From Bilabrum cf. latius (lineage: Eukaryota), in contig OZ237742.1 of the NCBI GenBank assembly GCA_965178125.1, positions 558,001 through 622,000 on the forward strand: a stretch of 64,000 nucleotides of DNA. The letters are read 5' to 3'. The number at the start of each line of letters is the position of its first letter. Positions within the stretch are counted from its first letter, which is position 1. This document shows, piece by piece, positions 1-64,000 of this stretch. The notes beneath the pieces are model-generated. The model was not told the origin of the DNA and ran no database searches. It saw only the letters and a program-made list of their open reading frames with translations. Both the position numbers and the translations under genes were made by a program.

Positions 1-2651
1 AAAATGCCAGGGCATGTGACAACGAATCCGCCGCTTTGGAGGAAATAGGCAATCCCAAGCGACTCCCCGAGGGATACCAAGTCGAACGCGATTCGCACCG
101 GCTTGCACGCTTCCGGAAACATGCGGTTGTAGATCCTGCTGGCAGCGACGACACACCCGACAGCCACCGGGCGGCTCTCGTTGAACATTCGAGACGTGCC
201 GGGGGCGTCATCGACGATTGCCCCCGACGTGAAGGCAACCAAGTAGTCGCGTGGCAACGGATCTGTCAGCTCCAGCCCTTCTGCAGCTACCGGGCTAGTC
301 TGCTCGGAGCCGTTCCCAGCACCACCACGGCCAGCTGTGCTCGAATCTGGCTCGGCACTGCCTGCGCTCACAGCAGCTGCAGAAGACGAGGATGAGGAAG
401 TGGAAGTCACCGCGAGAGAGCGGCCATGGCCATGGCCTGCTGCTGGCGCACTCTTCGCCACCAGGGGCTGCAAGGCGTAAGGGAGGATGGAGAGGGCCCC
501 GATCTCGATGTTGCCACCCACAGGCTCCTCCGCACTGTCTCCTGCCCCGCGAGTTCGGGTCCGGGAGTCTGTGCTCCCGATACTGTCCTCGCTGAGACCC
601 AGGCCGGCGTGGTCGATTGCTAGGTGCTCGATGCCAGCCGTCAGATCTTGATCGGCGGAAACCAGGCCGCTGCCTCTAGACTGAGACGATCTCTCGCTGG
701 AAGGCTCAAGGGACAGACTGCCCATCGACTTCATTTTCCGCAGCACGCCGAGACGAACACGAACCACCACACGACTGCCGTCCCCGAGCCCGGTCGGCTG
801 GCCGTTCTCTCCGATCGAGCTTCTGGCCTGCAGAGCGCCAATGGCAGCACTCGCGGCTTTGCGCCTCGCATGACTGCTGCCACTCCCAACAGCAGCGTAG
901 GCCTGAAAGTCCTCACCTTCATCTTTGCGCCTGTAGGCAAGCACTTTGGCCTCCCAGGTGCTTGGAGGTGTGACCATCAAGATCTGCCTCCAAAGCGTTG
1001 GCCTGGGCGCTATCAGCCGTGCAATTTTCTTTTCAGACAGAGAGTGCCATGGTCCTTCTCTCGTGTCGCTTCCAGATGGGGCTGCGCCGGTTTCAGTCTG
1101 CTGCTCGTCCCCCCGGTCCTCTGCAGCATCGACGATAAGGCTACCAAGCATTCGGTCCATCGCGCCGCTGCCGGGCACGCAGTGCTGAAAGCCAGCGACG
1201 TGATTCCTCATTCTTGCACCGAGTGACTAGGCGTCAGGTGATTGCCACGCATTGCGATTCTGTGAAAGCTAAGCGCGGTTCCACCGCTCCGCCAGTGCGT
1301 GCTCTTCTGTTCCCCGGTGCAGGCCAAAGGCAGCCCGCAGGTCCTCAAGCAGCGATCCGATGCGGTGCAGCTGCAGCTGCTAGAAGGGCCACCAGCCGTC
1401 CTTTTCCCGCTGGAAAGAATCGATCGAGTCGTCCTGGCGTCTTGTCTCCAGGAGGCCGTGCAGCGTCGATGTCTTGACATGGTGCCCCCGACGAGCCCGC
1501 CCGGCACCACGCCGAACTGACCGCCTACCGTCACCGCCTTCGTCAACTGAGTCACTGTCGGAGTCACTGTGCTCGCTTGTATCGTCCTATTCATCATCAT
1601 CTTCATCCTCGTCCTCATCCTCGTCCTCGTCCTCATCAACCCCCCGCATGGCAGGCTGGCCACGAGATCCCCGCCCACTCCCCCGCCCTCGCCCTCGCTC
1701 TCTCTCTCGTCTGGTGGACCCAGTCGTCTCCTAGCCCCGGCGAGAGCCGCGGTGCCTTCGACGGTTGGACGCCGTGCGAGGTTTTGGGTGGGGCGAGCTC
1801 GATTCCGAATCGGTCGACGCGTCCTCACCACCATGCGATGCAGCTGCCGTCCCTGTGTGTCGCCTGCTGTTGGTCGCATGCAGTGGCATCCCCATCAGAT
1901 GCAGAGGGTCATTCTTGTCCCCCAAAGCGCCCACAATGCGGCGATCCGCATCCATGGCAGCATCCGCGGGTAGGCCGAGCGTGGTGCGCATCGATGCTGC
2001 GTCGGACGATGTGCGGGTGGTGATCGCGCCACTGCCAGGCTGAGGCTGGCTGCCCCAGCGAGCCGACTGACCTAGCACGATCGACTGTCGCTTAATGAGC
2101 AGCACGTGCTTGGACAGCATGGAAAATCTGCTATCATCAGACAGGCCCCCGAGAGCGTCCACGGCGGGCGCCTCACCGCCCTGCTTCGCCGCGCTGCCAT
2201 TGCTAGCAGCAGCACGCTCGTCATGCTTGCTGCTGCCGGTCTGGGCAGGCGCGGCGAGGCCATCATGTCGAACGTGCACCAGAGACAGGGGAGTAGATGT
2301 ATCTAAAAGTGATTTTGCGAGCATGTAGGGAGCCCATACGCGTTTCCCGCTTGACTCTTGAGTTGGACGCCACACGACCAATGTGGGAGGCAGATCTTGC
2401 GCTGGTGGTGGGCTCTCAGCGTCCGCAGGCTCTTGCAGCGTTGTCTAATCCTACATCTATTCATTTTGACCAGAACTATCGGCGTTTGCAACGCTAGCAT
2501 CTGCCCTGTTGGCTTCATCGACTGCTGTCGGCTGTGTAATTTCCCGACCACTCTGCTGCAAGGCGCGGTGGTTTTCGGAGGTATTCTCGCCGCTCTATTG
2601 TGAGCCAACCTCTAACACGTTTGGTGCCATTTCACCCTCTTGGGTAGACAT
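1..2651 (-). CDS. Hypothetical protein, 3'-truncated by the window edge, with low-complexity and acidic tracts
   Basis: One minus-strand frame (that of ORF 1731..2381) is open from ~2651 to position 1 if TAG is sense (TAGs at e.g. 1380, 1587, 1731, 2445, 2451, 2457, 2595). It has a DE-rich run at ~1580-1640. The start is uncertain; a cgcag acceptor near 2654 suggests a possible upstream exon. Confidence 0.65.
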
Positions 2652-3143
2652 TCCTGCGAAACAGAATGATTTGAAGCAGAATCCGAATCGCACGGTGCCA
2701 TGCACCGGTAGATCTGGCTACCTGGCGGTAACACATGCGACAAATCAAGTATGTAAGATAAACGTGCTTGGAATTGATTCACGCACACTTGGGTGCCACA
2801 CTTAATCAGAAACGTGCTGCAGAATGATGGACCCCCCCCGCAAATCTAATCTTCAAGCAACAGCAAAGGTTCGAATCTCACTGTTTATCGACAAACAGCG
2901 CCTAGAATTCAATCACAGTGATTGCCTCTGCGTGATGATTTGTCCGGTGGATAAAGGCTAGGCCAATTTGACGGTGCACGCGAGAGACCATGCACGATCG
3001 CATCAATGCGCGGCGCCGCCCCGGGCCAGACGGTGCGCTGCTGGTCGCAACAGACTTGATGCAACTTCTTGTTACTTCGATTGGCCTGCTGAGGTCTTCA
3101 CAAGGTTGTGCAATCTATCAGAGAAATATTTGCTGTCTCTTTG

Positions 3144-4682
3144 ATGCGCCCTTCAAGGGCACCCCTGGTGATTTAGGCTGTGGCTGTGATCACGTTTGCA
3201 TCCTCCGAGACACTTGCCAACCTGCCTGATAGTACACTGGCTATCACTGAAGTAGTGTACTCACAAGAAACTTAGTATTTGTTTGTGGGAACTCCATCCA
3301 TTACACGACTTCAGAACGGGACTTTGCTGGCATCCTACAACTATTTCAGCGGTGGGCCATCGCCAGAATGCAAACCTGGTCCTGAAGAAGCGCGATCGAA
3401 TGTCTCGGTCTGGGCGGTTGCGGATGAAATAAGCGCCTTAGCAACAGTGAGAGGGTACCCTAGTGATACTACATACGTCGTGGCCTCCCACGATGACGGG
3501 CAGTCCTGGAGCAGCGGTCCGGTGACCACGATACACCCCATCCATTTCACGACGATCCAGCAGCTTCCAGCCTTAACATCGACATCGTCTGGCGTGGCAG
3601 CTGGACCCCCCCTCGCAGCAGTGGGGACGACTCCTGGTGGAATCCGAGTTGCCCTGTCATACGACGGAGGCATGCAGTGGCAGTCGCAGCTCGTTGTAAA
3701 TGGCACATTTGACTCGGGCGCGACCCCAATCGTGGTGCACGGCGGGTACATGTACCGCGCCGTCGAGGCCAAAGTCGGCAAGGGTGGTTGGCCCGTGGAG
3801 TACCAGGCAGTGATGCTCCGCGGCCGCATCGAGGGCGGCTCCTACGACTCGCTGCTGACGCCGTCCAATTGGGTGGCCACGCCGCCCCTGCAGTTCCAGT
3901 ACCCGGCTTGGATCCCGCCGGCATGGAGACAGGTGGAGTGGTCTAAGCCAGGATATTTAGAGGGCAATGCTGTGGTGGGACCGGACGGCGTGACCATGTA
4001 CAACTTCTTGCGTGTGAACTCGCTGCCGTACGCCAACAAGGGCATCCTACTCAAGTACACGCCCCCGGCCTCGGACACCGACGCGTCTGCGTCTGCGTCG
4101 GGCGGGGGCGCGCTGTCATTCGATCGCGCGGTGGAGTTCCCCGGTGGCATGAGCAAGTTCAGCATCCGTCGGCTGGAGGGCCTGGCGCCGGGGGGCGGCC
4201 CGCTGTACGTGGTGCTGTCGAACAATGTGACGGACGTGGACTGTCCCAGCATGCGGGATGTGCTGACCGTGAGCACCAGCACTGATCTGGTGCAGTGGGA
4301 GGTGCACGGGGTGGTGCTGCATGATGACACGGGCTTGTCTCAGCAGGACGCGCATCGGTATGCGGGCTTCCACTATGTGGACGTGGTGGCAGAGGTGGTC
4401 GGGAGCTAGCAGCCCGATGCCAGTGCTATGAAAGGGCCGGTGTCGGAGGGCCATCAGCTGCGGGGCGGGGGCTCTGTGCGGACGTCTGTGGTGGAGCTGT
4501 CGTTCGTGGTGCGCACGGCGTACCGTGGCGCAGTGTCGTACCACAACTCGAATCGTATGACGTTCAAGAAGGTGAGGCTGGAGGTGACAACTGATGACGT
4601 CGAGAGCATCGTCAAGGTGAACTTCTCGAACGTTCGTTGTCCAGTGCTTGGCAACGGCCGCAATTCTAAGTTTCTTTGCTGA
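3144..4682 (+). CDS. Secreted BNR/Asp-box (sialidase-like beta-propeller) protein
   Basis: ATG 3144 gives a signal-peptide-like MRPSRAPLVI*AVAVITFASS. ORFs 3279..4409 and 4428..4682 share a frame joined by TAG, and the gene ends at TGA. Asp-box motifs are SHDDGQSW, SYDGGMQW and STDLVQW. Motifs LEGNAVV, FPGGMSKFSIR and YHNSNRMTF recall bacterial sialidase-like proteins. Confidence 0.8.
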
Positions 4683-4713
4683 ATTTTCTTTTCTCAAGTC
4701 TGCTTTTAGTAAA

Positions 4714-5393
4714 ATGGTATGTTTCTTTGCTGCTTGGTTCTCTGTGGGACATGAAGAGCTCGAATCTGCACTACAAGGGTCTATTTCGAATATTTCGCTT
4801 GGAATCGCAGGCATCCGCAGGAGGGTCTATAGGAGCGGCAGCTCAGCAGGCAATCGTAAGAAGGTTTTGTTGGTTCATACTTGCATCGCAGCACGTGCCG
4901 CGCTGCTACTGGTCTGTGCATTCCTGACGATGCAGTATTTACTGGTATTTGCTGTTCGCAGTAGCATGCTGGCGGGACAACTCAAGAAGAAGTCGCGGCC
5001 CAAGAAGCTAAACGAGCAGAGCAGGCAGAATCTCGACGAGTTATTCTGAAACAAGTCTTGACTGACGCTGCAAAGGCGCGAATCGCGAACATAGCGCTTG
5101 TAAAGCCAGCCAAAGCACGAGCTATTGAGGACAGGTTCATTGCCATGGCACAGCGAGGGCAAATTAAATCAAAGGTAACAGAGGAAGAGGTGAAGCGACT
5201 GCTGGAGACCCTATCGAAAGCGGATGAAACTACGAAAGTGACCGTGAGAATCGCGAAATCAAGCGGATTTGAACTGTGCTGTGCTGCCACCAAACGCTTA
5301 GGTCTTGCCTGCCACAATGTGTCAAATACGCAGATGAAGCGAAGAGTCATCGACGAAGAAGACGCTTTGGATGATGACGAGGACGACTTCTGA
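4714..5393 (+). CDS. PDCD5: Programmed cell death protein 5 (dsDNA-binding domain), 4 exons: 4714-4716, 4811-4855, 4962-5243, 5334-5393
   Basis: The core ILKQVLTDAAKARIANIALVKPAKARAIEDRFIAMAQRGQIKSKVTEEEVKRLLE and the acidic C-terminus are typical of PDCD5. GT-AG introns (donors gtatgt, gtaag, gtgag; acceptors cgcag) keep the frame. Stop is TGA. Confidence 0.9.
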
Positions 5394-6130
5394 GTGAGGG
5401 TTGCAGCAGGGCTGATGTTCGGAAGGGCGGGGGTTGTGTCCGAGAACCGCATTGAGTGCTTCGCATCGTAGCAGCACGGCTGAAACTTGCATGATCCTAT
5501 CCTGTCATCTTGGCTCTTTGTTGGCACGACAGCTCTCTTGTTTGTAGTATCCCCTGGGCCTTTCCAGTCACTTGCTCTGCTCATCGCAACACATTCATCG
5601 TGTCCCTGTTCTTGCGGATCCAGGGTCTAGGCCTAGGGAGGAGCTCGCACGTTCCGCTCGCAAATCTCGAATTCCCCGCCCCTCTCCTCACCCGATGACC
5701 CCCTCCCCCTGCTGCTCCAAGGCAAGGCAGTCCAGCGAACCGACCTGCCTGCCATTGGGCATCCTGGGCGCGATCCCCATATTGCACAGCATGCGGCGAA
5801 CATCATGCGCATAAATTATCCAATGGCTAATGAATGCTACTTAAGCAGTACTGGCCCCACAGTATAGGCATTCAGTGCTCGCTTGAAATCTTCGCTTCAT
5901 TTGGTTCCGCAATTTCGCGGCGTCGCTGCGCTGTTTGCGACCACGTGCGATCACTCAGCAAGAAGTGTTCGGGGGTACCTCTCAAGAAAGCTCCCGGTGC
6001 CTCTCGTTGCTATCCAAGTTTATTGTCTATTTAGTGGCAAGCTGCACGGTCTTGCGCTTTGCTCTGCCACAGGAGGGCAGCATCGCCTGACAGGGCCGTT
6101 CGTCTGATTCCTCCCGTCACTGCTGGAAAG

Positions 6131-9100
6131 ATGCCGCGGGGCCTACTATGCATAACTTTCCTGTCCATTCTCCACATTCAGGCCCAAAACATACGTAAGA
6201 CGTGATTGTCGACCCCTTCTTTGCATCTATACTTTGCGCATCAGCACAATAGTTAGCCCGTATGAAAAACCACGTCTGCACGGAGCTTTGTCGTTACTGA
6301 CGCAGTATTGACGCCAAACTATTTCATATTAGACCAAGACGATGAATATTCATCTCTAGGATACAGTGTATCTGCATCAGGGGGTCAGGTTGCCCATGGC
6401 AGGCGCGGCCTGGCTTCAGCGTACTTGCTGCAGAAGCCAGACGGCAAGGATCACCGAGATCTTGAGGCTGACCCTGAGCAGCTTGGCATTGCTAGCCCGG
6501 CTGGATTAGGACAGAAGCCTGGCGTGCTTGCATCAACGCGAGGCTCACTGGCCGCTTTTGGAGCAGACCGTGGTGTTGCCGTCGTGCAGGCCCGCGATGC
6601 GTCGTGCAGCAGCGAGGCGAGTTGTTGGCTTTCAAGGGGGCTGCTGAACAAAACCGACTTAGCTTGGAGCGTGCACCCTACCAGTGATGAGCTTAACAGC
6701 GTGGAGACCCGCGCTGTAGCGCTTGGCGATGGGATCCTAGCCATAGGACTTCTTGCAATCCACCCGGATTTCCAGTCGCAGCAGGCCGCAAGCAGCGGCT
6801 CCGACAAAGCAAAGGACGAAGATGTGTTTGTGTCTGTGTTCAAACTCATGCCAAGCATCCGATGTCCCGGGTCACCGGTCCACCCCTCCTCTGTTGACGC
6901 CAGCTTGGAGCGAACAGTCGCAGAAGCAGAACGATTCAGCGGTGCAGACAAGTGCTCTCTGCCGTTTCTAATGTCCATTGCGGACGCAGTGAAGGCAGTG
7001 GCTGACCCGATGGACCTAGATCTCACATCGGGCATGCCAGATGGCGTCAATGGCACTCTATCGGCCCAGGGCGCCGGAGCCGCCGCGGCGACGAGGCTCC
7101 GCAGCATGGCTTGGGCCAGGGTCTGGCACGGCACACGCATCGATGCATGGCCAGGTGCAGAACCCGTGCGGCGATCCGTGGAGGGCAGTGGATTCGGAGC
7201 CTCAATTGCTGTGAGGGAACACTTGGTCGCGATCGGCGCCCCTCTAGCCAACGAGGTCCACTTCCTCCGGGCTGCGCCTCACGGGGCCCTACTGCAGGAC
7301 GGCGACCCAGAGGCTGTCGTGCCCGAGCAGGAGCTTCCGTGGTACGATCCAGAGCAATCAAGCAGTGGGAACGCATCGGTTCCGTCGTCTGGGGATTCTA
7401 ATCAGCCGCACATCCCCAGGCATGTCGCTTGGAGGGGCCGGAGGTTCGGCGACGAGTGGACGCCAGCTGTGTCTCCCCTCAGGCTGACCTCTAGTACCGC
7501 ATTTGGCGGGGCTGATGGGACCATGGTCACAGGAGAGGAGAATTTTGGTGCTTCTGTGGCCCTGACCGAGCGCTATCTCGTGGTTGGCGCTCCCTTGCAT
7601 TGGGACGTGCGAACCCCTGCACCTGGCGGCAGCTGGGGTGTGGGCGGCATCAACTACGGCGCTACTTTCCTCTTTGACACGCCTTGGAGGTTCGCGAACC
7701 GCAGTAGCGACCTCCACGGGGTGCCTCTGTCCTCCTTTTTGAAGAGCCGCAACCACGTGCTGCAGGGCAAAGGCGCGTGGCTACCGGGTGGCGTATCCTC
7801 GGACAACAGCAAAGCCAGTGGCCCAGACGGCGACGAGCTCGAGCCCACGTACGTCCGCGGTCCCGGCCAGGGCTCGGCTGCTCAAGACCCTGTCCCGTTG
7901 CTGCTGGCAGGCAGCACGAGAGCACGGGAAGTGCTGGACCTACCCCTGGTTTTCATACGAAGACAGGCTGCTCCTGCCAGCGACAGCACCTGGGCCTAGG
8001 CCAATCTGACTGCACTGCCGGGGCTACCTACAGCTATACCTGGATTCATGAGCATCCCAGCAGGCTATGGCGCAAGTTGGGTGGACGCTGGAAAAACTGC
8101 AGACTCTCCACTGCCCGCAGTGTCCCTGGCAGGCGGCTCTTGGCGGGCGTGGAGCCCTCACACAGCTCTGCGGCCAGTGTGCCGAATGGCCGGTGCGTCT
8201 GTTGACGGACGCATGGGCACGGCGGTGGCAGCCGAGGACGATACGGACCCGGGGAGCCACTCGATGGGTAACACTGGCGTTGCTTGGGCCAGCCGTGTGC
8301 CCGAGCTGAGGTGGTCGGACGGGAACACCATGATTGCCATATCCGCTCCTCGCGTCAACCGCGGCATATTCGTGTCCGTGGATGACGCCACCGGAATCTG
8401 CACCATAAACCACCAGATCACTGGTTTCTCAATGGGTAGTGAACGTGATTTTGGGCTCTCCATGGCATCTGCGTCTGGCCTGACATACTTCGGGGCCCCC
8501 ACTGCACAGACCTCGCACGTGCGTCCGAACGGCAAGCCGGGCAGGCTGTACGTGATTGCTTACTGTCACCCAAACTTCCACATCCGGTGGCCGCCAGCAG
8601 TCAGTCACGTCCGTCAGTGCGACCCTTGTGCCTAGGGCAGACGGACTGGGGGTGGAATCCCAACCGGCACGGCCTCTTGCGCTCAGTGCTCAGTCGGCAC
8701 TCAAGACGGGACGAGGCCAGCAAGTGCAGCGTGGATGGGAGACGGAAGCGGATGCAGGTACAGCTGCGATCCAGGCCGGTTCGGCCCCCGCTGCGAAGAG
8801 TGCCCTGCGTACATGGACTCGGTCACCGACCTCCTCGCTGCGTCTGGCCTCCAGGAGCTGGCCCCAGTACTGCCGCCAAGGGCTAGCTGGGTCACCACCG
8901 CGGATGGAAAGTGCGGTTGGCAGTGCTGGCCCGAGTTTGAGCTCAATTTAAGCGCTTCTTCAGTCGCAGAGGCTTGCATTCGGCCTCCGCCCCCCGCTCC
9001 GGTTGATCGGTTGATTGCTATTTCTGCTGAGAGAGGTGGTAGTGTGAGGCTTGTGGTGGACATGCCAGAGTCTCCGCCCCGCGCATCCATCGTCGCATGG

Positions 9101-12100
9101 AAAGCTGAAGTAAGGGTGATCGGTGCGGCGGTTGGTTCAAGCGTGCCGCTGCCAGATGATGTGTTTCCTGGTGACGAGTTTGAGCTGCCAGGGTTCGCCC
9201 CGGACGGCGAGCCGTTCACAGGGGCGGATCAAGTCCAATATTTTACTGCTCTATCGATATCCACAGGTGGTGGGCCGCCAGTATCACCGCCCGAGAACCT
9301 GGTTGCTGTTGAGGTCCCAGGCTTGCGATCCATGGTGCAGTATAGGATCAAGCTGGCAGCTGGCAATGCGGGAGGCTATGCGGACTATGGCAGCGTGGAA
9401 TCACCGCTAGTGAACACAGAGGCGGCAGTTGCCCCTGGCCCGGCTGTCGGACTGGTGGCCAAACCGTTGTCCGGCGGGCTGTCCTCCATGTCGTTTGGGC
9501 TCGGCGAGCGGCCTGGGGGCGCACTAGTTGAACAGGTGAGAGTGTGTGTAGCTGCGGCATCGGGTGCATCCGACCCACCACTGAATGGCTCGGTGCTGTC
9601 ATGGCCTGGCGCTGAACTGGCAAGACCTGCTGGTCCTTGCGAGCGAGTCTTGATCTTTGGCAGCCGTTTGGCGCACGACTTTAACGGTCTGAGCGCCACC
9701 GAACCGCTCGCACCCGCGGTGCACCTATCGGATGAACCGATACAGTTCGAGTAGAAAACCACTGATCGGCTCGAAGTGGCTCTGCAGCTGCGTGCAACAG
9801 TGCTGCTCAGCGGGCTGGAGGCAGAGAAAGAGTATGTCGTCCGTACTATCCTCGTATCCAATGCAGGAGTGGGTACGGCATCGGAGTGGTCAGTTGCGTT
9901 CTAGTAGCCGCCAGTCACCGTTCCCACGGCAGTTCGAAATGTGTCTTGCTCGTCAGTACTGGGCGGCAGGATTCGCTTGAGCTGGAGTCCGCCGGTTGAT
10001 GACGGCGGCTTGCTGCAGCGATACTTAATTTCATATGGCGATGCCGCCGGTTGGGATGGGGATCAGTCGTCGCCGACGGTTTCGTCCTTCGGATTCGACC
10101 ACACAGTTCCCATTGATCCAGATGCCTTAGTGCATGAACTGTTCGGGGAGCATGTGGTGTCGAACCGCACGTATGCGATCCGTATCAGGGCGCAGTCAAG
10201 TGCCGGTATCGGCCCAACTGACAACGTTACGCTGGTGTGTACGCCTGGCGACATAACCCCGCCTTCAAATCCCGTGTCTGTTACCACCAGCAACCCAAGT
10301 GCCTCCACCGTGTTTGTGTCTTGGGGAAGCCCCCAGGACTTGGGCGGGGCTCCAAGAGAGGAAATGTCGTTCGTGGTGCTAGTGGGCCTGGCGCAAGAAG
10401 GAGACGGACCTGGGTTGCTGCTGCTGCCGCCTGAAGGCGATGTTGTTGGTGGCTGGGTAGCTGGGGAGACTGCCTCTCGATACATGCTAGTTAGTGGCCT
10501 CAACCACAGCACCTCTTACAGATTCGCAGTTGCAGCTGCAAACTCAGGGGGTTTGGGTCCATCATCTGAGATGTCTTTGCCTGTGTTTACTGGACCTGAA
10601 AGCGTGCCGGGGGCGCCTTCACGTCCCTTCGCTGGAAAGGTGACTGGAGGAGCCGTGTAGCTCGTGTGGGGGCTGCCCATTGAATCTGGCGGCTCGAGTC
10701 TTCTGGGTCAGGTGGTTGAAGCATCGAGTGATTCGATTCAGTGGACCACCGTCGGCCTTGTACATCCCAATGCCCAGCAAGTGGTCATTGGAAGACTAGA
10801 TGCCAGCACCCCCTACTTCTTTCGTGTCGCGGCGGTGGGCTCGTTGGGCACCGGGCCACCTTCCCAGCGCTCCCTTCGAGTTGATACGATGCCTGTGTCT
10901 CCACCCGGTCCTGCCAGGGTCCCAGATGTGGCCATCAGTTTCGAACGAGATTGTGCCGGACCTCACGTTGTTGTAATCGGTAGCGGAACTGTGCCATGCC
11001 CGCCGCGGAACCATAGCTCGCAGTCCCATGATACCGCCAACCCCTTGCGAGCTGTAGTGGTTGGTGGTGATGTCGATGCTGATGTGTTGCCGGCTTGGAT
11101 GCGAGTATCGCTTGCCTCTACGACCCCATCGGACGACACACCCTTGCCTGTACTAGCTTCAGGTACCCGCCCCGGTCCGTAGATTGCGCTTGAGATCATG
11201 GCACCTGTGGATGACGGCGGTGCGATGCCTGGGGGGGTCGCCGTGGTGGTTGCTGGTGCTCCTACTACTGTTCCCGTTGCTGGGCTCGACCCGATACAGT
11301 GCGAAGCACTGTCTCTTGCAGCGGTGAAAGTTGCTTCAATTGTGTCTGGTGAAAAGCAGGCTGCTCTTGCAAGGACGCTCTAGCCATACTTTGATGCCCA
11401 CAATGGGCAGTACTCCGCAGTTTTGATGGTGGCAGACAACGTAAGATCGTGCCCAGCGATGCTGCGGGACGCTTGCGCGGCGGAGCAGTCGTGGATCGGT
11501 GGCTCGATCATTCAGGGCAATCGGAGCGCAGGTGATGACCAGTTCGGGATGTCACCGATTCTGGGCTTGCGCATGGGAGGACTTTTGCACGGCTGGAAGT
11601 ACCGCCTGCGAGCTTCGGTTGCGTCGTCCGAAAATCAGCTTCGCACGCACCTAAGTGCTGCGGGCAATTTCTCCGAGTAGTCGCTGTCGTTCGAGGTAAC
11701 CCACGAGCTGGGCACGCAATTGCCCAGTCCTCCCGTCCCACGAGGTGTTGTGGCAAGATCGCTTGTGGGAGGTAGCATTACCATGCGCTGGCAGTGCGAC
11801 CCAGAAGCGGGGGGCGGGTCTTCCGTATCTGGATTCGTGCTGCTTGTTGCTCGATTTGATCACATGGTTGATAGCGGGGCACTGAACGATGCAGATCTGT
11901 CTGGTATGAGTGGTTCATCCGAGGAGCAGGTGAACAGCCCAAGCGTAACCATTGACAGCAGTCGTGTGAATTGGTGGGCCGCCGAACCCACGCTGCCAGG
12001 TGACTCCTCAACCGCGGACGATTTCCCGTCGTCGACTCGTCGAATGGAGCGCAGGCAAGGAGTCACAGCTGTGCGACTGTGGAAACGAGCAAACACTGGC

Positions 12101-15100
12101 AATCTCGGAGCCAGATTGGCAGCTATACCAAGTGCGTACGACACCCTGAAGTCTGCGACTCTAGCAGCATGCTTAGCAGCTAGCTAGGTTGCGCTGAGCA
12201 GTGAGTCTGCCGTGGCCAATGCTTCCAGCGAAGACGTCGTTGGGTTGTTTTCTGATGACCAGCGCGCCTGCTTGCATTGGATTGCTTCGCACCCAGTGCC
12301 CAACGGTGAAGAATTCCAGTTTGCTGTAGAGGGGCTCGCAGGTGGCAGGTAGTACGTCGCTGCTATTGCAAGCATGTCCCTTAATGGAGGCATATCAGCA
12401 ATTTCCAACGCGGCAGTCGTTCGCACACTTGTGCCGACCTCTCCGGCACGACCGCCATTCCCACCATCGCTTGCAATTGGTACGCAGGGGCAAGCGTCCA
12501 GGAGGCTCGAAGCGACGGGGAGTAGCCGGCTCGTGCTCAATGGAGCTGAACCGGCTGCGCCCTTGTCCGCGCCAGGCCTTGCCATGGTTGCGGGCGGTGG
12601 CCACTTGTGGCTATCTGTGGCTGAGACTGGCAGTGGCGGTTTGCCGGTGACGCACTAGGTCGTGGAGCTGATTGAGCTAGTATATGGCGACAAAGCGTTT
12701 GCGATTGCTAGTGCGTTAGAAGATGCATCTTCCGCCGCTGGCTCGACAGAGTACTAGGTTGCTGCGTAGTAGGTCTTTAGCAGCCGGGGACTCTCTCGTC
12801 GCGTGGTCGGCGGGGGTTCGTTTGAGGGAGCGGCCGGCAACCGAACGGATGCGATCCTGGTAAGCGGGCTTCGTGCTGGAGCTGTCTATGCCGCTCGATC
12901 GCGCGCGGTCAACCTGGCTGGTATATCTCCGGCGTCTGCTTGGAGCGCCCCAATCCGCACAGCGCTACGTGGGGGCGTGCCGGGGCCGGTTGGCGGGGCC
13001 GCAGTGGCCGCAAACGGCAGCGAGTCTGTGCTGGTTGCTTGGACGGCGCCGCATTGGAGAAACGGACTACCAGTTGAAGCGTATGCGATTCGATTTGTGG
13101 AGCACAATGCCGTAAGAGGGCTGCTTTAGCAAACCGGCGGCGGCATTGTCTTTGAGTAGCACAGCCTCAGTACCAACGCCACAATCCGAGAGGCGGTTCT
13201 TGGTCAAACATTAGTGCCTGCGATTCCAACCATGGCTCTTGCACAAATTCACGGGCAGCCTCGGCTTGTTGAGCCGATGCATTGGAACTCATCTAACGTT
13301 CTCCTGCCTCCAGCTGCTGTGAATCACGACGTCATGTCAGAATTTAGTGCACCGGGATCATCTGGAGTCGAGCAGAACAGCTCCAAGGGAGCTCTCGCAG
13401 CCGGTATGTTCGGAGGGGGGCTGGTGACTTTCGTGGATGGGCCTGGTAGCTCGCCCCTCCAAATTCACACCGTTGGATCGCGCCTGTTAGCTCCTGATAC
13501 CCTGTATCGGCAAGGGAAGAGCAATGCCGTCATGTTCACTGGCCTTGCCAACCTGTTCGACGGCGGCGCAAGCCATGTGCCTGGCTATACGCATGGCAGG
13601 AACGAGACTGTGCTGTTTGCGTGGATTCCCCGCGCATCGGTGCCTTCTGGCAGCTTTGCGGTGTGCGTTTCTGCTGTGTCTGCGTCTGGTGAGAGCCCGA
13701 TTATGGTTGCGGCGGTGGCTAGCAGCGTTTCATCCTTAGAAGCGGCAGTTCACTCCCAGCTAAAAGAAACAGTTCGGAGACGCGCCGTTGGTCTATTTTC
13801 GTTTGAGTCTATAGCACCTGCTGGCTCCAGTGTTGAGACTGCGTTTGTTGTTGATGGTGTGCTAGCTCCGGAGGGAAACTCAGAACTGATGCCTGTCCTA
13901 CAGCTCAACGCTTCAGTCGTCCGAGCGAACCATAGTATCCGTGGCCTAGAGCCAGAAACTCTGTTTGCTTCGACAGTGGACGGAGAATCAACTGCAGCAT
14001 CTTTGTCCGATCAAGGAACGCAACTTTTCGCAGCAGCTGTGCGTCTCAGAGTCGTGGTTGATCCATCCAGCGTGCAGCAGACTAGGGAACTTCTCATCAA
14101 TATGCGTATTCGTTCAGAAAGCGGAGAAAAGCACCGCAATGTCAGTGTACCTCTTGGCCTTTCCATCAAGAGAGCTGCACAGCTGTCTTTTCCGGAAGCA
14201 CTCCGTGGCAAGAACCGCAGCCACGTGGGACTGCCTGTCGCGGTCTAGCTTGGTTTTATTGCATCGTTTGAACAGGAGTCACAGGGCTTCAACCCATTAT
14301 CGGGATCTCCACTTAAGCTGCCATCGTTGCTCGGAGGGGTATACAGAGACGATGGGACCCTTATCCAAGATAGCACGTGGTCCAGCGCTGCGAATGCCAT
14401 CAGTGCTTCGGACCCAGCCAACTATGGTTTTGAGCAAATTGTCGAGTTGGATGTTAGCGATCTAGCATCAAACGAAAGTATCGAATTGACGACTTATGCT
14501 GTCGGCTTCAGTGGTGAGCTGAGTCTTCCGGTGAGTCTGAGCACTGCCCTACATGCTAACGAAGACGCGGCTGGACCTCCCGCGATGGCGACTGCCTTCT
14601 CGAGCCCTCAGTGCTCTGGGTTGCTTGCAGTCGTCTTTTCGGATGCAATAATCCAAGAAAAGTCAGCGGGAGAGTTCCTAGTGGAGGCACGACACGCAGG
14701 CTTGACGTACCCATCAGATGAAGCTACAGAGTGGGCCTAGTCCGTGGCAGAAGATGTCACGTTTGGTGCTTCGTGGTCGCTCGTCGTGTCTGCATCAGAA
14801 GCTGAAAACACGATGCAATCGATGCTTTCTGGTTCTCATGGGGTTTACAGTCTTGGTGGGGCCTGCAACAAGGATGGAGCCTCGTCTCCTGCTGGAGGAA
14901 TTGCCACTGTGATCTCGCTGCTGGTGGATGGTTAGGGTCAGCCGCTGCCCCCCTCTTCAATGAAGTACGCCGCGATCTTATCCGGTGTTCCAGCCGGTGC
15001 CAAGCTTGATGTGTTCGTTAGCGCGCGTGACACGAATGCCACTCATGCCGTATATTTTGGACGGCCACGCGCAGCAACTGCCATCCAGCACGTCGCTCCA

Positions 15101-18100
15101 GACACAGGCGATATCCTCATGGTCAGGTCTGGAGACGAGATACAACAGCCGATCCAACCAATGGATGACCGTTCAGTAGGCTCCAATTTGCGGATTCAGA
15201 CTCAAGTCTTGAGATCTAGTGCTTATAGCAACTCCAGTGGTACCATCTCGTCGGTATCTGCCGTGGGGGTGCTGGAGGCTGGCTCTCCTTCTGCATTTCG
15301 ATGGGAGTTCAAGCCAGGTGACCGCTCTGACGGTAGGCAGCGTGATTGTGTCGTAGTCACTGCAAAAGCCCAGGCAAGCTCAGAATTGAATGAAACTGCT
15401 GCGTTCAATCCATTCTTGGATGGTGCTGCCGGCTTCGCACCCATGGAGCGTATCGGCGTGTCTCGATGCGGTTGGATGATGCTCCACGTATCGCCTAAAG
15501 CAGCCCTCGGGGGGATGTCTGGCCAACTGTATGAAATTTCAGTAGTGCCGATCTCAAAGAGATACGTTTCGGTTGGTTTTGGAGGTACAGCTGCTCTGCT
15601 GCCAACGGTGGGCCCTGCAAGTGCAGCAGTCGCGCAGGGCAGTGCTGGAACGGTAGTCGTCGAGACTACTTCAGGAGCAGCCACTCTACAGATGCCGCCT
15701 CCTATGTGGCACGGCGGACGCGTACCGTCATCAATTCATATTCTTGCTCTAGCACTCGGCAACTCGAGCGAATCGTATTAGGTTCTGATTGGTGTTCTTG
15801 ACTCAGCTGGGCCGGTTGGACTTAGCCACTCGTGTTCAGTACAGTCGTCAAACGTGCCGACGAGTTGGATCAGTGGTAGCCACGCAGCTGATGCCGACTA
15901 GTCACCACTGTGCACTCTTTGTGCGCAGTCTATCGATGCTCAAACATCTCCCCTGTCTGCTTGGCCTGTCTGTGTTGGCGACCTGCTGTCCGGAGCCGGC
16001 AGCTCACTTGCCCTTGATGCGGAAGACCATGTCTCTGAATCTGTCTCGGTGCCCGATCCCAAGGGAGGTGGTGTCGGCCACTGGATCAAGATCAGCGTTG
16101 GGGCTGATCTGGTCAGCGGTGCATACGGGCAGCCTCTGAAACTGACAGGCCTAGGGCCATCTGCGGCGTTCTCGTTCCAGGCTAGCGTGGCCCTCACTAG
16201 CGCAGGTGGCATAAACTCGACCTAGCTGAATGCTGGAATGCAGCGTGCATTCGCTGAAGGTTTGCCGGAACTCGAACTAGACATTGGAAGCGGGGTTGTA
16301 AGGCAAGGCATGGAGTCATCGTCGACTGCGAGTGCTAGAATCGAATCGGTCCGTCAGGTACTAGCTCACAGCTTGTCTAGGGGCAACACGTCTATGGGTC
16401 CGATCGTCGCAGGACCTGTGCGACTTGGAGCTTCTGCTGCGCCTCAGGCACCCAATACCCCGCTTGCCTTTGCGGCAGGTGCAGATTCGTCCATTTTGCT
16501 ATTCCAGGCACCACTTGATACTGGGGGAAATCCGATCGAAGCGTTTGAAGTCTTCGTTGAGTAGATTGAAGGCGAGGCAGATTCAAGCCCCTCACCTGGA
16601 CTTGCCCCAGCCGTTATCAGTAGCATGCACAGCGCCGGCGTCCTTCGCACGAACGGTGATGTGCTGCGCTGGAACCAATCCGCGCTTGCTCCTCCTCTCC
16701 CAGAGTGGTCATCGGTTGCAGCCAGGGCAGACGCGTCCAGGGCATTTATCATCGGTACTTCTCAAAGCGACAGGATTCTTATGTCTCTCGTCGGCCTCAC
16801 AGGTGCACCACAGGATGCAACGAGCGTGGTCGGTGGATCCTTCGGTTTCAGCCCAGCTAGTGTCGCATCCCTTGACGATCTGAAGGACCCAGAAGGCGAC
16901 TGGTTGGCATGCTCTGTCTTTGGTCTTGAGGCATCTAGTGCCTACAGGTTTGCCTTGACTGCAATTTCATCGGCTGGTGTTTCAGATGCGAGCCCACTAT
17001 CGGCTGCTATTGATACATTAGACGCAGTCCAATCCTCTGCAATCGAGGACTTGCGCGTGGTAGCTCCAAGTGAGATTGGCGTCGCAGATCCGTCCGGCGT
17101 TGAGTCATGGGAACACCCATCTGACGGAGTTATGCTGGAGTGGAGTCTGCCTGCTACAACAGGAGGCCGTAAGCTGGGGGGTTTCATCGTGCAAGCGAAT
17201 CGAAGCTCGTGTGGTGTATCGGGAGAAAGTGCCACCGCTGCTGGGGTGGAGCAGGAACTGTCACTGTACGTCCCTATCTGTGGGTTCGAGGAGGTTGTCA
17301 CCTATGGCCATCCTTCTGCTACTGCAGCTGATCGCAGGCGCATGACAGCTGTGGGGGTATCTTCATGGCCCGGGTGGTTTTCTGATGGTACATCCACCTC
17401 CGGTGCCGCATGCGAACGTCCTGATAATATATATCGGGCTGGTTTGCTGGAAAAGGTCCCGCACTGTGCCTGCCTTTTAACAGGCCCTGCTGGATCTTCG
17501 TCGGCCGCTGGACCGGTGCTTGCTCCAACAGTGGAAGAGACCCTGCGAAGCAGCCTCGGTACACTGCTTTCCTCGATGGGGCTATCAGGTGTCCCACGCA
17601 GAAGCACTACCAAGTTCCGATTCGTGCTATCGCGCCTGCTTGGCGGAGAGTGCTACGATAACATCACCGTAGCTGCCGTGTCGGACTCAGGAATCGTCGG
17701 CATTGGCTTGCCAGCTCTCGACTCTCGACGAGACCTGTCCCGAGCATCTGCTGGTCGCATGATCCGCCAACGCCCCGGGTCAATGATGCCAAAGCGCCTG
17801 TCGATCCGAACTGCGCTGCCAAGCATCGATCGGCCGCCATCGCCGCCCTTCCGGCCTTCCATTACTTCGCCCTCGTCGTCCAACATGACTTCAAGTTGGC
17901 TGGCCCCTGAAATCTTGCATGGCACATCTCTATCGCATTATGAAGTTGAGGGAACCGTGATTCGCGTGGGGGGTGGCAGCACGGTGGGTGGCAGCGGCAG
18001 CGGCAACCCGTACACCCGGTACTCGTCCGTTCCTGCTCCCGCCTTTGCTGATCTGTTTTCCTGCAGCGGTGCTTTATCCTATGGATTCCAGCGATCGTCG

Positions 18101-21100
18101 TGGTTTTTGGAAGGCAGAATCAGGGGTGACTGGCCAACTGACCTGGCACCAGTGGTCCCGAGTGTCTTTTGGCCGTCCAAGCCGTAGTCTACAGAGCTGC
18201 TCGCAGACCTCCGTGCGGCTACACCGTACATGTGGCGCGTCGTGGCTGTTGGGGCTGGTCGAGCAGACGGTCTTGAGAATGCGAGCAACATATCATCTTC
18301 TCGGCGCCTAGAAAACGCGGATCGTCGCGCCAGCGCACCCTCGCAGTCTAGCCATGCGTCACTTACGCTTGCAGCCAAGGATCCAGGCAAGCCGATCTTG
18401 AGCATTCCCGGAGTCCAGGAGGGTCTCAACGGAACCGAGCTGCCTGTTCAGTGGACCGACGCTCGCTCTTAGCACGGGAATTTGTTTGTGGATGTGACGC
18501 CCCCGGATGATTTGGGTGGACAGTCAGTGATGTGCGTTGAATTTGACTTTGCCATCGCTGGGATGCTTACTGACATTCCAAAGGACCACATAAGTGGGGG
18601 CTGGAGCCGAGCGTTGCCGTACCTCTTCGGCCAAGGGGAATCGATATATGACTAGGTAGATGCAGCATACGCTGCTTTGAACTTGGAATCGCCAGCTGGA
18701 TCGCTCGATTCCCTAACTGCGGGGGATTGGCCCGGCAATTTTGGCCGTGATCCGCGGGTTTCTGGCAACGATGCGCATGAGGTGTGGGAGGCCGTGAGCC
18801 GGGGAGCATGGCCTTGGCTGGCAGCCTTGGGGCTCCATGGGGCCGAGCACAGCTGGCCTGCGCGGGCAACCCTGTCACCAAGCACGTGGCTTGCAACTTA
18901 GACTCCCAACAGCGTCGACCAGCCTTTAGCTCCGCCCGCCAGGCTGCGCCCTGATTCAGCCAGGCGGAGGACGCAGCGGACAAAGTGCGTGCTTCCATAC
19001 TCTCCGTTCCTTACAAACGGACCGCCGCGGACCTCAAATGGGTCTTTGTATCCCACGGACTCACCCGAGCTTGTGACCGTGTACGACTCTGACTAGCCAT
19101 GGAGCCTACCTGGTGGCCTCAGCAGCACCGAGGCCCTTTACGCACTGCAAGAGTCTCTGTCCACGCCTGCGTTCGGATCTCTTTAGGACCGATGGAGCAA
19201 TCTCGATTTAGAGGATCCGCTAGCGTCGCTTGTTGATGTCATGTCGCTGCATGGGCAAAATGTTTCTGATACTACGGCTAGTGCGTTCCAGTGGCCTGGA
19301 CCAGGTGTCGCAAGACAGCATCCGCTGAGGGTCTCGATTGACGTCCGTGCCTCCACCTTGCTCTTCGCAAGGGCACGCATCGCAACTGGAACGATCGCTC
19401 CTGTACCCATTGGCGGCACCGCAGTGGCAGCAACTGAACCCAGGAGCCAGCCACTGCCTTGGCGGCGTACAGAGTCTCAGTATGAGTGTGATGCGTCAGG
19501 TTATAGCCCGTAGAATCCACTGAATGTTACCATGACTGAGTTGGACCACGGACAAGTCATGGTCATACCTGACGGATCCATGCAACAGACTGCGCCGATC
19601 AAATGCTCGCCTCACTTGAGTCGAGTTTTGGAGTCGAAACCAGCTGGGACTCGTCGGTTGGACTACGTCACAGACGCGAGATTCCGCTGGTAGGTTTCAG
19701 ACTTCAGGCAAAGCCCTTTTTCAGACGGCATTGCTATCCTTCCGCCAGCCCGCAAGGTACCGGCCCTGGCAGGTCCTCGTGTACTGGGTGGACTGTCTCA
19801 TGATACGGTGCGGATTAGAGTGGACGGAGTTGCGACCAACGATGGTGGTTCTCCAGTGTAGTCGGTGAAGATATACAGGTCTCGTTTCCTGTCCGAGGTG
19901 CCTGAGTCACAGCGCCCGGCTTAGTATCCTCAGCATCTCCTGCCGCACTCTGGACCCTTGCCAGCCGGCGCTGCAGGGCACGGCTGGAGCTCGGAGACGC
20001 TCATCTTTGAAAGGCATGACGACATGTCAGCAAGGCATGCTGCTCGGCAGGCTGCGTGGGCACGCTTGACTCGATACTATGAGAACACGTTGCAGCAAGC
20101 CAGCGACGTGGACAGAATTTCTGTCTAGGATATGCCAGCCCCGTACAACGGCTCGTTCGTTCCTCCGCCCGGATTCAACACGAGCACTGGCGAAGAATCT
20201 TTTCCTTAGGTGTGGCTGGCAGACTGGGGCGTCGACCAGGACAAGTGGAATACCGGTGCTCGATAGGCAGGAGATCCAATGGATAGAATGGTGCCCGGCG
20301 CACGGCTGCAGCTCACCGATGCGGGCTTGCGCCGTGCCACCAGGTACCGCTATAGGGCAGAGGTGTTTAACAGCCTTGGTTCAAGCGGTAGGACCAATGT
20401 GCTCGGTCTGGCGGATTCACTGGACCGGCTGCAACTGGAGGTGGAGACGTTACCGTTACCACCGAGCGTGCCTCGAGACGTTCGCCGTGACTCTGGACTG
20501 GACATTCCAGTGGCCATTGGGCTATCATGGACCCTGCCTGTCGATGATGGCGGCAGGGAAATCACCGGGTACCATGTGTGGGCGATCGACCAGGAGACCA
20601 AGGAGCGGGTGGAGACTGCAACGGTGGCTATAGTATCGGCAGCATCTGGCACTTTCTCGAGAGTTCGAGCACGAATTACTGGGCTGAGCTGGAGCACCAA
20701 CCACACGTTTTAGGTTGCAGCTGTGAATGAGCAAGGGGTTGGAGCACGGTCAGCGGTCGTGCAAGCTGTCACTCCGGACCCCTTGCCTTGTCCATCGAAT
20801 TGCTCGTACAACCTTGGCAGGGGCAAGTGTCACGCATGGAATGGCTCCTGTACCTGCAATTTGGGCTGGGCAATGCCAAACTGCCACGACTTGGCTGGTC
20901 CAGAGGTCAGTATCGACCTGATCGTATCAGACAGGTCGTACGCGTGGCATCCGAGTGCCAACTCAGCTTCGACTCCCGAGATGCCTTTCACGCAGGGCAG
21001 TGGAAAGCTGCCTGCTTCTCCAGTTGCCGATGTGATATAGCTATCGCCCTCGGTGGGCTTCTTCAGGTAGCTATCTGGCAGCGATGAAGACTCTGAACCT

Positions 21101-24100
21101 GGATACGTTCTGCATACCAGTCGTGCCCAGTAGCTCATGGGCGTGCCGGTCACGTCCGGGCATCGAGGTAATGATTACCTCTCGCGCTTCTAGCGGAGCC
21201 GATCTCTCGCCGAGAAACAGATGAAGGCTGCCTATGGCAAGTTCTGGGGTAACGTGCGAGGCGGTCAGCAGGGCATTATTCGTGGTAGTCGTGGGTCGTG
21301 GAGCGCATCTCTGAATTCGATGCACAGTCTTGCAGCCTGGTACTGGTCTGATCCTGCGCCTGATGCGAATGAGCTCGATGGTGCTGTCAAGTTTGAAATG
21401 AGTACAGAAGACACTAGCAATTAGGGGAGTACCACGTTTGCACCTGGTCGCTCGTTGCATAGCGGCCACACTGGTGAGCATTTTGTGTGGAGAGAAGATG
21501 CCTTGTAGCTGTTTCTTACCTAGCTAGGCGATGCATTAGAGCCCGGCGAGTCAGAGACGCGGAATGCAGTTGCAGCTAGGCGACTTCTTCTGACCGACAG
21601 CGTTAGGACAAGGATTGCAGCGACAGTCTCGGGTGGGTACGGAAGGCAGGCGCTTGGCCGTCAACCCACGGCTTCTGACAGTGTCTGGAGAGTCAGTATC
21701 AAGATTGCTTTGATGGCCTGCGGCAGCGTTCATGTTGCGAATGCTGACAAGCAGCACTGCACGCCATCGAGCGATGTTCTAGATCGTCTTCGATCTGATT
21801 TTACGGTACTTCCTGATTTGAGCCGAATTGGCATCGAATAGCTCGCATTTCAGCACAACGGCGGGACGTTCACACTGAATCCGACGAGGACGAGCTGCGA
21901 GCTGCGCATAACATGCGACTCGTGCCTTGCGATGGTTTCTGGGGCCTGCGGGTGGTGCTCCGCCACACAGTCGTGCGTCGCGGGAGATGGGTCTGGGCCG
22001 GCTGTGTCGAACCCGGTCTGTGGCGTGCAGCCCATCGTGATTGATGAGCTAGTCAGCACGTATGGTCCCCCTGCTGGCCTGACACCGATGCCTCCGTCCC
22101 TCGTGGACACTTTGACGAGCGGCGCAAGTGCTGGCGATGATGACTTGCCTGGAAATGATGCTGTCCTGAATGTTGACCTCTCAGCGCAGCTGGTCAACAA
22201 TTACTACGATGCTGGCTTCTACAGGCACTATCTAGCTAGCCCGGTTTCCGGGAGGTCGAGATGCCCGTTCAGCTGCTAGCTTTACTCTGATTGCGATGCA
22301 TGCAACGATAACATCAATTGCGGTTGGTGTGAGACCACCGACGAATGCGTGTCAATCTCAGCGGTACAGGTAGAGTACGAAGGTACCGAGCCCGTGGAGG
22401 AGGGCGAGGGCCTGGTATACAGCAATTCTCCCCAATGCAGAGGCTCTGTGCTGGTCGATCAGGACATGTGTCCGGCTAGTCGATGCCGTAGGCTGCAGTC
22501 GTTCGGTGAATGCAGCCAGGACACGTCTTGCGGGTGGTGCTCAAACCGCACAGTTGCCATCAGTACCGACCGTGGCCCGTATTGCTTCGAAGGCGATTCG
22601 TTTGGTCCCGTGAATGGTGCTTGTGCGAGCGGCTAGGTCTACATGTACAGGCAGGCCAGGAGCTGCGAAATTGATTCCAGCCTCGTGGGGGCGTGCTCTG
22701 CGTGCATACAGCAGGCGAGCTGTGGCTGGTGCGAAGAAACCCAGCGGTGCGGCGTGTCTCTGTTCGGGATTGAGCCGTCCGCTGGTTCCGATTAGAGCGG
22801 GCTGAGCCGCTTGGCGCGTGGTAGCTGTCCAGGGCCCCGGTTCATAGACTAGGTATCCCTGTCTGCCGGCATCGAATGCCCGCTGCTGGAAGCAGACAGG
22901 CGGAAGGTGTGCGAATCCTTCAATCGGCAGATGTAGGATGGCCTGGCGAGCAGCGAGATCGAAGCCCTCGCCAAGGGACCCACTCAGTCCACCGAGTCGA
23001 GGACGTGCGCCAGCTGCCTGGGGTTGGACTACTGTGGCTGGTGTCCTTCAGTCAATGGCACCGGCAGGTGCATTCTCATGGATGATGCCAGGCAACCGGG
23101 GCTGCACATGGGAGACCCCGGGTACTGCCCTGCGGTACAGGCTGTGATCGACCTGGACGGCACTCGAGGCAGCCCGACGTTGGGAGGCTTCGACCTGGCG
23201 CCCATCGTGCGACCGTCTCAGATCGCGGCAACCCAGGTGCAATGCCCGGCTCGGTGCCCTCAGCGCAGCGTCCGCATGAATGCTGGAGGCAACATCACGC
23301 ACGGCACTCCAATTGGCACGTCGGGGCTGTTTGACAGTGTGTACAAGCCTGGCGATGTCTGCACGTGGGAGATTGATCCATTGGGCATTCACGCGCTGGA
23401 TGGACAAACGCAGACGGTGGGCCGAAGCAACGATCACAGGCTCAATACGATCACGTTCACCGCAATCCACATCCGTTTGCAACCGGGTGACTCGCTTAGC
23501 GTGTACACGAGCCCGCGCCCTTGGATGGTCTACGAGCCATCTTCCACGGCTCAACTGAGCAACGACCCGAATTCCATGCTTTCCGTCCCCGCAAATAACG
23601 ACGAAAACCTTTTAGTACGGTACATCGGCGGAGACACCGAAGAGCACCCGGGTGAAGGTCGGGAGTTCTCGAACACGGATGGGGCATACCTGTGGGTAGA
23701 GCTGCATGCTGCCGGCACCTCGGGGCAAGGTGGCCGTGGGTTTCATGCTACTTACTCGGCGAAGTATGAGAACCCCTTCAACGTCTACCTCATCCTGGCA
23801 GTGGTGGTGTGCATTGCAGCAGGCTGTGTGATGCTAGTGTGCGGCGTCAAGAAGGTCATGTCGTACGTTCGCGACAACCGGGACCAGGGCATGGGACCTC
23901 CTGGCGGGTTTGACGTTGAGGAGAACGATGCGGATCTTGCGGAGATGGAAGAAGATGCCGAGAGGAATGGTGAGGCTTGTCCTGACTTTGTGATACAGAG
24001 TTTCCCTGCCTGGCACCACGATGAGGACAAGCGAGGGCAGACGCCCCTGAAGGACATCGCCAAGGAGGACCTCACCTGCCCCATCTCCCAGGAGGACTTC

Positions 24101-25105
24101 AAGAAGGGCGACCCCATCCGCATTCTGCCGTGCAAGCACTTCTTCAGCGCGGATGCGATCGATCAGTGGCTGCGACTGCGGCAGGCTTGCCCCTTGTGCA
24201 AGCGCAGCGCCACCGAGATGTACCTTGAGTGGGCTTCCAAGGTGGATGCGGGAGAGGAGGATCCGCTCAAGCTCGGCCCCGGCGTGAAGAAATACAAGAA
24301 AGTGGCTGCTGCAGCCGGTGAGAGGAGACAGGCACAAGCTTCATCCGGCGCTGGGGCTGATGATCACTTGGATTCGGATACTGGTAGCTCTTCTGAGGAC
24401 GAGGAGACGGAGCACGGTGTAGGTGCCTTGGAGAGAACCGAGTTTACTGCCATCAACCCGCTGGCTGTGCGGGGCAGAGTAGGACGCGGCGACCGGGGTA
24501 CTTCGAGCGGTGACGGCTCTCGCGCGCATCAGCGCGACCGAAACGCTGGGCATGGGCACTCTGAATAGGGTGACGAATCTGAGCACCACACTGTTGCCGC
24601 CCGGCTGCAAGAGCTGCTGGGCCGATCCAGGCCTGGTCCCGAGGCAATCACGCCAAGGGGAGAAAGGGAGGCTGCCCAGCGAATGGGACGGCACGTACGG
24701 AGCGAAAGAGGAGACGATGGACAGGAGAAGTTTGTAAATCCACTCGCGGCTCGTTCACGTGGTGCGGAACCAAAAGAACTAGACGAGACCCAGGCCAGTG
24801 CTGCAGGGGCTGCTGGTCCAGAGGTAGCGGCGTAGGATGAAGCTACCATGTCCGCATTTATGGGGTAGAATTCAGCTGGTGAGGTTGCCTAGAAGATAGA
24901 TGGAGCAGCCATGATTGCGTCGCGCACCGGGCCTCCTAGTTCTGAGATAGGGGCTGATGCTGCTTCCCGAATGACGTTCTCAGCAGCAAACCCAATGCTT
25001 GCGGCCGGCGGTGGGACAGCTGGAAGGCGTCGTCCAGCCCTTGCCGGGGAGGAGGATGGTGAAGAGGAAGCCAGCCGGAGGCGCACTGTGAGCATGCCGG
25101 ACTGA
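6131..25105 (+). CDS. Giant (~6,290 aa) type-I membrane protein: signal peptide, FG-GAP-like repeats, Cys-rich/EGF-like, many FN3 domains, EGF, 5 PSI-like domains, CUB, TM helix, cytoplasmic RING-like domain
   Basis: Exon 1 is 6131-6194 (MPRGLLCITFLSILHIQAQN), followed by intron 6195-6305. Then 26 ORF-track fragments lie in one frame; 25 end in TAG and the last ends in TGA. Motifs: FGASVAL..LVVGAP, WSPPVDDGG, GLNHSTSYRFAVAAAN, CPSNCS..GKC..CTCNLGW, CGWC x5, YKPGDVCTWEI..GRGFHATY, TM at ~23783-23850, RING-like at 24077-24199. Confidence 0.88.
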
Positions 25106-26702
25106 GCTATGCTCTCCCTATTGATTCTGGGCAGTGCAACGGACACAGGGGGTACACGAGGAAGAATGGCTGAGCTGCAGAGGCCGAGCTTTTGGCACGA
25201 CAGGTTGGGGCTCGAGTTCACTCGCTAGCATGACTGCATTGCAGCATGCCTTTGGCTGGAGTGGGCCGCGGCTCCTAGACCTAGATTGTAGATTCCGACG
25301 GATACGGAGTCCGGGCTGCAGAGTCTTCTGCGCTGATTTCAAAATACATGTTTGCGTTAGTCAACACCTGCAATCGTTCACTAATGTGATCAGCGATCCT
25401 ACAGACTTGTGATTGCCACGCCAGGGAAACCAACAGCGGCGATCGTTCTCGGCTCGGTCAGCGGGTTGGACTAGGCCTACACCTACGATGTAAGATCGGA
25501 TCAACTCGAGCAAGGGATCCACAGCTCAAAGTGTGTGCTCGTCAAGATAACCACCATAGAACGCCTCTTTCTGATGCCTCGGCCACATGAGCAAATCTGT
25601 CGAGCTGTCTGTTCCTGCTGCGAACTCGGCTGGAGGTCTCCAGTCAGCTCATCCCGAAGGGCCACTCGCACGTACACCGAACTGGGAAACTGCACGCGTG
25701 CCAAGTCGTGATTCCCGCTATTGCTCGAGGGCGCCGCCTCCATTGGCGCAAAGTAGACAATCTGCTGCAACTCATGCCACCGCCTGAGCAAATGCCCTAA
25801 TTGATCGCCCACCTAACGAGTGCCATACAGCTTCGGAAACAGTCTCAAAGCTCCGTACCACATATGGCAAGGGTATTATTGGCATCTGCTAGAATGAATC
25901 TCCCTCTCTGATCCAGTTGACCTCGTGTGCACCCCACGCATCGAGCATTGCACGGACCATCGCAACACAGGAGCGGCTCAATGTGGTATGCCTCGAGTAC
26001 ACACCCGCCACGAAGTCTTTGAACGGACATTACACCCTGGACAGGTCCTTGAGATTCCGGGCAAGTACTCCATTGCGCATCCAGGCTTGCAGCACCTTCG
26101 AGCGGGCCTTGCTAGCCGCGTCAAGTATCCAACTGTGCTCCACCACACAGCCCGTCCTGTCCAAGCATGATCATGCAAGCAATAGGCCAAGGCAAGGACT
26201 ACGTCCTCCGCAGATACCACTGCAGCACCATTACTTCCAGCGTCGGCAGTACCAGGTTGATCTCATCTACGTATCGCCGGAGATGTACTCCTGCCAACCT
26301 GTCGAAGCAGCATCAGGTGCGACTCCAGCTCATCGTAGTAGTTTAACATGCTGCGTGGGCGGATTCTGTCGTCGTGCAGCTTCTTGTGAGAGGATCCATG
26401 CCTGTAGGCAACGTGTATTAGCATTTTTTGACACCCGGTGGTGCACCGATCCACATTTACAAGTAGCTGCAACTTGTACAGTGTTCTACATCGGGAGGCT
26501 GGTGTTACGACAAACCATGTCCAATCAGCATGCCGTTAACTCGCGTCAAATCCAGCATCCGATCAATGCATCCTCCAGTTCATAGTCGAGGTCGTGGGTA
26601 AGCATTAGGCAGTACTGCCGACCAACGAGAATGAGAACCAACTTCAACTTGAAATTCGTGTTCGAGGCTGCACGCATAAATTTTGCCTTCAAAGGGTTTG
26701 TA

Positions 26703-28715
26703 ATGGACAGGTATTAGCTATTACAAAGGGATACTACCAGGTTGGGGGCCCTAGACGGCCGTGTGCGGCGGTACTTAAACAATCACGAACTGACCTGGTG
26801 CGATTTTTGTTTGGCTCTTCAAGCAGTTTGTGAGTCAGGCGCAACAGAAGTACACATAAGTGTTAATTTCAAGTATGATCGATCGCAAGCGGAGTAGAAC
26901 TTTGCGAAAGCTTTGGCCGAGTGCCAACCTCCGTTGCCTCTGTGCACGTTGTCATGCTTCGACCCAGTACCAGGTGCTCCAGAAAAAATCGTAGAGTACG
27001 GAAAGGGAGGAACATTCCCGCAGTTGAAGCACTTGGCGCTGATGTGGGTTGGCCTGTCAGATAAGGGGGCACGGGATATCGTAGATTGGCTCCAGCAGCC
27101 GGCGCAAAGTTTGCAGTCAATCGATCTTGGAGGTAATGATGGGGTAGGCCATCTAGAGGGTGCGGAATGCTTCATCCCGAAGCTATGTAGCGTACTAGCA
27201 GACTCCCGCTGTCACCTGACCGATCTCAACTTGCAGAACTGCTCCGTGTCTCTCAAGAACGGCGTAAGCTTGGTTCGCTCTCTTCGTCAGAATGATACTC
27301 TGTAGCTGCTTGACTTGTCAGGAAGCTGCTTGGCGGACGCGCTTGCCGATGGCAAAGAAGTCCAGTCAGCTCTAGAGGCTCTACGGTACGGCCTGCACCG
27401 CAACTGCTCGCTGCGTGAGCTGTGGATCGGGTCGGAATGCTTCAACCCAGACTACGACTACACGTACCCTGGCGTCCATCAGGCCGTGCAAATCATCGCA
27501 CAGCAGTGTCTTTCAGTGCGTTATGTATCCATTGCATAGGGCATCGAGCCTGGCCTCGAGGATGGCCTGATTCAGCGCGCCCTGTCCGAGTCCACCGCAG
27601 CGCCTCGCACCCACCCGTTCTTGTGGTCCGGTGCCGTTACCGAATTCGACCAGGGAGGTACACATGGCGTTGCAATATCTGATCCAATCACCGCAATGTG
27701 GCAGGAAGGCATTTTCCTGCCGCCGCCAGGGACAGAGCCGGGCCATGTGCAGCACATCAACCTGGTGTACAGAGCTGGGCATCGGGGCTCTCCCGATCAC
27801 TTGCTCGGAGAAGAAGTCACCATGTGGGATCGTCGTGCCGGCGCTGATGCATGCGCGAGCGGCATGGGGGCCCTCAAGCTCTGCCTGTGGAGGCTCAGGG
27901 TGGCCACTAGAGACTTAATTGCACCCTTCATTGAAGGCGAGGCTGGCGGTGACGGTAATGAGGGTGATGGTGATGAGGTTTCCTGTGCGGCGCAAGCTGC
28001 GAAGGTACGCAGTGCCTTGCTGGAGTGCACCGAGTTCATCGAGGCCTGCGCCGCGTTGGGGGACGCGCTGACAACTGACCATATCCTGATGCTATCGGTC
28101 CTGACCGACGTGATCATAGAGTGCCAGGAGCCGAGCCGTGTGCCCTTTAAGCTGGGAGACATCGGCGATGCCACGCGATGCCAAGGCAGTTTCTTCCAGC
28201 TCCGGCACGCGGATGCATGGGAGCTCGACCCAGAAAGATCAGTGGTCCCGCATGTAGGTGCTCGCCTTTCTCAGGCTTTGACAGGCGTGCTGCTGCTGGC
28301 CGAGCGGAATGGACTGGAATGTGCCGCCAAGCTGCGGAAGCGGTGGGTCAAGCTCATGTGCCTAAGGGGCCTCGGAAGAAGGGATGCAATGGTGCGGTGG
28401 AGGCGGGCGGTGCGCGCCCATGCGGATGCACCTCTCGTGCATCGAGCGGCAAGAGAGGGCAGGCCCATGGAGCTAGCGAAGAGGCTGCTGTTCGGCAGGC
28501 TGGCCGGTGGCTTGCACTGTCGACTTGAGGTGGCAGGTACTGATGGGGAATCTGTGTTGGCAACACCGTTGGAGGCAGCCATGGCAGGAGGACACGCAGA
28601 GTGCGTCAGAATACTGCAGGAGGCTGATTTTGCCGCTCAACCGCAGTTGCCGGGATCCCCGATTGCAGCTGCAGCCGCTGGCGATCAGGCGGCGGTTCCC
28701 GTTGTTCCGGGTTGA
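26703..28715 (+). CDS. RNI-like leucine-rich-repeat protein with a C-terminal ankyrin-like repeat
   Basis: ORFs 26913, 27315 and 27621 share a frame joined by TAG; ATG is at 26703. LRR units: LQSIDLGGN, LTDLNLQNC, NDTL*LLDLSGS, NCSLRELWI. Ankyrin-like: TPLEAAMAGGHAECVRIL. Stop is TGA. Confidence 0.75.
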
Positions 28716-28873
28716 TGATTCGTACCCCGCACACTGTTTCAAATGGTCACAAGGCTAGTGCTGTATAATCTGACGAGATGAATTTGCGAAAATCTATAGC
28801 GGGGGCAGCAGTAGGTTGCTAGGCTCGATGCAAGCTACGACTGTGTCGCAGGAGGCAGCTTCGTTGTCTTCAA

Positions 28874-29905
28874 ATGGATTCGGTCGCAGGAAGGGTTCGC
28901 GTCGCGTACACATCAAATCCGAATGCTGCTGACCAATGGATATCTAAATATGCGTATGAGGCTCTTCACGGTAGTTGGTAGCGATTCGGCCTTGATGCTG
29001 AGTACAGAGTAGCCGCCGGCGGACATGCCATATCGAGAATGCAGTGTGAATATACTAGCCCGGATGGGGGAAGCGATGCCCAGCCCGATCCGCGCAGATC
29101 GTCACATGAAACTATCAAACATAATGCGCTGAGACGCGTACCAGTTCATACGGTGCAGCTGGCAGTGCAGAGGCCCGACGGAGCCAAGGCACCTTACGAG
29201 GTTCTTGTGTATCACATGGCAAGCAATTTGAGCGGCACCAAGAATGGAAAAGTCATTGTCTCCCAAAACCTTGCTCGTTTGCTGGCCTCAAACTATGCTG
29301 GTGAGGCTGTCTGGTTGCATTTGGATCAAGGCTACCCGGACCTTGTCGCTGATGCAACCTCGGCGCTCCCACTCTAGTCACTAGTAGTATGGTACTTCGC
29401 TTTTTTCGCAGAATTCGTCGGCGTGGCCATAGGTGACGATATCAAGCGACTCGGCGCCGTGGGTTTACCGGTGGGTGGCGCCAAGGCGGTAGATACTGCT
29501 GTACTCGGCAACCGTGTGCTCGGGATCCAAACTGGATTGGGGCGGCTCGGCCGGGTCATGCTCGGCGTGCCTCCATGGAAATCGAAAAAGCTCACCATGT
29601 CAGACTGGAAGAAGTATCCGCTGTCATCTGCGGCCTTGCAGTACGCAGCCAAGGATGCCCTCTACTCCCTCCAGGTGCACGAGGCTCTCCTCCTGGCTGC
29701 GGGCGAGGACCCCGGCGATTTCTCCAAGTACAGCGGCAAACGTGGCGGGGGGACGAAAAAAGTGCACGAGAAAGCCAGCAGCGAAGCAGATATGCAAAGG
29801 ACGGGGGCCCGTATCCACGAGTGGCAGCATTCGTGGAGACAGGCGCTGGCTTACACTGCGCGGTAGGACCCGTTTGTTGAACTGGCTGGCAACGGGCGAA
29901 GATAA
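28874..29905 (+). CDS. DEDDy 3'-5' exonuclease (WRN/EXD2-like), probable intron 29301-29411
   Basis: ExoI motif FGLDAEY (~28985, just downstream of an in-frame TAG), VQLA, ExoII FVGVAIGDDIKRL, ExoIII SDWKKYPLS..LQYAAKDALYSL. Ends at TAA 29903-29905 after reading through TAG 29864. Confidence 0.8.
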
Positions 29906-30042
29906 TATCCGAAGAACTTCGTCGAGATTCACAGCAACAGATCTCACCACATTTCCGATCGGTTTTCTCGGCGGCAGTAGACAGTGCCACCGCCCGATCG
30001 GGTCAAGTCCAGGCCACTCGATCGCATATCACATGCGCGAGA

Positions 30043-32321
30043 TCACTAGGACACAACTTCCAGCACCTTGGGCAGCACGTTCTCCGTCGTCTCCTTCAGC
30101 AAGTGCGTCATCATGCCAGACGTCTCGACGATCCTACCCTCCACCGCAGGCGAGATCTAGATCCCAAAGTGCGGGTGCTGCATGTCGATGTGCTTGAACT
30201 CGGCTGCGAGAGGGACGGACTCGTCGGTGCCGGAGCTCCCAGCTCCCGACGCCGCAGGGCCGCCCTCTTCTCCCCCCACCTCGATGTCCACCCCACCCTC
30301 CTCGTCACCGCCGACGTTACCGTCCTCTCGCTTGGCCTCCTCAGCGAGTGGCTCTGGTCCAACCTCCGCACCGCCCTCGGCTCCACTGTCGGCCGCCCCA
30401 CCATCGGCGGCGTGTCCCCGAGACAGCGCCTTCTTCACCTTGGCGCTCATCTTGTGGGCGATCGCGCGCAGCTCCTCCTCCTGCTCCTCCTTGTGCTCCT
30501 TGACCGCGATGAACGCGTTGGCGACGTCGACCTCGCGGAAGTGGTTGCGGAGCAAGACGGGCAGGATGGGTGCGTTCTCGAGGTCATTCACGACATCCAC
30601 CTCGTCTTGCTTGTGATCCAGGGCAGCGAATCCGTCGCCACCCCCGAACATGTAGTCGGTGGTGGTCACCGTGTACCTCCTGCTCGCGTCGAGTGGCTCT
30701 CCGCCCACGACGATCGATGCCCTGTCCACCCGCGACCCGGGCTCCTTGGATGCATCATAGGAAAACGAGAGGCCGGATACCACGGGAAAGCTCCCGGCTG
30801 TTCTTGGCACCGATGACACCGCGTGATCGAGGGCCTCCGCGATAGCAGCCCCGGAAATGGCAATGGTCGGCAGGCCCGTCTGCATCGGGCAAAGCCTCAT
30901 CAGGTCGCCCAGAGTCACGTCGCCCGGCCCCTGCACCTCGTCCGCCCGCAAGCTGCCTCCATTGATCAGAACCACGTCAGCTTTCGTGGCCTTGCGGATC
31001 ACGTCGGCCACGAAGTTCCCCACTGCCGTCTCTCGCCCTCGGATGTGAGGGGTCCTCGAGTCCAGGGCAGCATCCACCGTGGCGATCCTCGCCGCCAGCT
31101 GCCTGCGCAGGTCTGCCGTGTGGAAATCTACGATTTTCTTGACGTCCTCTGCCTCTGGGTCGGCCGAAAAGACCTCGTGCCGCAGGTGGTCGAACCGAAG
31201 ACTGCCAGGCGGGAACCGGCGGCCGCCTGATGACGCCGATGCCGAGGAGGAGGAGCCTGCTGCTGCTGGCCCCGCGTCTGCCCGTGCCTGGGCCTCGGGA
31301 AACTTGATCCAAATCTCGGTAAAGTCCCTGTAGTCTGTCCCCGAGTTGAGCACGAGGCAGTTATTGATCACCTTGGCGCTGTAGTGGTGGTCGTGACCAC
31401 CGGCGATGATGTCGATGTCGTCCACGGCCTCTGCCAAGATAAAATCGTTGGCCTCGCGGCTGTGCGTCACTGCGATGATGACATCGCACCTGTCCTCCTC
31501 GAGCAGCTGCTTGGCCAGCCGACGAGCCTCCTCCACGAAATCGACGTACTGGATCGTCTCGGGGTCCACCGCGCCCAGCGTGGCGAGCCAGTCTTCCTCA
31601 ACGACGCCTAAATACCCGTACCTCACCCCACGCACTTCCTTGACCAGAGTCCGCTTGCATCCGCAGATGGGCTCACCGGTCTTCTTGTCTAGCAGGTTCG
31701 CGCACAGCACGGGAATGGAAGGCATGTACTTTTGGAAGATCTCCTTGCAGGCTGCATCCCCGCCATCGAGATCATGATTTCCCAAGCAAGCAACATCTGC
31801 ACCAATGGCTTCCAGAATTTCAGCCTGATGCCTCCCCTGGTTTCCCACGGACAGCATGCTGGGGTAGAGGGCGTCACCTGAGAAGACGACCATCGCATCC
31901 TCTCCTCTTGCCTTGATCTTGCGCAGCTTGGCAGCAAATCGACTGGCGCCTCCACATGGGTCTTTTCGCCTTGCTGCGAGACAGGAGCGATCCACATGGT
32001 TACAGAACCAGCTGAAGCGTGAGACCTTGACCCGTTATCATAATAATATTAAATTAATCGATGCAAGCAGCCAGGGCGGCTACGTCGAGCCGGGCGCGAT
32101 TCTTTGCAGCTGGGCGGTCGCAATCCTCACGTTCGCAATTATCTGCGGCAATCGGATCGAAAATGGACGCATCTTCAAATGTTGGCATCAACTCTTCCAA
32201 TTAGCTCATAAGGATGGGGGATTTACGTCGTACTCTCACACACGTCGTTAAAATGAAGCACGAGCTGCTTGTCAACGATCTGCAGGGAGCTTGAGCTAAC
32301 GAGGCCATGCTCGCTGGCCAT
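30043..32321 (-). CDS. 5'-nucleotidase / apyrase-family metallophosphoesterase with 5'-nucleotidase C-terminal domain; exons 32321-32240, 32142-32131, 31973-30043
   Basis: The spliced N-terminus reads HFNDVYNCEPRRKDPCGGASRF. Motifs: SGDAL, LGNHDLD, VTH, GGHDH, ETAVGNFVAD, NGGSLR, GGDGF. The family C-terminal motif ISPAVEGRI lies after TAG 30157. The gene ends TAG-TGA at 30043. Confidence 0.9.
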
Positions 32322-33226
32322 GCTGAGAGCCACTTTTGGCTTGCAAAGATTGTTGTGTGCCGCAAAAGACGAGTAGAGACTTGTTATTCCTGTGAATGCA
32401 GCGCATCGGATCTAGCAGACCCGGAGCGGGAGGGTGGCAAGCAGAAGCACACGTCGGTCTACGTGTGAGACCTTGTATCTTTGCACAATGTCTGGCCTAG
32501 AGTGGCGGGCGGATTGGATTTTGCTACAATTTTTATGACGTGGACCGTTTCGGTGGCGCCACATCGCTTATGTTGGGGAGCAGCAGTGCCGCGTTTGGTG
32601 CTGCCCCACGCAAGCGTACTCAAGACTCTGAGTCAAGAGCATGCCGCAGAGCTGTGTCTGCTCAAGGAATCACCCTCGCAGACCGTCCTCATGCCCCGCT
32701 GCTGCGCCTGAATGATCGGATCCTGCCTTGCTGGCTCGCGATGATCGTAGTCACCTTGGGGCACAAACTCGGTCACAGGATTTCAGGAGATAGCAACGCG
32801 CAGGGCAACAAGAAGCTTCATACAGAGAGAGCGTCGCTGTACGCACGGCCAAGACAACACAGGTTCGCGCCGTGCGTGGGTCTGCGGGAGGTGCTGTGGG
32901 CTGTGCGCAGGGCGGGGAGGGAGGCGAGGCTGGCTCGGGATAGAGTGAGAGCACTCGAGCGGGAAGAAGAAGAAGAGGCGAAGGAGGTAGGCAAGGAGGG
33001 GCCCGGTCGTCACGGGGTCGGCGCAGAGGCGGGGAGCGTTGCGACCGTTTGTCACCAACAAATTATGAAGATGAATGCATTGATATGCTGCCGACCTAAA
33101 CGACGGTCAGAGTTTGCCATTATCAGCATCCCTGTCCTGGAATTCTGTCCAGTCGCTGGCTTATTTTGACGACGAAACGATATTTACCTGCTGGGGCTGC
33201 TTTGAGACTGATTATATCGTATCGCC

Positions 33227-36200
33227 ATGCAAAAAGCGGCAGATAGCGTCTCAGTACTTCGGAAGCTGCTCCGGACCTACTTTGAGGACGAGACCGCAAA
33301 AGACTCTGCAGTGCAGATTGACAAAAGAGGTAAATTATCGGGTGCTCCTCGGCAAGAAGAGTCAGAGGACCCCTACGCGTTGCAGGCATGGATACAACGC
33401 GTTTACGCTCAGCTTGTAGGTGAGAGACCCCCTTCTGAAGGTACACCACGTCCATTCATTCCCCAGATTGGCTCACAATTGCAATGCAAAATGTGTTAAA
33501 TTTATGTTTTGATCGCACTGTGTTCTCCAGTTGGCGTCCTTACCGAGCACTACAATTCCGACGATTGGGTACCGCCGCATCACTCGAGCTTCGCGGTATT
33601 TCCTACGATTCTAACACGTGCAGGCTCTAGCGCAAGAGCAAAACGAGATCTCCAGGCTTCGCATGTCTGCTGCCGGGGCTAGCCGGTAACTTTGGGCGGA
33701 AATATCGACCAAGCACTGGGCGCCGGCTGGATGCAGTTTTGCATACCCATCCTGGCTGCCTTGATTGTGCTCCACCCGTTCTTTATGTCGCACAGACACC
33801 TCATGGTGGCCCCTACTATTGAGCATTACGGCGATTGGGCAAGGTGGGGCAAGCATTCGGTCGTTGTCGATGGACAGCGCGGCGACGCATCCTCCACGGG
33901 TCCGACGGCGATCACCGTCACGGTCACGAAGGATTCCTCGCTTGACCCATCAAGAATTGTGTACCCTATCTTGGCGGTTCTATGGCTGATCGTCTGCTGG
34001 TCCGTGCAGCGCGTGCACGCGGTCTCGGGTGTGACGAGGGCGCTCGTCAGATCACTCGGCACGGTCGTGCACGAGGAACAATCCGCCGACTCGAGGGGCC
34101 TGTCTGCCACCCTCGGGCGAGGCCCCGCCGGTGGCCCGGGCGGGAGTAGCCCCGGTAAGGACTCTGGCGCCGACTCGGGCTCCAAGGGCGGCAAGTCCGC
34201 CAATGGTGACGGGGAGGACCTGCGGGTGGTGAGGCTGCTCGAGTCGTACGTGGCCACGAGAGACGACAAGGTCTCGCCAAACGTCCCGGCAGAGGTGCCT
34301 GTCGTGCTGCCTGTCTTCGGGGGGGTCAACATCGTCTTGGGGGGCGGTGCTGACGGCGGGGTTGCTGCAGGGCAGCAGATCCTAGCCTCTGACCCAGGTG
34401 CTGGCTCTATGCGCTAGCGCCGTATCATGCAGAGGTAGAGCAGCAAGCGGCAGCGCGGCTTCCTTGCATCGACCGCGCCGGTCGGAACGAGCAGCGGTTC
34501 CGGCAGCGGCAGCGGTTCCGGCAGCGGCTCTGACTTGGTGGGCTCGACGGACGAGGAAAGCGGACCGGACGATAGCTTTATCTTGTCAAATGACGGTTCT
34601 TCTGCTGCTGGCGATAAGATGAAGAAGAAACACCACCACCACCGCGCGCTGGAAGAGCCTGTGGACGACGAAAAGGAGAACATGCTGGTGGCCAGCAGGT
34701 TCAATTCCGCTAGTGACGCGATTTTTGCCGCATACGCCGCCACTGACTGCTGCGCTGGCGTGTGCGGGCAGTGCTGCGACGTCGACGAGTACATTTTTGC
34801 CCCGATACACTGCTGTGGCAAGACGTACCAGGCTGCCTCCTGGAGCGTTCTGGGCGTGTACGCCCTTGGCTTCATTTCGAGCATAGCCATGGACCTTACG
34901 GAGGGCTTCCCAGGCGCGGGCATGTGGGCGCTGGCCTACCTCGCCCCCGTGGTCGTGCTTATCCTTTGCACGGCTGATTTTGTGACTGTGATCGCAAGCT
35001 ACATGATCTCGAGCATCGTGTATATCATGTGGGTGCTAGTGTTTAGCTCAATCCGTGGAATCGAGGACTTTGAGACGCCTGACGGTGGCAATGTGGTCGG
35101 CGTCGCGATTGGGCTCTTCATCGCCACCACCCCATTCTACTCTATCGGAACCTTCTTCATGGCCGCACGACGCTACACGGAGATCGTGGTGCGCCGCAGG
35201 GTGGAGCTGTGCATGCAGGCGGTGGGCCGGACGGAGGCAGACCACGAGCTGGCCACGGAAGCTGCAATGATTCAGATGCCCCCGTTCGCTCTCCGACTGC
35301 TTCACAGCGAGATTGCGGCTGTCGAGCTGGAAGATACGACCGCCGTTCTAGTCCTTAGGCTGCACTTGCGCTGCGAGCGGCTCAGCGACGGCTCAAAGGT
35401 GCGCGAGTACCAGCTTGACGCGTCGGGGGGTATGCGCTCACAGGCATCCTTCCGAAGCAAACGGTCCGGCCGGTCCCTTACCGCGAGCTCCAGAGAACAG
35501 CGGCAGACGGAGTCGTCCCAAGAGTCTGGGATCAAGCCGCCCAAGATGGGCACACGGCAACGGAGCGAGCAAGATACGGCAGGCTACAACGACGTGCTGC
35601 CCTCCGACTACGACTCGGACGCCAGCACCGACACTGGAGCTGGCGGTGTATCCAGCATCCACGGCTCCGTGTCTAAGGAGCAGCGGCAGCAACGAGCTGC
35701 CGACTATGACACGCTAATGGCCAAGGCAAACCTTGCTGCTGTGCTCGCCGTGGAACGTGTGCTCAAGTCCGACAAGTTCGCGAGCCAGGTCACTTGCGTG
35801 AACATCGTGGGGAATGACATCGTGATCGCAGTGCACGGCAACAGCTCTAGCGTGTTTGGCCTCGGAGAAGTCGCGGGAAACGATGCAGAGGGTGATGGAG
35901 CGGTGGGTGTTCAGCCCGAACAGGGCTCTTCAAGCGGGCGGGCCTAGTCAACCGCGGATACATCGTCACCGGGAGGATTTGGCGGGCCGGCCATGTCCGC
36001 TGCATCGCGTTCAACCAGTGGCGACGAGTCTTAGACGGAGGGCAAGCCCATCACACCGGAAGCTGCTGCCTGCTTCAACATCGTTACGGCTATTGAGCTG
36101 GCACTGCGAGCGTCGTGGTACGTGCAAGACCAGGACAGGTCTGGGAGCCTCTCGTCGAACGTGCGCGTCAAGCTTGGAGCCGGGATCGCAATTGGCTCCA

Positions 36201-39200
36201 AGACGGTTTGTGGGTTCCTCTCCTCCGGCTCCTCCGCCCATCGATGGAGCGTGTTCGGGGACGGAGCCACAGAGGCACTGACCCTTGCCAGCAACGGGCC
36301 CGGGGTGCGCATCAGCTCCCGTGCACTAGAGCGGTTGCAGAGCCCTTCCTCCTGGGGCATCGTGACCCGAGAGACGCTCGACCGGATCTCAAAGGTGACT
36401 GGCACTCAAACCAACACGGTGATGCCGTGGACGCACGCCATGCAGTAGCAGTAGCAGCAAGGTAACGCCATGGGAATTCCCGGTCAAGGTCCCGCTGCCG
36501 AAAGATACCTTGTGGCGTAGTGGCGGAAGCAGATCAGGGAGGCAGGCAAGCGCCTCCTTCAGTCGTGCACCAAGCAGCCCATGCCGGTTGACGCCGTGGC
36601 ATTTGGTGCTACCGTGCCTGCGACCCACCTGTACGATATTCCCACCGTCCGGGACTTCGAACCGGTGTCGTCCCCACAGTTGGGCGCAAGTACTTCTGGC
36701 ATGCATAGCGGCATGGTCCGCGATGCGCTTCCCGGCCAGGGCAGCGAGAACACTTGGAGCTCTCGGCGAGGTGCAAGCTTCAAGGCGGAGTCGGCGCTGC
36801 GCTAGTCCAGCAGCCGCATCATTAATATCCTGGGGCACATGAGAGACCTCGCCACCGCTCGGACTTACAAGCAGCCGACCAATGCAATGATGATGATGCT
36901 TCCCCAGCAGCCGTCCAATCGGCATATTGCGCAGGATGAGAGCTTTCAAGAGACTGGCGGAGACCGGCGCGTGAGGCCTGTGATGAGCATGCTGGGAAGC
37001 ACGACCATGGGCGCCGGGTCAATGACCTACGGGAACTCCACGATGGGTGGCAGCTCCACATTGCGCGCCTTTGTGGCAGGTTCTATCTCTGTACCCATGC
37101 ACCAGAACAGCTTCAGCATCCAGAAGCTACCGAAGAACGAGATCGTCCGTCGGCAGCTTGGTCTCCCTCGGATGTCCTCTGGCGTTGAGCAGGCCCTCGT
37201 GCACACCATCACCGCAGCTGAGAAAGCTAGGATGTCGACAGCCAAACGAATGCGTCCACTCTGGGGCACCACGTCAACCGGAGGCAATGAGGCTGGTCGC
37301 AGTCGCTCCACTGGATCCGCTCCAGCAAAGGAGGGAGGGCAAAGGCCTTCCGCGGAGGCAGTTGCTGGAGGCCGCCGCAGCTCTGCGGCAGAGAACGGCG
37401 GATCGGGCGCTGTCGTGCGCACTCTGTCTGCCATGGTACATCGAACTTACGACCACAATCATCCGCACGCTCAGATTCAAGCGGCCGCGCACGGTTCAAT
37501 CGTGTTCGGGTTGCAAGGTCCTGAGCTCGAGTCTGGAGGATCAGAGGATTACTCTGAGGTGCTGCAGCAGGATCTTTCAAAGGACACCGAGAAGGTCGTT
37601 CGATTCAGCTAGTACAGATTTACTCGCACGACGGTGACAAGGATGATTTAGAGCCCCACAATTGTTTTGATTGTTGCAGGCATGACGCTGCTTGATAGCA
37701 TGCTGCGAATCTTGCGGCTCACGTACGCCGGCCCGGCTACTTTCCGTATCAGTCGCGACGAGATGTCCACCCGAGCCTTTGAGGTTGAAGCCGTTAATCT
37801 GTTTGGTGCGGCCGCACTTCTATTACTCTGCATCGTTGGTCTGTGCGTACGCTTTGCTCTGTACGGGCCCAACCGGGTGTTCATCACTGGTGACAGTGAG
37901 AACGGAGCTGTGTGGGCGGCGCTGTCGTTGTTGTGCCTAGTGGGGTTTAGAGTAGTGCAGTGGTTCGGGACACGAGATATTCTTCAAGACAGTGCAACTG
38001 CTTGTTTGAGCCTCATCACGATGGAGACCCTAGCCACGTCGGAGGTAAGCACGATTGCGATTGTGCTTATGGCAGTCCACGCCGCCGACCTTCATGGATA
38101 CTTCCGCACACCTGTGTGGCTACGTTCGACTGGGGCGCTGCTGATCCTGGGCGTGGGAATGTGGACCGCCCTTGAGCTAGGTAGTGACTGGGGTGCCAAG
38201 ACATTTGTGGGCGAGTCCTCCAGTGAAGCAGAAGATTTGCTGTTCGACTGCGAGCGGCTGATATCCCCAGATTTTCTTGTGACTGGAACTGAGCGAGTGA
38301 TTATGGGCCTTCGTATGGTCGTGGCCACGGTGCTAATCGTTTTTATTTAGGACGAGCGCGGTATTGTGGTGCTATCCATGGGTGACCGCATCATGCGAGA
38401 GCTCTCGCTTCTCTCGCGACGCATGGTGCGCCGCAAGCGCATAGTGTACAAGGTGGTCAGTCAGCTGCTGCCGAATGCACTGCTCACCACTCTCATTGAG
38501 CAGGAGTCTAAAGTGGTGGACTAGCGTTAGAACCCGCGCAGCGTGCTGAAGCCTTCTACCACGATTCCTCCTGGGTCTGCCTCGCCCAGCAACGCCCAAC
38601 AGTTCGAGGCACCTACGCTTGGCATCCGGGCGCCAGCCTAGCAGCCCAAGCGGCCTGCAGCTGGTGGAGTTCGCTTTGCAACTGACGTTCGCAGGGATGG
38701 TTCGGATCCTTGGCAGGTACAGCTCTCGAAGCGGCTTGTCATGTCGAAGCACAAGCGGCTGGCAGTACTGTCCGTGCGATTCCGTGTGGCGCAAATGCTT
38801 GATTCACTTGTGTCTGCAGTTAGCCTTTTCAGGCTGGTGCGAGTCCTTGCCGCCATTGTTGAGGAAAGCTGTCAGGAGCCATACTGTGGCGGCGATGCAA
38901 TGGTTGTGGAGGACATGCGACGCACGTTGCGCAAACTGAAGAGCGCCGCAGCCAAGGCATCGGATGGTCAGAAGCACAAGGGTTTCGCCACGGGCGTACG
39001 GTGCAGCGTACACCGATTTGGTATGACGATTGTATTTGATGATGGACGAATCGCCGCGACTGCTCGCAAGGGCTGGAAGCGTGTGGGCGGCTACTGCCCA
39101 GTGATGCACGCGTTGCTGGCAGCTTCATCTGCGATCAGGCGCGTGACTGCTCTCGAAAAAGAAGTCAAAGCAACGCTATCCTTCGCAGCTGCCGTGCACT

Positions 39201-42200
39201 TCGGAGGCGTTATTATGGGCACGGTGGGAACGCAGGGCTAGGCCTGGGACGTTTACGGACAAGGAATATCAGAGGCAACTGCGCTGGCAGCCAACACAGC
39301 GACGCTCGTGTCGCCGGGAAAGTGCAGCGTGGCTCTATCGGCAGCAGCCATGTAGCAGGCTGTTGTGGACGGTGAAGAACTAGCCCGATTCATGCGCATT
39401 AAAATTGCTCGAGCCAGCGCATTCGAGTCTCCTGACAGCGCAACATCAGTGTCTCGGGGTGCTTCCGGTTCGCTCGCTCTTGCCGGAGCGGTTGGCTCGT
39501 CCGTGCGGGGCGGTGCTAGTGGCTCCGCGTTATCTCGGAAGGGATCCCACGGGAGCAACACGGACAAGCAGAAAAGTCGGAAGAAATTAGTTGCTTTAAG
39601 AACGACCAGGCGTGATGGTAACGCAGTTGGCAAGCCTCCCTCGCCGCAGCACAGAGGGCTGCCTGGCCAAGTGCAGCACCGTAGCACGGATAGAGCAGAC
39701 GCGCGGCATCCTGATGCCACAAAGAGCATTGACGTTGGTGGGGATACCGACCAGGAAACGTCCCAGCAGGAAGCACGAAGCCCAAAGAATGAATAGGATA
39801 CCTCCAAGCACCAGTCTGCGGAAGATGGCGAAAGCAACGACGAGGACGGCAGTTCGTCGGGGAGCGATGATTCAAGCACCTCAGGCAGCAGCAGTGGCAG
39901 CGGCAGCAGTAGCGGTTCATCTTCATCGTCGTCGAGCTCTATGGACTCGTCAACGTCAGGGACCTGGCGCAAGAGCGCGAGAACATACAGGTCTGACGCA
40001 GACTCTGAGGCTACCGACGAGGTGCACTTACTGGTGTAGAGCTCGAGACTCAAGATTAGAGGCATTGGCAGTGAGTGGAGCCCATGGTTGCACAACTACC
40101 TTACAAGTCTGGCGTACGCAAGTAGTAAGCAGGTGCAGAAGATTGCGGGAGCGCTGTAGCCTAGGGACGCAAGGGGGAAACTCCTTAAGAACGACCAGCT
40201 GGACCGGCTCAAGCAAAGGTCTTCGGGTGATCCTGAGCCTATGAGCCCCACAGAGATTGCTGAGACCATCCAGTGGCTCTTCGGACAGCGAAAGCGGCTC
40301 AAAAATCCCGTAAGCACTTCGGGTCTTGCGCTTAGGTTGGGGGCAGAGCACTCCGTGGACGACTCTGCTGCAGTTGCTAGCGGCGCAACGGCTGGACAGG
40401 TTCGAGACAGTGCGTCCATGCCTGCAGTCAGCTCCTTGGCGGGCCCAGCTGGAGGTTCAATGTCATCTGTGGCCATTCAGCGACGGGCTATCGCTGCACA
40501 GAAGAGGCACACCCACTGGGCTGGCACATGCCTCGCGAGACTAAAGAAGCTACGACTTCTCGGCGCCGGGGCGTTCGGACGAGTCTTTATGGTTGTGGAC
40601 ACGATTAGTGGAGCGGCCGGTGCCTTAAAGCTGTTTCAGAAGAAGCAAACACTTCGTGATGAGATCCGGTCGGAGGTGACTGCACTGGCGGCCCTCCCAA
40701 GGCATCCAGGTGTCATGCGGCTGGCCGTCTGTCTCGCCATGACTGACCGGATGGCCATTGTCACAGAGTTTATCGACGGCACCACCCTTTCGAATGTGGT
40801 GGCGAACGGCAAGCGACTTCGCGACGACACAATGAAGATTGTCCTTGCCCAGCTCGTCTGCGCCATCGGGGTATGCCACCAGGGCGGCATCCTTCACAGG
40901 GATATCAAGCCCGGCAACATCATGGTTGAAGCATCTTCTGGTGCCGTCAAGCTGATCGATTTCGGTCTCAGTGTCGAAATGAAGGCGCAAGATGGCAAGA
41001 GGCGGCGCAAACGCAGCAACACGGGCAATTTGCAGGACGTCCGCGATGCATAGGGGCGCGTGGTTCTTCGGAAGTAGTCTACCATGGAGAGAGCCAAAGA
41101 CCAGTACGGTGAGGATCTGCCGGCAGATCTGGTCCTGTTCCAGAGCCATACGCGATAGACGCAGTCTAACGCCACCATCAAGCAGTTGAGTGCTGTCAGC
41201 CCGTGCATGACCCTATAGCAAGCCCACCAGCGAATGGCACAGCTTATGATTCCTCCCGCTCTAGAGGATGCGACCGACTCGACCTCTACTGCGCCTGCTG
41301 ATCAGCCGTCGCACCAGTCTCAGTCGACCAAGAGTACCGGCCGATTCCAAGGGCCTGGCGCGTCGGTGGCAGCGAGCGATCGTACAGCAGCATCGGTGTC
41401 CCACTTGCTTCAGACTAGCCGTCACGACGCTCCGATGAACTCCTGCGTACGCTCGTTGCCTGACGGTACACGCTTAGTAACAGCACTGTCTATGCTTGTG
41501 TTCGACCAAAGTCTGGCAGATCCAAGGCAACTGGAGAGTCTGCGCAAGGCCGGAAAGAAGCAAATGCGCGAGACATCATCGTCTTCCGTGGGTTAGACGA
41601 CATCGGAGAGGCAAGACAGCGGCTCAGGATCAACTTCCAATTCGTCAGGGATGGGATTCTCCGTGTCAGAACCGAACCGCCGGTCCTTAACTGGGAGGTA
41701 TAGCCTCAGTGAGGAGGGCGGCCGGGTCGCATCGGCATCGACGACAGACGCTGGTGCTGTTGGGATCGATTCTGCCGCGGCCGGGGGAGACGAGCCTAGC
41801 AGCAGGATGGAATCCATGACTACGGACGAGGTGCTGGCCAAGCGGTACGTCCGCTAGATAGAGCAGGACCCGAGCTTGATCCAGATGAAATCGATTGACA
41901 AGCCTGGACGCTCTGAATTGGAGGGCCTATGCGACATTTTCGACATTGTTGACGAAGATGATCGCATCGTGCCTTCGCTGGTGTGGACGCCCGCGCAGCT
42001 CAAGAGCGCGCTGGCGAATGATTCATCCATGTTTGATACCGTGCTCATCACTGACGTGGCTGACGTTGAAACAGCCATCGGTGTGCTAATCATCATCGCC
42101 AACATCATGCCAAGCGCGGTCAGCAAAGACACTGCTGATATTCTGGCTGCAGGGACGAGGGCAAAATCAGATCACGGCCAAGGCCGCCGTGGCTCACTAG

Positions 42201-45200
42201 GCACTGATGGGAGCGGGAGTGACTACGGCTCGGGCAGCAGTGCAAGTGGTATGCTTCCGGGTGAATCCGCAGCTACTGACGTCTCTGTTCTCGTGCCTCG
42301 CGTTGTGATGGTGTTTGATGAGCGGCTTGACGACAAGGCGTGCCACAAGATCCGGAAGCGGGTCAACGCTGTGTGCGAAGGCATTGTAATGCTAAAGTTA
42401 GAGCAGACGGTGAGGGATCTCTACGGCTACGTGGTGCTGCCTGGCTTTGCACGAGCCGCCAGGTGGCAAGACATGGTGAAGGCGAATGCGGAGGGTGGAG
42501 GGGGCTTTGAGGAGGAGACTGGTGCCGCTGGTACGTCGTCATCAGCGAGACGCAAGGGGCGACAGCCGTCGGACGTATCCGCTGGTTCTCGAGTGGGAGT
42601 CAACCAGATCGCTAGTCCGCTCAGCCATGCAGGAACATCAACCTAGACCTCTGACCTCAGATCAACCAGTGGGGCACAGGGCAGGGATGGCCAGAAGAGC
42701 TCCGGTGGCTCCTCAGAGTAGCAGGCCACGCATAATGAGGCCAACATGCGTGCTCAAGCCAGCGAGGCACGCCGTCTGCGCGAGGCTTTTGATGCTCCCA
42801 TCCTTGAGCTGCGCAAGGAGTACGCCAAGGGGTTCGCTGGCTCGCCCGCCTTCATCGCTCCGGAGGTGATCAAGGGGGAGAACGTGGGGTATGCTGCCGA
42901 CTGGTACAGTCTAGGCGTGCTTGCCTTCCGTGTGTACGCCGGCCGGCTGCCATACGAAGGCTCCACGACTGACGAGGTGCTAATCAACGGCAGAGACGGT
43001 CGCGTGAACTGGCAGCTCCTCCCGAGGCGCGAGAACCCCGAGCTGCTGGACCTAATCGTGGGCTTGTTGGAGAACGACCCCAACAAGAGGTACGGCTCCC
43101 GAGCGGGTGCCCTGCACCTCATGCGGCATCCGTACTTCTACGGCGTTAATTGGGACGAAATCTATGCGCAGCACAGTCCCCTGGTTGACCAGGAAGCCGC
43201 AACGATCGCTGAGCCCCCAGAACGCTTCACAGACGCCATGTCGGCGGTGTAGATGATCCGATACTCCCGAGGAACTGTGTCCAGCTTCCCGCTAGGTCCC
43301 AGGCAGCACCGCATTGGCGGTTGGAAAGGCATGCCCCAGCAGCAGCACTTTGGCAACAACGCGGCTGCGCAGGGCAGTGGCTTTGTTGGTGGTGCAGCGC
43401 AGGGCCAGGACGAGAATTCAACAAGGCCGCCATCTGAGGTGCTGCCGCCTGCAACTGGTGGTCCTGGCCACCAAGAAGATGCTGGCGACTCTGCCACGAT
43501 GTCTAAGGCTGACACTGTGATTGGTGCGGCAGGATACGAAGAAGTTGGTGCCGGAGGAACGACGCCAAGGACGTCTGTGGCGGGTGCCGATTCAAAGACG
43601 CCAGGCAAGCCCCGACGCGAGCTGTCATAGGACTAGCGTGCAGCGCAGAGCGTGCTAGATTGGATCAAGTCGCCGTAGATGTAGGGGCCAGCTACGTCGG
43701 CTGCTGTGCGAGAAAGTATGAGCAGCCGTGCAGGTGGGCCCTCCATGTCTGCGATGACCACACCAAGGTCTGTTGGACACCAGAGTAGCTCCGACTAGCA
43801 GAAGCAGGGTCCGCCTGTGGAGGGCACTAGCTCCCCGCAGGCCGGCACGGACGCCAAGACGACTCAGGACCAGTCCGCTGCCACTGCCGCGTCAGGCTCG
43901 GAGGCAAGGCCCGGAGTCGCAACCGATGCAGCAGAAGCGGGTGCACCAAGAGCCGCTGGTGGTGGCTTGCACAAGACCAGTTTTGGTCTCCTGCCGGTCC
44001 TTGAAGAAGAGGGGAGCGAGGATTCGCCACGCGACCTCAAGACGCTCGCCCGTGATGCCAAGAACAAGCGACCAGACCAGTCTGCTGGGGCAACCGGGTC
44101 GCAGGCTAAGCTCTCGTTGCGCGGCGCATCTATGCGGCGCGGGGAGGCCCGCTGGACTGGAAGCATGTCCCGGGGCGGCGGTTCCAAGCGCAGCTTGCGC
44201 TTGCTACAGTCATTACACGGGGGATCGAAAGCCGCCGAGGAGCTGGGCTCGACTCGCGTGGAATTCGACAGGCGCCTGGGGCGAATCCAGGCCAAGGCCG
44301 GGAGTGGCGGAGGTGGCGCGATCGGCACCTCGAGCGCTAGGAGCAGATCCAAGTCTCGAGGACGCAAGTCAGGCAAGAAGCACAAGAAGGGCAAAGGGAG
44401 CTCCTCCGCGTCTTCGCGTGGACGGAGCCTTGGATCAGAAGCCAGGGCTCCAGGCCCCGACCTGGACAAGAGCACGAGCTTAAAGAGCGACAAGAAGAGC
44501 AAGAAGTCGAAGAGCAGCAAGAGTCGGAGCTCGAGTCGCAGTCGCAACAGGTCGTCGCGCTCTAGGGGTGGTGGCTCGGCAGCGGCGCGGAGCATCAACC
44601 ACGAGCAAGCTGGCTCCGTTAGCTATGCCGCGGCGATGCATGCATCTGTGGGGGGAGGCGGTTCCTTCGACGAGATGCCTGCTGGGACCCTGCACCACAT
44701 GGAAACCATGCTTCGAGACCAGGAGGCGGGCCAGTAGGCGGCTCGTTCTCTAGCTGCAATGCATGGCGGCGTCGATCTGACCGAAGGAGGCCGGTCCACG
44801 GCCTCCTCTGCCAGCCGCAGCAGCCGCCGAGGGCAAAAAAAGAGCAAGAAGAGCAAGAAAGGGAAGTCTTCAAGCAAGAGTCGATCTCGCGCGGCCCCTG
44901 GCGTGAGTCTCGCAGGCGAGGATGCTCGGTTGCCGAGCTCCGGCGAGGAGAGTGGGGCGGCGGCTCGCGTGGGCGAGCGCATGGCGAGGAGGCTCGGTGA
45001 GGAGCCCAGCCGGGCAGCGCGCGAGGTGGACAAGGTGATCGGAGATGCGCTGCGGAAGGGTAAGATTCGATCCGTGGCCATGGCTCGATCGGTGCACGGG
45101 CATTCCGTGGCAGCCAGCGGTGCCTACTTCCACAGCGCGGCCGGGTCACGTGCTGGCGGCAGGGGCGCATCTCTGCGCGAGGGGTCCTCCAAGAAGAGTA

Positions 45201-45280
45201 AGAAGAGCAAGAAGAGTAAGAAGAGCAAGTCGCATCGTTCCAGGAGGGAAGATTTCGCGAACGAAGACGACCTTCTTTGA
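33227..45280 (+). CDS. Giant (~3,980 aa) multi-TM protein with two degenerate class III nucleotide-cyclase-like domains and a split AGC-type Ser/Thr kinase; intron 33420-33530
   Basis: 16 ORF-track fragments from 33692 to 45280 lie in one frame; 15 end in TAG and the last ends in TGA. Two hydrophobic TM blocks are each followed by cyclase-like segments (LGAGIAIG..WSVFGD..PGVRIS; AVHFGGVIMGTVG..WDVYG). Kinase motifs: LGAGAFGRV, ALK, HRDIKPGN, DFG (40958), then GSPAFIAPE (APE at 42857), DWYSLG, HPYFYGVNW. Confidence 0.85.
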
Positions 45281-45697
45281 TTTGTTCATGGTGCATGGCG
45301 GTACTCTTGGTTGGACGATCGAGGTGAGGGGATTCCTCAGGGGAATCGGTGGTGGGCCACTGTGGTGGCCTCTGGTGATCACGAATCTATGTGAAAACTC
45401 ATGTGTCGTTGTGTATATCATTTTCTAGCAAAAAAAAGTTGACGGACCATGTGGATGTGCCAAAGCGGTGACTGCAGTGGCTCAACGGCTCTCGTCACGG
45501 TAGCTCGCATGCGACGACCAGGGCTGCGCGGCTATACGATCTATGCCGACGCCAGACTCAACATCAAAGACTGGTGCATTTTTCTCGTCTCAAATGCACC
45601 TGCGAGCGATCGGGACCACAGTTTGATCCGATCCATCGACCCACCGGATCTGCACGCTACATTTGCAAGGTTAGGTTTTTGGGATGACATCCCAAAG

Positions 45698-47175
45698 ATG
45701 ATGCAATCCCTGTTGCTTTTATCTTGCTTATTGTCTTTAGGGGCAAATGCGTGTGGCATACATGGTCATAGCCATGCTGGAGAAGACCATGGCGCGCATG
45801 GTGATGCTGCAGATGTAGCAACTGCAGTTCGGCACCCTACAACAGCAATCGTCCTCACCACGATCAGTGGAATGTCAGCTGTTCTTGGTAAGGCTCCCAA
45901 TACGTTCCTGCTCATTTCTTATCTCAGGCTTGCGAAGTTTGATCCGCTGAAGTTCACCCTCAAGCTGTGCGCAGGAGGGCTTGTCGTTGTTATTGTCGGC
46001 GTTCCCAGCAAGGTGGTGCTTGGGCACTTGTTAAGTTTTGCTGCAGGAGTAATGCTCTATGTCTCTTATGCTGATATGCTGCCGGAGGCGATGAAGACTA
46101 CCGGCTGGCAGGCAGGCTTTTGGGTGAGTTTCACTTCACGACTGCGATCTGTCCCCTTAGCTTCTGCTGTTAATCGAGTTGAAACCAATGAACAGTCCCG
46201 TTTTGATCATCTCCGACGCAGTTTTTTGCTGGGGCGGTTGGTTTTATGGGTCTTTCGACAATGCTGCCGGAGCTAGAGGTATCTGATTTCATCCAGGAGA
46301 CAAAGATGTCGGAGGGCAACAGCCACGGCCGGCGAGCCCGCGTCGGCCCTGCCGTCGCTCAATTAGCTAATAACGATGAAGGTGGCATTGATTTGGAAAT
46401 CAACGGAAAATAGTCCGACGGAGAATCTCCGAGCAAGGATGGGAGCGGCCAGATTCGTTAGCGGCGGCCGAGGAGCGGCAGCCGCTCAACCGGTCGCAGG
46501 GCCCCGAAGAGCGAAGACACCAGAATCGCTGAAAACGTGGAAGGAAGCAATGACGCAAAATCAGACGTGTTAGCTGCGAACATCGGTGGGATGACTTTGG
46601 CAGAGCGAAGGAGGGCCATGGTGACGGGGTTGTTGGCCGCAGTAGGGGTGGCTTTGCATAATTTACCAGAGGGGCTCATCGTGTACACCCAGGCCATCCC
46701 GGGAATCTGCTCCCAAGGGGCAGACGGTGGAGTTGGAGACGGGGCGCCGGCTGAGATCGGTTGGGGTGAAGTCTTCCTGGAGGGCGGTATGCACCGCGTG
46801 CTGCAGCAGTGCATGTCGAGGGGAGTTGCGATCACGCTCGCCATTGCTCTGCACAACATTCCGGAGGGGATGGCGGTGGCTTCGCCCATCTTGGCGAGCA
46901 CGGGGAGCGCCTGGGAGGCCATGAAATGGACGGTGATCACGTCCATCTTCGAGCCCGCAGCTGCGATCCTGTTCGGGTGGGCCTTCGAAGCGCAGCTGTC
47001 CCCATGGGTGGCTGCAAACATTAGCGCGGCGGTGGCAGGAATCATGGTGGTCCTTTGCGTTCAGGAGCTGGTTCCCTCTGCAGCAGAGAACGTCAACAAC
47101 GCCAGGGCGGTGGCGCTGTCGAACCTTGCGGGCCAGGGCCTAATGTGGGCCAGCCTGACGTTCTTGGTGGCTTGA
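45698..47175 (+). CDS. ZIP (ZupT/GufA-like) zinc/metal transporter with signal peptide and His-rich N-terminus; introns 45888-45974 and 46124-46221
   Basis: Motifs: HGHSHAGEDHGAH, LLSFAAGVMLYVSY, ALHNLPEG, AIALHNIPEGMAVA, AAVAGIMV..ELVP. Two in-frame TAGs lie in the variable loop (~46411, ~46459). Stop is TGA. Confidence 0.88.
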
Positions 47176-47385
47176 GATCCACAGCTGTTTTTGCGGCGGA
47201 GGCGCGGGGTTCTAAGTGCGGATGGAGGCTTTGTTATTCGATTTTGTGGTGCTTGTTTGCCAACCAGTTCTTTCATTGCCATGACATGCATAATCTTGGC
47301 GAAGCGCCACGCAATTGCACGCGATTCGGGTCGTCCCAAGCGCGCGCATCGAGGCGCAATGCCCTCTATTGCACCCAGCCGGGAG

Positions 47386-50300
47386 TCACAGCCACGGCTG
47401 GTCCATTCGGCTCATCGCGTAGGTGCTCACTGCAAGGCCGAGCCGCCTGCCAGTGCCAGGCCCCGACGCAGCGTCATCGTCGTGGTCGATCTCAGGGCCG
47501 TCCGAGGAGTTCTCGTTTCCGAAGAGTCCGCCCAGAGCAAGGACCGAGAAGGTGCACAGCACAATGCCGACTAGCAGGAGAAGTCGGGCGCAGATGATGC
47601 TGCTCCACCAGCCCCCGTACGGGGTCTCAGGCAGCTGGTCAGGTGGCATGACCCTAGAGGCCTCGGAGAAGGCGCGAGGCACGGCAGCCTCGAGCGGGTT
47701 GGCCCCGGGAGGGGCGGCCATGCGACCGTGCAATGGTTTTGCTAGGGGAATCCACTCCAGGACATCGTCGGGATCGGCAAGTCGGCTGCTGCCATTCGCA
47801 TGGTTGCTGCCGTCCTCCTCCGCTTCGAGCTCAACACCGGAGACGCTAGCACCGTCGGCGATGCTACCAGAGTGCCGGGCGACGCTCAAGCTGTCCTCGT
47901 TCTCGTCGTCGCCATCCTCGTCCTGCCCCCTCCCAACCGAGTCGCGCAGCGCGCCAGCACCGACAAGGCCGTTGCTGCTGCCGCCAAGCAGCGACTTGCC
48001 ATCGGTCCCTTGCGAAGACGTGGAGGAGCTGCGCCTGTGGGACCCCTTCACGACCGCCTTCCGATTGTCGGAGTGTTTCGCAGAGAGACCCAGCCCAACG
48101 GCCCAGAGGAGCTGCACGCAGCACGCTTCGCCCGCCGAGTTGCGCTACGAGGCGGGCTCCAGGGGCACCCATCCCAGCGATTGCTCTGCAGAGTTGCCGA
48201 ACATCCAACGCACGCAGCCGTTGCGCCTGCGCCGCAGCGGCGCCTGAGTGCCCGTCGCATCCAACCCCCCCTGCTGCCTTGCTGGCGAGTCGGCTACAAC
48301 ACCCTAATATCGTCCTACCCCTCCTCCGTGCCCTTCGGGTACATCCTGCCGGAGCAGTCTCTCCTCCCCTACCACTAATGGGCCCGCCTGCACTCCCCTG
48401 GCACTGCCGGCTTGCTCGTCGCACGCCATGCGAATGCAGTTGCAGGCAGACTCGCAGCCAGAGGGACGCGCCCGCCCGCCTGCTTCGCTGGGCATCGCGT
48501 GAAAATCACCGGAATCAGACGCAGCCACCTGACCCCAGGACCCGCACAAGGCCTGGGCGCACCTGATCTTCATCTTCTCCGACAGGCAGCAGCACCACGC
48601 CCCGCCCGACCTCTCCTCCGAGCCCTCCTCCCCAAAGACTCTGGCAGAGCGCCGCAGCGATGCCTCCCACAGCAGCGGGGGAATGACAGTTGCAATGAGA
48701 AGGCCAACGACTCCGCTATAGTCGAGAATCTGCGCCAGGTTGTGGCTCAGGCAGGCACCCACAACTGGAGGCACGCTGGCTAGCAGCCGGAACACGATCA
48801 CAGTGGCTCTGTCGTCGCGCTCCACCTTGGTGCTTCGCTCGCCGAACACAGCGGACAACAGGTTCGATGATAGGGCAACGGCATTGATCGGAAACACCGA
48901 CGACACGTCAAATGCGGGAAAAAACACGACGAGGTACCCCATGGCTGCCCGGATGCCGCGCCCCTCGTACCGGGCCCAGTTCACGTTGGCGCTGTCCTCG
49001 ATGGCGCTGCCGAAATAAAGCGCCAGAATCGATGATGCTAGGCAGTAGAACGATGCCGTAGTGATGTAAGAGTACTTGAAGACGTTGTGTGCGTTGGACT
49101 TGTCAGCCAGCGGCTCCGTCAGCGTGGGAAGCCCGGTGTGGAACAGCTGGCTGTACACCACAATTGGTAGCAAGCGCGCCACGCCACGGAACGTAAACCC
49201 AGTGGTTCCAAAGAAGAAGTAATCCGCGGTGAACTTCTCTGCACCTTTGGCCGTCGTGTCGTTCAGATTCCCAATTGGAGCTGCTCTGCCAGTCCGCTCG
49301 GCCCATGGGACGCCGTCCTCGCCAAAGTCGGCGACGGGGTCCGAGCCCGCCATGGACATGGCCACGGTGAGCACCATGACCGACACGATCAGGATGCGCA
49401 TGCCGGTCATGGCCATCTGGAAGCTCACTTGCTCCTTGATGTCGAACATGGAGATGCAGATCACCAGAGCGCCGAACGAAGCGGTGAAGATCCTGTAGGA
49501 CCACTCCGGGTCATCAATCCCTGGCAGCTGGACGTGGGCCGTGACGGCAAGCCCAAACAGGCTTGCATAGGACCATAGCGCCCCGTAGATGTAGAGGCAC
49601 GCGAGGCAAGTGTACACCATCTGCACGGTTGACCCAAAGTACATGCCGACCAGCTCCGGAAGCTCGTACTTTCGCCACGTCAAAGTGATCTTCCCTTGTG
49701 GAGGGCGGAGTGCAGTATCAAGAACGTGGCTTGGCACTCCTCTAGCGGCCCTGACGGCTTCAGGCGTGACAACAGCCTGAGATCTGGACGCCGCCGAAGC
49801 GAACGAAGACGTGGATGCAGCGCCCCCTTCTTCAGCGGAGCGGCTCGCACCAGGAGCTATTTCTAGGCTTGCGTCCTCTTGCATCGAATCCATGGCCCGC
49901 AAAACCCCAGCAATCATGAGCTGCCTGCGCTCAACAGCGTCCGTTCGCGCAATAGCATCAAGCAGCATGGTGCACGTCATGTACAAAGCAGAAGTCGCCA
50001 AAAGAAGCAAGACGATGCCAGTGCCTACACCGGCTTGTTCCATGCCCCATGGAATGGCAAGAAAGCCAGATCCCATCACAAAGTTTATGGTAAAGCTCAT
50101 GCCGGCAGCGAGTCCCACGCCTTGGTGGCCCTCGGCTCCAGATCCACCAGAACCAGAACCACTTGAATCCGCGGATGATGTTCCAGTGGCGGCATGATCA
50201 TGGTATTTCGATATCCGGGAAACCATTGGGGTTTCGGTCCGCCCGATGGCGCTGTCGTCGCTTCCATCGCTTGCGCTGCTTGCGCCGTTGCCTACAGCAG

Positions 50301-50484
50301 CCATTAGATCCGCAAGCGGGCCTGGACTACCCGATATATCTCTGTTTTCACCTGGGGCAGAACCAGTTGATGCTCCTGGCGTCGTTCCGTATCCAGAAGA
50401 TGGCCTTTCTGAGGATGTGTCTTCGGCCAAGAGGCTGCTTGCACTGGAGTGCCTCCGATTCGAGCCTCCGCCCGCTACTTCCAT
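47386..50484 (-). CDS. Amino-acid transporter (Aa_trans/AAAP family, TMEM104-like) with a C-terminal extension
   Basis: Motifs FTINFVMGSGFLAIPW, KYELPEL, YIYGALWSY and VYSQLFHTGLP, plus many TM segments. ORF 48304..50487 ends in TAG and continues in frame through TAG 48145 into ORF 47386..48117, which ends in TGA. Confidence 0.85.
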
Positions 50485-50646
50485 CAACGATTAAGGATTT
50501 AGTCTGCACAAGAGAGCGCAGACGGTTGGGATTGGAAGGCGTTTGTACTTGCACTACACCACACAAGATTTGCGGTTCGATCGGATCACTCCAGCAGTCA
50601 TAATCGGCATCATGATCGTATCAAGGGCAACGCACAGTTCACCGGG

Positions 50647-53600
50647 TCACACGGCAGGACCAGAGTAAGCAAACACTGAGTTCCACCATTCGAGCGTTTG
50701 CCGCATGTACGCGATGAGCATCGCGACCACCCAGCCTAGCAGCGGCACAGACCGAGCGCCACCCTCGGCACGCAGCATCGCCGCCCTTGTAACCAGCCCG
50801 AATAGCGGAGACCGCAGCAAATACATCGCCCAGAGATTCTTCCGCCGCCGCGCAAGCTCGTCGAGCTCCGATGGCCGCAATGTGCCGCCATGCACCGCTT
50901 CAGGGATCCCGCTCCCACGCCCGTCCGCCCCCTCGGCCCCGGCCAGTGCAGCCACCCTCACCTGGTTTGAAAGCCGCATCACGACGCGCAGCAGCAAGGA
51001 TATTCTTCCAGGGGAAGCGCCACTTGATCGAGGCACCCGCACGCCGCCAGCCGCCCCCCCGTCCTCCTCACCAAGCCCGCCGCCAGGAGCGCCGCCCCCC
51101 ACGACGAGCCCTGCGAACCGCCGCGCCGCAGATACCATCGCCCCAACCGACGGAACCTGCTGCACCAGAAGTCCTACTGGGTCAATCGCGAGCGCGGTCG
51201 CCGGCAGCGCCAGCACCTCGTGACCTGCAGCGGCCTCCTAGGCGGAATACGGGCTAGCAAAACGACCTGCAGCACCAAGGCTGGTGGCCGTCCTGCCCAC
51301 TGGTACCGTCGGCTGCGCAGTGTGACGAGCACCCACGAGGACGCCCAGCTGCCTAAGCCCTGCCTTTGCAGCGTCTCCTGCCGCGCGCAGAAGTCCTCTG
51401 ACAGGCCTGCCCCTGGCAACGTCGACGCTCTTGCGGGTGACATACCTAGCCGCAACGTCCATCGCAAGGAGAGTTAGCAACGGAGACCAGGCGCGCCTGC
51501 CCGTCCGCTTCACCATAATTGCATAAACTAGCGGCCTGGCGATCCAAAGAATCTCGCCGAGCAATCGAACGGGCGCCGCGGATGCTTCCGTGTCTCCCGG
51601 GCCCAGGCCATCCCTCCACCCCGCTGATGGGCCTGCTGCTTCTGGTGCGTCGCTTCGGGTCCCACTACTACCGCCCTGAGCGCGCCCCCGCTGCTGCTGC
51701 TGCTGCTGCTGCTGATCACCTAGAGATGCCGGCCTCGAGGCGCCGTTGGAAGTAGAGGCAGCCGCAGAGGCAGAGGAGCTGCCGTCCCATCCACCCAACG
51801 GAGGCAGGTCCGAGCTCGCCTCTGACATAAAGGACGACTCCAGCTGCTGGTCAGGGGACTGCTCAGCCTCAGGTCCGGAAGGCGAGGCCCCGTCCCCTGC
51901 AGCAAGCCCGTCGCTCCCATCAGAATCGTCGCTTTCCCATCCTCCCGTCGACAGCGTGGTGACCGAGCCCCGGTCTGCCCGCGCTACAGACTCTGCTGCA
52001 GCTGCAGCGTCTCCGTAGATCCTCTCCGCATCGCTTGGCCCAGAGAGAGCGATAGCATCAGCAACAGATGCGCCACCTAGCTCTCGAGCCGCGGCTTCTG
52101 CCCTTCTGGCTGCCGAAGAAGCCACGAACGGGATCGTAGTTCCAGTCCTGCTGCCCCTCCAGTACCTGACGCGAGGCGTGCTGGGATCCACGCGCTGCGA
52201 CACGTCCTAACTGGAAGGTGCTGCAAGGCCAGACGATCGACTGCTACCCCCGCCGCTGACAGATGACTCCGCAGGATCGCTCGAAGGTGCTTCCTCCACC
52301 GCACCTCGGCTCCCATCACCTGCCTCTCCCGCCCACGCGAACGCGAGCGGGATACCGGCATCTCGAGCAGCCTGGATTGCTTCCTCCGCGGCAGACCGAG
52401 CCCAGCCCGTGTCTGCCTCCCCACCAGCAACCAGAAATCGCCGCGCCAAAGTAGGCCGCTGGCATATTTCAGCCGAGCTGCCGCCCTGCCCAGCCGCAGT
52501 GAGGCCTCCACTGGCAGCAGCAGAGGGTGCAACTCGGGCCCCCGCTGAATCGGCCAAGGTAGTGTCCCTCCCGTCCCTTCGCTCGCCGAGCAGCAGCAGC
52601 CTGGTGGCAGATAGGACGTCTTCTGCCGCCAGCCCGAGCTCCTTCCCGAACCGACTCCACGGCCCCCTTCGCGGCGTAGCGCGGCGGGGCCTAGCGCCAG
52701 CACCCTCATGCAATGCACCTGCATCACCGACTGCGTGCACCCTCCTGATGAGAAGCGACAGCCTCATGAAGAATCGCACGAGTTCCAGCGCGACCACCGC
52801 GTTGTCCCTTGTGTCTGACCCACCCAAGAAGCTGCTCCCGACCTCGGCTGCTGCCCCGACGCCACCGAGGGCAGACAGCATCCATCGGAGCTGGACGTCC
52901 CTGGACACCCCGCTGCTAACCTCCCCATTGCGTCCAGCACCAGTAGCTCTCGCAGACCCAGCCCGGCTTGCAGCTTCAGGCGAAGCGCCCAACGACTCAG
53001 AGGCAGGCAAGGGGGGGCCGGACGATCCAAGCACGCCCGAGCGACGGGCACCGCGCCGGGCGTGGCGCAAGCGCGCGGCAGCGCGCCTTGCAGACTCAGC
53101 TGCAGAGAGTTTAGCTTGTTCTCCTGATGCAGCGGATGAATTCTCGGCGGGCTCGTTGGCTTGGGACTGGGCCGGGTCCGATCCGTCCAAGCTCGGTGGC
53201 TGCGATAGCCGTGGACCACACGCAGCGGCGTCTTCGAATTTCCTCGCGGCGACTTCAGCCTCAGCTACCGCGTGCGATCCAGCGGATGATGCTGTTCCAA
53301 CCACCGCAGAGTCATGGAGCTGCTCGAGCAGCCTAGACGCAGCAAACAGAGTCTCGGATAGTGCTTCCGATTCGCCACCCCACGTCGACGGCAGCACGGA
53401 CGGCAAGGCGTACGCGGCGTACTTCATCCACTGCTCCAGCTATCGTGCTGTTTCGAAGTTCGCTGTGGCCCACCTGCCGTACGAGTCCAAAAACTCTTTC
53501 GCAGGGGAGCCAGGGGCGAATGCGATTCCACGAAGCAAGGCTTCAATCCAGCTCTACGGTCGAGACGCAACAGGCTGGCGCCTCGGTAAGGAATTGGGTA

Positions 53601-53778
53601 CGCCTGCCCCACTCGAGCTGTCGCTTGTTTCCTCCTACTTTGGTGCGGTAGACTGCAGTCCAACTCCAACACTGCTCCGGCGCGACTACGCGTACTGCAT
53701 GGCATCATTCGCGGATAGCAGGACTGTCCGGCGCCTTTGCGACCGCGCTCGAGACGTGGAAGAGCGATTGCTACTCAT
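50647..53778 (-). CDS. PEX16: Peroxisomal membrane biogenesis protein PEX16, with long low-complexity insertions
   Basis: N-terminal YGRWATANFETAR*LEQWMKYAAYALP..SEALSETLFAASRLLEQLHD and C-terminal GEILWIARPLVY..AWSPLL..MD, ELARRR..MYLLRSPLF match PEX16 blocks. Three ORF fragments lie in one frame joined by TAG. Stop is TGA; start is ATG 53778 or 53700. Confidence 0.85.
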
Positions 53779-53845
53779 TTCAACTTCAACGATACGTAGA
53801 CTGACGATAACTTCCCGAGGCCAAGCGGCGAGATTTCGTATTTTA

Positions 53846-53893
53846 GTAGCGCCGCGCGCCTACAATAGCGTGAGCGGAACCTAATTTGGCCGC
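53846..53893 (+). repeat. Left terminal inverted repeat
   Basis: gtagcgccgcgcgcctacaatagcgtgagcggaacctaatttggccgc. Confidence 0.85.
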
Positions 53894-54496
53894 CCCGGAC
53901 GGGAATCTGAAACTTTGCGGCACTCGACCTCCGTCCACGATGGGGGCATGGTGATTCTGTTCCTGCAAAAGTGAGTTTCAATGGTATGAAAATCGGATCG
54001 TCCTGCCTGCGCCAGCTGAGGCTCGAAGCGTAGGCCGTTTGCCTGGTGTTCGTGATTTTCGCCGTTTCCTGTCGTCGGCTTGCCGCCCGCTTTTCTCGGG
54101 CTACAGGCAATTTTAGAAAAACTATATCTCCCATATTTTGAATTTTGCCGTGATAAATCGTCTAAGGGCTATCGTTCTCTGTCTCACGCAGATCTCGCGT
54201 AGCCCCCCCGGATTGAATGGAGATGGCAACCGAGCGCGGGCGCACATCTGCCAGCGCCTCTAGCGCAGCCAACTCTGGGTCCACGCTGAAAATTCCTCCG
54301 TTGATTGATGTAAGATATTGATTTTATCCTTTCTAGACCGCATCTGGGGTGATTTTCCGCTCGGAAGCCATCGCCACTACAGCTAGGTCGTAGTTTTTGG
54401 GGTTCGGGGCCGTGCGCGTTTGCACTGCGCTCGGCGTGTCTTGGTGGGGCGATATTTCTGTCGGGTCTATCACTTAGTTCTTGGAGTTTTAAAGAG

Positions 54497-56527
54497 ATGG
54501 GCCGTGTTTCATTGATTTTGAAGATGACCTATTTTTGCAATCGTCGATGCAAGTCGGAGCCTTTTCATGGGCTCGAACTGCGCGATTTCCCATTTTTCTC
54601 ACTTTTGTGGCGATATGTGCAGCCCATTTTTCCACCATCGTGTACGACGCAGAAGTATTATTCTTTAGAGGAGAGCTTGGGGTATGAGAGCGCAGGCACA
54701 CCCGGGACGGGGGCCTCCGCGCTCGGCGTGCTGGCGGCCTGCCTGGTTGCCCTTGGCATGTACGAGTACAACCTCACTGGAACTCGGGATAGCTGCCCCA
54801 CACTTAAAGGACTCGAGGCATGGCTCTAAGGCCGGGCAGGCGACAGAGATGGGGGCATCTGCTTCTTCCGCGCCTGCTTTGTCTGCCGGGTTGCTTCGAC
54901 TGCGGCCGCACAGGCTCCGGGTAAAGGTGCCTCCGGCGGGGCGGACGACGGCTACGCCCCGCCCCCCCCTGACGTGCTTGCGGTGTGCAGGCCCTGAGCG
55001 GGGTGGCGGGGCTGGGCATGAGGGCAGGGCGCGCAAGGCGCCGTCCGTGTCCGTGCTGGTGCTTACTTGGGCTGGGCCTGAGTGTCGCTGCTGGCGGCCG
55101 CGGTGCGGATGGCGACGCCCCTGGTTAAGTTTGTCTCGCAGGAAGACGTCATCTGCGCCACCTGCGACTTGTGCCGACTGCTGTGGTCGCCGAGCCTGAT
55201 GGCGCGTGTCCGCTGCGGCAAGGCTGACAACGAGCGGATGGCGCACAGGGACCCCGAGGACGTGCTGCTTGGGGCCCTCGGGGATGCCGTGCGGCAGGAG
55301 CATGCCGCGCACCGGATGGTTGCCTCGGACTACCTTTCTGTCGCCGAGAGGGGGCGCGACGGAACGGACGGGGACGAGGAGGGGGGCGGGGGTGGTGGCG
55401 AGGAGGACGAGGAGGGGGGCGGGGGTGGTGGCGAGTAGGAGGGGGAGGCGGACGGGGGCGGTGGCGAGGAGGAGGTGGAGGGAGGGGCGGGGTTGGGCGA
55501 GGATGAAGGGGCTGTAGAGGAGGAGGAAGAGGCGGACGAGGACGCGCGCCGCATGGCAGGCCTCCGGCGGGATCTGGCGGGCACCGTGGTGGTGCGCCTG
55601 CGGATACAGGCCTGTTGCCTCGAGGGCATGGTGCGGCTGGTATTCCTGCTGCCACTGCTGCTGGCTGAATGTGACGACGGGCTGCATACCGGAGGGCTTG
55701 CGTTGCAACCGGAGGAGGTGCGGGCCTCGTGGCGGGTACGGGTCGACACCACTGTCACCAAGTGGCTGCTGATCGCCCGCACCACCATCGGAACAGGGAG
55801 CGGGGGCAGAGCAGGTGCGGCTGCAGTGGCACCGCAGCAGCAGCAGTCGCAATCAGATCTGGTCGCAATCGGATGCCGCCCCTGCGAGTGGCTCGAACTC
55901 TGCCTCGGACGGCACCAGCAAGGGGCGGACGAGGGGCAGCCGGTGGGGGGGGAAGGGGCGCACGGGCAACAGGGGGGGGGCATTGGCAACAAGGGGAGGG
56001 TCAGGGACGGAAGTCGAAGGCGGCGGGAGGCGCTTGCCGTAGAGGGCGAGGCAGGGGGTGGGTCCAGCAGCGAGGACGAGTACGAGGAAGGCTTGGCGGA
56101 CGCCTCGAAGCGGTCCCGTGACCCCCAGCACCGGTCCTCTCGCAGATCGAGCCGAAGGAGGCTTCCCACGCAAAAGGGAATGGACTACCAAGAGACGTTT
56201 GCGAGAGCCATGGCGGAGGGCCGGGGGTGGCTCCGCGACGGGAGCGACGAGGACGAGGGGGGCGCGGCGGCCGCCGTGGCGGGCGACGGGGATGCAAAGG
56301 GCGCGGCTGCCGCGATGATGGACGCAGAATACGGCGGCGATGTCGTCCCCGATCCGGTGGGCGAGGAAATTCCCGATTCCGAGGCGCAGATCGACGCCGA
56401 GGGGGAAGACGCGGAGGACGCGCCTCTGGCGGCCAGGGGGGCGGCGGCTGTGTTGGCCAGCAAGCAGCTCTAGGCGTTCGACGCGATCGGAGGGAAGAAG
56501 CCCCCCTTGCTGCCAGACCCAGAGTAA
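54497..56527 (+). pseudogene. Degraded ORF of unknown function inside the TIR element
   Basis: ORFs 54497, 55082 and 55475 share a frame but are broken by TAA (54827) and several TGAs. Cys-pair motifs (CATCDLC, CRPC) and E/G-rich tracts are present. No transposase motif was recognised. Confidence 0.5.
55373..55438 (+). repeat. 33-bp tandem duplication encoding DEEGGGGGGEE
   Basis: gacgaggaggggggcgggggtggtggcgag(g/t)ag, two copies. Confidence 0.8.
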
Positions 56528-57095
56528 GACATCTGAGCGCCCTACAGGCTCTGGGGGCCGCGGGAGCGACGGCCTGGCGAGGCCTGCCAGGGCAGCAGCG
56601 GGGTGGCGGGACCCGTTCGGGTCGAAAGTCGGCACTTCTCCGCCCGGTCGGGGGTGCCCCTTCGGTTCGTGTGATAGATAAGCGATAGAACAACAGGCTC
56701 CGCTCACGCGCATGCGGATGCAGCCGCTGGGACGGCCTGCAGACGGCCGCGAGCGCGTTTGGACGGGCCACCTAGAGAGGCTCCTTGCGCCCGAACCAGC
56801 GCCACCCAGCCTCTCACACGAGCACAATCGAATGAACATACCATAAAGAGCAACATATCAAAAATCTGTCTTTAAGGGTGTTTAAGGAAAAAATTGACGG
56901 GCCCGCACGTACCGGCTGCAGTCGGCGAGACAGTCGCGCCGCGCCGCCGGCAAATTTTCTGCCGCCGATCAAATCCCGGCGCAATCGACGCATACAGTCA
57001 CAAAGAATATAGTAGGAGCATTTTTTCTCGCATAATTTCTCCCCGCCCGCTCACAGGCGCCCAGACGTGATCCGGGCGCCCCGCCGGCCGCGCGC

Positions 57096-57143
57096 GCGGC
57101 CAAATTAGGTTCCGCTCACACTAATGTAGGCGCGCGGCGCTAC
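57096..57143 (-). repeat. Right terminal inverted repeat
   Basis: gcggccaaattaggttccgctcacactaatgtaggcgcgcggcgctac is the reverse complement of 53846-53893 with 2 mismatches. Confidence 0.85.
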
Positions 57144-57231
57144 CGTTTTCCGATTTACTTGGTATCCACGCGTTACAATGTGCCAAACTGCAACTGCGCG
57201 GTTCACACAGTTGAATGGCAATTACGAGATA

Positions 57232-60063
57232 ATGAAACGGTTTATACCACACTTTTTCCTTTGGGCATTGAATTAGTACGCAAATGCCTCCTGTATTGCC
57301 TAGTGGGATGTACAAGTACCACCTTGCGTTGCTCCTGATGATATCTCGGCGGCTCGATGCGGATTTCAGTATTCAGGGATTGAGCTCGGCCAAAACCTGT
57401 CATTGTCTGTGAAATTTGTCACAAATAGTAGCTTTGATCCAGAACGCGTGATGTGGTCATCATCAGGTGGGCCTGCAGGGACCGGAATGACCATGCTCGA
57501 TGCAAAGGTCGTGGGCCCTGCATCCGTGTCTGCCACAGCTGTGGCATCGAGAGCAGGCACATACGTAGTCTCTGTAGCGCACCCCAACTGTAGCATATCA
57601 TCCCTACCTGTCGTAGCATGGCAAGGCTATAAGGTGCAAGGCGTCGAACCACACAACAAGGCGTCCCTCCCAAGCAATGAAGAGCTATTCTTTCCGTTCG
57701 ACGTGCCGTGGAACGGCTCGAATTTGAACTCTTCGCTGTCAGCCGCATTTTGGGTAGAAGCCGCGGGCCCTACCGGCTCGCTGGGCCCGGTCCGTGTTTC
57801 GGATTCGGGCCACTTCGAAGCTAGCGGCACGGGCAGTCGCGTGCGTCTCTGGGGTGCCAACCTCGTGGCCGGCGCTGCCATCCCCCCCAAGGCCTTTGCA
57901 GATGGAATAGCCCGGAAGGTGTCATCCTCTGGATTCAACGCAGTTCGCTTCACGATGATAGACTAGAACTGGGCGGGCACGAGTGCACTCGATGCTACGA
58001 TTGTAAGCAGCGACAGGGTGCACCTGAATGCAACCATGCTGGACCGCCTGCATTTTGTCATGGCAAGCTTGAAGCAACGAGGGGTGTATTGGCACCTGCC
58101 TCTACACTTTGGGCGCACGTACTGCAACTTTACTGCAGCCAGGACCGGTTCGGCATTCCTATCTGCCGATAGGGACCCGTACTCCAACGCCGCCAACCCT
58201 TGCCCTGAGATCACAACGTTTGACAAGGCCGTCGCAATGGTCATCCCCGAGGCGCTTGAGTCACAAAAGCGGTTTGCGATGGCTCTTCTCAACTCATCAA
58301 ATCCATACACAGGCCGCACAATCGTGTCGGATCCGGCGCTTGCAGTCGTTGAGCTCTCGAACGAAGACAGCCTTACCATGTACTGGAGCTGGGGGGCCAT
58401 CGATAAAGCCTCTTTGCAATACCCTGACCTGCAGCGCCACCTTGAGCTCAAGTGGACGGCTTGGTAGCTCCAACCGGGACCCCATGGCCAGATTATTGGC
58501 GGTTGCAAGCCGGCTGACCACCCCGAGGACCCATGGGGATCCGTGCTTGCCAGGTCGCAGTTCAACAGTGCCAGCAAGCTGTAGCGGGAATGCTGGGTGG
58601 CGTTCCTCGCTGACATGGAGGTGGCATGGGCTGATGCCATGGGTGCTCTACTCAGAAATGAGCTAGGCTACAATGGCCCCATCGTGGCATCACAGGCCCA
58701 GAACCTTCCTGCTAGCGTCTCGGCTCTCGCTGCAACTGTCGATACCGTTGGTGTGCATGGATACTGGGGCGTCGGCAGGTCGCCACCGCCAGGAGACAAG
58801 ACAAGGTGGGTGACGAACATTCCTCAGGCCGGATATCATTCAGGGGGGGTCTTTGGTGCAATGGCGACGTATCGCGTCCATGGGATGCCGCTGATTGCCT
58901 CCGAGACCAACACGGCCCACCCGAGCACGTACGGGGCCGAGCATGCCCTTGAGTTGGCTGCTATGATGCGGGCACAGGACTGGGACGGAGCCTACATCTA
59001 CGCGCTGTCTATAGCGTTCAAGGAAGAGATATAGAACTATCCAGCGGCGGGAATGGATCCCCCCATGGTCATCTAGCCGGAGCAAGACCTCGGCGATGCC
59101 ACGAGGACAACCCAACTCGTGGCTGCCAGCCGATTCGCGCTGGATCCGAGGCAACCATCTCTACCGCGTGGCAAAATACCTGTGCAAAATGAGAATGTGA
59201 GAGCAATGGGCGTGAATGAGACGGTGGTTGCCGCATTGATTCGTCGGATAGTGGCAAGGAACCTGGCAGACGGAGCCAGGTACCGAGGGACGATGGTGTC
59301 GGGCGCAGACTCTGGAGCAACGAATGCTAGCCGGGCATGGACTGAAATGCAAAGCTGGCCAATACTTGAATCTACTCATGGTAGATGCCACGTTGGCAGC
59401 AATTGCACGAGGCCAGGTGACTACGGCGGTCGGCTGGTACAGATCGAGCCGTACGAGTGGACGACCTCCAGCACGCAGCAAGCCTTGTTTGCGGCGAGAG
59501 GGCCAGCGTCTGCCATAGTGGCGGGCACCCTGACAGGGTACTTGAACGAATCTGGGCTGCCTTTCATCTAGCTGGCCCCGGGGCTATATGTCCGGCCAGG
59601 GCTGTCTTCGGGGCGAGCAGGGGACCTCCTCGAAGGGGGTCCTGCTGGTACTGGCAGTGGCGGCACAGACGGATCTCAGGGTTTTCTCATTGTCTCAGCT
59701 GCATGCATGGATGGAGATTCAGGGTGGTACGTTTCGCTTGCAAATTGCTCCCAGATTCTCGTCGCGGCTACCGGGGGTGGATGGCAGAATACCGGCATGC
59801 AGTTTGCTGTGTCGGACAGGGGCGGGGTGGTCGGCCCGGACAACGACCACTGGGCACAACCTCCAGCGCTTTTCGAAGTTGCAAACGTGACATTGTGTGG
59901 GTTTGCAAGCCCTGCCAGTGGTGAGCCAGAATGGACTGCGCTGCCTCTGGATGGGAGTGGAAAACCAATGGCGCACGGCCCAGGGTAGAAATCCACCGAG
60001 TGCTTGGACCTGGCTGGGTCGTCGGAGCGGACGCTGTGGTGGTCTGTGCAACGCTCTACTTAA
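57232..60063 (+). CDS. Secreted clan GH-A (GH5-like) glycoside hydrolase, bacterial-type
   Basis: ATG 57232 gives a signal-peptide-like MKRFIPHFFLWALN*YANA. Motifs: RVRLWGANL, GFNAVRF, LDRLHFVMASLKQRGVY, NPYTG..DPALAVVELSNE (acid/base), PLIASETN (nucleophile), QDWDG. Five ORF fragments lie in one frame joined by TAG, and the gene ends at TAA 60061-60063. Confidence 0.8.
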
Positions 60064-60122
60064 ATCGTTTGCGTGCGCTGGTCATAAATCGACCGCAATC
60101 TGGGTTGGATAGACTCTATCGC

Positions 60123-63100
60123 ATGCGTCCACTGCACGCACCGGTTGCGACCAGCGCTGCACGGTTGCGACCGCTCCAGCGTCAAACGAATAGATTCAGT
60201 TTTGACCGACATCTGGAATATCTAGTTCACTAGCCACCCATTTCCATGAAAAAAGTTGAACCAGACCCTTCACGACTTGTGATATCGGCTGAGGCATTTC
60301 AGCTGGCGCCACCAGCTCCCTCAACCCTAGCTGCCGTCCTACGTGCTTCGAATGAGTTTGAGAAGGCATCTGGGGCTGCAATGCAGGTCTTGGAGCAGTA
60401 GTTCATGATCAAAGGGTGCAGATCAACTTTGAATCCTGCCGAGTGGCCACGCATACGTGATGAAGTTGTGAGAGCTTGTGCTGATAATTCATCCAAGTCG
60501 CAGTCAGTTCGATACGGCGGCATCAGTGGAGTTTTGAACAACGGCTTTAGCAAATCAGTACTTGATGCACGAGATTCGTTGCGGGTGGAAGCTGCCTAGG
60601 CGCTCTGCGAACGTGACGGTACTGCAGACGTTGGCAAGCGGTCGCAGCAGACTTCAAGTGCAGCTTCCTTCCGGCATGAGGATCAGTTTCAAATGGTTCC
60701 AGACGAGCTTGATGCCGCTAACATGTGGTTCAAGCATCTATCGACTCTGTATCGAACGGCTACTAGACCAGATGAAACCGTGAAGGGACCGTCTGGACCT
60801 GCAGCAACGACCAGTGCGTATGCTACGGGTGCAGCGGCTCGGACCGGACTTTCAACCAATGCTGCATCCGATCACGACAGAACCGAGTCCGAGGCAGCTC
60901 CGCTTACCGCAGCTGCTGGTTCGAGCAATTCTGTAGTCCGAGAGCAACCGCGTGCCGGCTCGAAGCGCGCCTCGGTCAACATTTTGAAAGCCGCCAGGGC
61001 CCTGGTCGAATCCGAGGAACGGCGCCGGCAGTCTCCGGCCGAGCAGGCAGCGCGTGAGGCTAGTAGCCTTCCAAAGGTGCGGTTGCCCAGGGTGCTCGCT
61101 TGCAGTGAGGTTGGCATGAAAACATTCACGCTGGAGGCTCCAGGTGACGTGAGGAGGCACATGGACGCAAACCAGGCAAGGCTACCCGATACCAATGAAA
61201 GAAGGAAAAGCGCAGTGCTGCATGGACCCTTGATCGATGTTGTTTCTGCGAAGGATGGCTCAGGACGTGGCACGGGTGGCGAATCGCTTGCCGCTGCTGA
61301 ATCGCGACAGGCGCACCGGCGTGCTAGATCGCGTGCTTTCGACCGTCCCAAAGACATTGATCACTTGCTTCCATCAGACTGGGACATGGTTACCAACGCG
61401 GTCGCTCATGCGGGATCCTCCCGATTTCAAAGGGTTAGGCTTGGGGTGGTGCCGCAGAAACTGAAGGCGTTGCTGCAGGCAGGCCGCATGAGATTCAGGC
61501 TGAGAGAACCAATTGTGTTCTGCAAGGACCCTAGCACGCAGGTGATTCACAAGATTGCAGATGATGCGTAGCTTGACAAGGCAAAGAGGGCAGCGGCTGC
61601 GTTTTTTATATCCTTGGGTCACGTGCACCGCAAGCTCAATGGTTGCCTGGAGGTGCTCAGACAGGTCCAGCCGCAGCGGCTCGTGGCCTCTCAGCTGAGA
61701 TCTTCGCAACTGTCGCTCAGCGGGCACGACAATCGGGAAGAAAAGGCGATGGATCGCGAGGAAGAGATCAAAAGGGATTTTGTTGCGAGGCGGGCGGCGC
61801 TACGGGAAGTGCACGCCATGGTCTGGCTGCCACCCATGAGGCGGAGACTTATCAATGAGGTGCTTCCGGTGCTTCTAGCTAATGCCGCGGCTTTTTGCAC
61901 GCACAGTAGCGAAGAAATTGGGTTGCCAAGGTCCTGGCCTCGATTGAACCATGACCCTCTCCATGATCCACGCATGCAAGGCAAGCTGTCGAGCGCTGGC
62001 TCGCATGATCTCGTAGCACGATTTTCGATGGCAGTCCGATGCTTCCGCGTGATTGCTGCACTGCTAGTTGCTACTGCTGGGATGCATGGCAAGGAATCGG
62101 CTTCTGATGCGAGCTCTAGATCAGCCTCAGATCCGCATTCGTAGCGAAAGTCAGAGTCAATGGCTGGCCTGCAACGCACAGAGCAGCAGGCCTGCGTTGT
62201 AGAGCAGTGGACCCTGCCTACAATTTGCGTTGCGCTTGGCGTTGCGGAAAAGATGCTAGCAGTCGGGACAAAGATGCAGTCGCAGCGTTACAGAGAGGTG
62301 TATGAGCAGGGTGGAGACACAGCAATGGATGAGGTTGGCACTGCGGAGAGCCAGCCGGGGCAGCGCGCTCGTGGGCAGATGAACCCTGCCGACGACAGCA
62401 CTCCTTCGCACGCCCCAAAACAAACAGCTTCTCCAGTCGCCCATTCCAACTCCAGTCTCGATTGCATGCATGATCGTCATGTTTGCGAGGCGATGGAATT
62501 CGTTGCACTCCTTGGTAGGGCCCTAACATGCTCTCCTGTTGGCTTCCGTGTTCTGCTTCGCTCCGGCGATGGAGACCCGCACAGCCCCAAAGCCCTGGCT
62601 AGAACCGCGCTGGCGCTTGTACTACGCAGCTGGAGCTGGAGCCATGATGCATTTGCTCGGGTTTCTGCAGAGCTGCCTTTGCTTCCCGCTCACCCGGACA
62701 AGCCGCAGCACTGGGCAGCAGTGCCTCCCGCCAGCAGACCCTCGGCCTCGAGCTGGCAGCTAGACCCCGGCAGCGACAGCGATGATGAAGCCAGCGCTTC
62801 CATTCCGTTCTAGGGCTATGAAGGGATTAAGAGTTGGGCAGCTCCTGGAAGGCGGGGTCGCTCGGGCCGGAGAGGCTCGATTCTGGAGAAGAGGCACGTG
62901 CGACGCCAACTATTCGCACTGGAGTCCTCGAGATGCACTCGACAGCTGGTTGCCGAGACACTAGGTGCTGCGATGGCTCATGATTAGTTGCAGACCAACA
63001 GAATTTTGTCTTCGGTAGGAGGCATGGGTTGGCGGAATCTAGGTCCGATCTCTGCGGCTGTGCCTGACAGGACGGCGTCAGAGTCTGCCGCCTTTGCCGC

Positions 63101-64000
63101 CATTCTTTGTTCGCTCGGTCTTGCGGCTTCAGGTGGCATTCAAAGTACATCTGCGTCTATCACTGGTGGCACGAGCATCCGAGATAAGCTATTTGCATGG
63201 TAGCCTGCCATGCAGGCTGCAGCCTATCCCTAGTCGGTTCCTTCTCTTGATGAAGCCCTGCACTAGCACGAGCTGTTCAATCCCGCGTTTTACTTCGAGC
63301 ACGACAAGGACATGGCAGCGGCAATAGCTGTAGCAGAAAAGCGAAAAGAGCAATCAGAGCTTGGTAGTGTTGATGTTCACGTGAAGCAGGCCTAGACTCT
63401 CTCGGCTGAGCTGCTGAGAACCCTGTCTGCTGAGAGGGTTTGGTTGCGTTCTGGCGTGTCTGCAGTCAGTCTGTCGCAGGATGCGCCTGGCTTTGGGGTA
63501 TCTGTTGCAGCGGCAGCCTCTGACGGATCGTTGCGGACCCAAAGCATGATCGGGGATCGCACAAGGTCCATCCTGGAGAAACTGTTGGAGCTGCAGAGAG
63601 GAGACCTCATTCAGAAATCAATGATGGGTACCTCAAACCGCGCAGACAAAGTCAGCGTTGCGGACAGGAGCACAATGGGTAGCGCATCGGCGTTATCCGC
63701 AGGAAGTTTCGATGCGCATGCTCACTTTGAACATGATGGGAGCTTGCCTCTGCTGTGCCGTGGCATTTTGGGAACGGACGTATCAGTCAACTCGATGTTT
63801 TCGGCCGCTCTAGCTGCGACTGGTGCTTGGTCAGAGATTCGAAGCGCGACTCACACCATGTCTCGACTCGCCGCAATTAAAAGCTTTCACCAGAATGCTA
63901 GGCTTGCGTCCCTAGTCGCCAATTTTTGGGGCCGGTCAGTTGATTTTAGGACCCCACTAGCAACGAGCCAGACCGCCAGACCCCGAGCTGGCTTGCGCTG
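60123..64000 (+). CDS. Large hypothetical protein, 3'-truncated by the window edge
   Basis: ORFs 60405, 60693, 61614, 62160 and 62988 share a frame and each ends in TAG. The frame stays open (no TAA/TGA) to the window end. No family was recognised. Confidence 0.7.

What the first reader, a model, noticed from the sequence alone, without database searches (positions are those of the whole stretch)
1..64000. Nuclear genetic code variant: UAG is a sense codon while UAA and UGA remain stops
Seen: most genes on both strands are split by TAG into same-frame fragments. The 6131-25105 gene has 25 of 26 fragments ending in TAG, and the 33227-45280 gene has 15 of 16. Conserved motifs continue past TAG, e.g. 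the 5'-nucleotidase ISPAVEGRI after TAG 30157 and the kinase APE motif after several TAGs. Gene ends are TGA (4682, 5393, 25105, 28715, 30043, 45280, 47175, 47386, 50647) or TAA (29905, 60063). I found no in-frame internal TAA in any intact gene. Established: nuclear UAR reassignments usually move UAA and UAG together (ciliate code), and UAG-only reassignment is rare (e.g. the fornicate Iotanema spirale, one rhizarian and a few ciliates). Inference: this GC-rich genome is not ciliate-like and its style is reminiscent of bicosoecid stramenopiles such as Cafeteria (unconfirmed), so this could be an undescribed, independent origin.
Basis: partly seen in the sequence, partly recalled or inferred. 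Interest (0 to 1): 0.97.

Follow-up and report, generated by a model that had tools for sequence, protein, structure and literature searches.

The report
Eukaryote reads UAG as amino acid
This stretch of a GC-rich eukaryotic nuclear genome uses the stop codon UAG as an ordinary amino-acid codon (glutamate or glutamine) while UAA and UGA still end genes, a rare kind of genetic-code change.

Summary
In ten long reading frames (17,148 codons) TAG occurs in frame 135 times, as often as in the unused frames (123-154). TAA and TGA occur 0 times in frame against 45-96 and 145-449 off frame. Only reading TAG as sense opens frames of 6279 and 3926 codons. All 11 stated gene ends are TGA (9) or TAA (2). 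An independent DNA assembly reproduces the sequence, and spliced, polyadenylated RNA contigs keep every TAG of the 3926-codon gene, so error and editing are excluded. Protein fragments from at least two relatives (93% and 58% identical) break at the window's TAG sites, so the lineage shares the code. Opposite the other TAG sites the relatives have E, E, E, E, Q (close) and Q4, R2, G2, E, S, A, V (distant), never Leu. TAG therefore means Glu or Gln. An empirical likelihood puts Glu 7.1 nats ahead of Gln, but the two relatives disagree, so I rate Glu about 65% and Gln about 30%. No tRNA, eRF1 or rRNA lies in the window and no genome is held, so mechanism and organism stay open. UAG-only codes are known. 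UAG=Glu with UAA and UGA as stops turned up in none of my literature searches.

The parts
3..2651 (-). Gene of unknown function (P0008), running off the left end of the window; 9 in-frame TAGs
   Evidence: TAG-sense ORF 3-2744; counts; no Pfam match
3144..4682 (+). Gene with a signal-peptide-like start (P0009); 3 in-frame TAGs; stop TGA
   Evidence: no Pfam match
4860..5393 (+). PDCD5-type dsDNA-binding gene (last exons); stop TGA. The one TAG in this frame sits at a likely splice acceptor
   Evidence: PF01984, E 5.5e-24; stop codon
6266..25105 (+). Giant 6279-codon frame with FG-GAP, FN3, PSI, a transmembrane segment and RING-H2; 55 in-frame TAGs, 0 TAA, 0 TGA; stop TGA. No ATG in the first 194 codons, so an upstream exon is likely
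   Evidence: relatives' fragments
26703..28715 (+). Gene of unknown family (P0003); 4 in-frame TAGs; stop TGA
28769..29905 (+). 3'-5' exonuclease-domain gene; intron 29300-29410 (GT..AG) removed in RNA contigs; stop TAA
   Evidence: PF01612; joint seen in X6 and X7; stop
30043..32343 (-). 5'-nucleotidase gene; intron 31974-32239; TAG at 30157-30159 precedes the conserved C-terminal motif; a second TAG is the last codon before the TGA stop
33130..45280 (+). Giant membrane protein with an AGC-type kinase domain; intron 33418-33621; 35 in-frame TAGs in the 33500-45280 frame; stop TGA
   Evidence: The X6 RNA contig of 11,949 nt covers 33130-33417 plus 33622-45282 with 0 differences
45443..47281 (+). 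ZIP metal-transporter gene; introns 45887-45973 and 46123-46220; stop TGA at 47175; poly(A) added after 47281
   Evidence: PF02535; joints and the poly(A) loose end
47386..50484 (-). Amino-acid-transporter-like gene; 2 in-frame TAGs in a poorly conserved stretch; stop TGA
   Evidence: Aa_trans match below Pfam's cut-off
50647..53802 (-). Pex16 (peroxisomal membrane protein) gene; 6 in-frame TAGs; stop TGA
   Evidence: PF08610, E 1.7e-27
57235..60063 (+). Glycoside-hydrolase-like gene (GH5/cellulase-type relatives); 9 in-frame TAGs; stop TAA
   Evidence: 39 homologs at 23-33% identity, some carrying PF00150
60243..63998 (+). Gene of unknown function (P0010), running off the right end of the window; 10 in-frame TAGs

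Best explanation
The window is nuclear DNA of a GC-rich (about 59%), intron-poor eukaryote whose genetic code has lost UAG as a terminator. UAG is translated as a standard polar amino acid, most likely glutamate and otherwise glutamine, while UGA (mostly) and UAA end genes. Shown here: UAG is in the DNA and in the mature mRNA, it is as frequent in frame as out of frame, it never ends a gene in this window, and at least two related organisms share UAG at the same sites. Inferred, not shown: decoding is by a tRNA with a CUA anticodon, one base away from tRNA-Glu(CUC) or tRNA-Gln(CUG), together with an eRF1 that no longer recognises UAG. This is the mechanism proposed for the other UAG-only codes (passages of PMC5304391 and the Introduction of PMC11687900).
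For: Code: only TAG-as-sense opens giant frames (6280 and 3927 codons, against at most 829 for the other reassignments). In-frame counts are TAG 135, TAA 0, TGA 0 in 17,148 codons, against off-frame TAG 123-154, TAA 45-96 and TGA 145-449. Of 11 gene ends, 9 are TGA, 2 are TAA and 0 are TAG.
Not error or editing: read laying listed no base differences and no indels. The X5 DNA contig covers 29540-38534 unspliced with 0 differences. The X6 contig has its intron removed and covers the whole 3926-codon frame with 0 differences. A poly(A) tail follows 47281.
Lineage-wide: relatives' called proteins stop exactly at window TAG sites (P0105 at query site 144, P0103 at 407, P0112 at 258, P0218 at 123, P0102 at P0006 residue 6101).
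Residue: opposite the unshared TAG sites the close relative (971 aligned residues, 93% identical) has E four times and Q once. There are 0 ordinary E<->Q replacements, and the other 62 differences are mostly transition-type replacements. The empirical log-likelihoods are Glu 0, Gln -7.1, Lys -16.2, Asp -26.8, Ser -29.3, with Leu below -38. In a 33-nt tandem repeat, one copy has TAG where sister copies have GAG.
Against: Against Glu specifically: the distant relative (729 aligned residues, 58% identical) has Q at 4 of 12 TAG sites and E at only 1, and favours Gln by 4.6 nats. One TAG pair sits inside a CAG run (M Q X Q X Q Q). Q is enriched among the +-3 neighbours of TAG (5.06%, against 3.69% near Glu codons and 5.59% near Gln codons), though that method failed its own validation. 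If TAG sites are unusually fast-evolving, the likelihood margin for Glu shrinks to a few-fold by my own rough estimate. In a distant GH5-like family, two TAG sites fall in L-rich (27 of 39) and F-rich (32 of 39) columns, which fits neither Glu nor Gln.
Against the mechanism: no tRNA gene and no eRF1 gene lies in the window, so none of it is shown. Eleven gene ends are too few to exclude rare UAG termination.
Confidence: 0.62

Rival explanations
1. Same UAG-only code, but UAG encodes glutamine. That is the Iotanema / Hartmannula / Trochilia / Protocruzia type, formally the code of NCBI table 15.
For: The distant relative has Q at 4 of 12 TAG sites and favours Gln by 4.6 nats. One relative's internal stop aligns to a window CAG. 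There is a TAG pair inside a CAG run. Gln is the commonest outcome of UAG/UAR reassignment in eukaryotes (Introduction and passages of PMC11687900).
Against: Against the close relative, the synonymous transition TAG<->CAG would be expected to dominate, yet TAG pairs with E four times and with Q once. There are 0 ordinary E<->Q replacements in 971 positions. TAG would hold only 1 of 35 conserved Gln sites, against a window-wide share of 135/(561+135) = 19%. The close relative disfavours Gln by 11.7 nats.
Confidence: 0.3
2. UAG encodes another amino acid: Leu as in the rhizarian exLh and the TARA phyllopharyngean ciliates, Ser as in Scotinosphaera, or Tyr, Lys or Trp.
For: Two TAG sites in the distant GH5-like alignment fall in an L column (27 of 39) and an F/Y column (32 F and 5 Y of 39). 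TAG occurs in the hydrophobic part of a signal-peptide-like start.
Against: None of the 17 residues that relatives show opposite TAG is Leu, Tyr, Trp or Lys, and Ser appears once. The log-likelihoods are Lys -16.2, Ser -29.3 and Leu below -38 relative to Glu. Where the close relative has L (67 sites), the window has TAG 0 times.
Confidence: 0.03
3. Artefact or non-translation: the TAGs are assembly or sequencing errors, are edited out of the mRNA, mark pseudogenes, or lie in unrecognised introns.
For: A few TAGs counted in stop-to-stop frames do lie in introns or untranslated regions, for example the TAG at about 29375 inside intron 29300-29410 and the TAGs upstream of the start codons in P0004 and P0005.
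Against: Four runs from four studies were laid with no base differences or indels. The DNA contig and the spliced RNA contigs are identical to the window across 35 TAGs. Pseudogenes would accumulate TAA, TGA and frameshifts, yet 0 occur in 6279 and 3926 codons. Relatives conserve the frames and several of the same TAG sites.
Confidence: 0.02
4. Ciliate/aphelid-type UAR code, or a context-dependent code in which UAG is both sense and stop.
For: Amoeboaphelidium, an algal parasitoid, is reported to read TAG and TAA as Gln (passage of PMC6299283). Some runs holding a small share of this stretch are labelled algae or protist metagenome. One gene ends ...TAG TGA.
Against: In-frame TAA is 0 of 17,148 codons, where roughly 48-68 would be expected if TAA were used like GAA or CAA relative to GAG or CAG (my estimate from the counts). 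TAA ends 2 genes. No gene end is TAG (0 of 11).
Confidence: 0.03

Closest known systems
Iotanema spirale (Fornicata), and the ciliates Hartmannula sinica, Trochilia petrani and Protocruzia tuzeti: UAG=Gln with UAA and UGA as stops (PMC5304391; PMC11687900)
   Same: Only UAG is reassigned and UAA is kept as a stop. If UAG is Gln here, the code table is identical.
   Different: The genome here is GC-rich with spliceosomal introns and is not ciliate-like. UGA is the main stop (9 of 11 gene ends), whereas phyllopharyngeans prefer UAA (abstract of PMC11687900). The close-relative comparison favours Glu over Gln.
Rhizarian exLh (Sainouroidea) and three TARA phyllopharyngean ciliates: UAG=Leu (PMC5304391; PMC11687900)
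   Same: UAG-only reassignment. UAG usage is uneven among genes: exLh has little UAG in ribosomal-protein genes, and here density runs from 1.9-3.1 per 1000 codons in two conserved genes to 8-10 in the giant genes.
   Different: Leu is excluded here: 0 of 17 relative residues, log-likelihood below -38.
Oligohymenophorean ciliate PL0344 (UAG=Glu, UAA=Lys); peritrich ciliates and Blastocrithidia (UAR=Glu) (PMC10553269; PMC12153298; PMC11687900)
   Same: UAG read as glutamate, if the favoured reading is right.
   Different: In all of those UAA is reassigned as well. Here UAA is absent in frame and ends genes.
Scotinosphaera (green alga): UAG=Ser with UAA as a stop (cited in a passage of PMC11687900; the primary paper was not read)
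   Same: A non-ciliate, UAG-only reassignment.
   Different: Ser is disfavoured here (-29.3 nats; 1 of 17 residues).
Amoeboaphelidium protococcarum: TAG and TAA appear to encode Gln (passages of PMC6299283 and PMC5304391)
   Same: A non-ciliate eukaryote with in-frame TAG; an association with algae is a possible shared ecology (weak).
   Different: TAA is not a sense codon here. No sequence comparison with aphelids could be made.

Membership tests
UAG-only stop-to-sense nuclear genetic code | In-frame UAG in bona fide protein-coding genes, with frame and homology continuing past it | tested here: met
   135 in-frame TAGs in 17,148 codons. Pfam domains and the conserved 5'-nucleotidase C-terminal motif continue past TAGs.
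UAG-only stop-to-sense nuclear genetic code | UAG present in genomic DNA and retained in mature mRNA (no error, no editing) | tested here: met
   An independent DNA contig and spliced, polyadenylated RNA contigs are identical to the window, with 0 differences listed.
UAG-only stop-to-sense nuclear genetic code | UAA and UGA retained as terminators and absent in frame | tested here: met
   In-frame TAA 0 and TGA 0; gene ends are 9 TGA and 2 TAA.
UAG-only stop-to-sense nuclear genetic code | UAG not used as a terminator | tested here: inconclusive
   0 of 11 gene ends is TAG. The sample is too small to exclude rare or context-dependent termination.
UAG-only stop-to-sense nuclear genetic code | Cognate suppressor tRNA with a CUA anticodon | not testable with these tools
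   No tRNA gene in the window; no genome held.
UAG-only stop-to-sense nuclear genetic code | eRF1 with altered stop-codon recognition | not testable with these tools
   No eRF1 gene in the window; no genome held.
UAG=Gln code (Iotanema type, NCBI table 15) | UAG sites correspond to Gln in orthologs | tested here: inconclusive
   Q at 1 of 5 sites in the close relative and 4 of 12 in the distant one; 7.1 nats behind Glu.
UAG=Glu reading | UAG sites correspond to Glu in orthologs | tested here: inconclusive
   E at 4 of 5 sites in the close relative and 1 of 12 in the distant one; best likelihood overall, but the two relatives disagree.
UAG=Leu code (exLh / TARA phyllopharyngean type) | UAG sites correspond to conserved Leu | tested here: not met
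   Leu at 0 of 17 residues. At the 67 sites where the close relative has L, the window has TAG 0 times.
UAR=Gln code (ciliate code 6; reported for Amoeboaphelidium) | UAA also used as a sense codon | tested here: not met
   In-frame TAA is 0 of 17,148 codons; TAA ends 2 genes.

The most novel reading that the evidence does not exclude
UAG encodes glutamate while both UAA and UGA remain stops. That code table is in none of the papers my searches found and would be an independent origin in a non-ciliate, GC-rich eukaryotic lineage. The lineage has at least three sequenced members (the window's organism, a relative about 93% identical and one about 58% identical) and is present in cultures and metagenomes from several studies. 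It could also be the kind of host needed by the soil giant virus of earlier finding e1-5483482, which reads TAG as sense and TAA and TGA as stops.
Probability: 0.4. Interest if true: 0.88.

Novelty: new member of a known kind. Interest (0 to 1): 0.78.

Why it matters
UAA and UAG almost always change meaning together, and lineages that split them are few: exLh, Iotanema, Scotinosphaera and some ciliates. They are the test cases for how eRF1 and suppressor tRNAs can tell the two codons apart. This lineage offers another, non-ciliate case with genomic DNA, spliced RNA and at least two relatives already in public data. That would make the tRNA, the eRF1 and the order of events directly testable. 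There is also a practical consequence: standard-code gene callers have chopped this lineage's proteins into fragments in public protein collections, so its genes are currently mis-annotated. If UAG proves to be Glu with UAA and UGA as stops, it is a code table that I did not find described.

Tried and rejected
1. Alignment-free residue inference. Three methods were tried: a naive-Bayes neighbour-context model (top-1 correct for 9 of 57 known codons), neighbour hydrophobicity (TAG -0.27 +- 0.10 lies between Gln -0.36 and Leu -0.15), and a pooled +-3 neighbour likelihood (12 of 54 top-1, with CAG's true residue ranked 15th). All failed validation and were not used.
2. Distant GH5-like homologs. 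Only 2 of 9 TAG sites fell in conserved columns (L and F). This pointed me to Leu or Tyr, which the close relatives later contradicted.
3. Self-alignment of the giant protein's FN3 repeats. The columns at 4 TAG sites were mixed and uninformative.
4. My recalled idea that P0007 has class-III cyclase-like segments. A PDB sequence search gave no support, so I dropped it.
5. Full-length relatives of the giant kinase. There was 1 irrelevant hit.
6. Two scans of metagenome contigs for relatives' DNA. Neither found a relative, so no codon-level comparison was possible.
7. Cluster look-up of 10 of the window's own first-ATG fragments. None is stored in the collection.
8. Cluster look-up of 9 relatives' fragments. 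The four close-relative fragments each have a second, near-identical member with the same residues, which is not independent evidence.
9. The look-up of sequencing runs. No RNA holder is listed on record. X6 and X7 are labelled 'RNA?' as a guess. I treat X6 as RNA-derived only because its contigs lack GT..AG introns and carry a poly(A) end.
10. tRNA scan, Rfam scan and whole-genome request. Nothing found or held.
11. Earlier-findings look-ups by place, sequence and words. Nothing was returned. One search gave one related lead.
12. Literature. I saw search listings; passages of PMC5304391; the outline, Introduction and passages of PMC11687900; and passages of PMC6299283. Supplements are closed. 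The 2022 aphelid genome paper and the Scotinosphaera primary paper were not seen.
Full report
WHAT IS THERE. The window is 64 kb at about 59% G+C. Under the standard code the longest stop-to-stop frame is 729 codons. Reading TAA as sense gives at most 750 and TGA at most 829. Reading TAG as sense gives 6280, 3927, 1358, 1179, 1076 and 1035. In ten long frames trimmed to plausible starts (17,148 codons), TAG occurs in frame 135 times (7.9 per 1000), against 123-154 in the five unused frames. TAA and TGA occur 0 times in frame against 45-96 and 145-449 off frame. TAG is therefore not avoided in the reading frame at all, while the other two stop codons are completely avoided.

THE GENES ARE REAL AND EUKARYOTIC. 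Pfam finds the following:
- a 5'-nucleotidase (PF02872, PF00149)
- Pex16 (PF08610)
- a protein kinase matched in two stretches (PF00069)
- FG-GAP, FN3, PSI and RING-H2 domains in the 6279-codon frame
- a 3'-5' exonuclease domain
- a ZIP transporter
- a PDCD5-type dsDNA-binding domain

24 of 47 homologs of the 5'-nucleotidase carry the C-terminal xP..GR[IVL] motif, which in the window lies in frame after TAG 30157.

NOT AN ARTEFACT AND NOT EDITED. Twelve runs from seven studies hold part of window 28700-38699. I laid contigs of four runs from four studies on 28000-47999, and the tool listed no base differences and no indels. One DNA contig (X5, 8995 nt) covers 29540-38534 unspliced with 0 differences. 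One X6 contig (11,949 nt) covers 33130-33417 joined to 33622-45282. It lacks a GT..AG intron and has 0 differences, so it carries every TAG of the giant kinase frame in spliced RNA. Further GT..AG joints lie at 29300-29410, 45887-45973 and 46123-46220, with a CT..AC joint on the minus strand at 31974-32239. A poly(A) loose end follows 47281, downstream of the ZIP gene's TGA stop. The run table labels X6 and X7 only as guessed RNA; I infer RNA origin from the splicing and the poly(A). These are contigs, so they show presence, not expression level.

THE LINEAGE SHARES THE CODE. An exhaustive HMMER search used the most TAG-dense 1200 residues of the giant protein (21 TAG sites, translated under table 15). 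It gave 1566 hits at E <= 1e-3, and the best 150 were listed. Most of those are generic FN3 proteins, but eight are short fragments of close relatives. P0102, P0103, P0105 and P0174 together give 971 aligned residues at 93% identity ('R1'). P0112, P0137, P0178 and P0218 give 729 residues at 58% identity ('R2'). Each fragment starts at the first Met after a stop, and five end exactly where the window has TAG. This is the pattern expected if a standard-code gene caller cut proteins of organisms that also read TAG as sense. Three fragments end at sites that are not TAG in the window. Two of these align to the window codons CAG and AAG. The 72%-identical 5'-nucleotidase relative P0055 ends opposite a window GAG. 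All three codons are one step from TAG. The third fragment's end is poorly aligned.

WHICH AMINO ACID. Opposite window TAG sites, R1 has E, E, E, E, Q. R2 has Q four times, R twice, G twice, and E, S, A and V once each. No Leu, Tyr, Trp or Lys appears in these 17 residues. I estimated P(relative's residue | window's residue) from the same alignments. The resulting log-likelihoods are Glu 0, Gln -7.1, Lys -16.2, Asp -26.8 and Ser -29.3, with Leu outside the top ten at below -38. The two relatives disagree: R1 favours Glu by 11.7 nats and R2 favours Gln by 4.6.

I give more weight to R1, because at 93% identity multiple substitutions are rare. There are 0 ordinary E<->Q replacements in either direction, and the other 62 differences are mostly transition-type replacements (A/T, H/R, V/I). 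If TAG were Gln, the synonymous transition TAG<->CAG should be the commonest change involving TAG, yet TAG pairs with E four times and with Q once. Where R1 has E, the window's codons are GAG 37, GAA 13 and TAG 4. Where R1 has Q, they are CAG 23, CAA 11 and TAG 1. Under Glu, the R2 pattern can be explained: CAG->TAG is the easiest mutational route into TAG at tolerant sites. That is an inference, not a test.

A tandem-repeat copy with TAG for GAG adds a little for Glu. A TAG pair inside a CAG run adds a little for Gln. If TAG sites are unusually fast-evolving, the margin for Glu falls to a few-fold (my rough estimate, not a computed result). My odds are Glu about 65%, Gln about 30%, anything else under 5%.

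WHAT LED NOWHERE. Three alignment-free context tests failed their own validation. Distant GH5-like homologs put two TAG sites in L and F columns, which misled me until the close relatives were found. FN3 self-alignment was uninformative. Two metagenome scans found no relatives' DNA. The window holds no tRNA, no Rfam family and no eRF1 gene, and no genome is held.

MECHANISM (INFERRED). By analogy with the described UAG-only codes, the expected mechanism has two parts. One is a tRNA with a CUA anticodon, one mutation from tRNA-Glu(CUC) or tRNA-Gln(CUG); such an anticodon should read UAG but not UAA. The other is an eRF1 that has lost UAG recognition (Introduction of PMC11687900; passages of PMC5304391). 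Nothing in the window tests this.

TAG density is uneven. It is 1.9 and 3.1 per 1000 codons in the transporter-like and 5'-nucleotidase genes, against 8-10 in the giant and unknown genes. No TAG falls in the roughly 540 residues spanning the conserved C-terminal part of the giant protein (by inspection). This resembles the low UAG use in exLh ribosomal-protein genes and suggests that UAG sits mainly at tolerant sites.

COMPARISON AND NOVELTY. These UAG-only nuclear codes are in print: exLh (Leu), Iotanema (Gln), Scotinosphaera (Ser), Protocruzia, Hartmannula and Trochilia (Gln), and three TARA phyllopharyngean ciliates (Leu). PL0344 reads UAG as Glu but also reads UAA as Lys (passages of PMC5304391 and PMC11687900). 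Amoeboaphelidium is reported to read both TAG and TAA as Gln, which does not match this window.

The kind of change is therefore known. My five literature searches found no report of UAG=Glu with UAA and UGA kept as stops, and no GC-rich non-ciliate lineage matching this one. The library lacks many subscription papers, supplements are closed, and I cannot name the organism, so I cannot claim it is undescribed. The Cafeteria-like guess has no support: the best named homologs of the 5'-nucleotidase are fungi, Ulva and a diatom at 30-36% identity.

VERDICT. This is a real, lineage-wide reassignment of UAG to a sense codon in a eukaryotic nuclear genome, with UAA and UGA kept as stops. UAG is not Leu or Ser. 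It is Glu or Gln, with Glu favoured. I file it as a new member of a known kind. It would become a new variant if Glu is confirmed.

Noticed in passing
53846-53893 and 57096-57143: A 48-nt inverted repeat (96% complementary; only these two copies in the window). Each arm lies about 50-140 nt upstream of the start of one of two divergent genes (Pex16 on the minus strand, the GH5-like gene on the plus strand). It could be a shared promoter or 5'-UTR element, or the terminal repeats of a 3.2-kb GC-rich insert.
   Followed up: partly
54200-56830: A GC-rich (62-63%) stretch with long open frames on both strands. The plus-strand ORF 55082-56527 is acidic low-complexity, has no Pfam match and contains a 33-nt tandem repeat (55372-55470) in which one copy has TAG where sister copies have GAG. 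Whether it is coding was not shown.
   Followed up: partly
6266-25105: A single 6279-codon frame combining FG-GAP, about eight FN3 repeats, PSI repeats, a transmembrane segment and a cytoplasmic RING-H2: an integrin/plexin-like ectodomain fused to a ubiquitin-ligase finger. There is no ATG in the first 194 codons, so a 5' exon is probably missing from this model.
   Followed up: partly
33130-45280: A 3926-codon membrane protein whose kinase domain is split by an insert of about 580 residues holding 8 TAGs. No full-length relative was found.
   Followed up: partly
57235-60063: All named relatives of the GH5-like gene are bacterial (Phycisphaerae, Lentisphaeria, Opitutaceae; 23-33% identity). 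This may be a gene acquired from bacteria.
   Followed up: no
31973-32240 (minus-strand intron): The X6 RNA contig joins 31973 to 32240 with 12 extra letters between the two sides. This may be a micro-exon or an alternative splice site.
   Followed up: no
28750-32343: One RNA contig spans two convergent genes, the exonuclease (plus strand) and the 5'-nucleotidase (minus strand), whose stop codons lie 138 nt apart. Their 3' untranslated regions probably overlap.
   Followed up: no
whole window: Public protein collections hold this lineage's proteins as fragments cut at TAG and restarted at the next ATG (P0102-P0105, P0112, P0137, P0174, P0178, P0218, P0055), so they are mis-annotated under the standard code.
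   Followed up: yes

Follow-up and report, generated by a model that had tools for sequence, protein, structure and literature searches.

Read with the standard code, the window (the whole 64-kb stretch of DNA analysed here, with a G+C content of ~59%) has no ORF longer than 728 codons; once TAG is read through, the longest has 6279. This frame codes for a giant fn3/PSI/RING protein. A second one, of 3926 codons, codes for a membrane protein that carries a protein kinase domain (Pkinase, E = 1.2e-45) and a weak cyclase-like stretch, for which Guanylate_cyc reached only E = 0.056 (Table 1). Altogether, 153 TAGs stand in frame among the 18,692 codons of the 12 long ORFs of the window, and the eukaryotic domains found in TAG-containing long ORFs comprise Pkinase, Pex16, 5'-nucleotidase, fn3, PSI and RING. 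Chance falls far short of explaining in-frame TAG in genuine genes, and the gain from 728 to 6279 codons in ORFs with so many TAGs therefore marks TAG as a sense codon. A PDB sequence search with the 5'-nucleotidase gave a match with no TAG within its aligned part, and the same search with the ORFs at 56836-60060 and 3093-4679 gave none. Scanning JGI metagenome contigs with the 5'-nucleotidase found no relative.

The two other stop codons do not behave in this way. When TGA was read through, no long ORFs appeared (at most 828 codons), and TAA read-through gave a maximum of 749 codons and hardly lengthened ORFs when added to that of TAG. The 6279-codon ORF contains no TAA, against 55 TAGs. With CAA and CAG in a ratio of 173:444, use of TAA on the pattern of CAA would predict some 20 TAAs there. 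Among 10 complete ORFs, eight stop at TGA and two at TAA. Thus TAA is a terminator in the window, not a sense codon, and TGA is still a terminator as well. UAR-to-Gln codes (NCBI table 6) are used by many ciliates, hexamitin diplomonads and some green algae. They resemble the window in that Gln is assigned to a UAR stop codon, which may turn up within Gln-rich tracts, but they use both TAA and TAG in frame, and the long ORFs here have no in-frame TAA. The 5'-nucleotidase ORF terminates with TAG TGA.

An earlier note on this DNA had pointed to a tract in which TAG is interleaved with Gln codons, and to four further TAG contexts. On re-reading, the letters of all five proved exact, and the tract lies in frame in the 3926-codon ORF as residues 981-987, its TAGs being residues 983 and 985. 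The note had also expected TAG to stand beside Gln codons more often than by chance. When this was checked on the window, Gln made up 16 of 305 TAG neighbours, or 1.59x background (binomial p = 0.048), an adjacency second only to that of Gln with itself (1.77x). With the tract left out, the count was 12 of 301 (p = 0.29). The expected excess is present in the window at this weak level of support, and taken alone the neighbour-codon argument for TAG as Gln is weak.

Table 1. Reading frames, TAG contexts and single codons of the window, with the residue found in a close relative where one was aligned
Feature	Position	Strand	Observation
Stop-to-stop ORF, 6279 codons	6266-25102	+	55 TAGs, no TAA; TGA on both sides
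Stop-to-stop ORF, 3926 codons	33500-45277	+	35 TAGs, no TAA or TGA; preceded by TAA, ends with TGA
ATG CAG TAG CAG TAG CAG CAA	36440-36460	+	M-Q-TAG-Q-TAG-Q-Q
GAA TAG ATG TAG GAT TAG	2445-2462	-	E-TAG-M-TAG-D-TAG, in ORF 3-2744(-)
Tandem TAG TAG	12767-12772	+	Residues 2168-2169 of the 6279-codon ORF
CTA TAG CAA GCC CAC CAG	41213-41230	+	L-TAG-Q-A-H-Q
TCA TAG GAC TAG CGT	43625-43639	+	S-TAG-D-TAG-R
TAG, residue 983	36446-36448	+	Q in relative (P0229 reads ...AMQQQ, then stop)
TAG, residue 985	36452-36454	+	In-frame stop common to relative (P0229)
TAG, residue 1007	36518-36520	+	Q in relative (P0227)
TAG, residue 1102	36803-36805	+	S in relative (P0227)
TAG, residue 1371	37610-37612	+	Q in relative (P0227)
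CAG (Gln), residue 1824	38969-38971	+	Stop in relative (reverse case)
TAG, residue 3974 of the 6279-codon ORF	18185-18187	+	Q in relative (P0223)
TAG, residue 4277 of the 6279-codon ORF	19094-19096	+	E in relative (P0225)
TAG, residue 4307 of the 6279-codon ORF	19184-19186	+	R in relative (P0225); flanks diverged too
TAG, residue 439 of ORF 3093-4679	4407-4409	+	Aligned to an invariant Trp (W in 38/38 homologues)
TAG, residue 413 of ORF 57229-60060	58465-58467	+	Leu column in distant homologues; against Gln

The meaning of TAG is best judged from a close relative, which is known here from predicted protein fragments that give residues and not codons, so that its in-frame stops were assumed to be TAG. 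The fragments agree with the window at 2190 of 2378 aligned residue pairs (~92%). Sixteen TAG sites of the window could be assessed in them. Nine coincide with fragment ends, that is, with stops, and the remaining seven read Q (four sites), E, R and S (one each), with no L, Y, W or K; the Gln-rich tract reads MQQQ-stop-QQ. Alignment of orthologous tracts from relatives had been proposed in the earlier note, and in this relative neither Leu, Tyr, Glu nor any other residue displaces Gln as the predominant one at TAG sites. One exchange runs the other way: at the CAG of residue 1824, the last residue of P0231 is 1823 and P0230 begins again at 1833, the longest contig listed for each being 54125 nt. 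P0225 stops short of a TAT (Tyr) codon of the window, where the relative may have a stop of its own or its contig may merely end.

The flanks of the Q sites are close to unchanged, with 20 of 20 residues identical at residues 1007 and 3974 and 18 of 20 at residue 1371, and with identity at residue 983 in the 10 upstream residues and in the one aligned downstream residue; the substitution therefore looks like a silent change. Those alignments contain only 6 cases of a non-Gln residue of the window that is Gln in the relative. Between the two, the most frequent mutation type is T-to-C, and we estimate from the pair's counts that mutation bias alone would make CAG the outcome of about 29% of the single-step changes at TAG. 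Three of the seven changed sites are non-Gln (E, R and S), which counts against Gln. In these alignments, TAG positions are largely conserved in the relative and, where they differ, are exchanged mainly with Gln codons. The claim that TAG is read as Gln thus gained support from the four Q sites of seven and from the CAG at 38969 that is a stop in the relative.

In an empirical likelihood test of the seven residues, Gln came out at a log10 value of -8.0, with Lys next best at -14.35 and Leu least likely of the 20 residues at -26.4, all of these values being uncorrected for ascertainment. We also scored Pfam profiles with TAG translated as each of the 20 residues in turn. In the segment at 9713-13315 (fn3), Q was the best of 20 with 105.9 bits, leading by 0.3 bits, with W at 102.3, L at 102.0 and Y at 101.3. 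In the segment at 19613-23065 (fn3 and PSI), the order was R 89.3, K 88.8, Q 85.3, and L and W both 83.5. Overall, these scores prefer polar residues to Leu, Trp and Tyr, without separating the polar ones from one another. Mean hydropathy around TAG was -0.32 +/- 0.08, closest to that around Gln (-0.34), with Leu at -0.16. A classifier built on neighbour composition did not discriminate: it misclassified many residues in hold-out trials and placed TAG nearest to Y and W, with Q only 3.6 log units behind.

Could TAG encode another polar residue, namely Glu, Lys or Arg? One E and one R do occur among the seven changed sites, the Pfam scores fail to tell Q from E, K, R, S or T, and R and K even score 3.5-4 bits above Q in the second segment. 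Peritrich ciliates and Blastocrithidia decode UAR as Glu, and in the latter TGA is a sense codon too. Against this, Q occupies four of the changed sites and E only one, the reverse case pairs CAG with a stop, and the window has no in-frame TGA. Lys, Arg and Glu lie 6-7 log10 units below Gln in the likelihood test, and nearly all flanking residues at the Q sites are identical, as in a silent change. We therefore regard a different polar residue as highly improbable.

A codon without a single meaning has to be weighed next, since two columns in alignments of distant homologues do not fit Gln. At residue 413 of ORF 57229-60060, Leu occupies the column in 100 of 120 aligned homologues, or 88% of 113, and the relative keeps a stop there (P0076 ends at residue 412). 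In equally conserved columns this ORF matches 73 of 94 and mismatches 21, so that a mismatch at residue 413 would be unusual but not rare. The other column lies in ORF 3093-4679, the product of which is a BNR/sialidase-like protein. Its TAG at residue 439 is located between an 8-residue insertion and a longer one, and may either speak against Gln or stem from a TGG-to-TAG substitution. We considered a short intron ending in this TAG, at 4407, but excising the 27 nt from GT to AG left the conserved Trp unrestored. The informative TAG columns of distant homologues are thus L and W, the rest being variable, and the match to Gln comes from the close relative only.

Such columns could mean that UAG, though mostly Gln, is also decoded by tRNAs for Leu, Trp or Tyr, or that it terminates in some contexts near gene ends; the mixture of Q, E, R and S in the relative and the TAG TGA end mentioned above would fit the same idea. 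Nevertheless, ordinary non-synonymous divergence at a protein difference of ~8% is expected to produce such a mixture, and two aberrant columns out of the few that could be assessed do not exceed normal noise, because 21 of 94 conserved columns mismatch anyway. We consider this reading hardly probable. Its more specific form, in which UAG would be polysemous in a non-ciliate eukaryote, mainly Gln but functionally Leu or Trp at 58465 and 4407 or a stop near some gene ends, seems to us very unlikely.

Leucine as the sole meaning of TAG is less probable still. Nuclear UAG-to-Leu codes exist in the rhizarian exLh (PMC5304391) and in three TARA phyllopharyngean ciliates of an uncultivated lineage (PMC11687900). 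Theirs is a code that is like that of the window in reassigning UAG alone and keeping UAA as a stop, and the conserved Leu column at residue 413, with its stop kept in the relative, would suit it. However, this column is the only one of its kind. None of the seven changed sites is Leu in the relative, and Leu, last in the likelihood test, is also disfavoured by the profiles, scoring 3.9 bits (9713-13315) and 1.8 bits (19613-23065) below Gln. The surroundings of TAG are about 2 standard errors more polar than those of Leu.

Sequencing runs of three relatives were compared with 6266-25102, and one contig of a relative allowed us to follow the reading frame at the nucleotide level. It is collinear with positions 6269-25102 at ~90% identity, with 1809 differences and no joints. 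Of its 15 indels, the 12 listed are all 3 nt long or +1/-1 pairs 3-5 nt apart, and third codon positions take 20 of the 31 first differences listed. This comparison shows the frames to be under coding constraint straight across the TAGs. We know of no systematic U-to-C editing of nuclear mRNAs. Although editing of UAG to CAG would make the TAG/CAG exchange between the relatives look the same, the least probable reading of all is that the standard code applies, with the T of TAG edited to C in mRNA or the TAGs lying in pseudogenes, introns or assembly errors, given 153 in-frame TAGs across 12 ORFs with conserved domains, nine of 16 sites kept as stops in the relative, a frame kept over 18.8 kb without joints and an identical 19.7-kb contig in an independent sequencing run.

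We conclude, with a probability of roughly 85%, that the window belongs to a eukaryotic nuclear genome, GC-rich and poor in introns, in which TAG most likely encodes Gln and in which TGA, and less often TAA, terminates translation. By analogy with other reassignments, UAG would be decoded by a putative tRNA(CUA) that glutaminyl-tRNA synthetase charges. This tRNA would probably be a mutated copy of tRNA-Gln, and eRF1 is predicted to have lost recognition of UAG while keeping that of UAA and UGA, as in other stop-codon reassignments. A tRNA gene scan of the 64-kb window found none, and an Rfam scan of the same 64 kb gave no match; the eRF1 gene does not lie in these 64 kb either.

A change of UAG to Gln alone corresponds to NCBI table 15. 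Peters et al. are said to have described TAG-to-Gln recoding in phages (code 15) in 2022; there the codon and its meaning are the same, but the window is a eukaryotic chromosome segment with a kinase, Pex16 and giant fn3/PSI/RING proteins, not a phage. What we see is most likely a rare kind of nuclear code change, already known from a few other protists. The nuclear code of Iotanema spirale (Fornicata) reads UAG as Gln, with UAA and UGA as stops (Panek et al., 2017, PMC5304391), and the phyllopharyngean ciliates Hartmannula sinica and Trochilia petrani have a UAG-to-Gln-only code (McGowan et al., 2024, PMC11687900).

These codes and that of the window have in common that UAG alone is reassigned, likely to Gln, that it is widely used in ordinary genes, that UAA has no in-frame use, and that UAA and UGA terminate. 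The window stands apart by its G+C content, its very long uninterrupted genes and its Pex16 gene, a combination (~59% G+C, giant uninterrupted genes and Pex16) that is presumably unlike a ciliate macronucleus or an anaerobic fornicate. Stop preference differs as well: TGA is the commoner stop in the window, whereas UAA is named as the preferred stop in the ciliate study (PMC11687900). Our literature search returned no report of such a UAG-to-Gln code in a comparable organism, and we do not claim that it is unpublished.

A change of UAG alone, UAA remaining a stop, had long been regarded as constrained, and according to the same two papers it is known from only a handful of lineages (PMC5304391, PMC11687900). 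If our reading is true, a GC-rich eukaryote with long intron-free genes would provide a further UAG-only case and another, probably independent, origin. The at least two forms, ~8% apart in protein sequence, would make a genome pair for studying the spread of a reassigned codon through gain and loss of TAG versus CAG. Annotation under the standard code would fragment nearly every long gene of such a genome. The relative's protein entries in public collections are visibly fragmented, as expected, because they were annotated with the standard code across TAGs.

TAG is read through in constrained frames in this window. Under the standard code its longest ORF was 728 codons; reading through TAG gave ORFs of 6279, 3926, 1358, 1178, 1075, 1034, 975 and 914 codons, and reading through TGA or TAA instead gave maxima of 828 and 749 codons, respectively. 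Across 12 long ORFs TAG made up 153 of 18,692 codons (0.82%), alongside 444 CAG and 173 CAA. At this usage about 20 TAA codons would be expected in the 6279-codon giant ORF if TAA were used like CAA, and none was observed. Adding TAA as a sense codon left ORF lengths almost unchanged, and the ten complete long ORFs ended in TGA (8) or TAA (2): TAA and TGA act as terminators. Domains recognized in these ORFs are eukaryotic (Pkinase, Pex16, 5'-nucleotidase with Metallophos, fn3, PSI, RING, 3'-5' exonuclease and Aa_trans), and G+C along the window is 56-63% (about 59%).

The earlier note had proposed, from a tract alternating TAG with Gln codons, that TAG encodes Gln. The tract is present exactly as described, in frame within an ORF for a membrane protein that includes a kinase domain (Pkinase, E = 1.2e-45), and the four other TAG contexts it had listed were all exact on re-reading.

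The window stretch is identical in some public sequencing runs and has a close relative in others; no RNA run was among those listed. A contig from a second run matched it perfectly over 18.8 kb, and the relative's contig, aligned to the giant ORF, spans 6269-25102 and shows 1809 differences and 18 gaps. The 12 indels among those listed were either 3 nt long or +1/-1 pairs 3-5 nt apart, with three further indels beyond these, and the first 31 listed differences (6367-6883) fell mostly at third codon positions (20, against 8 first and 3 second). No joints were found in the alignment of the relative's contig over 6269-25102, and since the DNA contigs aligned to this 18.8-kb gene show none, no intron is evident in it.

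Short database proteins are 89-99% identical to parts of three window ORFs; they are evidently the relative's genes, which gene calling under the standard code broke up wherever a stop lay in frame. Of the aligned residue pairs 2190/2378 were identical, and 16 TAG sites could be assessed, nine at fragment ends and seven read as a residue.

TAG sites compared with the relative, and other features of the window
Feature	Position	Observation
TAG sites, ORF 57229-60060	residues 246, 413, 602	end of relative's fragment
TAG sites, giant ORF	residues 1163, 4069	end of relative's fragment
TAG sites, kinase ORF	residues 985, 1384, 1617, 1914	end of relative's fragment
TAG sites, kinase ORF	residues 983, 1007, 1371	Q in relative
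TAG site, giant ORF	residue 3974	Q in relative
TAG site, kinase ORF	residue 1102	S in relative
TAG site, giant ORF	residue 4277	E in relative
TAG site, giant ORF	residue 4307	R in relative
Giant ORF	6266-25102(+)	TGA at both bounds; 55 TAG, 0 TAA
Kinase ORF, stop to stop	33500-45277(+)	3926 codons; 35 TAG, 0 TAA, 0 TGA
Focal tract	36440-36460(+)	ATG CAG TAG CAG TAG CAG CAA; TAGs are residues 983 and 985 of kinase ORF
5'-nucleotidase ORF end	30046-30051(-)	TAG, then immediately TGA
Inverted repeat arm (48 nt)	53846-53893	roughly 100-140 nt (estimate) upstream of likely start of divergent - strand Pex16-like gene
Inverted repeat arm (48 nt)	57096-57143	~90 nt upstream of likely ATG (57233) of + strand gene
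Region between arms	54600-56900	very G+C-rich
Degenerate G-rich repeats of 33 nt	55339-55503	
Same-strand runs of long genes	6266-46591(+), 47389-54183(-), 56836-63998(+)	strand changes around 47 kb and 54-57 kb

TAG sites are thus conserved, and TAG exchanges mainly with Gln codons. The alignment of orthologous tracts that the earlier note had called for gave Q at four of the seven changed sites and S, E and R at one each, with almost every residue flanking the Q sites identical. Since residue 983 is Q and residue 985 a fragment end, the relative's focal tract reads M-Q-Q-Q-stop-Q-Q. The reverse case also occurs: at the window's CAG at residue 1824 of the kinase ORF (38969), the relative's fragment P0231 stops short at residue 1823, and P0230 starts again at 1833; for each, the longest contig recorded is 54125 nt. 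Another fragment, P0225, ends just before the window's TAT codon at 19481, either at a relative-specific stop or at a contig end. Across these alignments, Gln in the relative stood opposite the window's Gln 62 times, its TAG 4 times and any other residue only 6 times.

Gln gave the seven residues a log10 likelihood of -8.0; the values for Lys, Arg and Glu were -14.35, -14.41 and -15.08, and that for Leu was -26.43. These values carry no correction for the visibility of changed codons alone. The most frequent change between window and relative is T-to-C, and a mutation-only estimate from the change counts puts CAG at ~29% of single-step changes from TAG. That model also predicts TGG and TAC/TAT nearly as often as CAG, and neither was seen at the seven changed sites. 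With Q at four of these sites and the CAG-to-stop reverse case, the Gln interpretation is supported, and we put its probability at about 0.85.

Profile comparisons, in which TAG was translated as each residue in turn and Pfam bit scores compared, favored polar residues. In segment 9713-13315 (15 TAGs) Q scored highest for fn3 (105.9), with E and T at 105.6, N at 105.3, K at 104.6, R at 104.4 and S at 104.3; W (102.3), L (102.0), Y (101.3), F (100.6) and C (99.5) came lower. Segment 19613-23065 gave fn3 scores of 36.7 for R, 36.0 for Q and 32.7 for L, and PSI scores of 53.2 for K, 52.6 for R, 50.8 for L, 49.3 for Q and 47.8 for W. Summed over both, polar residues lay within ~3 bits, and Leu, Trp and Tyr 6-8 bits under the best. 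Mean hydropathy around TAG was -0.32 +/- 0.08, compared with -0.34 for Gln, -0.29 for Trp and -0.16 for Leu; a neighbor-composition classifier of the residue at TAG gave no discrimination. The suggestion that TAG keeps company with Gln codons held only in part: Gln was enriched 1.59-fold beside TAG (16/305, p = 0.048), second only to Gln beside Gln (1.77-fold), but excluding the focal tract left 12/301 (p = 0.29). A pure poly-Gln run in ORF 50650-54183 uses CAG alone.

Distant homologues provide a clear point against Gln. ORF 57229-60060 has 2978 homologues at E <= 0.001, and in an alignment of the 150 listed, the column of TAG residue 413 is mostly Leu (100/120). The query matches the consensus in 73/94 columns as conserved as this one, so a mismatch has a prior of ~22% there, and homology fades right past it. 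Among the same listed homologues, TAG residues 246 (N/S/A), 452 (A/V/Q/R) and 602 (D/N) lie in variable columns. In the BNR/sialidase-like ORF 3093-4679(+), TAG residue 61 lies where homologues have S, T or P, and residue 439 opposite a Trp invariant in 38/38 homologues. The latter is flanked by two insertions, one of 8 residues and one longer, and as one transition turns TGG into TAG, Gln may have replaced Trp here in a loosened stretch of the protein, through relaxed constraint or in a decaying copy. These insertions break the conserved HYVD-W-Q-x-D motif.

By analogy with established reassignments, a tRNA(CUA) of glutamine identity would decode UAG, and eRF1 would have lost UAG recognition. 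An unlikely alternative is U-to-C editing of the UAG sites in mRNA. Scans of the 64-kb window found no tRNA genes and no match to Rfam families. A Gln code at UAG is of an already known kind: PMC5304391 describes UAG alone reassigned, with UAA kept as stop, to Leu in the rhizarian exLh and to Gln in Iotanema spirale. The codon table here is identical to those of the Gln cases (I. spirale and, from PMC11687900, the ciliates Hartmannula sinica and Trochilia petrani). This genome differs from them in its ~59% G+C, in genes that run uninterrupted over great lengths, in having Pex16, and in usually ending its genes with TGA. Our literature search listed no UAG-to-Gln code in a comparable organism, and the case may already have been published. 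A reassigned TAG has direct consequences for genome annotation.

ORF 45443-46591(+) aligns to only the last stretch of the ZIP transporter profile (264-299 of 323 positions) and continues for ~160 non-transporter-like codons with three TAGs. This tail possibly reflects an intron or a frameshift, or the gene may truly end further upstream, a case relevant to whether TAG can act as a stop.

The arms of the 48-nt inverted repeat are 96% complementary; the window has only these two copies, and 100 shuffles yielded none. Both have the same orientation relative to their own gene, so a promoter or 5'-leader element common to the two genes is possible. In the 3.2 kb separating them, long frames stay open on either strand with no Pfam match; this region sits where transcription apparently diverges.
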